32,973 bases of DNA from Terrimesophilobacter sp. (GCA_039925105.1 JBDSZO010000089.1:1-32973), one strand, 5' to 3'; positions 1-32,973 are shown, counted from the stretch's first letter. Notes: generated from the sequence alone by a model not told the origin. Made by a program: numbers and translations.

Positions 1-37
1 GAACGTACAGCACTCCGCGCGCTTGTGCAGCAGCCAC
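1..37 (-). CDS. 5' end of a DUF3145-family protein (runs off the left edge)
   Basis: Minus strand reads GGAGA (RBS)-aatc-GTG, giving MAAAQARGVLYV(H). This matches my recollection of the RGVLYVHS N-terminus of actinobacterial DUF3145 proteins; only 12 codons are visible. Confidence 0.6.
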   Translation of the reverse strand, partial: MAAAQARGVLYV

Positions 38-158
38 GATTTCTCCATTCCATTTGGTGCGACTTCCCCATCGACCAGGCGGAACAGTAGTGTTCGTGAC
101 AATTTTTAGTTGCAGTTGAATTATGACGGACTTTGGTTCCGAATTACAAGCGTGTGAC

Positions 159-587
159 TCAACTCATTGCCGTCGTGCCGTCCGAGAGTACGGCGGAAAT
201 GAATCCGAAAACGTTGCCGTCAGGGTCAAGGAGGTAGGCGAGCCTTCCGACGCCGGGCATGTCATCGGGTGCGAGCGCTTCGCTCCCTCCAAGTTCAATG
301 CCCTTCGCGAAGATGGCGTCGACGTCGGCAACTCCGACGACGATGTTGCATCCGTTGACAGGAGCACCGACCTCCGGTCGGGGTCCACGGCGTTGGCTTA
401 ACCCGCCATTGATGCCGTGGCCGGGGGTCGCGCCCGAGTTCGATATCGCTCCATCACCGGTATCGATCGCCCAATAGGCAATATCGCCAAACTGCGTGAA
501 TTTCCAGTCGAGCAATTGCCCATAGAAATCAATGAGTTCACTCGGCTCTGACGCGTGGATTTCGAAATGTACGACGAGGCTTGCCAT
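159..587 (-). CDS. VOC/glyoxalase-family protein
   Basis: VVHFEIHA...FYGQLLDW...GINGGL...DMPGVGRLAYLLDPDGNVFG motifs. Start moved to ATG 587 (or 590) behind a GGAGGA RBS. Confidence 0.9.
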   Translation of the reverse strand: MASLVVHFEIHASEPSELIDFYGQLLDWKFTQFGDIAYWAIDTGDGAISNSGATPGHGINGGLSQRRGPRPEVGAPVNGCNIVVGVADVDAIFAKGIELGGSEALAPDDMPGVGRLAYLLDPDGNVFGFISAVLSDGTTAMS

Positions 588-678
588 CATTCCTCCCGGT
601 TCGGTGCGGCCAAGATTACGACGCTGACACCTCGAGGTCAACCTTGTGGTCCGACACGCCTACGCCATGCCGTTTTAG

Positions 679-719
679 ATACCCAGTATATTTATACTCC
701 GTGTATACATACCCGGAAT
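679..719. promoter_or_regulatory. Putative PadR operator/promoter region
   Basis: AT-rich patch with a perfect inverted repeat AGTATA-TT-TATACT (685-698), palindrome TGTATACA (702-709) and related copies ATACCCAGTAT (679-689) and ATACCCGGAAT (709-719), between divergent VOC and PadR genes. Confidence 0.5.
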
Positions 720-752
720 TGTTTGCCGGATTCGGTTGATCGAAAGGACCTC

Positions 753-1370
753 ATGTCTGTTCGCCAAAGCCTCCTCGCCATCCTCGACCAGGGGTCGTGC
801 TACGGCTACCAACTGCGCAGCGAGTTCGATCGACGAACCGGTTCAACGTGGCCGCTGAATGTCGGCCAGATCTACAACACGCTGGATCGGCTTGAACGCG
901 ACGGGCTGGTGGAAAAACTGGACTCCGAGGATGCCGACCCGGAGGCTTCCGGCCAGATCTACTACCGGATCACCTCGTCGGGACGCGCGGAGGTCGCGGG
1001 TTGGCTTCACTCCCCCGTTGAGAGAACTGCTGCCACGCGCGACGAGTTGGCGATCAAACTCGCCATCGCGGTGACGCTGCCGGGTGTGGACATCTCGAAG
1101 GTAATCCAGGTGCAGCGCACGTCAACACTGCGCACACTGCTCGAACTGACGAACACGAAGAACGCATCCGGCAACCCGGATTCGCCGGAAGAGTTGGCCT
1201 GGCTGCTCGTTGTCGATTCGTTGATCTTCCAGGCTGAGGCAGAAATGCGCTGGCTTGAGCATTCGGAATCGAGACTGGCGCGGGCAGCGGCTGCCGGTCT
1301 GGCCTCCTCACTGCCGCTCAGCACCGAGGTGCCGAAGCGTGGGCGACCGGCGAAGGCGGCTGCCCGGTAA
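753..1370 (+). CDS. PadR-family transcriptional regulator
   Basis: LLAILDQGSCYGYQLRSEF...NVGQIYNTLDRLERDGLV...YRITSSGR wHTH motif and a helical C-terminal domain. ATG 753 follows a GAAAGGA RBS. Confidence 0.93.
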   Translation: MSVRQSLLAILDQGSCYGYQLRSEFDRRTGSTWPLNVGQIYNTLDRLERDGLVEKLDSEDADPEASGQIYYRITSSGRAEVAGWLHSPVERTAATRDELAIKLAIAVTLPGVDISKVIQVQRTSTLRTLLELTNTKNASGNPDSPEELAWLLVVDSLIFQAEAEMRWLEHSESRLARAAAAGLASSLPLSTEVPKRGRPAKAAAR

Positions 1371-1409
1371 AAGGGCAAAACGAAGGCGGCTCTGCAACGA
1401 TCGAGCAAC

Positions 1410-1988
1410 CTAGCACTTGCGCGCGACGATGTGGAACACGTGCCAGTGCTTCGGACCGATGATAGAGAGCCCGTCCTCGTCTTCCTCCACCAGATCCAGA
1501 ACTTCGAAGCCCGCAAACAATTCATCGACAGCGTGCCGCGAATGAAAGTTCATATCCTTGCGATCCGCCCAGGAATCATGCGGGCCAAAAAGCTCCCCGG
1601 CAAAGAAGCCTGACGATGACACGCTTGAACCGATTGCGGACCACAGGATCGGGAACGCATCAGGCCGGCAAAACGGGAGCGAGAATCCGGCGTACACCAG
1701 GTCGGCGACCGGCAGCGCGTTCAGGTCCCCAAAATCGGAGCGCTGAACCGTCAATGCCGGTAGAAAGCTCGCATCCACTCCGAATCGGACGCGCTGCTCG
1801 ACCCCCTCCGAACCGTCGATGGCAAGCACCTGCCAGCCACCACGAAGCAAGAAGCGGGTGTCGCTGCCCTCGCCACAGCCCAGATCGATGGCATGGCCCG
1901 GCGGCGCATTACGAAGTTTCGTCGCACGCAGAAGCGTCGGACGAGCATCCCGCCCGGCCTGGGAAGCATAAAACTCACTCCAGTCCAT
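1410..1988 (-). CDS. Class I SAM-dependent methyltransferase (TehB-like)
   Basis: AIDLGCGEG motif I, VLAIDGS motif II, C-terminal KHWHVFHIVARK. Confidence 0.88.
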   Translation of the reverse strand: MDWSEFYASQAGRDARPTLLRATKLRNAPPGHAIDLGCGEGSDTRFLLRGGWQVLAIDGSEGVEQRVRFGVDASFLPALTVQRSDFGDLNALPVADLVYAGFSLPFCRPDAFPILWSAIGSSVSSSGFFAGELFGPHDSWADRKDMNFHSRHAVDELFAGFEVLDLVEEDEDGLSIIGPKHWHVFHIVARKC

Positions 1989-2128
1989 GACGACAAGAGC
2001 CTACTGCCGGGGGAAGCACCCGTACAGAGGAGCCAGAACGCGGCCCGGCTTCGATACGCCGCTGCGCGGCGACTCAACTGGCCGGAAAGCGATGCGCGGC
2101 TACTCCAACCGACGAACTCCAGTCACGG

Positions 2129-3790
2129 CTACTTTGCATCGGCGTAGCTGTCCACAACGGCAATGGTGAGCGGGAACTCGACTTCGGTATCACCAAACAG
2201 CAAGCGTCCTGCCGCAGAGGCAGCGCTCCCTACTACGGCGACAACTGCATCCGTCATCGCCGCCGGTGTGTGAACAACTATCTCGTCATGCAGAAAGAAC
2301 ACCAGGTGTGGGGCATCCATGAGCCATGCCGCCCCGCCGAGGTCACGCAGGCTTCCGCGCAGCGTCGCCATCCAGCACAGAGCCCACTCTGCCGCAGAAC
2401 CTTGCACCACAAAGTTGCGCGTGAACCGGCCCCAGGAGCGTGCCTGCCCGCGCGCCCGACTCGCATCCGCGTCGGTGGAAGTCTCACCGTAGGCGGCGGC
2501 CTGCAGCTCACGCCAACCCTTCCCCGGCAGTGGCGAACTGCGACCGAGGCGAGTCGTCACAACCTCACCGCGTTCACCGGTACGCGCGGCCGCCTCAACA
2601 AGACCAATCGCTCGAGGGTACGCCTTGGCCAGGGCTGGCATCAGACGACCGCTCTCCCCCGTCGTCGCCCCATACATTGCTCCCAACATCGCCACCTTCG
2701 CATGGTCTCGAGTTGCGATCGTCCCACTTGCAACAATCCCGGCATACATGTCCTTAGCCTGACCAGCACGCGCCATCGCCGCATCCCCGGACATCGCCGC
2801 CAGGATGCGGGGCTCCAACTGCGACGCGTCCGCCACCACCAGCTTCCACCCAGCGTCGGCAACGACCGCACCGCGCACTTGCTTCGGCAACTGCAGTGCA
2901 CCACCGCCACCCTTGCTCGCCCAGCGCCCCGTCACGACACCACCAACCACGTAGTCCGGCCGAAACCGGCCGGCGTGAACATTCGCATCAAGCCAGTGCC
3001 AACCATTGGCGCTCAGCAACCGAGCCAGTTTCTTGTATTCGAGAAGCGGTTCAATCGCCGGATGCCGCAGTTTCTTCAACTCCCACGACCTCGTCGACGT
3101 CACCATCAGGCCGGCCCGTTGCAGCGACTTGATCAGGTCGGCTGACGAGTCAGGGTTCAACTCTGGAGCCTCCAGAGCGCCACGAACCCGCTCGAGAACT
3201 GCGGCAAGTTTCGCGGGGCGCTCGCCCGGCTTGGGTCGCGGACCGAGTAGATCAGTCAGTAGCTGCTCGTGCAGCTCTGCATGCCACGGCAACCCTGCGA
3301 ACTGCATCTCCGCCGCCACCAAGGCGCCTGCCGATTCTGCCGCAAGCAGCCTGGAGATTCGGGCCGACTCAGCCGACCCCGCCACCGTCTGGCACTGAAG
3401 CCGGAACTCCGCGACCGGATCCGACGGCGCGACCTGAGGTTCCAGATCGAAGAGCCCAGTCACCTCGCGATCTTCGCGGGCAGATTCGTCCCACGCGCTG
3501 GGCTCTGCTCGCGCAAGTGCCGAGTCGGCGGTCAGCACCGACTGGCGTAGTATCGCGTGCGAAAGCCGAAGGTCGACGCAGCGCTCAACCCTCACCTTTG
3601 CAGCCAGCAACGGCGGATACCACCGGGTCGTGTCATCCCACACCCAGCGCGGGCGATCGCGCTGCAACCTGGCCACCTCAGCAGCGAGCCCCTCGAGGGC
3701 GACAAGTGTCGGATCCCCGAATGGGATGCCCGCATCGTCGACCGGCGAAAGCAGTACACCGTTCGGCTGGGAGGTAAGAACGATGTGCAC
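2129..3790 (-). CDS. Accessory family A DNA polymerase (bifunctional 3'-5' exonuclease/polymerase type, no 5' nuclease domain)
   Basis: VTGRWAS, motif A VVADASQLEPRILA, motif B RDHAKVAMLGAMYG, RNFVVQGSAA, motif C FLHDEIV. Likely leaderless GTG start at 3790 (CAGACT 6 nt upstream). Confidence 0.9.
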   Translation of the reverse strand: MHIVLTSQPNGVLLSPVDDAGIPFGDPTLVALEGLAAEVARLQRDRPRWVWDDTTRWYPPLLAAKVRVERCVDLRLSHAILRQSVLTADSALARAEPSAWDESAREDREVTGLFDLEPQVAPSDPVAEFRLQCQTVAGSAESARISRLLAAESAGALVAAEMQFAGLPWHAELHEQLLTDLLGPRPKPGERPAKLAAVLERVRGALEAPELNPDSSADLIKSLQRAGLMVTSTRSWELKKLRHPAIEPLLEYKKLARLLSANGWHWLDANVHAGRFRPDYVVGGVVTGRWASKGGGGALQLPKQVRGAVVADAGWKLVVADASQLEPRILAAMSGDAAMARAGQAKDMYAGIVASGTIATRDHAKVAMLGAMYGATTGESGRLMPALAKAYPRAIGLVEAAARTGERGEVVTTRLGRSSPLPGKGWRELQAAAYGETSTDADASRARGQARSWGRFTRNFVVQGSAAEWALCWMATLRGSLRDLGGAAWLMDAPHLVFFLHDEIVVHTPAAMTDAVVAVVGSAASAAGRLLFGDTEVEFPLTIAVVDSYADAK

Positions 3791-3846
3791 GTCACCAGTC
3801 TGCCGGGTGCCCAAGACACCCGGCACCGCCTCATCCCGCGTAATCG

Positions 3847-3934
3847 TGTACCAAATGAAGGCAATTTGGCGTACGAGCACCAAAGCTGGCCGGAGACTTG
3901 TCACCGCTCGAAGCAAATGCCTTCATTTGGTACA
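3847..3934. mobile_element. 88-bp MITE-like inverted-repeat element
   Basis: Perfect 17-bp terminal inverted repeats TGTACCAAATGAAGGCA (3847-3863) and TGCCTTCATTTGGTACA (3918-3934). Flanks TAATCG / TCATCG (5 of 6 match). Inner CGAGC/GCTCG stem. Confidence 0.55.
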
Positions 3935-3989
3935 TCATCGGCGGGCGGATGCCGTGTGGACACGAACGAACCGAGCGCGAGGCTGACCG

Positions 3990-4814
3990 CTAGTGCAGCA
4001 GCGTCCCGTCCTTGGCGAGAGCGTTCTTCTCCCCGGCCTCAATCGCGACGGTGAAGCGATTTTGCTTCGGCGGCATCGGGCAGTTGAATGCGTAGGAGAA
4101 CCCGCAGGGGGGCAGCACGGCGCGATTGAAGTCGAGAGTGACGTTGCCTTGTGCATCCGGTGCGACAAACAGGAATCGCCCAACGCTGTAGGTGTCAACA
4201 CCACTTGTCGCATCCGAAAACACTATCTGCAGTGCGCGCCCAGACTTGATCGCCGCCAGCGAGTAGTCGACGCCATCCTTGGAGAAACTGATCTCCCCTG
4301 GCACCTCAAGCTCACGAGTTTCGCCTTCGTCCTTGCTGTGCTCGAACGGGATCGTTGCACCCGGAAGTTCGACAAAACGTGACTGCACAACCCAATCGGC
4401 GTTGAAGGGGTACGCGTCAATTCCACCGAAGTTTTGGATGCCTTCCGAGTTCGAATCCCACACCCGCAGCGCATAGTTGCCGGTCGGCCCGGCAATGACG
4501 AACCCACTCACCGTGTCGCTGAAAACAATGTCGGCCGGATTCTCGGCGTCCTTGCCTGCCACCGCAATCTCGCCGTCGACCAGCTCGCCATTGACCCGGA
4601 TGCCGTCAGATGCCGCAGCGCTCAGCAACAGACCGGACTCGCCTGCGGGCAGCGGTGCCCAGGTTCCCGGAACACCCCACACCGGCTGCGCCGAGTCGAT
4701 CCACTGGGTGTTCACCAGTGCCAGATTTCCATGCGGCTGGACCACTGCCTGATCGCGGCGCTCTCGGAAGACGGCGAGTGCGGATTCTGGGGTGGCGGTG
4801 GCGGTATCGGTCAT
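3990..4814 (-). CDS. DUF1684 domain-containing protein
   Basis: C-terminal FSDATSGVDTYSVGRFL...LDFNRAVLPPCGFSYAFNCPMPPKQNR...IEAGEK signature. Start moved to ATG 4814. Confidence 0.88.
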   Translation of the reverse strand: MTDTATATPESALAVFRERRDQAVVQPHGNLALVNTQWIDSAQPVWGVPGTWAPLPAGESGLLLSAAASDGIRVNGELVDGEIAVAGKDAENPADIVFSDTVSGFVIAGPTGNYALRVWDSNSEGIQNFGGIDAYPFNADWVVQSRFVELPGATIPFEHSKDEGETRELEVPGEISFSKDGVDYSLAAIKSGRALQIVFSDATSGVDTYSVGRFLFVAPDAQGNVTLDFNRAVLPPCGFSYAFNCPMPPKQNRFTVAIEAGEKNALAKDGTLLH

Positions 4815-4942
4815 TGTTCCATCCTTGTCGAGATCACCGTCTTCAACCAGTCGAATCACGCCAGTGTTCCCGGTTGACACGAATGGGTCGGCTCGAGCGA
4901 GCCAAGCGATGACAAACAGGCACAGGGGCCAGCGTCGCACAC

Positions 4943-4983
4943 AAAAAAGTCGACCCCCGCAACATTGAAGTTGCGGGGGCCGA
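4943..4983 (-). terminator. Intrinsic terminator of cspA
   Basis: CCCCCGCAAC / GTTGCGGGGG stem followed on the minus strand by a T6 tract, just after the cspA stop. Confidence 0.88.
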
Positions 4984-4996
4984 GCTAATTCAGTGA

Positions 4997-5200
4997 CTAC
5001 AGGGCGCGAATGTTTTCCGCCTGCGGACCCTTCGGTCCCTGTGCCAGGTCGAATTCGACCTTCTGGTTCTCGTCGAGCGACTTGTAGCCGCTTCCGGTGA
5101 TTGCCGAGTAGTGGGCGAACACGTCGGGACTTCCGTCCTCAGGGGCGATGAAACCAAAGCCCTTTTCCGCGTTGAACCACTTAACGGTGCCTACTGCCAT
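4997..5200 (-). CDS. cspA: Cold-shock protein (CspA family)
   Basis: [18 protein letters not shown] (RNP1)...DVFAHYSAI (RNP2)...[10 protein letters not shown], 67 aa, AAGGAG RBS. Confidence 0.97.
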
Positions 5201-5358
5201 TTTCTTTTTCTCCTTCAGGAGTGCTGCTCGCGTGGCCCCGACTGTCGGGACCACTCGTCGCGGTGTTCATCGGCCGCTCCCGAAAGATTCAGATCACCGA
5301 CTAAGGATTCACTGGCATTCAAGATCTGCGAGGTACTGCAACTGCGATATAGACAGTA
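5201..5358 (-). promoter_or_regulatory. cspA promoter and long structured 5' UTR
   Basis: Candidate -10 TACTGT (5353-5358), about 145-nt leader, GC-rich hairpin at 5232-5254. Long structured leaders are typical of cold-induced csp genes. Confidence 0.55.
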
Positions 5359-5422
5359 GTGCACTTTGATGCGTATTTACAGTGGTTGCGCAACTCCGAT
5401 ACGAATTGTTACTTATGTCTTT

Positions 5423-6310
5423 TCAGCGCAGGAGCAGGCCGGAAGCGATACCTCCGACGCCGGCCATGGTAATCATCCACACCATGAGCAGAACACCGGT
5501 CATCCAGGCCAAGCGAATTCGACGCGATTGGTTGACGTCCGACTGAAGCTGTCGAAACACACTGAGCGCCAGTGCAGGATTCCCAAAACCCTCCGACCGG
5601 GAATGCCAGGTCGTGCTCACCTGTGCGGCATTCGACAGTTGAAAGATTTGCGCCGTCGACAGTGTCGCAGGCAAATATTTGAGCCACGGTTTGAGTTCCC
5701 GCGGGGTCAGGATCGCCACCCGTCGGGGTGGACGAGTCACAGTGACACTTCGCGGGCCGACCACCACAAGACACGGAATGACGTCGACGCGGTCACCAAC
5801 GGCATCGGACAACAATTGGGCACAACGAACCGCTGACGATTCTGCGTCACGAATGTGCGGAACAGGTTCGCCCTCGACCAGCACAACACCTTCGCCAACC
5901 CACAACGCGTCACCAACATGGTTACGAACCGAAATGGCGAACACGCCAGCAGGGCCGATCGCGAGGTGGTCGACGTTCCCACCGTCGCGCGCGATGGGAA
6001 CAGAACTACACACTGACCAGTCCGGACCAAGTTGTTTCAAGGCGTCATCGATCCCCAATTCGCCCGCGGCCGCACGGTACATCCGCCTGGATTCTGACGA
6101 CAGTGGACTGCGGCCAAAGAATCTGGAGACGATTGAACGGGAACGGCCAGTTCCATAGTGACCCAGAAACATCCGAACGAGCGGGAAATTTTGGTCGGAT
6201 ACTGACAGCGCGGGTAGGACGGATCTCTGCGCTTTGCCGTTTGCGGTCGGCTTTCGCGCTCCGCAATGGTCGGCTGGTGTGCCGCCCGTCGCCTCAATGT
6301 GCATAGTCAC
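5423..6310 (-). CDS. NERD (nuclease-related domain) protein with C-terminal TM helix, copy 1
   Basis: GE...L..LGPDW...NVDHLAIGPAGVFAISVRNH NERD pattern and a hydrophobic C-terminus. Start is GTG 6310 or ATG 6304. Confidence 0.8.
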   Translation of the reverse strand: MTMHIEATGGTPADHCGARKPTANGKAQRSVLPALSVSDQNFPLVRMFLGHYGTGRSRSIVSRFFGRSPLSSESRRMYRAAAGELGIDDALKQLGPDWSVCSSVPIARDGGNVDHLAIGPAGVFAISVRNHVGDALWVGEGVVLVEGEPVPHIRDAESSAVRCAQLLSDAVGDRVDVIPCLVVVGPRSVTVTRPPRRVAILTPRELKPWLKYLPATLSTAQIFQLSNAAQVSTTWHSRSEGFGNPALALSVFRQLQSDVNQSRRIRLAWMTGVLLMVWMITMAGVGGIASGLLLR

Positions 6311-6337
6311 TCTATTTCCGCCCCACAGCTCACCAAA

Positions 6338-6383
6338 ACGCTATCGGGAGCGGCGATCGGGCTCGACCCCCAGAACTGAGGAC
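6338..6383 (-). promoter_or_regulatory. 18-bp box plus -10 promoter of NERD copy 1
   Basis: Box 6366-6383 (minus: GTCCTCAGTTCTGGGGGT), 22-nt spacer, TAGCGT (6343-6338). Confidence 0.65.
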
Positions 6384-6433
6384 GCTCCAACGGGGGCAGA
6401 AGCCCCCAGCGAACTGAAGCGAGCACGTACAAT

Positions 6434-6480
6434 CGCTCACGAAAATGGGACTTGCGAATCTCGAAAAATCGGCGCAGGCT
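6434..6480 (+). promoter_or_regulatory. Weaker 18-bp box plus -10, pointing at an intergenic hairpin
   Basis: CGCTCACGAAAATGGGAC (6434-6451), 23-nt spacer, CAGGCT (6475-6480). Confidence 0.35.
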
Positions 6481-6488
6481 TGAGGAAG

Positions 6489-6546
6489 ATCAACTCGTCG
6501 CCCGGAAGAGCCGCACCAAGTGCCGCACCGGGCGATGAGTCTTGAT
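6489..6546 (+). other. Long intergenic hairpin (candidate small RNA, or terminator of the acyl-CoA dehydrogenase gene)
   Basis: ACTCGTCGCCCGG (6493-6505) pairs with CCGGGCGATGAGT (6528-6540), with one G-U pair on the + strand. Inner GCAC/GTGC stem and outer ATCA/TGAT. Confidence 0.45.
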
Positions 6547-6580
6547 AAGGGCCTTTCTCTCGCGTTCAGGTCTCCCGTGT

Positions 6581-7744
6581 TCAGTCCTCGAGCGGCCATT
6601 CCTCCAGGGGCCCGAGCAGATCTTGAGCGACCGTGGCGTGGGCTGAGTCTTCGCTGCTGGGATGAAAGCCGCCCGCCAGCACATCCCGGTACAGCCGCCC
6701 GAGCTCGTTTTCGGCAAAGAATGTTGACCCTCCGCCGACCTTCACCGCCTGGTTCACGACATATTGTGCCATCTGGGTCGCACGAAGCTTGAGCCCGACC
6801 AGCGCACGGAACCAGGATAAGCCGCGGTCGACGGCCTCATCGATGTCGCGGGCGACGGATGCCAGATCCGCAATCACAGGGTCGAGGGCGAGCGCCGCGT
6901 CAGCAATCTTCCACCGCACGTCAGGATCGAGTCTGGCTGGCCTGCCGCCATTCTTGACCGAAGTCCGACGGTTCGCCGCATCGACAGCCAATACAAGGGC
7001 CCGCTGCCCAATACCCGTGTACACGGCAGCAACAAGCGTTTCGAAATTGGCGAAAATGGCAAAAATTAGCGAATCCGCATTTGGTCCAGGTTCCAGGCGC
7101 CGAAAAACCCGGCCCGGCTCCGCACGAACAGCATCGAGGCGAGTGCTGTTACTCTGCGAGGCTCGCATACCGATCGTGTTCCAGTCGTCCGCGACCGTAA
7201 TTCCGTCGGCTCCGCGCTCAATGACCGCATGGACAAGTTTTGGTGCGTCAACGGATGTCGAATCCAGCCCGAATAAACCGAGCCTCGTCCAGACCGGTGA
7301 AAGGCTGGTGAAAATTTTTGTACCGGTGAAACGGTAACCACCATCGGGCTCCGGCACCGCGTTTGTGTGACTGCCGAACAGGACAAGATCGTTGCCTGCC
7401 TCGCTGATGGCGAGCGCAAAAATTTCCCCTGCGGCAGCTTCGCGCAGTACAAAATCGAGCGAATCATCCCCCCGATCGTGCAGGGTCTTTGCCACCCCCG
7501 TCCACACCAGGTGCATGTTGACGGCGAGAGCGGTTGCGGGTGCAGCGGCCGCCAGACGTTGCTGTTCGCGCACCACGGTCAGCAAAGAGTGTCCGGCACC
7601 GCCGAACTCTGCTGGGATGAGTGCCGTGAGATATCCGGCTTCAGCAAGCTCAGCGACATCCTCAGAACAAAACGTGTTCGTGCTGTCGTAGCTGACAGCG
7701 CGGGAATGAATTCGGTCAAGCAGTTCTTCGCTGAGAATGGTCAC
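6581..7744 (-). CDS. Acyl-CoA dehydrogenase-family flavoprotein
   Basis: IPAEFGGAG, FTGTKIFTSL, DDWNTIGMRASQS, VGGGSTF...LGRLYRDVLAG. Substrate cannot be assigned. Confidence 0.9.
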   Translation of the reverse strand: MTILSEELLDRIHSRAVSYDSTNTFCSEDVAELAEAGYLTALIPAEFGGAGHSLLTVVREQQRLAAAAPATALAVNMHLVWTGVAKTLHDRGDDSLDFVLREAAAGEIFALAISEAGNDLVLFGSHTNAVPEPDGGYRFTGTKIFTSLSPVWTRLGLFGLDSTSVDAPKLVHAVIERGADGITVADDWNTIGMRASQSNSTRLDAVRAEPGRVFRRLEPGPNADSLIFAIFANFETLVAAVYTGIGQRALVLAVDAANRRTSVKNGGRPARLDPDVRWKIADAALALDPVIADLASVARDIDEAVDRGLSWFRALVGLKLRATQMAQYVVNQAVKVGGGSTFFAENELGRLYRDVLAGGFHPSSEDSAHATVAQDLLGPLEEWPLED

Positions 7745-7812
7745 TTACCAAGAATGCCACCTGCCTGCCGTTGCTACCCCACATCGTTGTCGATGACGGA
7801 TACAGTTCCCTC

Positions 7813-8783
7813 GTGACCGCATTGGATCTTCGAGGGCTATCCGCTCCGGTGTCGAAGGATGAACTCAAGGCGTTCCGTCGCCAGAATGCGTTTGGCACCG
7901 AACTGATTTTCCGCGTGTTCCTCGGAGTCATCGTTGTGCTGGCCGCGGCAATGATGATGGTGTTTCTGCTGGACTCTTCTGCGACCGGACCCGACCTAAC
8001 AGGCACAGGTACGAACGGCATCGGTCGGGCGATAGTTGTGGTGATCGTCGTGATCGCTGTCAGCGCGGGATTCCTGGTGCTTGGCGAACTGAATTCACGA
8101 ATGATCTGGCGGCGGCGGTACCGGATCAGCCAGTTCGCCGGCAACAACGGTCTCGTCTTCGCGATGCGCACGGGCGGACCGCCCTATCCTGGAATAATTT
8201 TCACTCTGGGCAACAACCAGGCGGTCACCGAGCAGCTGTTCAGCGTGGGTGAGAAACAACTCGACATCGGCAACTACCGTTACACGACCGGTTCGGGTAA
8301 GAACAAGAAGACCCATACCTGGGGCTACGTCGCCATCAAACTTGAGCGCAAACTACCGCACATGGTGCTGGATGCTCGCTCCAACAACTTTCTCGGATCG
8401 AATCTGCCAACAGCGTTATCGCGGGACCAGATTTTGAAGCTCGAAGGAGACTTCGACCGGCACTTTACGCTTTACTGCCCACAACAATATGAGACCGATG
8501 CGCTCTACATTTTCACCCCCGACCTTATGGCGCTCTTCATCGACGAAGCGACACGGTGGGAAAAAAGACCCGCGATCGCTCCGAACGTTATGCGGACTCA
8601 AGGCTCGCCCCGGTCGGCACAACGCCAGCGGTCAACACCAGCGTGCCACGCCAAACTGTCGACATGATTGCCCCGAGTGGTCAACGTCTCACCAAGGGCA
8701 TACCGATAGTTGGGTTCATCATTGTCGGCGTGATTGGCGTGGTCATGCTGGTCAACTTTTTGCCTCTGTTTCGAATTTTTTAG
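7813..8783 (+). pseudogene. Membrane protein apparently disrupted by a frameshift near 8550
   Basis: Two N-terminal TMs and the conserved-looking LEGDFDRHFTLYCP..YE.DALYIFTPDLMALFIDE, then an atypical tail. The -1 frame continues DTVGKKTRDRSERYAD...IAPSGQRL plus a TM helix to 8783. Leaderless GTG 7813 (TACAGT 6 nt upstream). Confidence 0.55.
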
Positions 8784-8800
8784 CGCGTGTGAGAAGGCTC

Positions 8801-11035
8801 TTACTCCGCTGGCGACGGGAGCCCATCGGGCAGCTTCTCAGTGCTGACCATCACCAGGCGCTGGGTCGGTCGGGTCATCGCGACATAGAGCGCGGCGGCG
8901 CCCCGAGCGCTCGCCGCAACGATGCGCGCAGGCTCGACAATGACAACGGAGTCAAACTCCAACCCCTTTGCCTCCTGGGCCGTCATCACCGCAATATCCG
9001 AGGTGAGTGCATCGGATCCATGGCCGACTCGATCGCCGAAAACCTGCTGGAGTGCTTCTGTCGCGCTGGCAACATCCTCATCAACAGCGATCACGGCCAT
9101 CGTGCCCGGCACCTCAAGCGCCTTGTGTGCAGCCTCGACGACATTCGAGACGACCTCGAGTGGCCACTGGCCTGGGCGCACGGAGCTTGCCAAAGTTACC
9201 GGCAGGCCGTGGGCGACCGCCATCGAATCGGCGGCGGCCGCGATCCGTCCTGGCGTGCGGTAGTTCACCGTGAGTTCTTCACGCCGGATCCAATCCTCGG
9301 TGTGTCGCTCACCAACCAGTGGCGTCAGCGCGTGTTCCCAAGTTTCCGCAGCCGACGCCGCAGCGGCCTGTGCAATATCGCCGACGATGGTGAAAGACCT
9401 ACCAGGACCCCGGCGTTGCAGCAAACGCCACTGCATCGGTGAAAGTTCCTGCGCCTCGTCAACGACAATGTGACCGTAAGCCCAGCGCCGATCTGACGCC
9501 GCGCGCTCGGCAGTTGTGCCGGCATCCGCGAATTCGGCAAAACCACTCGCGAGCGACTTTGCGTCGACAATTCCAGAAACGCCCATGTTTTCGATCGCCT
9601 GTTCCGCGTTCTCCACGTCGCGTGCTCGCTGCAACTTTGCTTCACGGCGGACCGCAGCATCGCTCACGCTCGCCTCACCCAGCAACTCGGCGGCCTCATC
9701 CAGCAGTGGAATATCCGAAATGGTGAACGCCGCCCCGCGCCCCCGCTGTACCAACGCGCGCTCCTCTGCACTCCAGTCCGGAGTCAACTCGGCCAGCCAG
9801 TGCGGCCTTGCATACAGGTCTGCCACCAGTTTCTGCGGCGTCAACGGCAACCACGCCGTGTTCAACGCAACCCGCACATCGCTTGAGGTTCGCAGATCCT
9901 CGCGCAGAAGCGCCTGGTCAGACTCATCGATCGAGTTGCCGTTCTCGCGCAACTGCGCAACCAATTGCCTGGTCAATGCGGTCAATGCTGCCTTTACAAA
10001 AATGACTCGCGCCTGGTTGTAAGGCTTGCCGGAGTCACGGGCCCTGCTCATGGCGTTGGCAACGAGAGCGGGGTCGAGCGTGACGCGTTCTCCGTTAACG
10101 TCCAGGTCTTGCGGTTCTGCAGGAATCCGTTGGCGCGACCGAACCGCACGCGCCAGGAGCGCCGCCATCCTGGCGTCACCCTTGAGCACTGCCACCTCGC
10201 TGACATCGTCGGTGGTCGCTTCAACCCCGGGGAACAGCGAACCAAGGCTGGCCAGAACGACGCCGGACTCCCCGAGTGACGGCAAAACCGATTCAATGTA
10301 GCGAAGGAATGAACGGGACGGGCCAACGATGAGCACGCCACTCGACCGCAGTCGCTCACGGTGCGAGTACAGCAGGAACGCTGCTCGATGCAGCGCCACC
10401 GCAGTTTTGCCAGTGCCGGGCCCACCCTGGACCACGAGAACGCCGCGAAGGTCAGACCGGATGATGCGGTCCTGCTCCGCCTGGATGGTGGCGACAATGT
10501 CCGACATCCGTCCGGTACGCTGCGCGGACAGGGCAGCCAACAGTGCGCCCTCCCCCTGCAACTGGACGGTCGGCTCCGTAAGAAGTTCAGAGTCGAAGAT
10601 CTCATCCTCGATACGGATCAGTTTTCGTCCGCTCGAAATCAGGTGACGACGTGCGCGTGTACCCATCGGCGTCTTTGCGGTTGCCTGATAGAACGCGCTC
10701 GCCCGCGGGACACGCCAGTCGAGCAAAAGCGGTTGCTGATCCGCATCGCGCAATCCGATCCGCCCGATGTATCGGTGGATGCTCTGCCCGTCGTCACCCA
10801 GCACGTCGAGGCGCCCAAACGCCAGACGCTCACCAACCTCACGCAACTGGCCGAGACGGTCTTCGTAGAGGCGAGCGAAACTGTCGCGTTCACTTCTGGC
10901 CTGGTGTCCACCGCCAACGCTTTGGCTTCTGATCTCGGAGAGCTGGGCTTCAGTCTCATCCTGAAGCTCGTCGAGCCGCTGATACAGCGCGCCAATGTAC
11001 TCGCGCTCGCGATCGAGTTCGCTTAATCCCACCAA
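8801..11035 (-). CDS. helD: HelD-family SF1 helicase-like ATPase (RNA polymerase recycling type)
   Basis: YIGRIGL...LLLDWRVP, GRMSDIVATIQAEQDRIIR, Walker A GGPGTGKT, VVDEAQE, VGDIAQ, LTVNYRTP, KGLEFDSV, LYVAMTR. Confidence 0.85.
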   Translation of the reverse strand: MVGLSELDREREYIGALYQRLDELQDETEAQLSEIRSQSVGGGHQARSERDSFARLYEDRLGQLREVGERLAFGRLDVLGDDGQSIHRYIGRIGLRDADQQPLLLDWRVPRASAFYQATAKTPMGTRARRHLISSGRKLIRIEDEIFDSELLTEPTVQLQGEGALLAALSAQRTGRMSDIVATIQAEQDRIIRSDLRGVLVVQGGPGTGKTAVALHRAAFLLYSHRERLRSSGVLIVGPSRSFLRYIESVLPSLGESGVVLASLGSLFPGVEATTDDVSEVAVLKGDARMAALLARAVRSRQRIPAEPQDLDVNGERVTLDPALVANAMSRARDSGKPYNQARVIFVKAALTALTRQLVAQLRENGNSIDESDQALLREDLRTSSDVRVALNTAWLPLTPQKLVADLYARPHWLAELTPDWSAEERALVQRGRGAAFTISDIPLLDEAAELLGEASVSDAAVRREAKLQRARDVENAEQAIENMGVSGIVDAKSLASGFAEFADAGTTAERAASDRRWAYGHIVVDEAQELSPMQWRLLQRRGPGRSFTIVGDIAQAAAASAAETWEHALTPLVGERHTEDWIRREELTVNYRTPGRIAAAADSMAVAHGLPVTLASSVRPGQWPLEVVSNVVEAAHKALEVPGTMAVIAVDEDVASATEALQQVFGDRVGHGSDALTSDIAVMTAQEAKGLEFDSVVIVEPARIVAASARGAAALYVAMTRPTQRLVMVSTEKLPDGLPSPAE

Positions 11036-11076
11036 GACTCACATCCCTTGAAATTCGGACACGCAAGTCTATCGGG

Positions 11077-11880
11077 TTACTCGGATTGGGTTTCCTGCCC
11101 CTGTTGCTCACGCAGGATTGCCAACGCTCGGGAGACCCGCTCGGTCAGACCGCTCACTTTGCGCGGAGCCTTACGCTCGAGATCGTCCAAAACCACTATC
11201 GCTTCTGCCCGCAACTTGGCGTGCACAGCGTTGAGGGCAAGATTTCGGGCCAGGGAGATGCGCGCACCGGCAAACGCGAGCCAACCGGTGATCGCCAGCG
11301 GAACAACAAAGACTATGGGCGCCCACATCGGAGCTTCGCCGAGTGTCGCCAGCCACACGATTGCCGCAAGGTCGAGAAGTGCAAGGAGCGGCGGAATAGC
11401 GCGGACGAACCTTCCCAGTGCAACACGTTTGCTCAGGTCGTTCTGGCGGGCGTCGAGGGTCTCGACCCACCGTCGATAATCAGCGAGCCTCCCGCGCGAC
11501 ATGCGGATCGCTGGCAGCGCCCGAAGTTCGTCGCGGATCACCTGATAGCCGGTGAGTGGTCGGCGCAGGGCTCGCGCGGCCAGAAGTGCAACGACTGCAG
11601 CCAGTGCGCTCAGCGCAACCAGCAGCAGCAGTCCGGACAGCGGCTCGCTGTTACCGATCAGGAAAACCGCAAAATTTACACCAACGATGAGCGTAACCGC
11701 GGCGATCGAGCAGAGGGTGATAGTCCAGGCGAGACCGCGATCGCGATCCCGGGACCCGGCGGCGCGCCCGGCCCGGCGCACCTGGTGGCCCGTGACAACA
11801 TCCACAAGTTGAAGCATTAATCCGAGAGCAAACGCGCTTGTCACAATCGTGACGAAAACGCCCAGTGTCGTTGAGTTCAT
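11077..11880 (-). CDS. Hypothetical integral membrane protein (about 5 TM)
   Basis: 267-aa ORF filling the gap, GGGAG RBS, several long hydrophobic segments, no recognisable family motif. Confidence 0.75.
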   Translation of the reverse strand: MNSTTLGVFVTIVTSAFALGLMLQLVDVVTGHQVRRAGRAAGSRDRDRGLAWTITLCSIAAVTLIVGVNFAVFLIGNSEPLSGLLLLVALSALAAVVALLAARALRRPLTGYQVIRDELRALPAIRMSRGRLADYRRWVETLDARQNDLSKRVALGRFVRAIPPLLALLDLAAIVWLATLGEAPMWAPIVFVVPLAITGWLAFAGARISLARNLALNAVHAKLRAEAIVVLDDLERKAPRKVSGLTERVSRALAILREQQGQETQSE

Positions 11881-11902
11881 GGCAGCTCCCTTGCCTGCAG
11901 GC

Positions 11903-13261
11903 CTAAAAGACCTTGCCTGGGTTCAGTATCCCCTGTGGATCGAAAACGTGCTTGATCTGACGTTGCAATTCGAGTTGGGTTGATCCGAGTTCGTCGCCCA
12001 ACCACCGCTTCTTCAGTACCCCGACACCGTGTTCACCGGTCAAGGTACCGCCCATCCGGATGGCGGCCGCAAACAGTTCCCCGGCGGCGTCCCACACGAT
12101 CTGCGGAATTTCGGGTGTGTCTACGAGGAAGTTGGGGTGCAGATTCCCGTCGCCAGCGTGTGCGACCGTCGGAATGCTGAGACCAAACTTCTTTTCGAGC
12201 ACAGCAATCGCTGCGAACATCTCCGGCAGGCGACTGCGTGGGACCGCGACGTCCTCAATGAGTACCGTCCCTCTCGCTGCCAACGCCGGATGGAACGAGC
12301 GTCGAACGGCCAACAGCCGCTCCCCCTGCTGCTCATCCATGCTCACTTCGACGGTGCCGCGATGAGATCGGAGGATGCTGGCGATCTTGTTCGCCTCGGT
12401 CGCACTCTCCGAACCATCGCATTGGGCGAGGAGGTAGCCCTGGCCTTGTGACGAAAGGTCAAGCCCGAGGTACTCGTCGATGAGCTGAAGACTTGTCGAA
12501 TCCAGGAGCTCCAAAACGGCCGGGGTCAGACCGGACGCGGTGATCGCGGCCGCAGCGTGGGCGGCAGAATCAACATTCGGAAATAGTGCGCTGAGCGTCG
12601 CTCTCGGACCTTTCGGAATCGGCAGCAACCGCAGGGTTGCGTCGACGACAACGCCGAGGGTCCCCTCCGAACCGATCATGAGCGCGGTCAGGTCAAGGCC
12701 TGTCACGCCTTTCACCGTGCGGTGACCTATTCGCATGACGTCACCGGAAGCCAAAACCACCGTGAGACCGAGTACCGCTTCGCGCGTCACACCGTACTTG
12801 GCACAAAGCAATCCGCCAGCGTTGGTCGCGATATTCCCGCCGATGGTTGAAATTGCCCGGCTTGCCGGATCCGGTGCGAACCAGAGACCGTGCTTACTCA
12901 GCGAATCGTTGAAGTCTCCGTTCAAGATCCCCGGCTCAACTACCGCAAGCTGGTCTTCAACCGAAAGCTCCAGAACGCGGTTCATCCTTCGCAGTGAAAG
13001 AACTATCTCACCCGTTGACCCGGTTCCACCGCCGGCAAGTCCTGTGCCGGCGCCACGCGGAACAACCGGCACCGAATGTTGAGACGCTATGCGCAAGACT
13101 GCTTGGACATCCGAGATCGTTCTCGCGCTGACGACGGCAAGCGGTATGCCGGAAGAACGGTAACCCGATTGGTCACTGCGTGCATCCTCGAGCGCCACGG
13201 CTCCGGTGGCAACTTTCGATCCGAGTTCGGCGCGAAGATGCCGCAACGCGACGTCGGTCAT
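11903..13261 (-). CDS. FAD-linked oxidase (GlcD / D-lactate dehydrogenase-like)
   Basis: VVPRGAGTGLAGG, PDPAS, GGNIATNAGG, GSEGTLGVV, AHAGDGNLHP, GEHGVG, DPQGILNPGK. ATGA overlap with the ribokinase stop. Confidence 0.93.
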   Translation of the reverse strand: MTDVALRHLRAELGSKVATGAVALEDARSDQSGYRSSGIPLAVVSARTISDVQAVLRIASQHSVPVVPRGAGTGLAGGGTGSTGEIVLSLRRMNRVLELSVEDQLAVVEPGILNGDFNDSLSKHGLWFAPDPASRAISTIGGNIATNAGGLLCAKYGVTREAVLGLTVVLASGDVMRIGHRTVKGVTGLDLTALMIGSEGTLGVVVDATLRLLPIPKGPRATLSALFPNVDSAAHAAAAITASGLTPAVLELLDSTSLQLIDEYLGLDLSSQGQGYLLAQCDGSESATEANKIASILRSHRGTVEVSMDEQQGERLLAVRRSFHPALAARGTVLIEDVAVPRSRLPEMFAAIAVLEKKFGLSIPTVAHAGDGNLHPNFLVDTPEIPQIVWDAAGELFAAAIRMGGTLTGEHGVGVLKKRWLGDELGSTQLELQRQIKHVFDPQGILNPGKVF

Positions 13262-14172
13262 GACTGTTGACCGAGCAGAGCGTCGATCGCCTCCCGGGAC
13301 GGAATCGAGGGCACCGCTCCGAGTGTTTGCACCGAAATCGCCGCCGCCGCCGTGGCGAATGCTGCGGCCTCAGCGAAAGTCCGGCCTTCGGCAATCGCCG
13401 CAGCCAGGGCGCCACAGTAGGTGTCGCCAGCACCGGTAGTGTCAATGGCCGTGACTGTTCTCGCCGGCACTCGAGAGACCTCGCGCCCCGCCTCAAAAAG
13501 CACAGAACCGTCCCCACCGAGGGTGACGACGAGACGGTTGACCCGGCAAGCGAGTCGTGCGGAGGCTTTAGAAACGTCATCGCTGCCCCCGATCAGGCAC
13601 GCTTCATGCTCGTTGACTATCAGGTAGTCCAGGGCATCGATAAGTTCATCCGGCAACTCTTGCGCGGGGGCCGCATTGACAATGACGGTCGTTCCGGCTT
13701 CCCTCGCACACCGTGCAGCATCCACGACTGTCGCAACCGGCAGTTCCAACTGCATCAGAAGTACCGCCGATGATGCGATGACGTTGCGCTCGTGTTCTCC
13801 AAGCTCGGTAACAGTGGCGTTGGCACCGGAGGCAACGATGATGGTGTTTTCGGCGTTGTCCGCCACGACAATGAACGCCTGCCCGCTGGGTTCGTCGGAG
13901 TGACGCACCATGGTGGTCTCCATGCCAGCCTCGGTCATCGTGGCCTCAAGTTCCGCGCCGTGGGCGTCGCGGCCCAACGCCCCGAGGAACGTCGTTGCAG
14001 CGCCAGCCCGCGCTGCAGCGACCGCCTGATTGAGCCCCTTGCCTCCCGGATACGTCGCCTGCGAGGAGGCCAACAGGGTCTCTCCAGGCCCAGGGATCCG
14101 ATCAACGGTGAACACAACATCCATGTTCGCGCTCCCCAGCATTGCGATGCCCGAGTGCGCGAGATTTTCCAT
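13258..14172 (-). CDS. rbsK: Ribokinase (PfkB family)
   Basis: GSANMD, PGPGETL, GGKGLNQAVAAARAGA, IVNEHEA, DTTGAGDTYCG. Confidence 0.9.
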   Translation of the reverse strand: MENLAHSGIAMLGSANMDVVFTVDRIPGPGETLLASSQATYPGGKGLNQAVAAARAGAATTFLGALGRDAHGAELEATMTEAGMETTMVRHSDEPSGQAFIVVADNAENTIIVASGANATVTELGEHERNVIASSAVLLMQLELPVATVVDAARCAREAGTTVIVNAAPAQELPDELIDALDYLIVNEHEACLIGGSDDVSKASARLACRVNRLVVTLGGDGSVLFEAGREVSRVPARTVTAIDTTGAGDTYCGALAAAIAEGRTFAEAAAFATAAAAISVQTLGAVPSIPSREAIDALLGQQS

Positions 14173-14244
14173 ACACCAACATTATCGGGATGTCGCAGTA
14201 CCCCAATCGTGCCAGTCACCGCGACAATAAGGCAGAGTGGACCT

Positions 14245-15144
14245 GTGCACGAAACCCGACTTTCCACCGCTGGCCCGTTTGACGGCGAAGGTGTGCTCCG
14301 CTACCTGGCCGGGCACGCAATCCCGGGTGTCGAATTCGCAGACGCCAAGCGCTACCGACGCGTTGTGCGCCTGGATTCTGGCGGCCACACGTCGTTGCTG
14401 GTGCGCCTCGATGGCCCAGAGGGCATCAAGGTGCTGATTGACGAACCTGCCCCAAAAGTGCCCATCCCCGACGAGCCTGTGCCTGCTGCGCCAGTGCCTG
14501 GCAGTCCAGACCCTAAGGACGTGCTGGCACGGGTGCGGCAGTTGGCGAACCTCGACGCGGACTCCACCACGATCGATGCGCACCTGAGCGCGGATGCGGC
14601 ATTGGCACAGCGCGTACAAGCGAATCCCGGTATCCGTGTGCCCGGCACACTTGATCCGCAGGAACAACTGTTCAGGACACTCATCGGTCAGCAGATTTCA
14701 ATCAGCGCCGCACGAACCGTTCTGGGGGCCCTGGTGAAAAAACTTTGCGGTGAATCCGGGCAATTCCCCACTGCGGAACAGATCGCCGCGCGCGGCCAGG
14801 AAGTATTGCGCGGGCCGAAAGCGCGCATCGCGACGATTCTCACGGTTGCCCAGGCTCTTGCGTCAGGGGAGTTAACCATCAGCCGGTCCCACAACGTCGA
14901 AGAGCTCACCGAACGGCTCACCGCATTTGCCGGCATCGGTCCGTGGACGGCCGGGTATGTGGCTATGCGGGTGCTTGGTGCGCCTGACGTGCTGCTGTCG
15001 ACCGACACCGTTCTGCTGAAAGGTGCCGCTGCACTCGGCCTGCCATCAACCCCGCGCGGAATCGCTGACTACGGTCAGCGCTGGGCGCCTTACCGCAGCT
15101 ACGCAGGGTTGCACCTGTGGCGGGCTGCGCAGTCTTCTCGATAG
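14245..15144 (+). CDS. alkA: AlkA-type DNA-3-methyladenine glycosylase (AlkA_N plus HhH-GPD, no Ada domain)
   Basis: LAGHAIPGVE, PGIRVPG, LIGQQIS, HhH GIGPWTAGYVAMR, WAPYRSYA..HLW. Leaderless GTG 14245. Confidence 0.85.
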   Translation: MHETRLSTAGPFDGEGVLRYLAGHAIPGVEFADAKRYRRVVRLDSGGHTSLLVRLDGPEGIKVLIDEPAPKVPIPDEPVPAAPVPGSPDPKDVLARVRQLANLDADSTTIDAHLSADAALAQRVQANPGIRVPGTLDPQEQLFRTLIGQQISISAARTVLGALVKKLCGESGQFPTAEQIAARGQEVLRGPKARIATILTVAQALASGELTISRSHNVEELTERLTAFAGIGPWTAGYVAMRVLGAPDVLLSTDTVLLKGAAALGLPSTPRGIADYGQRWAPYRSYAGLHLWRAAQSSR

Positions 15145-15192
15145 CGCGACATCGTGGTGGCTGTACTCAGAATCAGTCAGTAGCGTTGAGGT

Positions 15193-15693
15193 ATGAAATA
15201 TAAGGTTCTTTTAGTCGTCGGTGTCGGAATTGGTTACATTCTCGGGGCACGCGCAGGTCGCCCGCGATACGAGAAGATCAAGGCAAAGGCCACAGATGCC
15301 TGGGAAGACCCGCGGGTGCAGAAGGTTGTCACAGACGGCCAGGCATTCGTCAAAGAGAACGCGCCCATCGTTCAGGACAAGGTTGTCGCGGGAACGCGGG
15401 CCGCCGTTGCAGGAACTCAGGCGACGTATGCAAAGACCGCCGAAACGGCCAAAGAGATTTCTGACACTGTCGTCAAGACAGCCAAAGACACCTCAGAGAA
15501 GGTCGCCGGGACCGCCAGAGAGGTGACAAGCAAGGTCGCCAAGACGACCCAGGGCGTGCGCGAAAAGATCGCGGGTGCGGCAAACGAAGTTCGGGCAGCC
15601 CTCAGCGACAGGGGCGACGAAGTTGTCGATGGAGTGATCATCGCCGCCGTCAAGGCTCGCGACAGCGCGCTGGAAGACGACGCCGACGACTAG
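15193..15693 (+). CDS. YtxH-like membrane-anchored protein with 11-residue amphipathic repeats
   Basis: N-terminal GVGIGYILGARAGRPRYEKIK motif, then LEA-like 11-mers (TAETAKEISDT / VVKTAKDTSEK / VAGTAREVTSK). Confidence 0.8.
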   Translation: MKYKVLLVVGVGIGYILGARAGRPRYEKIKAKATDAWEDPRVQKVVTDGQAFVKENAPIVQDKVVAGTRAAVAGTQATYAKTAETAKEISDTVVKTAKDTSEKVAGTAREVTSKVAKTTQGVREKIAGAANEVRAALSDRGDEVVDGVIIAAVKARDSALEDDADD

Positions 15694-15705
15694 GTCGGCT
15701 CGAAT

Positions 15706-17190
15706 TCAGTCCTGCGACGTGTGCACCGGTTGGATGACATTAATTACGCCAGTCATCGGAGCCAGCCCACTGAGTCGTTCCGGCGAGAGCACACGCGCAA
15801 CATCCTCAGCGCTCATCAACCCGGCCGCAATCACCAGGTCAGCGATCGATGCATCGGTAGTCAGGGCGGTGTGCGCAAGCGTTGCAGACGCCGCGTAGCC
15901 GATGTACGGCGTCAAGGCCGTAACGACCCCAACCGAGGACTCAACCTGCGCGGCAAGCCGGGACGTGTTTGGCGTAATTCCGTCGATGCAGTGCACCCGC
16001 AGGGTGTAGCAGGCGTTGGTCATCCATGCGATCGACTGCAAGATGCTGTGCGCAATCACCGGCTCGAACGCGTTGAGTTGAAGCTGGCCGGCTTCAGCCG
16101 CAGCAGTGACAGTAGCATCCGCACCAATCACGCTGAACGCGACCTGGTTCACAACCTCCGGAATGACCGGGTTGACCTTCCCAGGCATGATCGACGACCC
16201 CGCCTGGCGAACCGGGAGGTTGATCTCGCCGATGCCCGCCTGCGGGCCGCTCGACAACAGTCGAAGGTCGTTGCAGATTTTGGAGAGTTTGACCGCCGCG
16301 CGCTTGAGATGACCGCTCAGGGTCATGAAGATCCCCGCATCGCTGGTGGCTTCGATGAGATCCGGCGAGGTGACCATGTCGACGCCCGCAATGACGGACA
16401 GGTGTTGGCGAACCGATTCGGCATACCTGGGATCAGCAGTGATTCCGGTGCCGATTGCGGTCGCCCCCATATTGATCTCGTTCAACCAGGGAATTGTTTC
16501 GTTCAACCGGTCGTAGTCCTCCGCAATGGTGTGGGCGAAGCCATTGAACTCCTGACCGAGGGTCATCGGTACCGCATCCTGCAGCTGGGTGCGTCCAACT
16601 TTCAAGATGTTGGCGAACTCCGTGCCTTTCGCGGCGAACGCCGCCGTCAACTTGACGTGCTCATTGAGCAACCGCTGTGTTCCAAGAACCATCGCCAGCT
16701 TGATGGCGGTGGGGTAAACGTCATTTGTGCTTTGGCTCCGATTAACGTCATCGATCGGGTGGAAGCTCACATAGTCCCCGAATGGCTTGCCGGAAAGCTC
16801 CAGACACCGGTTCGCAATGACATCGTTGGTGTTCATGTTGGTAGAGGTTCCTGCGCCTCCCTGAATGACGCCAACCATGAACTGGTCATGTAGTTCACCG
16901 TCGATGATCTCCTGACACACGCGGTCAATGAGATCCGCTTTCCCGGCACTGAGCGTCCCCAAATCCTTGTTGGCCCTCGCTGCTGACTGTTTGACCATTC
17001 CCAGAGCACGGATCAGGTCAGGGTAAACCGAGATCGGGCGCCTCGTGATCGGGAAATTCTCGCGCGCCCGTTCTGTGTGTATTCCCCAATAAGCATCCGC
17101 CGGGATCTCCATCGATCCGACCGAATCACTTTCAGTCCTCGTGGGACCGTCATGCGCTGACACTGGCAACGCACTTGGCGCTTCACTCAT
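15706..17190 (-). CDS. aspA: Aspartate ammonia-lyase
   Basis: YWGIHTERA.ENF, IQGGAGTSTNMN, SQSTNDVYPT, KVGRTQLQDAVP, GSSIMPGKVNPVIPE, GQLQLN. ATG 17190 with GAAGGAG RBS. Confidence 0.93.
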   Translation of the reverse strand: MSEAPSALPVSAHDGPTRTESDSVGSMEIPADAYWGIHTERARENFPITRRPISVYPDLIRALGMVKQSAARANKDLGTLSAGKADLIDRVCQEIIDGELHDQFMVGVIQGGAGTSTNMNTNDVIANRCLELSGKPFGDYVSFHPIDDVNRSQSTNDVYPTAIKLAMVLGTQRLLNEHVKLTAAFAAKGTEFANILKVGRTQLQDAVPMTLGQEFNGFAHTIAEDYDRLNETIPWLNEINMGATAIGTGITADPRYAESVRQHLSVIAGVDMVTSPDLIEATSDAGIFMTLSGHLKRAAVKLSKICNDLRLLSSGPQAGIGEINLPVRQAGSSIMPGKVNPVIPEVVNQVAFSVIGADATVTAAAEAGQLQLNAFEPVIAHSILQSIAWMTNACYTLRVHCIDGITPNTSRLAAQVESSVGVVTALTPYIGYAASATLAHTALTTDASIADLVIAAGLMSAEDVARVLSPERLSGLAPMTGVINVIQPVHTSQD

Positions 17191-17261
17191 CCGAAATTCT
17201 CCTTCGACACGGGATAGTTCAACTGTACCCGGGGTGAGAACTCTCGACTGAACTCGGACCG

Positions 17262-17492
17262 TCAGTTGAAGGCGGGAACTATCAGATATATGCCGAAGAC
17301 CACCGTGGCAGCACACACCGCGAATGCTGCCAAGGCACCCGCGCCGTAAAGATGGCCTGCAGCTGGACGCGCGGCGCGGGTGCGCTCGCGAGACTCGACC
17401 AGTCGGATGCCAACGGAGGCAAACGTCACGAGCACGCAGGCACCGACGAGAGACGCTACGGCAACAATGCCGAACTCTGCCCACGCAATCAA
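17262..17492 (-). CDS. Small 2-TM membrane protein coupled to the PiT gene
   Basis: TTG start overlaps the PiT TGA stop (TTGA). 76 aa with two hydrophobic helices, ending GIYLIVPAFN. Confidence 0.78.
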   Translation of the reverse strand: MIAWAEFGIVAVASLVGACVLVTFASVGIRLVESRERTRAARPAAGHLYGAGALAAFAVCAATVVFGIYLIVPAFN

Positions 17493-18721
17493 TGTACGTT
17501 CCGTTCGTTGGCCCGCGGTGCAGGCACCGGCGAGTGCCTGGCCGACTTGTTCGAAATGGATGGGGGCGCATTCGGCATCGACATGGTTGGCGTGTGTGCG
17601 CTGTGGACCGAAATTTCGCTCGCCACATTCTTGTGGTTGACCGGGTTGCGGCGGGAGCGGCGGAACATGAGAACGATTACCGCAGCCCCGACCACTGCAT
17701 CGGCAGCGATCCCCCACGGTCCGAGACGGGCGACCAGCTCAGCCACCGCCGCCATTACTGCGGCGGCTGGAAGGGTCACCAGCCAGGCGAGCGCAATTCT
17801 GCCGGCAACCCGCCAACGCACTCCCCGCCGATTCTTGCCGAGCCCTGCACCGATGACTGAGCCGCTGGCCACCTGCGTGGTCGACAGCGCGAATCCGAGG
17901 TGCGAGCTGGCGAGGATGGTCGCCGTTGTTGATGCTTCGGCAGCAAAACCCTGAGGAGGTGCAATGTCGGTAATCGCGGTGCCGATGGTTTTAATGATCC
18001 GCCATCCGCCCATGTAGGTTCCGAGTGCGATGGCAAGCGCACAGACGGCAATCACCCAGAATTCCGGACCGGTGCCAGAGGCTTGGAACCCTCCCGCTAT
18101 GAGCGTGAGAGTGATGATGCCCATCGTCTTTTGGGCATCGTTGGTTCCGTGCGCAAGCGACACCAGGCTTGAGGTGAACACCTGACCGTACTTGAAGCGC
18201 TTCCTTGCCTGATCAGCCTTGGGACCTGCGGTTATCCCATACGCGATCTTGGTTACCACGAACGCCACAATTGCCGCAATGAACGGCGCGAGAATGGCCG
18301 GAAGAACAATTTTGGTCATCAAGACGCTGGGGTCGATCGCACCGAATCCGGTCCCGACAATAACCGCACCGATGAGTCCGCCAAACAACGCGTGCGAAGA
18401 ACTTGACGGAAGGCCGAGCAACCAGGTTGCCAGATTCCACATAATTGCGCCGATCAGTCCAGCGAAGATCATTGTCGGCGTGATTTGGATCCCGCCAGCG
18501 CCTTCACGGATGAGTCCGCCGGAAATGGTTCTGGCGACCTCGGTGCTGAGGAACGCGCCGACCAGATTGAGCACCGCGGCGATCGCCACAGCGACCCTCG
18601 GCTTCAGCGCGCCGGTGGCAATGGGGGTAGCCATCGCGTTGGCGGTGTCGTGAAAGCCGTTGGTGAAATCAAAGAAAAGAGCCAGCACGATAACCAGCGC
18701 GACCATAAGTGAAATGTCCAC
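17489..18721 (-). CDS. pitA: Inorganic phosphate transporter (PiT family)
   Basis: FDFTNGFHDTANAMAT, GLPSSSSHAL, AHGTNDAQKTMG, LSTTQV signatures. Confidence 0.93.
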   Translation of the reverse strand: MDISLMVALVIVLALFFDFTNGFHDTANAMATPIATGALKPRVAVAIAAVLNLVGAFLSTEVARTISGGLIREGAGGIQITPTMIFAGLIGAIMWNLATWLLGLPSSSSHALFGGLIGAVIVGTGFGAIDPSVLMTKIVLPAILAPFIAAIVAFVVTKIAYGITAGPKADQARKRFKYGQVFTSSLVSLAHGTNDAQKTMGIITLTLIAGGFQASGTGPEFWVIAVCALAIALGTYMGGWRIIKTIGTAITDIAPPQGFAAEASTTATILASSHLGFALSTTQVASGSVIGAGLGKNRRGVRWRVAGRIALAWLVTLPAAAVMAAVAELVARLGPWGIAADAVVGAAVIVLMFRRSRRNPVNHKNVASEISVHSAHTPTMSMPNAPPSISNKSARHSPVPAPRANERNVH

Positions 18722-18806
18722 TGCCGACGAGTCTTACATCCCCTCCCCGCAGCGGTCAACAGCGCAGAAAGCGAAGCACAGCGTACGAACATTTACACCC
18801 GCAATC

Positions 18807-18824
18807 ACCCCGTGTACTGGGGGA
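18807..18824. promoter_or_regulatory. 18-bp box between divergent pit and DUF2510 copy 1
   Basis: ACCCCGTGTACTGGGGGA. It lies 33 nt upstream of TAAGCT (18858-18863, +) and 21 nt from TACGCT (18785-18780, -). Confidence 0.5.
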
Positions 18825-18903
18825 AGACAGAGTATTCTCTTTCACCCCCAACCGCACTAAGCTTCTCGCGTAGCCAAGCTGACATGATTGCGGGGATCGC
18901 TTC

Positions 18904-20217
18904 TTGGATGACAACAGTTTTTATGGTGCACCGGCGGGCTGGTATCCGGATCCGCTGGGGCTCCCTCAGTTGCGCTGGTGGGACAGCACAGCGTGGACAC
19001 ATCAGACCGCGGAGGCTCGAGCCCCCATGGTCATGCAGGAGACCACTTTTGCCTGGCCGGAAGATGAACTCGACAACGACGAGGGACTGCCGACGCGCCG
19101 CGAGCGACGCGAGCAGGAGCGGCGCGACCACCTTGACACACCGATGCCCACCGCGTTGACGCTTCTGGAGTTGGAGCCACCGTCGATCGACGAGGTCCAG
19201 GAGCCCGCCACGGTGCCGGCGCAGGAATCGCTCGTCAGTTCTTTAGCTGAATCCAGCTTTGAGTCGCCATCGACCCCACAATCGGTATTCAGCCCAGAAT
19301 TTGACGGCGGTTCGGGGTTTGCCGCCACTGTACCTGTGGCGGAACCTCTCGTTGAGCCGCTCATCGAACCCGAATTCGTCGAGGACAGCGACGACGACCT
19401 TACAGAGACAGACCTTCCGTTCCCCCTGGCCGCGAAACGTGCCACATCCCTTCAGGACCGACCGGACAGTGACGCCAACTCACCCGCGCAAGCAGGTGAC
19501 CATTCTTTCGATTGGTCACGACAGGACAGTCCGCAGGTCGAAGGCTCCTCCCGTGCTACTTTCCTGCCCCAAGAGGCGTCAAGCCCGGTACGGGTTGCCG
19601 CCGTACCAAGCAAGGGAACCCACAACGCGGCCGTGTGGATGATTGCGCTCATTCCGCTCATGCAACTCGTCGTCAGTCTGCTCATGCTGACCGCCCTTGG
19701 CGCCGCCGTCCCGTCAGTCGCCATGGTCGCCATTTGGCTCGTCCCCTACCCGCTGGTGGTGATTCTTGCTACGGTCGACCGCGCCCTGTTGAAACGCAGT
19801 GGACACGAAAAGACCGCCCATTGGCTCTGGGCCCTGCTGACCGCCCCGATTTACCTCATCGTGCGCGCCGTGGCAAGCATTCGAGAGTCCGGCGGCGGAT
19901 TTGGCCCAATCCTGGTGTGGGCTGTGCTCGGACTGCTCCACCTCGCATCCATCGTCGCGGTGCCAGGATTGCTCATTTCGGCGGTTCCCACCTTGTTCGC
20001 CCAACAGGCGCAGCAGTCCATTGTTTCGGATGCCGCCATCATCGGAACCGATTTGAAGGTTTCCTGCCCTGCGCCCGCTGTGCTGGTCGGCCAAACGTTC
20101 ACCTGCGCTGGCATAACGTCGGCCGACAAGAAACTGAGTATTGACGTGAGTCTCCAGAGGGTCAACGGCTGGATTGACTGGCGCGTCGACGACTGGGGAA
20201 TTTACACCCTCGGTTAG
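18904..20217 (+). CDS. DUF2510 membrane protein, copy 1 (with DUF4333-like C-terminal domain)
   Basis: APAGWYPDP..LRWWD..AWT, acidic linker, about 4 TM, C-terminal VSCP...GQTFTC two-Cys domain. TTG start. Confidence 0.85.
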   Translation: MDDNSFYGAPAGWYPDPLGLPQLRWWDSTAWTHQTAEARAPMVMQETTFAWPEDELDNDEGLPTRRERREQERRDHLDTPMPTALTLLELEPPSIDEVQEPATVPAQESLVSSLAESSFESPSTPQSVFSPEFDGGSGFAATVPVAEPLVEPLIEPEFVEDSDDDLTETDLPFPLAAKRATSLQDRPDSDANSPAQAGDHSFDWSRQDSPQVEGSSRATFLPQEASSPVRVAAVPSKGTHNAAVWMIALIPLMQLVVSLLMLTALGAAVPSVAMVAIWLVPYPLVVILATVDRALLKRSGHEKTAHWLWALLTAPIYLIVRAVASIRESGGGFGPILVWAVLGLLHLASIVAVPGLLISAVPTLFAQQAQQSIVSDAAIIGTDLKVSCPAPAVLVGQTFTCAGITSADKKLSIDVSLQRVNGWIDWRVDDWGIYTLG

Positions 20218-20265
20218 GGCACAGACCCGACGCGCGAAGCACCGTGGTGACGATACCGTTGGCTC

Positions 20266-21741
20266 ATGAGCACTGACGGGCGCTGGCTGAGTGAGAGCGA
20301 GCGCCGACGCCTCACCAGAATCCCCAGCGACCGGGCCATGACGGCGACGCTTGCGACGACCGGGCTCATCGCGGCAACGATGCAAACGCTCGTGACGCCG
20401 ATCATCCCGCAACTCCCTGTGCTCCTGGACACCACTGTTGCTGACGCCCAATGGGTGCTCACGTCTACCTTGCTCGCCGCTGCAGTCGCCACACCGATCG
20501 GCGGGCGACTCGGCGACATGTATGGCAAGCGTCGCATTGCGCTCGCCCTGCTCATGGTGATGACTTTCGGTTCAATCATCGCCGCACTCTCCACCACACT
20601 GATCCCGATGATCATCGGCCGCAGCCTGCAGGGCGTCGGCCTTGGAGTCATTGCGCTAGGAATCAGTATCCTGCGAGACATCATCCACCCGAAGAAGCTT
20701 GGCGGCGCTGTCGCCCTGGTGAGCGCAACGATGGGTGTCGGCGGCGCGCTCGGGCTTTTCGTTTCTGCACTGATCGCCGAAAGCTTCGACTGGCACTACC
20801 TGTTTTGGCTGTCGGTGCTCCTGGGGCTTATCGCGTTCGTTCTTGTGATCACCATCATCCCGGTCAGCACACTGCGCACAGAAGGAGAATTCGACTGGGG
20901 GGGTGCGATAGGCCTCTCCATCGGGCTGATCGGCATCCTGCTCGGTGTATCGAAAGGCAACGAGTGGGGGTGGACCTCGCCTGCGACACTGGGCCTGATC
21001 ATTGGCGGTGTCCTCGTGTTCCTGATCTGGGGGTTCTACGAGCTTCGGCTGGCAACGCCTCTTGTCGACCTGAGGATCGCCGCCCGGCGGCCGGTGCTGT
21101 TGACCAACCTCGCGTCGATCACGGTCGGGTTTGCGTTCTTCATGACGGCAGCGGCTCAGCCAATCCTCCTGCAGCTACCGACCGACACCGGAGTGGGATT
21201 GGGCCAGACCCTGCTGATTGCCAGCCTGTGTTTGATGCCGAATGGTTTGGTGATGTTCCTCATTTCTCCTGTCGCAGCACGGTTATCGAATGCGCGCGGG
21301 CCGCGCACCAGCCTGATGCTCGGGGGGTTGATCATCGCCATCGCCTTCGGTATCGCGGTGTTCCTGATGCACGAGGTGTGGCATGTGATTCTGGTGTCAA
21401 CACTGGTTGGGCTCGGTACCGGATTTGCGTACTCTGCGATGCCGACCCTGATCATGCACTCGGTCCCTCCGACCGAGACGGCTGCGGCGAACGGCCTCAA
21501 CTCGGTCATGCGCACGCTCGGGTCTACCGTCGCGGCGAGCCTGATCGGAGTGGTGCTGTCCTCCGATTTCGTCGTCTCATCCGGCATCGAAATCCCAACC
21601 CGAGAGGCATTCCAGATCCTCTTCGGACTTGCTGCTGTCATCGCACTGATCGGCACGATAATTGCCGTCTTTATTCCGCGTAGGGAACGCCGCTACGAGG
21701 ACACCCAGAGCATTCCGGTTCAACACCTTCCCGAGCACTGA
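20266..21741 (+). CDS. MFS transporter (14-TM drug-efflux-like)
   Basis: Motif A GRLGDMYGKRR, GRSLQGVG, about 14 hydrophobic segments. Confidence 0.92.
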   Translation: MSTDGRWLSESERRRLTRIPSDRAMTATLATTGLIAATMQTLVTPIIPQLPVLLDTTVADAQWVLTSTLLAAAVATPIGGRLGDMYGKRRIALALLMVMTFGSIIAALSTTLIPMIIGRSLQGVGLGVIALGISILRDIIHPKKLGGAVALVSATMGVGGALGLFVSALIAESFDWHYLFWLSVLLGLIAFVLVITIIPVSTLRTEGEFDWGGAIGLSIGLIGILLGVSKGNEWGWTSPATLGLIIGGVLVFLIWGFYELRLATPLVDLRIAARRPVLLTNLASITVGFAFFMTAAAQPILLQLPTDTGVGLGQTLLIASLCLMPNGLVMFLISPVAARLSNARGPRTSLMLGGLIIAIAFGIAVFLMHEVWHVILVSTLVGLGTGFAYSAMPTLIMHSVPPTETAAANGLNSVMRTLGSTVAASLIGVVLSSDFVVSSGIEIPTREAFQILFGLAAVIALIGTIIAVFIPRRERRYEDTQSIPVQHLPEH

Positions 21742-21754
21742 CCCGGCAATCCGC

Positions 21755-22300
21755 TTAGGGCGCTTCTTCCGGATACCAGACCCGCATGCCATCAACTTTT
21801 GCGAACGAGATCAACTGGTGCTCCTTTGTCGACGTCGCCGACATGATGTCGAACACCGGAACACCGCGGGCGAGCAGTGCGTCTCCGATCAGTGAACGGT
21901 GACATCGCCACGGCACCGCCTCCGCGCACATGATGGCGAGAGTCTGTCGACGCGCGGCAGCGATCAGCTCGTCAACTCCCGCCGCAAATTCGGGGGTTTG
22001 CATGTAGTCGGCGAAACCGCGAAATGAGGCGTTCCGCCAGCCCATATTAACGCTGTCCTTAGTGGTTTTCCGGAGTCCACCAAGGTCTGGCATCCTGCCA
22101 TAGTCGATACCCGCACCAGGAAGCCAAACTGCCAGTTCCTTCTGGCCGTACTGCGGGTTGTGGCGAGACCCAGGAACCGTGCGCACGTCGATAACCCGCA
22201 CTACACCGTTGGCCTCCAGCATCCGCACGAACTCTTCGGCCGAATGCGTGGAATGCCCGACAGTGAACACACCCTGGTGGGCATCTGAGGATTTCACCAT
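21755..22300 (-). CDS. DUF488 domain-containing protein
   Basis: FTVGHST, IDVRTVPGSRHNPQY, LGGLR, FRGFADYMQT, MCAEAVPWRCHRSLI. Start at ATG 22300. Confidence 0.9.
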   Translation of the reverse strand: MVKSSDAHQGVFTVGHSTHSAEEFVRMLEANGVVRVIDVRTVPGSRHNPQYGQKELAVWLPGAGIDYGRMPDLGGLRKTTKDSVNMGWRNASFRGFADYMQTPEFAAGVDELIAAARRQTLAIMCAEAVPWRCHRSLIGDALLARGVPVFDIMSATSTKEHQLISFAKVDGMRVWYPEEAP

Positions 22301-22371
22301 GCCATCCACGCTACCCCGACGCTCTCACCGGAGACGGCAGGCCTCATGCGCCGCGAGCTTAGGCTGGGACG

Positions 22372-22995
22372 GTGCGACTTCTTCTCATCAGGCACGGCCA
22401 GACCCCCGGGAATGTACTCGGCCAATTGGACACGGCACACCCGGGCCCGGAACTCACCGAGTTGGGTCGTCGGCAGGCTCAGGCGCTCACCACAACGCTC
22501 GAGCAGGAGCGGCTGGACGCGCTTTACGCATCCACCCTGGTTCGAACTCAGTTAACGGCGAGGCCACTCGCACGGGCACGCACGCTCGATGTTGACATCC
22601 GCCCTGGACTGCACGAAATCGAGGCCGGATCACTCGAACTGCGCAGCGACCGGGACTCAATCCGCGCCTACCTGGAAACGGTCTTCGCTTGGGGCGATGG
22701 CGACCTTTCCGTCGCGATGCCGGGTGGCCAGGACGGCCACGCATTCTTTGGCCGGTTCGACGCCGAAATCGCCAGCATTGCCGCATCCGGTGCACAAACC
22801 GCGGCGGCATTCAGTCACGGCGCGGCCATCAGAGTGTGGGTCGCACGCCGCGCGTCGAACATCAGGCCGGCGTTCGCAACCGAAAATGCGCTCGACAACA
22901 CGGGCGTGGTGGCGTTGCAAGGCTCACCGTCAACAGGGTGGACGCTCACCGAATGGGCCGGACGATCCGTCCCGGAGATCCCGTCAGATACGTAG
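22372..22995 (+). CDS. Histidine phosphatase (phosphoglycerate mutase family)
   Basis: LLIRHGQT (RHG motif), GLHEI, FSHGAAIR. Confidence 0.92.
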   Translation: MRLLLIRHGQTPGNVLGQLDTAHPGPELTELGRRQAQALTTTLEQERLDALYASTLVRTQLTARPLARARTLDVDIRPGLHEIEAGSLELRSDRDSIRAYLETVFAWGDGDLSVAMPGGQDGHAFFGRFDAEIASIAASGAQTAAAFSHGAAIRVWVARRASNIRPAFATENALDNTGVVALQGSPSTGWTLTEWAGRSVPEIPSDT

Positions 22996-23030
22996 CTGCC
23001 CTGACCGAACTTCCCTGACCGAGCTGCCGA

Positions 23031-24344
23031 CTATTCCCCCGGTGCCGCGCCAAGAGCCGTTCGAGCTACCGCGTGCCTCGCCGCGAACTCGGCCTGGGAT
23101 TCAGGATCCAACCGACGGGCGCGCCAAGGTGCACTGTTGTCGGCAATATCGGCGAGCTTCACCGCGCGAGCGATGGGATCCGCGTTGATTGCCGCATAGT
23201 AGTCAACATCCGACACGTCGCTGCGGCGAGTGAGCACCGAAACAATCGAGACAATTTCCGGACGGATCCCTGCCTCGCGCAGATCCTGCTCCGTGATGTC
23301 ACTGTCCTCCATCACGCTATGCAGCCAGGCAGCAGCGTGATGGATGGGTTCGTTTCGCCAATCGAAACGCTCGGCAACGCGTGCCGGATGGTCAATGTAC
23401 GCGGCACCGATTCGGTCCAGTTGACCGCGGTGCGCGATAGTCGCCAACGCCGAGGCGATACCCTGCTGGGCCCTCGCGTCAGACTCTGGCATGGGGCTCG
23501 GGTTGATCACCGCCACATCCATCGGTGGGGCACTGTGTGCTGGCGGAGCGACTGGCGCTGGTGCCGACACTGGTGCCGGTGCTGTCTTCGACTCGGCGAC
23601 AGTCACGGGCGGTGCGAAAGGATAAGGTGCGGAGACGGGTGCCGGTGCTGAGGCATGCGCCTCAACTGGTTCCGCCACATGGGCCGACATTGTGCGAGCG
23701 CCCGCCAGCACCGGCTCCATGGTTTCGGGGGCCGGCATCGCGGCGTGCGCACCAAAACGGGCCTCGAAATGTTCCATCGACCACTGCTCGTTCTGAACTG
23801 GAACGTCAGTAATGGTTGCTCCTGGCTGGTATTGCTCCAACTGGGCGTCCTCCACTTCAGAGAAGTGGGTGTCGAGGTCATCGCGCACGTACAGGAATCC
23901 ACTTTGCCCAATTTCCACCCAGGTGTTTGTGAGCCATTGGAAGTAGCGGCGACGTCCTGCAATCGTCACGGCAGTGAAAACGCCCACAACGTGGAAGCCA
24001 TTGTCGGTAACCCGGGTGTAGTAGCGTTGCGCGTCGTCGACGCGGCCAATTGGCGGCACCGACTGCTCTTCGTTGAACGTGGAGTCCACGAACCGATCAA
24101 AGTTGAACTGAGGAGCAACCCGCGCCACAAGGTGATCTCCGGCGTGCGCCAGGGTGATCTCGCGGAGCACCGTCAACTGCTCGACACTGGCATCAGGCCA
24201 TTCGAGTGCATCACCTGCCGCAGTCAATTGTGCGCGGCTCAGAATGGGATGCGAAAGCCACTGCGCTTCCGGCACGTCCACAGGCGGCAGTGTTTGGGTT
24301 TCAATGGACCCGTTTCCGGGCACACCGACGTTGTAGTCGATCAT
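23031..24344 (-). CDS. Unknown N-terminal domain, Pro/Ala linker and C-terminal RelA/SpoT-type HD (small alarmone hydrolase-like) domain
   Basis: AHRGQLD..G..YIDHP.RVA...AAWLHSVMEDS...VLTR...ARAVKLADIADN. ATG 24344 with AGGTGG RBS. Confidence 0.8.
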   Translation of the reverse strand: MIDYNVGVPGNGSIETQTLPPVDVPEAQWLSHPILSRAQLTAAGDALEWPDASVEQLTVLREITLAHAGDHLVARVAPQFNFDRFVDSTFNEEQSVPPIGRVDDAQRYYTRVTDNGFHVVGVFTAVTIAGRRRYFQWLTNTWVEIGQSGFLYVRDDLDTHFSEVEDAQLEQYQPGATITDVPVQNEQWSMEHFEARFGAHAAMPAPETMEPVLAGARTMSAHVAEPVEAHASAPAPVSAPYPFAPPVTVAESKTAPAPVSAPAPVAPPAHSAPPMDVAVINPSPMPESDARAQQGIASALATIAHRGQLDRIGAAYIDHPARVAERFDWRNEPIHHAAAWLHSVMEDSDITEQDLREAGIRPEIVSIVSVLTRRSDVSDVDYYAAINADPIARAVKLADIADNSAPWRARRLDPESQAEFAARHAVARTALGAAPGE

Positions 24345-24419
24345 CGTACGTCCACCTAATTTCGGGTATGTCGCGCTAGGACGCGACAGATGGATATTGC
24401 TTGAGTTCTCGTCGAGTCC

Positions 24420-24465
24420 AGAATAGAACTTTCCCCAGGGAAATGCCGACCCCATCCACTGCGAG
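24420..24465 (-). promoter_or_regulatory. Half-conserved 18-bp box plus -10 promoter of the HD-fusion gene
   Basis: Minus: CTCGCAGTGGATGGGGTC (24465-24448), 22-nt spacer, TATTCT (24425-24420). Confidence 0.45.
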
Positions 24466-24616
24466 AATCTCTTGCCCCGACCCTAGAACAACCGTTATAC
24501 CGGTCGCACCACCCAGTTCAAGGGTCATAGATCGACCTGTCGGTCTTCGCCCGCCAGACTCAGAATCGTGTGTGCAGACTCCTAGCAGACGAGTTGACAG
24601 TTACCGCCAACGTTGT

Positions 24617-24634
24617 ACACCCCATTTATGGGAC
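24617..24634 (+). promoter_or_regulatory. 18-bp box upstream of the DUF898 gene
   Basis: ACACCCCATTTATGGGAC, 24 nt before a non-consensus TAGACC that lies 6 nt before ATG 24671. Confidence 0.45.
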
Positions 24635-24670
24635 TCGCATTAGTCACCACGATCGCGCTAGACCTAGAAC

Positions 24671-25036
24671 ATGCCCTCAGTACGCACCCGATTCACCTTC
24701 GATGGAGGCGCCGCAAGCTACTTCGGTACTGCCGTGCTCGGACTTCTCATTACCGTGCTCACACTTGGTATCTGCTACCCGTTTGCGCTCGTTCTCATCG
24801 AGCGTTGGCGCTGCGCGCACACCTACATTGACGGGCAGCAACTGGTGTTCACTGGCAGCGCTGTCGGCCTCTTCGGACTGTGGATCAAATGGCTGTTTCT
24901 GAGCATCATTACCGTCGGCATTTACCTGTTTTGGGTTGCGCCTCGAGTGCAGGCGTGGAAAACGGTGAACACGGGCTTTGCCGTACCGGTCGCGCCACTG
25001 TCATCCTGGGCACCGAACATTCTTCAGGCCAGCTGA
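24671..25036 (+). CDS. DUF898 (YjgN-like) small membrane protein
   Basis: FTFDGGA..YF...LITVLTLGICYP...HTYIDG..LVFTGS...WLFLSIITVGIY.FW internal repeat pattern. Confidence 0.85.
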   Translation: MPSVRTRFTFDGGAASYFGTAVLGLLITVLTLGICYPFALVLIERWRCAHTYIDGQQLVFTGSAVGLFGLWIKWLFLSIITVGIYLFWVAPRVQAWKTVNTGFAVPVAPLSSWAPNILQAS

Positions 25037-25095
25037 CCGACAAACATCTGCGCGTAAACGACAGAGGTGCGATAGTTGTCGGGCGAGGTGTAGCG

Positions 25096-25446
25096 ATGAA
25101 GTTCATGATCATGATGTTCTCTGAGCCATCCGACCTGCACGCCAAGACCACGGACTGGGTGGAGCGGATGACTGCGTTCATGGTGCGCCTGGACGATGAA
25201 CTCTCGCAGTCAGGCGAACTGGTCTATGCGGAAGTCCTGGAGTTCGGAGAGTCGGCTCGGTTGGTAGACCGGCACGGTGGCGTCCATGTCGGAACATTTT
25301 CGGGCACAACAAAACCGCTGTCACGATTCTGGGTGGTCAAGGTTCCGGATGAGTCAAGAGCGGGCGCCATTGCGGCTAGCATCGCCGAGGTCGTGGAGGC
25401 CGCCGTCGAGGTGCGCAAGGTACTCGAAGCTTCGCATCGCCCCTAG
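25096..25446 (+). CDS. YciI/DGPF-like protein (divergent)
   Basis: MKFMIMM..., ELSQSGELV, GTFSGTTKPLSRFWVV, VEVR. ATG 25096 with GAGGTG RBS. Confidence 0.72.
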   Translation: MKFMIMMFSEPSDLHAKTTDWVERMTAFMVRLDDELSQSGELVYAEVLEFGESARLVDRHGGVHVGTFSGTTKPLSRFWVVKVPDESRAGAIAASIAEVVEAAVEVRKVLEASHRP

Positions 25447-25467
25447 CTTGCGCCTGCGGAAAGCGAG

Positions 25468-26289
25468 TCAAACGAACAGGTTGCTCAAAAACTGACCGAC
25501 CACTGGCGCGCTGACCAATGCGGCGATCGCTGTCGCGGAAATCGCGAGTGCAGCCCAGGATACTCGTAACCGCCGGGCGGTTCGCACCTCCCGGTGCAGT
25601 GCATCGAATTGCTGTTGCAGCATCCGAGCGTTGGACGACGCTGCCGGGTGCGTGTGCCAGGTGGCCGGGTCCGCAGCGACCATCGCGATCAGTGCGACCT
25701 GATGCGGGGCGAGAACGACTGGCTGAGTGCGGAGCCAACGGACGAGGTTGTGTGCGTCCAGGACCCGCACGAACCGCGGCAGTTCTTTTACCGTGACCGA
25801 CTTGGGGTCGACGAACGCGAGGACGGGTGTCACGTCGACGGACGCCGGGAGAACGCGTGACAGGCTGATGGTGGCGCGCTCAGCCTCGTATTCAGAATTA
25901 CGCATATACGGCATTGTGTGTCCGGCGACCGTAAGGGAGCGCGCGCCTACCGCAATGGGTTGGCCGGCATGGTGTTTGGTGTTGACGGTGAACACACCGC
26001 ACGGACCGATGATGATGTGGTCGACATCTGAGATGCCGGTACCGATGGGCACTGAGTGAAGGACCGTCCATCGATTGTCGAGGCTGGCCAGCATCCGACC
26101 GGTGATGCTTTCGCCGACCGCACCGACGTACCACGCCTGTTCGTCGCGGGTAAGCGGCGAGATGCCGAGCACGCGCGCAAGAGTACCGCGGGGCGGGGTA
26201 TCGGCGCGTGAGCGCAGGAGCTCTTCCATGACCGCACGGCCTGCGATTCGCTCGACCAGATCGTTTTCCACGATGTCCCCCGACAACAT
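25468..26289 (-). CDS. NERD protein with C-terminal TM helix, copy 2
   Basis: WYVGAVGE...WTVLHSVPIG...DVDHIIIGPCGVFTVNTKHH and a hydrophobic C-terminus. ATG 26289 with GGGAG RBS. Confidence 0.87.
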   Translation of the reverse strand: MLSGDIVENDLVERIAGRAVMEELLRSRADTPPRGTLARVLGISPLTRDEQAWYVGAVGESITGRMLASLDNRWTVLHSVPIGTGISDVDHIIIGPCGVFTVNTKHHAGQPIAVGARSLTVAGHTMPYMRNSEYEAERATISLSRVLPASVDVTPVLAFVDPKSVTVKELPRFVRVLDAHNLVRWLRTQPVVLAPHQVALIAMVAADPATWHTHPAASSNARMLQQQFDALHREVRTARRLRVSWAALAISATAIAALVSAPVVGQFLSNLFV

Positions 26290-26318
26290 GTCTTGCTCTC
26301 CCTGAATAGTGTTCCTTG

Positions 26319-26365
26319 ACTCTGCCTGTAATGCGTGGTATTTGGCAGTCCCCACTTCGCGGGTG
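26319..26365 (-). promoter_or_regulatory. 18-bp box plus -10 promoter of NERD copy 2
   Basis: Minus: CACCCGCGAAGTGGGGAC (26365-26348), 23-nt spacer, CAGAGT (26324-26319). Confidence 0.65.
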
Positions 26366-26420
26366 GGTTGGCTTGTCCACGGCAGCAAGTCGACGGTGAC
26401 TGACGTTTAGGCTTATTGAT

Positions 26421-27086
26421 ATGAATCATCTGGAATCTAATGCGTCACCGGGCAATTCGATCGATGCGAACGCGGTGTTGTGGAATTTACCTCCGGCGGA
26501 GCGGGTTGGCAAGCCGCTGCTGGTGATGATGCACGGGCTGGGCAGCCACGAGGGCGACTTGTTCGGGTTGAACCGGTTCCTGCCTCCGGGGCTCGTGGTG
26601 GCATCGCTCCGTGCGCCGCTTGCCTACGATGGCGGGTTTGCCTGGTTTCAGGCTGGTGAGCAGGGTGGAACCGACACGACGTTGCTGGATGGGTCGGTGC
26701 AGGGAGTATTGGGCTGGGTCGACCGCCTCGAGGTGGCGCCGACGAGCGTTGCCCTGATGGGGTTTTCCCAGGGTGGTTGTATGGCGCTGCAACTCGTCCG
26801 ACAGGCGCCGGAACGCTTCGCCTACGTCCTGCAGCTCAGTGGTTTCGTCGCAAACTCGGCGCATCCCGGTGATGCGGCGCTGGCCGCGCGGGTGCCACGT
26901 ATGCCGGTGTTCTGGGCTCACGGTGATCAGGATGACGTGATCGCGCTGGAATCGGTTGACCGCACACGGCGTTGGCTGGACGAACACACAACTGTGCAGG
27001 CACATCGATATCCAATGGCGCACACGGTCAGCCAGGAGGAACTGGCCGACCTTGTGGACTTCGTTGCGGCGCGGTCGGCGAACTGA
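26421..27086 (+). CDS. Alpha/beta hydrolase (phospholipase/carboxylesterase family)
   Basis: MHGLGS, nucleophile elbow GFSQGG, HGDQDDVI, MAHTVS. Confidence 0.92.
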   Translation: MNHLESNASPGNSIDANAVLWNLPPAERVGKPLLVMMHGLGSHEGDLFGLNRFLPPGLVVASLRAPLAYDGGFAWFQAGEQGGTDTTLLDGSVQGVLGWVDRLEVAPTSVALMGFSQGGCMALQLVRQAPERFAYVLQLSGFVANSAHPGDAALAARVPRMPVFWAHGDQDDVIALESVDRTRRWLDEHTTVQAHRYPMAHTVSQEELADLVDFVAARSAN

Positions 27087-27123
27087 ACGGCGCACGCACT
27101 AAACGGAATCGCCGCGCACGAAA

Positions 27124-27915
27124 CTAGTCCAGCTCGACCGGCTGGAACCAGGGTGGATACACCGCAATCTTGGGGCTGAACTCGCTGGCACGCAACAACT
27201 CACGCACCTGACCGCGCGCCTTATCGTTGGCGACACCAACCAACGAGATTGACCCCATCGGAAACGAATCCTGCACCAATAACTCGGCCACCAACTCGCG
27301 GCCCTCATCCAGCCTCGGCAGGCGAACCGCTTTTCCGTCCACGACGGTGAACCGCGCCACTGTTGCCGCGGCATCATCGTCGGCGAGCACCACACCACCA
27401 GAAGCCAGCTCGCTTTTAGCAATCTGGCCCATCGTGCTCACCAACATCACAAACTCCCCCGCCGGCAATTTCTGTGCCGCGGGGGCTAGACGCTCATCGG
27501 CAGCGCCCGCAAGCGCGCCAGCCCACAACTCGGCATGAGGCACCAGGAAGAACGGAACGAAACTGGCAACGCTCTCGCCGGACGACACCGCCGCTGCACG
27601 ACGCCGCGCCCGGTTTTCGACCGACGACAAATCCACCACAGGCAGCGCGCCGCGAGCGTCCGCCTGAATACAACCTGCAGAGAGGATGCCGGGAAGATTG
27701 CGCAGGTGCGTCACATGGAATATGCGCTTCGTACCCGGATCGACTGTCGTTGCCTTCTCGCTGAGCAAAGGCGCACGCCGAGTCGGCGGCTTTCGCCGAG
27801 GCGACCTACTTCTTGTCAGACTTGGGGATGTCGTGCCAGAAACAACAGGCACCACCTTCGGCGTGCACTGGTCGCACAGCTCCGCCACCAGACCATGAAT
27901 ACAATCGTCGGTCAC
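27124..27915 (-). CDS. DarT-like (DUF4433) ADP-ribosyltransferase-family protein with N-terminal Cys/His motif
   Basis: IFHVTHLRNLPGIL, RARR, FVPFFL, AELLV..SFP, terminal VYPPWF. N-terminus DDCIHGL...CDQC. Confidence 0.78.
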   Translation of the reverse strand: MTDDCIHGLVAELCDQCTPKVVPVVSGTTSPSLTRSRSPRRKPPTRRAPLLSEKATTVDPGTKRIFHVTHLRNLPGILSAGCIQADARGALPVVDLSSVENRARRRAAAVSSGESVASFVPFFLVPHAELWAGALAGAADERLAPAAQKLPAGEFVMLVSTMGQIAKSELASGGVVLADDDAAATVARFTVVDGKAVRLPRLDEGRELVAELLVQDSFPMGSISLVGVANDKARGQVRELLRASEFSPKIAVYPPWFQPVELD

Positions 27916-27940
27916 GTGGGCCTCTCGTCGGTAGTGCTAC

Positions 27941-27958
27941 CCCCCACGTTACGGGGAA
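27941..27958. promoter_or_regulatory. 18-bp box just upstream of the DarT-like gene
   Basis: CCCCCACGTTACGGGGAA, 25 nt from the GTG start. No -10 at the 22-nt spacing. Confidence 0.4.
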
Positions 27959-28035
27959 TCGGCATCGAGCGGATACGATCCTCGACTCTGACCCGGCTCT
28001 TCCCGCCTTTTCGGACCACGACCGCACCGGGAACG

Positions 28036-28115
28036 GTAACCACAAGTGGGGGCGAACTCTGGCCACGTTTACCCGCGAACTGGGGACTGTCAAGTCGAAC
28101 GAAGTTCAATAGCGT
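28036..28115 (+). promoter_or_regulatory. Tandem 18-bp boxes plus -10 promoter of DUF2510 copy 2
   Basis: GTAACCACAAGTGGGGGC (28036-28053) and TACCCGCGAACTGGGGAC (28070-28087), 22-nt spacer, TAGCGT (28110-28115). Confidence 0.68.
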
Positions 28116-28177
28116 CTCTAGTGGGGATATCGAGTTGCGCGGGGGGCGCAGCCGATTTCCATGAAAGGGGGGGGTAC

Positions 28178-28978
28178 ATGTCACTCGACACCATGACCCC
28201 TGCCGCGACGCGCCAGGGCACTCATTCCGCAGGCACAGCCATCACAAGCTCAGGAACAGACAGAGCGGACTTCACAAACCCGGAGTTTGAACAGATCCAG
28301 CAAACGGCGCAGATCATCATCGCCGGCTGGTATCCGGATCCATCCGACGTTGAATCACTCCGTTGGTGGGATGGCGCCACCTGGACGGCAGAGGTTAAAG
28401 AGCGTCGCCCGATCACAGCACCAACGGCCATCGCCAAGCCCACAGGATCAACCAATGCTTTCCCGCCGGTCGCGATCCGCGCCGACGCAAGCCTGCCGCC
28501 CATCGACCCGTACCGTCCGAGAGATCGACACGAGCATGACACCTACGTGCCGATGGCCTCACTTTCCAATAACCTCCGGCTCGGACCCACCCACACCTAC
28601 ACGGCGTCCGTGTGGTGGCTGGCAACCCTGCCAGTCTGGTCAACGGCTATCGTTGTGGCACTCGTTGTCGGTCTCGGTTCGTTCTACTCGGGCTTCCTGC
28701 AACTGTTCACGGCACTGATCGTGTTGTTCATTTCCGCAGCGATCACCATCCATGACCGTAAAGTTTTGCTCGCCGACAACCACCCGACCGCAGCATCCAC
28801 ACTGTGGTTCCTTTTGTCACCGTTGGCCTACCTGATCGCCCGCGGAGTGCACGTTCACCGCTCGATGGGCCGCGGATGGGCTCCGGTCGTTATGTACTTG
28901 ATCTGCTCTGTCGTTCCAGCCGCGGCGGTCATATCGATCACCTTCCTGCTGACCCTCGCAGTCAACTTCCTTCGCTGA
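28178..28978 (+). CDS. DUF2510 membrane protein, copy 2
   Basis: AGWYPDP....LRWWDGATWT and an about 4-TM C-terminal domain. ATG 28178. Confidence 0.85.
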   Translation: MSLDTMTPAATRQGTHSAGTAITSSGTDRADFTNPEFEQIQQTAQIIIAGWYPDPSDVESLRWWDGATWTAEVKERRPITAPTAIAKPTGSTNAFPPVAIRADASLPPIDPYRPRDRHEHDTYVPMASLSNNLRLGPTHTYTASVWWLATLPVWSTAIVVALVVGLGSFYSGFLQLFTALIVLFISAAITIHDRKVLLADNHPTAASTLWFLLSPLAYLIARGVHVHRSMGRGWAPVVMYLICSVVPAAAVISITFLLTLAVNFLR

Positions 28979-29042
28979 CCGCTCAGGAGTTCGCGATCCG
29001 CACCCCTCGGCGCCGCGACGCAACCCGGCCTACGCTGGAAAC

Positions 29043-29537
29043 ATGCAGCTGAGCACTATTGCCCTGACCACCATCGACGGGACCCATACCACCTTCGGCG
29101 ACTATGTCGGTGGTGCCGTGTTGGTCGTCAATGTAGCCTCCAAGTGCGGATTCACTCCGCAGTACGCCGGACTGCAGGAACTGTATGAGCGCTACGGTGA
29201 GCGCGGATTGAGCGTCCTCGGGTTCCCGTGCAACCAATTCAAAGGCCAGGAACCGGGCAGTTCAGAAGCCATTCAGGAGTTCTGCTCCGTGAACTTTGGC
29301 GTCACATTCCCCCTGTTCGCCAAAGTGGATGTCAACGGCGAAAGCCAACACCCGCTCTTCACACAACTCACGCAGGCCGCAGACGACAACGGCAAGGCCG
29401 GACCAATCAAATGGAACTTCGAAAAGTTTCTGGTGTCCTCCTCCGGAGACGTACGCCGATTTCGCAGCATGACGAAACCAAGCTCACAGCGGATCACCGG
29501 TGCGATCGAGGATGCGCTCGCGTCGTCAGTGGCTTAA
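29043..29537 (+). CDS. Glutathione peroxidase family (Cys-type)
   Basis: VVNVASKCGFTPQY, LGFPCNQF..QEPG, IKWNFEKFLV. Confidence 0.95.
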   Translation: MQLSTIALTTIDGTHTTFGDYVGGAVLVVNVASKCGFTPQYAGLQELYERYGERGLSVLGFPCNQFKGQEPGSSEAIQEFCSVNFGVTFPLFAKVDVNGESQHPLFTQLTQAADDNGKAGPIKWNFEKFLVSSSGDVRRFRSMTKPSSQRITGAIEDALASSVA

Positions 29538-30124
29538 GGCATCTTTTTCTGCGGGTACGGCAACTCGTGCCTTACAAGCTGTTCGACGAATCCCGCGATC
29601 TTGCGTTGGCGCGCTGCAGCAGTCTTCAGCTGGCTCAACCGAAAGTACAGTGCGAAACGATTCTGCGACGTCAACACGTCGTACATGGCTTGCGCCTTCG
29701 GCGCCGCAGCAATCGCGGCCAACAGGTCGGCCGGCGCCTCGGCTGTTGCCGGACCCGTGTACGCTCGCTCCCATCTGCCATCCGCCTTCGCTGCCTCCAC
29801 CGCCGCCCACCCGGCCGGCTGCATGCGACCCTCGGAATCGAGCCGGGTGATGTGGTCGACGTTGCGGAGCGACCACATGCTGCGCGGCCCACGCGGTTGG
29901 AAACGCTGGAACGTGCTCTGCTCATCCCGACGCCCCGCCTGGGCGTCGATCCACCCGACGCACAGCGCCTCATCGAGCGCATCGACATAGAACAACGCCG
30001 TTACTGAGCCACCCTTTCGAGACAGGATGAGCCGCACGCCAGGCGAGGAATCATGATGACGCTGAAGCCAGCTCCGCCACTCGTCAGCATCGGCAACAAG
30101 AAGCTCAGGAAATTCGGTGGGCAT
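29534..30124 (-). CDS. YdeI/OmdA-family protein
   Basis: WRSWL..HH, ALDEALCVGWID, PR.PRSMWS..N, GRMQPAG, APADL..AI, TAAARQRKI. Start moved to ATG 30124. Confidence 0.88.
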   Translation of the reverse strand: MPTEFPELLVADADEWRSWLQRHHDSSPGVRLILSRKGGSVTALFYVDALDEALCVGWIDAQAGRRDEQSTFQRFQPRGPRSMWSLRNVDHITRLDSEGRMQPAGWAAVEAAKADGRWERAYTGPATAEAPADLLAAIAAAPKAQAMYDVLTSQNRFALYFRLSQLKTAAARQRKIAGFVEQLVRHELPYPQKKMP

Positions 30125-30221
30125 ACGCCAGAGTATCGAGTGCCACTGACCCTCGTACCACTTGGCGTCGCTACTCGTTGGTTTCGCAGCGGCCAGCCCA
30201 AGCGGTAGGTAGGCTTGAATC

Positions 30222-30506
30222 ATGAGCAGGGAACTCGCCAACAACACCGAGACCAACCGCTATACGCTGCACATCGACGGCAGCCTGGCCAGCGCGGTTG
30301 ACTACCAGATCCGCGGAAAATCGATCTCGTTCACCCATACCTTCACCGACACGAAACGTCGCGGCCAGGGACTCGCCGGCGAAATAGTCGAGTTTGCCGT
30401 CGACGATGTTGAAAATAACACGGACTTCCGCATCGTTCCGATGTGCTGGTACGTCGGCGAATGGTTCGACAAGCATCCGGAGCGTTCAGAGCTGCTCACT
30501 CGGTAA
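30222..30506 (+). CDS. Small GNAT-family N-acetyltransferase (YjdJ-like)
   Basis: FTHTFTD...RGQGLA, IVPMCWYV..WFDKHPE. Confidence 0.88.
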   Translation: MSRELANNTETNRYTLHIDGSLASAVDYQIRGKSISFTHTFTDTKRRGQGLAGEIVEFAVDDVENNTDFRIVPMCWYVGEWFDKHPERSELLTR

Positions 30507-30524
30507 CCACTGCGTCAGCTCTAC

Positions 30525-30926
30525 TCAGGCAGTCATCAGGTCAAGCAGAGCTCGAGCGTAAGCATCCGCCGCATTATCGGCAGTGTCGAAATGCGCCAAC
30601 CCGCCGGCATAGGCGATCTCCACCCGAAAAACCGAACCGACCATTGTCAGGGATCGGAAAGAATCGCCGAGAAGTTCCCGCATCTGATCCTCACGGGGTA
30701 ACCACAGGGCGTTCTCCAGCGCCACAGAATCCAACGCCCACTCCGTCGTGCCGTTGAAACCCAGAATGGTCCCGGTGTCGAAGGTGTGGGCCTCGATGGT
30801 CATGTCGCTCACCGTGAACACTTCAGAGGCAAGCTCCGGCGACTCGATGACAAACATGTCACCAGAGACAGGTGCCCACGCCAAACCGGCACCACGCAGC
30901 AGGCGGGCGCACTCAAAGGAAATCAC
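30525..30926 (-). CDS. Conserved actinobacterial hypothetical protein
   Basis: AGL.W.P.SGD.F, FTVSDMTIE, LGFNGTTEWALDSV, ALWLPREDQ.RELLG motifs. No function can be supported. Confidence 0.78.
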   Translation of the reverse strand: MISFECARLLRGAGLAWAPVSGDMFVIESPELASEVFTVSDMTIEAHTFDTGTILGFNGTTEWALDSVALENALWLPREDQMRELLGDSFRSLTMVGSVFRVEIAYAGGLAHFDTADNAADAYARALLDLMTA

Positions 30927-31088
30927 ACCACAATGTTCCCAGCGTCACCTGAATCCCTCCCCAGAGGATCGGACCACCTCAGGCGAAGAAGAAAACAATT
31001 GTGCGTTCCTGCCGCGAATGCCCCTGAGAAGGTGGAGTTCATACCAGCCTCCGGCGCAACATCTTCGGCACTCGACGCGACGAAAATG

Positions 31089-31228
31089 CCGCGCTGGATC
31101 GGGGACGGCCGGGTGGCGTCAAAAATTGTCCCCCGGCAATCCCTGGACTTGTCCCCCATATTCGGTAGCCTCAATTGGCGACACCCCCACCAAAGGGAAC
31201 GGTTGTGCTCGGCATGACTCCCTAGACT
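31089..31228 (+). promoter_or_regulatory. Cluster of 18-bp boxes plus -10 promoter of DUF2510 copy 3
   Basis: Half-sites GGGGAC (31101-31106) and GTCCCC (31128-31133); boxes GTCCCCCATATTCGGTAG (31151-31168) and ACCCCCACCAAAGGGAAC (31183-31200); 22-nt spacer; TAGACT (31223-31228). Confidence 0.65.
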
Positions 31229-31265
31229 CGGGGGAATCCGATCTGAACCCGAGTCAGCGAAAAGG

Positions 31266-32789
31266 ATGAAGAATATGACGCCAGAGCAGCCGACATCCGT
31301 GCCACCGGGATGGTACCCGGATCCGCACGGCGTCGCAGAGTTGCGCTGGTGGGATGGCTCCGACTGGACCGATCACCTCCACAACACTGATGCGTCGGCT
31401 GAAAACGCCGAGCCAACGGCCGCCGAACCGGCATTCGCCGAACCAGCATTCGCCGAACCAGCACCCGTCGAACCAGCACCCGTCGAACCAGCACCCTTTG
31501 AACCAGCACCCTTTGAACACAGTGCGGCGCAGCCCGCGGAAGTCACCCCCGCAGAACCGGTCACCCTCGCTCCGGTAGCTGTTGACCCGGCCGCTGTAGA
31601 CCCGGCAGCTGTAGATCCTGCACTGGACTTCCCACCGCCGGAATATCACCCACTCGGACAGGTCGAGGATGACTTCGGCACCCCAGTGTTCGATCTGGGC
31701 TACGAACCAACTCCTGCTGCAGCGCACGAAGTCGTTCCGGATGCGCCCTCCCCAATGCATGACCTGTTTTCCATGGAGACGCCGGTTGAGGAAGCTGCGA
31801 CCGCGGCACCCGAGGTCGACGCGCCGGGGACCGAACTTCCGCAGCTGCCAGAACCTGTACCCGCCGAGCCCTTTGCCGCCGAGCCCTTTTCCGCCGAGCC
31901 TTTTGCCGCAGCACCTAGTGCCGGGGCACCTATTGAGGCTGAACCAACCCCAGTCACGGATCCGAACCGACTCCCTTCTCGTCGCGAGCTGCGCGAACGC
32001 GGTGGGACCCTCGCTGAACCATTGCCGGTGCACGACGCGCCAGTTCCTGAGGCGCCCGTATTCGACCCGGCCGAGCAGTATGCCGCACCAACGGTAGCCC
32101 CTGCACAACCGGCAGCAATCTTCGATACCTCAGTGCCAACGTCGTTTGACTGGACTGCAGACGCACCCGATACTCCTCCGGCAGATCCAGAATTCAGCGC
32201 CATGCCAACTTTGGACCCTGTTTCGCTCGCGCCGGAAACTCCGGAAACGTTCACACCCGAGCAGATGCCCCTACCGACACAGGTCGTGCCAGAACCTGCC
32301 GCCGCCTGGAGTGCTCACAACGCGCCATCGGTACTCCCTGTGGTTGAGATTCCTTTGCCCACTCTGCGATCGTCAACGATCTCGGGCTGGCTGATCGCCT
32401 TCATGCCACTGATCGCCGGAATCCTGAGCCTCGGAGCGGTGAAGGGCGCCGAAAATTACCCGCGTTACGCACCAGCAGGGGTGAGTTGGTGGATGCTCGT
32501 CGGAGGGGTGCTCGTCATCCTCTACCTGATTACGGCCGTGCTGGCTGTCGCCGACCGCAGGCGGCTCGATTCGTTCGGACACAGCGCACCGGCGCACTGG
32601 GCATGGGCGTTCGCGACGGCACCGGCTTACCTGACCATGCGCATGTTCGCCATCCTGCGCGAAACCGGTCGGATGACGTCGCAACTGTGGGTCTGGATTA
32701 TCCTGACTCTCGCCCTGGTCGGCGCATACCTGGCGGCGACCTATTTTGCGCCAGACCTGGTCTCGGCCTATACCCTGCCGTTCCTGTAA
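31266..32789 (+). CDS. DUF2510 membrane protein, copy 3, with long acidic Pro-rich linker
   Basis: VPPGWYPDP...LRWWDGSDWT, about 330-aa E/P/A-rich linker, about 4-TM C-terminal domain. AAAGGA RBS. Confidence 0.88.
   Translation: MKNMTPEQPTSVPPGWYPDPHGVAELRWWDGSDWTDHLHNTDASAENAEPTAAEPAFAEPAFAEPAPVEPAPVEPAPFEPAPFEHSAAQPAEVTPAEPVTLAPVAVDPAAVDPAAVDPALDFPPPEYHPLGQVEDDFGTPVFDLGYEPTPAAAHEVVPDAPSPMHDLFSMETPVEEAATAAPEVDAPGTELPQLPEPVPAEPFAAEPFSAEPFAAAPSAGAPIEAEPTPVTDPNRLPSRRELRERGGTLAEPLPVHDAPVPEAPVFDPAEQYAAPTVAPAQPAAIFDTSVPTSFDWTADAPDTPPADPEFSAMPTLDPVSLAPETPETFTPEQMPLPTQVVPEPAAAWSAHNAPSVLPVVEIPLPTLRSSTISGWLIAFMPLIAGILSLGAVKGAENYPRYAPAGVSWWMLVGGVLVILYLITAVLAVADRRRLDSFGHSAPAHWAWAFATAPAYLTMRMFAILRETGRMTSQLWVWIILTLALVGAYLAATYFAPDLVSAYTLPFL
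31422..31518 (+). repeat. In-frame 15-bp tandem repeat (about 6.5 copies; AEPAF / VEPAP / FEPAP)
   Basis: GCCGAACCGGCATTC GCCGAACCAGCATTC GCCGAACCAGCACCC GTCGAACCAGCACCC x2 TTTGAACCAGCACCC TTTGAAC. Confidence 0.92.
31578..31622 (+). repeat. In-frame 15-bp tandem repeat (3 copies; AVDPA)
   Basis: GCTGTTGACCCGGCC GCTGTAGACCCGGCA GCTGTAGATCCTGCA. Confidence 0.85.
31863..31907 (+). repeat. In-frame 15-bp tandem repeat (3 copies; AEPFA/S)
   Basis: GCCGAGCCCTTTGCC GCCGAGCCCTTTTCC GCCGAGCCTTTTGCC. Confidence 0.88.
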
Positions 32790-32857
32790 CCAGCAATCGC
32801 GTGCGGCGGATGACCACGAAGCGGCTCACGTCAGCGACTCGCAAAGAATGACCCGTT

Positions 32858-32963
32858 AAAAGGTGAGGAGGCGGTGGTTATGGAACCTGCTCGGCCTGCG
32901 AATCTACCCCCGTAATTTCGCTGCCGGCCTTGGCCCGCCACCGCCTCCGGGTGTCCCCCGTCT
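32858..32963 (-). ncRNA. Candidate structured small RNA with a GGGG apical loop
   Basis: Perfect 11-bp outer stem (32867-32877 / 32938-32948), inner GGCC/GGCC and GCGAAAUUAC/GUAGAUUCGC stems closing a GGGG loop, then UUUU on the minus strand. No credible ORF. Confidence 0.5.
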
Positions 32964-32973
32964 TGCGTGAGTC

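Follow-up and report, generated by a model that had tools for sequence, protein, structure and literature searches.

Dispersed genes in a 32,973-nucleotide stretch of Terrimesophilobacter sp. DNA, which is here called the window, are preceded by a conserved palindromic box, CCCC-N6-GGGG, and the same box stands before pilB and the major pilin gene pilA of the type IVa pilus in related Microbacteriaceae. That the box is a real, conserved element at a fixed distance from predicted -10 elements is confirmed. It is very probable that the window genes and the type IVa pilus share one box regulon. As a whole explanation, we favor with moderate confidence a regulon of pilus and window genes driven through the box by RR-A, a NarL-type response regulator. 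For the control of type IVa pili in Microbacteriaceae, the finding provides a site, a set of targets with their promoter layout and a named candidate for the regulator, and it gives DUF2510 and membrane-anchored NERD proteins a first functional context. A literature search, which covered titles and the openings of abstracts, found no description of the box regulon, no account of type IVa pilus control in Microbacteriaceae and no paper on DUF2510.

Boxes and genes of the window

The boxes and their genes are listed below, with box centres given relative to the predicted transcription start.

5423..6310, minus strand: NERD-1, NERD domain, one predicted C-terminal membrane helix; start codon uncertain
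6365..6382 (core 6368-6381), minus strand: NERD-1 box, centre about -43.5; -10 TAGCGT at 6338-6343
18808..18825, plus strand: DUF2510-1 box, centre about -54.5, a helical turn further out; -10 TAAGCT at 18858-18863
18904..20217, plus strand: DUF2510-1 membrane protein
23031..24344, minus strand: HD-domain fusion protein, weak RelA/SpoT-type HD match
24361..24367, minus strand: ACCCGAA loop element in the predicted HD leader
24508..24525, minus strand: conserved box of the HD gene, centre about -44.5; -10 TAGGGT at 24480-24485
24619..24636, plus strand: DUF898 box; -10 TAGACC at 24659-24664
24671..25036, plus strand: DUF898, small membrane protein with two predicted membrane helices
25468..26289, minus strand: NERD-2, NERD domain, one predicted C-terminal membrane helix
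26347..26364, minus strand: NERD-2 box, centre about -44.5; -10 CAGAGT at 26319-26324
28037..28054, plus strand: second, weaker DUF2510-2 box (score 8.1), 34 bp before the first, centre about -77.5
28071..28088, plus strand: first DUF2510-2 box, centre about -43.5; -10 TAGCGT at 28110-28115
28178..28978, plus strand: DUF2510-2 membrane protein
near 31153-31168, plus strand: degenerate second DUF2510-3 box
31184..31201, plus strand: DUF2510-3 box, weak in its own genome, centre about -43.5; -10 TAGACT at 31223-31228
31243..31257, plus strand: predicted DUF2510-3 leader hairpin, CTGA-ACCCGAG-TCAG
31275..32789, plus strand: DUF2510-3 membrane protein

All seven 18-mers of the original prediction, with their -10 hexamers, are present at the positions given for them. 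Six hold and the seventh was misplaced: the HD box at 24448-24465 falls inside the predicted leader, and the site conserved in all five HD orthologues examined is 24508-24525 on the minus strand. Of the second boxes claimed for DUF2510-2 and DUF2510-3, the former is there as a weaker site and the latter in degenerate form. The box is a palindrome, as had been described, but its symmetry spans 14 bp rather than 18 and the outer bases vary.

The box is kept in 10/10 orthologues of DUF2510-1 and 9/9 of DUF2510-2, stands at a spacing of 21 nt in all nine NERD-1 orthologues, and scores 11.7 before the NERD-2 orthologue in L002. The DUF2510-3 site of the window scores below 7.5 with a matrix built from relatives only and 8.2 with a refined matrix; the sites of its orthologues are strong. 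The DUF898 gene is predicted to be leaderless, and its box would be centred at -44.5 if the ATG at 24671 is +1. A high-scoring match at 27939-27956, on the DarT-like side (12.5), was rejected as a site, as it reaches 10 in 0/7 orthologues, and no box was found upstream of the window's PadR gene in any of eight relatives. The HD fusion protein has HS where three orthologues read HD. DUF2510 is predicted to fold as a three-stranded sheet (pLDDT 83), for which no significant structural match was found; an Atlas search returned DUF2510 clusters only. A look-up of RNA runs for 27900-31400 gave none.

Sequence and statistics of the box

Run on 55 upstream regions of 10 relatives from the same genus, with the window's own genome left out, a de novo EM search yielded the motif ACCCCAGAATTGGGGCTC (14.2 bits). 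The box recovered by this relatives-only search lies 5' of the orthologues of the window genes, which bears out the predicted conservation. An unbiased dyad count in the genome's own intergenic DNA found CCCC-N6-GGGG and CCCC-N5-GGGG 19 times each, with 3.0 expected for each; they rank third and fourth among all 4-mer inverted dyads, and the reversed order GGGG-N6-CCCC occurs only 3 times. At a score of at least 12 the relatives-only matrix found 26 sites in this intergenic DNA, compared with 5.8 ± 2.1 in 30 dinucleotide shuffles, so the expected enrichment over a shuffled background is present. TAnnnT lies at 20-23 nt from 4 of the 26 sites and at 31-34 nt from 3 of them; at each of two control spacings the count was 0. 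When each gene was left out of the matrix in turn, 47 of the 55 training regions scored at least 8 and 35 at least 10. By comparison, a score of at least 10 was reached in only 1 of 168 orthologue upstream regions of 22 other genes. The sole control region to pass is divergent from DUF2510-1.

Reckoned from the TAnnnT -10, the box centre lies near -44 (or at -54.5). At the target genes the distance from box to -10 (21-23 or 31-33 nt) preserves helical phase, the -10s belong to the housekeeping TAnnnT class, and no conserved -35 was seen between the two. The earlier proposal of a fixed spacing holds genome-wide at high scores and fades at lower ones. At a score of at least 18, box plus -10 at this spacing occurs 8 times in G017 (scanned to 86%), against 1 and 2 at control spacings, and 6 times against 3 in the G000 assembly, which is 63% complete and lacks a pilin gene; a simple regular expression, GGGG(A/T)C plus -10, gave no spacing peak genome-wide. 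Because the signal fades below high scores, the regulon is small.

Type IVa pilus promoters and extent of the regulon

In a sample of 90 Microbacteriaceae genomes, one per genus, 49 were found to have type IVa pili. The cluster in G017 encodes PilB with MshEN, a second T2SSE ATPase, an N-methyl pilin, an A24 peptidase and PilM, which identifies it as type IVa. In the window's own genome pilB lies on contig C134 and pilD, pilM and minor pilins on C22; the pilin gene is missing from the assembly. A matrix from the window-gene orthologues alone placed box plus -10 at a score of at least 10 in 29 of the 32 pilB promoters from Microbacteriaceae; 4/32 and 7/32 reached this score at each of two control spacings, as did 23 of 707 upstream regions of G017. 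The other three family promoters fall below the cut-off, and one of three outgroup loci (11.3) is above it. An orthologue of DUF2510-1 is found in 21 of the 90 family genomes, every one of them PilB-positive.

The major pilin promoter carries a box scoring at least 10 in G020 and in 9 of 10 correctly cut same-genus loci (G016, cut on the wrong side, is left out, and the G035 stretch may stop short of the promoter), and in none of seven same-order genomes. Tandem boxes 5' of pilA are 32-34 bp apart in 19 of 20 intervals, counted with a matrix that included pilA sites and leaving out the outgroups and three loci without an intergenic region before the first pilin. Eight of the 90 genomes hold a strict tandem pattern, at 10 distinct sites in all; each site lies no more than about 6 kb from pilB, and the control gave one match. 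The original prediction of a cell-surface programme is thus supported at the type IVa pilus promoters. A conserved box also stands 5' of acs in G000 and G017. One site lies near the yraN-comM-dprA operon of G017 and is not shared by G000. Tad pilus genes, comEA/comEC and dprA, which lack a conserved box in the two genomes checked, G000 and G017, were rejected as regulon members.

Candidate regulator

From promoter geometry we infer activation and co-induction by the box factor. It is likely that this factor is an activator and fairly likely that it is a NarL-family protein. Judged from sequence, the best candidate is probably RR-A:

G000:C12:1916-2536: RR-A, NarL-type response regulator with a NarL/LuxR HTH and a receiver

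That RR-A specifically is the activator has about an even chance. Its orthologues are 68-93% identical. It is present in all 44 core-clade PilB genomes and in none of five with a divergent PilB, whose pilB upstream stretches likewise lack the box (0/5). In G103, box plus -10 stands at pilB and again 5 kb downstream of it, and at the thresholds used RR-A is the sole member of its clade in that genome. The RR-A operon itself has an upstream box in G017, in G019 and in 14 of 46 metagenome loci (1.3 in shuffled sequence), 34 of an initial 80 having been dropped as duplicates or for too little upstream DNA; the box is absent or weak in the other 32 and scores below 7 in G000. These operon boxes often sit just some 15 nt ahead of the start codon, not at -44. 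Counts of the box-plus--10 pattern, which include overlapping duplicates in C-runs, were 131 against 82 in the control for 64 RR-A-positive genomes and 17 against 36 for 26 RR-A-negative ones; RR-A presence largely follows one clade of the family, and related genomes are not independent. The best NCBIfam match of the operon's kinase is MacS (1.7e-20, 73.5 bits), and the operon encodes a second, unrecognised kinase-like partner.

In the mechanism we propose, one dimeric activator, putatively of the NarL/FixJ family and probably RR-A, would bind the CCCC-N6-GGGG palindrome and touch RNA polymerase from about -44 at housekeeping-sigma promoters (class II contact). Extra sites at about -54 or -77 may act as class I, and the tandem pair would drive the major pilin. 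The MacS-like kinase encoded in the RR-A operon could phosphorylate RR-A, which may also autoregulate that operon. Under the control of the factor, the type IVa pilus would be induced together with the DUF2510, NERD, DUF898 and HD genes of the window, forming a single programme of surface motility or attachment. The earlier claims of a dyad abutting the -35 region, common to unrelated genes and read by a factor encoded outside the window, fit all the tests run.

The same regulon might be under another activator: the paralogue RR-D, a heterodimer of RR-A with a paralogue, or a factor of a family outside those profiled. We regard this as possible, if rather improbable. RR-D is found in 43 of the 44 core-PilB genomes, a profile almost that of RR-A; next to pilB, L233 and L238 have another paralogous kinase-kinase-regulator module, which carries boxes too; and RR-A is kept in 20 genomes without PilB, where the pattern excess is small (31 against 26). 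However, G103 bears the box while lacking RR-D and RR-C at the thresholds used, and no box was seen upstream of RR-D in G000. RR-C (G000:C309) was rejected, since it is missing from 7 of the 44 core-PilB genomes, the box-bearing G020 among them. Also rejected were a MalT-like LuxR protein of G017, with no clear counterpart in G019 or G000, and RamA, whose profile NF041673 exceeds its cut-off in 0/5 genomes, where the best matches cover the HTH only; one control genome passes.

Other explanations of the box

A regulon for natural competence or DNA feeding, with the pilus drawing in DNA and NERD proteins processing it, is unlikely. The pilus cluster is of the retractile type, three NERD genes have boxes, a box precedes a gene for a secreted LTD/endonuclease/5'-nucleotidase in G017, and comEC and dprA are present in both G000 and G017. 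However, in these two genomes neither comEA/comEC nor the yraN-comM-dprA operon was found to have a conserved box upstream, and the DNA-uptake programme suggested originally is therefore unsupported. PD-(D/E)xK nucleases carry (D/E)xK; because NERD-1 reads SVR or SVQ and NERD-2 NTK at this position, nuclease activity of the NERD proteins is doubtful.

A repressor operator or part of an alternative-sigma promoter would be a still less probable identity for the box. The sites at the RR-A operon, close to the start codon, are operator-like, and CsoR-type operators are likewise C-run/G-run palindromes. Against this, target-gene boxes lie upstream of the -35 position in constant helical phase, with tandems 32-34 bp apart, and the -10s are of housekeeping type with no conserved -35 seen downstream of the box. 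That the box reflects chance runs of C and G, or terminator hairpins, in GC-rich intergenic sequence has a negligible probability: although the motif is of low complexity, coding DNA holds 36 sites at 12 or more and the spacing enrichment fades at low scores, chance is excluded by the dyad count, the relatives-only EM, the shuffles with control spacings, and the control upstream regions with leave-one-gene-out scoring, held-out recovery at pilB and pilA refutes it, and the box keeps its position across genera although the flanks diverge.

An element in predicted leaders

An ACCCGA loop in predicted leader hairpins marks part of the regulon. ACCCGAA shows no genome-wide enrichment (9 sense, 9 antisense), and its signal is seen in regulon leaders only. 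When 14 pilB leaders were aligned with MAFFT, the stems fell in shifting register, and Rfam gave no match at gathering score in the window or in L269, L255 and L055. We suggest only tentatively that type IVa piliation in Microbacteriaceae could have RR-A as its master switch, in place of the sigma-28-type pilin promoters of other Micrococcales, with an RNA-binding factor reading the ACCCGA loop in the pilB, DUF2510-3, DUF2510-4 and HD leaders. If so, pilus-driven motility in actinobacteria would have accessory parts not recognised so far, namely DUF2510 and the membrane-anchored NERD proteins.

Comparison with known systems

In Proteobacteria, type IVa pili are controlled by PilS/PilR and Vfr, and a dedicated activator raises transcription of pilin and pilus-assembly genes. 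PilR acts through sigma-54 and Vfr is a CRP protein; the promoters described here, in contrast, are of housekeeping type with NarL-like geometry.

TcrA of Actinoplanes missouriensis controls zoospore pili. It is described as a response regulator and global activator acting via an upstream box, a 21-bp direct repeat GCA(A/C)CCG-n4-GCA(A/C)CCG (PMC12691653); since the box here is an inverted repeat of another sequence, TcrA as so described was rejected as the factor. The LuxR-type RamA of Corynebacterium glutamicum binds A/T/C-GGGG-N and A/T/C-CCCC-N motifs, described as tracts (PMC4847777), whereas the box here is a fixed 14-bp palindrome.

MacS/MacR of Streptomyces coelicolor, a NarL-type two-component system, is described as having membrane proteins as direct targets (PMC9739842). 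It resembles the proposed RR-A system in being actinobacterial and NarL-type and in acting on genes of membrane proteins, and MacS is the best match of the RR-A operon kinase, which at 73.5 against a cut-off of 300 bits is not itself a MacS member. Unlike MacS/MacR, the RR-A operon has a second kinase-like partner and its proposed targets include the type IVa pilus.

RR-A shares a NarL-type receiver and HTH with NarL, but is far under the NarL family cut-off (51.6 against 250 bits). The NarL heptamer is TACYYMT; the box here has a different half-site, a C4 run, with other targets in another phylum. NarL is described as activating ogt from 7-2-7 sites centred at -44.5 and -77.5 (PMC7419079). 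What the box shares with Escherichia coli ogt and yeaR, as presented there, is an inverted repeat just 5' of the -35 and a tandem site at -77.5; box centres here, from predicted starts, are -43.5/-44.5 and -77.5. The class II layout of the NarL/FixJ family, an inverted repeat abutting the -35 near -44, is found here when reckoned from the predicted -10s, and the second site that this layout may include, some 33 bp further upstream and in helical phase, is present at pilA.

Conservation and geometry of the box

All seven 18-mers from which the original prediction drew its CCCC-N6-GGGG box can be found in the window, contig C89 of an assembly that is 63% complete with a G+C content of 61%. Pfam matches bear out the two NERD, three DUF2510 and one DUF898 genes, the HD gene has a weak match of RelA/SpoT type, and synteny of the region is kept across ten genomes of the same genus. 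Gene starts are approximate because genes were called with a hexamer model built for this analysis.

As predicted, the box recurs upstream of orthologues of the window genes and exceeds expectation in shuffled DNA. EM motif discovery on 55 upstream regions from relatives only recovers ACCCCAGAATTGGGGCTC, whose core after symmetrising is CCCCA-N4-TGGGG. Leaving out one gene at a time, 47 of the 55 regions were recovered at a threshold of at least 8 (poorest for DUF898, 3/7), and 1 of 168 control regions, taken from these relatives upstream of 22 further genes, passes 10. With the relatives-only matrix, the genome itself (G000) has 26 intergenic sites at 12 or above, compared to 5.8+-2.1 in shuffled DNA. 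When all 4-mer inverted dyads in its intergenic DNA are counted without bias, CCCC-N6-GGGG and CCCC-N5-GGGG come third and fourth (19 vs 3.0 each); the two stronger dyads are GGTC-N11-GACC (26 vs 3.9) and TCGA-N5-TCGA (29 vs 6.0).

Two distance ranges were searched for a TAnnn(T/A) element after the box, and 47/55 regions have one, at 21-22 nt in 37 of them and at 31-33 nt in the other 10. The HD box originally proposed lies within the predicted leader, and the conserved HD site is found at 24508-24525 instead. Separately, most relatives conserve a TGCCCCCG half-site some 20 bp further upstream than the NERD-1 box (upstream of 6382, minus strand).

Box centres from the predicted -10 (element set to begin at -12; reckoned against the DUF898 ATG)
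-43.5: NERD-1, DUF2510-2, DUF2510-3
-44.5: HD, DUF898, NERD-2
-54.5: DUF2510-1
-77.5: upstream site of DUF2510-2

Type IVa pilus promoters

Pili, competence and motility had been named as programmes that might share the box. It is present at pilB and the major pilin gene, both in the type IVa pilus cluster that sits between rpoC and rpsL, and these are its decisive new targets. The encoded PilB includes an MshEN domain; where PilT would be expected lies another T2SSE ATPase. Using a matrix trained on window genes alone, box plus -10 reaches at least 10 at 29/32 Microbacteriaceae pilB promoters (controls 4/32 and 7/32; background 23/707), including those of Leifsonella, Rhodoglobus, Salinibacterium, Cryobacterium, Glaciihabitans, Lacisediminihabitans, Frigoribacterium and Pseudolysinimonas; loci L237, L254 and L256 fall below 10. 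One of three outgroup pilB loci passes. In G000 the pilB gene, on C134, has this box site too. The major pilin promoter has the box at 10 or above in 9/10 same-genus genomes and in G020; with the same matrix, none was found in seven genomes of the same order. Two or more sites occur at 18/20 pilA loci, spaced 32-34 bp apart in 19/20 intervals. A strict tandem pattern detects 10 distinct sites in 8 of 90 family genomes (1 control match), all within ~6 kb of pilB. The DUF2510-1 orthologue occurs in 21/90 genomes, all 21 among the 44 with core-clade PilB, an association inflated by kinship. On sequence grounds the box regulon is real and family-wide, and links the window genes with the type IVa pilus.

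Outside the family, several of those seven same-order genomes included, pilin/pilB promoters at a number of loci (L214-L219, L243, L251) carry, by eye, a CTCA...GCCGA-like element. This resembles sigma-28 promoters and suggests a regulator swap.

Major-pilin leaders (L201-L210, L236-L238) share a conserved stretch, GGGGGTC...GGGGGCCCTGTCC...GACAGGA, with a CCTGTC/GACAGG stem predicted over the ribosome-binding site. The PilT-like ATPase encoded after pilB (L229, L242, L248, L254) has a long proline-rich N-terminal extension. As DUF2510 folds into a small three-stranded sheet rich in Trp, it is conceivable that the two are linked by peptide binding.

Other members and likely role

Among 549 orthologue pairs between G000 and G017, a same-genus genome of which 86% was scanned, ten have the box at both promoters at 8 or above (7 outside the training genes vs 1.6 expected) and seven at 10 or above (4 vs 0.4).

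Genes sharing the box in G000 and G017 include:
alpha/beta hydrolase
GDSL hydrolase and its divergent small membrane protein
third NERD gene
putative secreted protein
acs
TetR-like gene

DUF2510-4, on G000:C95, has tandem boxes. Other candidate sites in G000 (C142, C90:12540, C326, C99:1701, C257:1047) precede genes labelled by eye as sugar-transferase-like, alternate-signal-peptide, S8-peptidase-like and small membrane proteins.

The DNA-uptake programme offered as an alternative fares poorly: in G000 and G017 no conserved box precedes comEA/comEC, the dprA operon or the Tad genes, and the nuclease motifs of NERD-1 and NERD-2 are altered. Motility or attachment therefore fits the regulon better than competence.

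Two window genes may be inactive here. In this copy HS stands in place of the HD motif, so the HD protein may have lost activity; the DarT-like gene, with no DarG-like neighbour noticed within the window, may likewise be inactive, or else domesticated.
23031-24344, minus strand: HD gene; HD motif intact in the three orthologues displayed
27124-27915, minus strand: DarT-like gene; synteny in 7 relatives; 67 bits, below the NCBIfam DarT cut-off of 150

A leader element

The heptamer (A/G)CCCGA(A/G) occurs in sense orientation in leaders of pilB (14/32), DUF2510-3 (7/8), DUF2510-4 (7/7), HD (6/6) and DUF2510-2 (1/10), and in 0/11 of DUF2510-1; NERD-1 leaders were mostly not delimited for this count. 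One antisense case was seen.

ACCCGA(A/G) loops
window 31243-31257, plus strand
window 24361-24367, minus strand
pilB leaders, L221-L269
G000:C95

Its predicted unpaired probability is 0.75, vs 0.44 with flanks shuffled. The enclosing hairpins average -6.8 kcal/mol over 39 distinct occurrences with their own flanks, and -4.9 or -4.3 kcal/mol with the left flank swapped for that of an orthologue or another gene. Stem sequences vary among genomes with predicted pairing kept, and the modelled energy contrast is as expected if stems co-vary. No Rfam match was found in the window or in L269, L255 and L055. We infer a loop recognised by protein or RNA; the element might also be a DNA half-site similar to the TcrA heptamer.

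A candidate activator

G000 encodes a clade of four NarL-type regulators. One, RR-A (G000:C12:1916-2536), is encoded after a kinase resembling MacS and a further membrane protein that lacks a family match. At E<1e-80 it is present in 64/90 genomes, 44/44 with core PilB and 0/5 with divergent PilB; pilB of these five has no box upstream. Among the 44, RR-C is missing from 7 and RR-D from 1 (G103), where RR-A is the sole clade member and box plus -10 stands at pilB and 5 kb downstream. The box-plus--10 pattern numbers 131 vs 82 in controls in RR-A-positive genomes (31 vs 26, a small excess, in those without PilB) and 17 vs 36 in genomes lacking RR-A. The RR-A operon has a box in front of it in G017, G019 and 14/46 metagenome loci (1.3 shuffled). 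Counting against RR-A, this box is weak in G000 and absent from most metagenome loci, the pattern excess is small without PilB, and RR-A distribution tracks a clade. With the NarL-type clade as the one profiled, RR-A is a candidate with about an even chance of being the activator.

Its arrangement of MacS-like kinase, unrecognised kinase-like membrane partner and NarL-type regulator recurs, and one copy adjoins pilB in two genera with boxes of its own.
G000:C12:1916-6718
G000:C309:3928-6987
G000:C182:14559-17651
L233:3272-6116
L238:3532-6364

Comparison with known systems

On the features compared, the site is not assignable to the RamA regulon, the TcrA regulon or the MacRS system. Searches of openly accessible literature gave no paper on DUF2510 and, at the level of listings, no account of this box/pilus regulon; the regulon is apparently undescribed so far. 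By analogy, its mechanism would be of an already-known kind, with the regulator a candidate. At ogt, NarL activates from a pair of inverted repeats of 7-2-7 form, one at -44.5 and the other at -77.5 (PMC7419079). The box has the same layout and would work like a NarL-type activator site.
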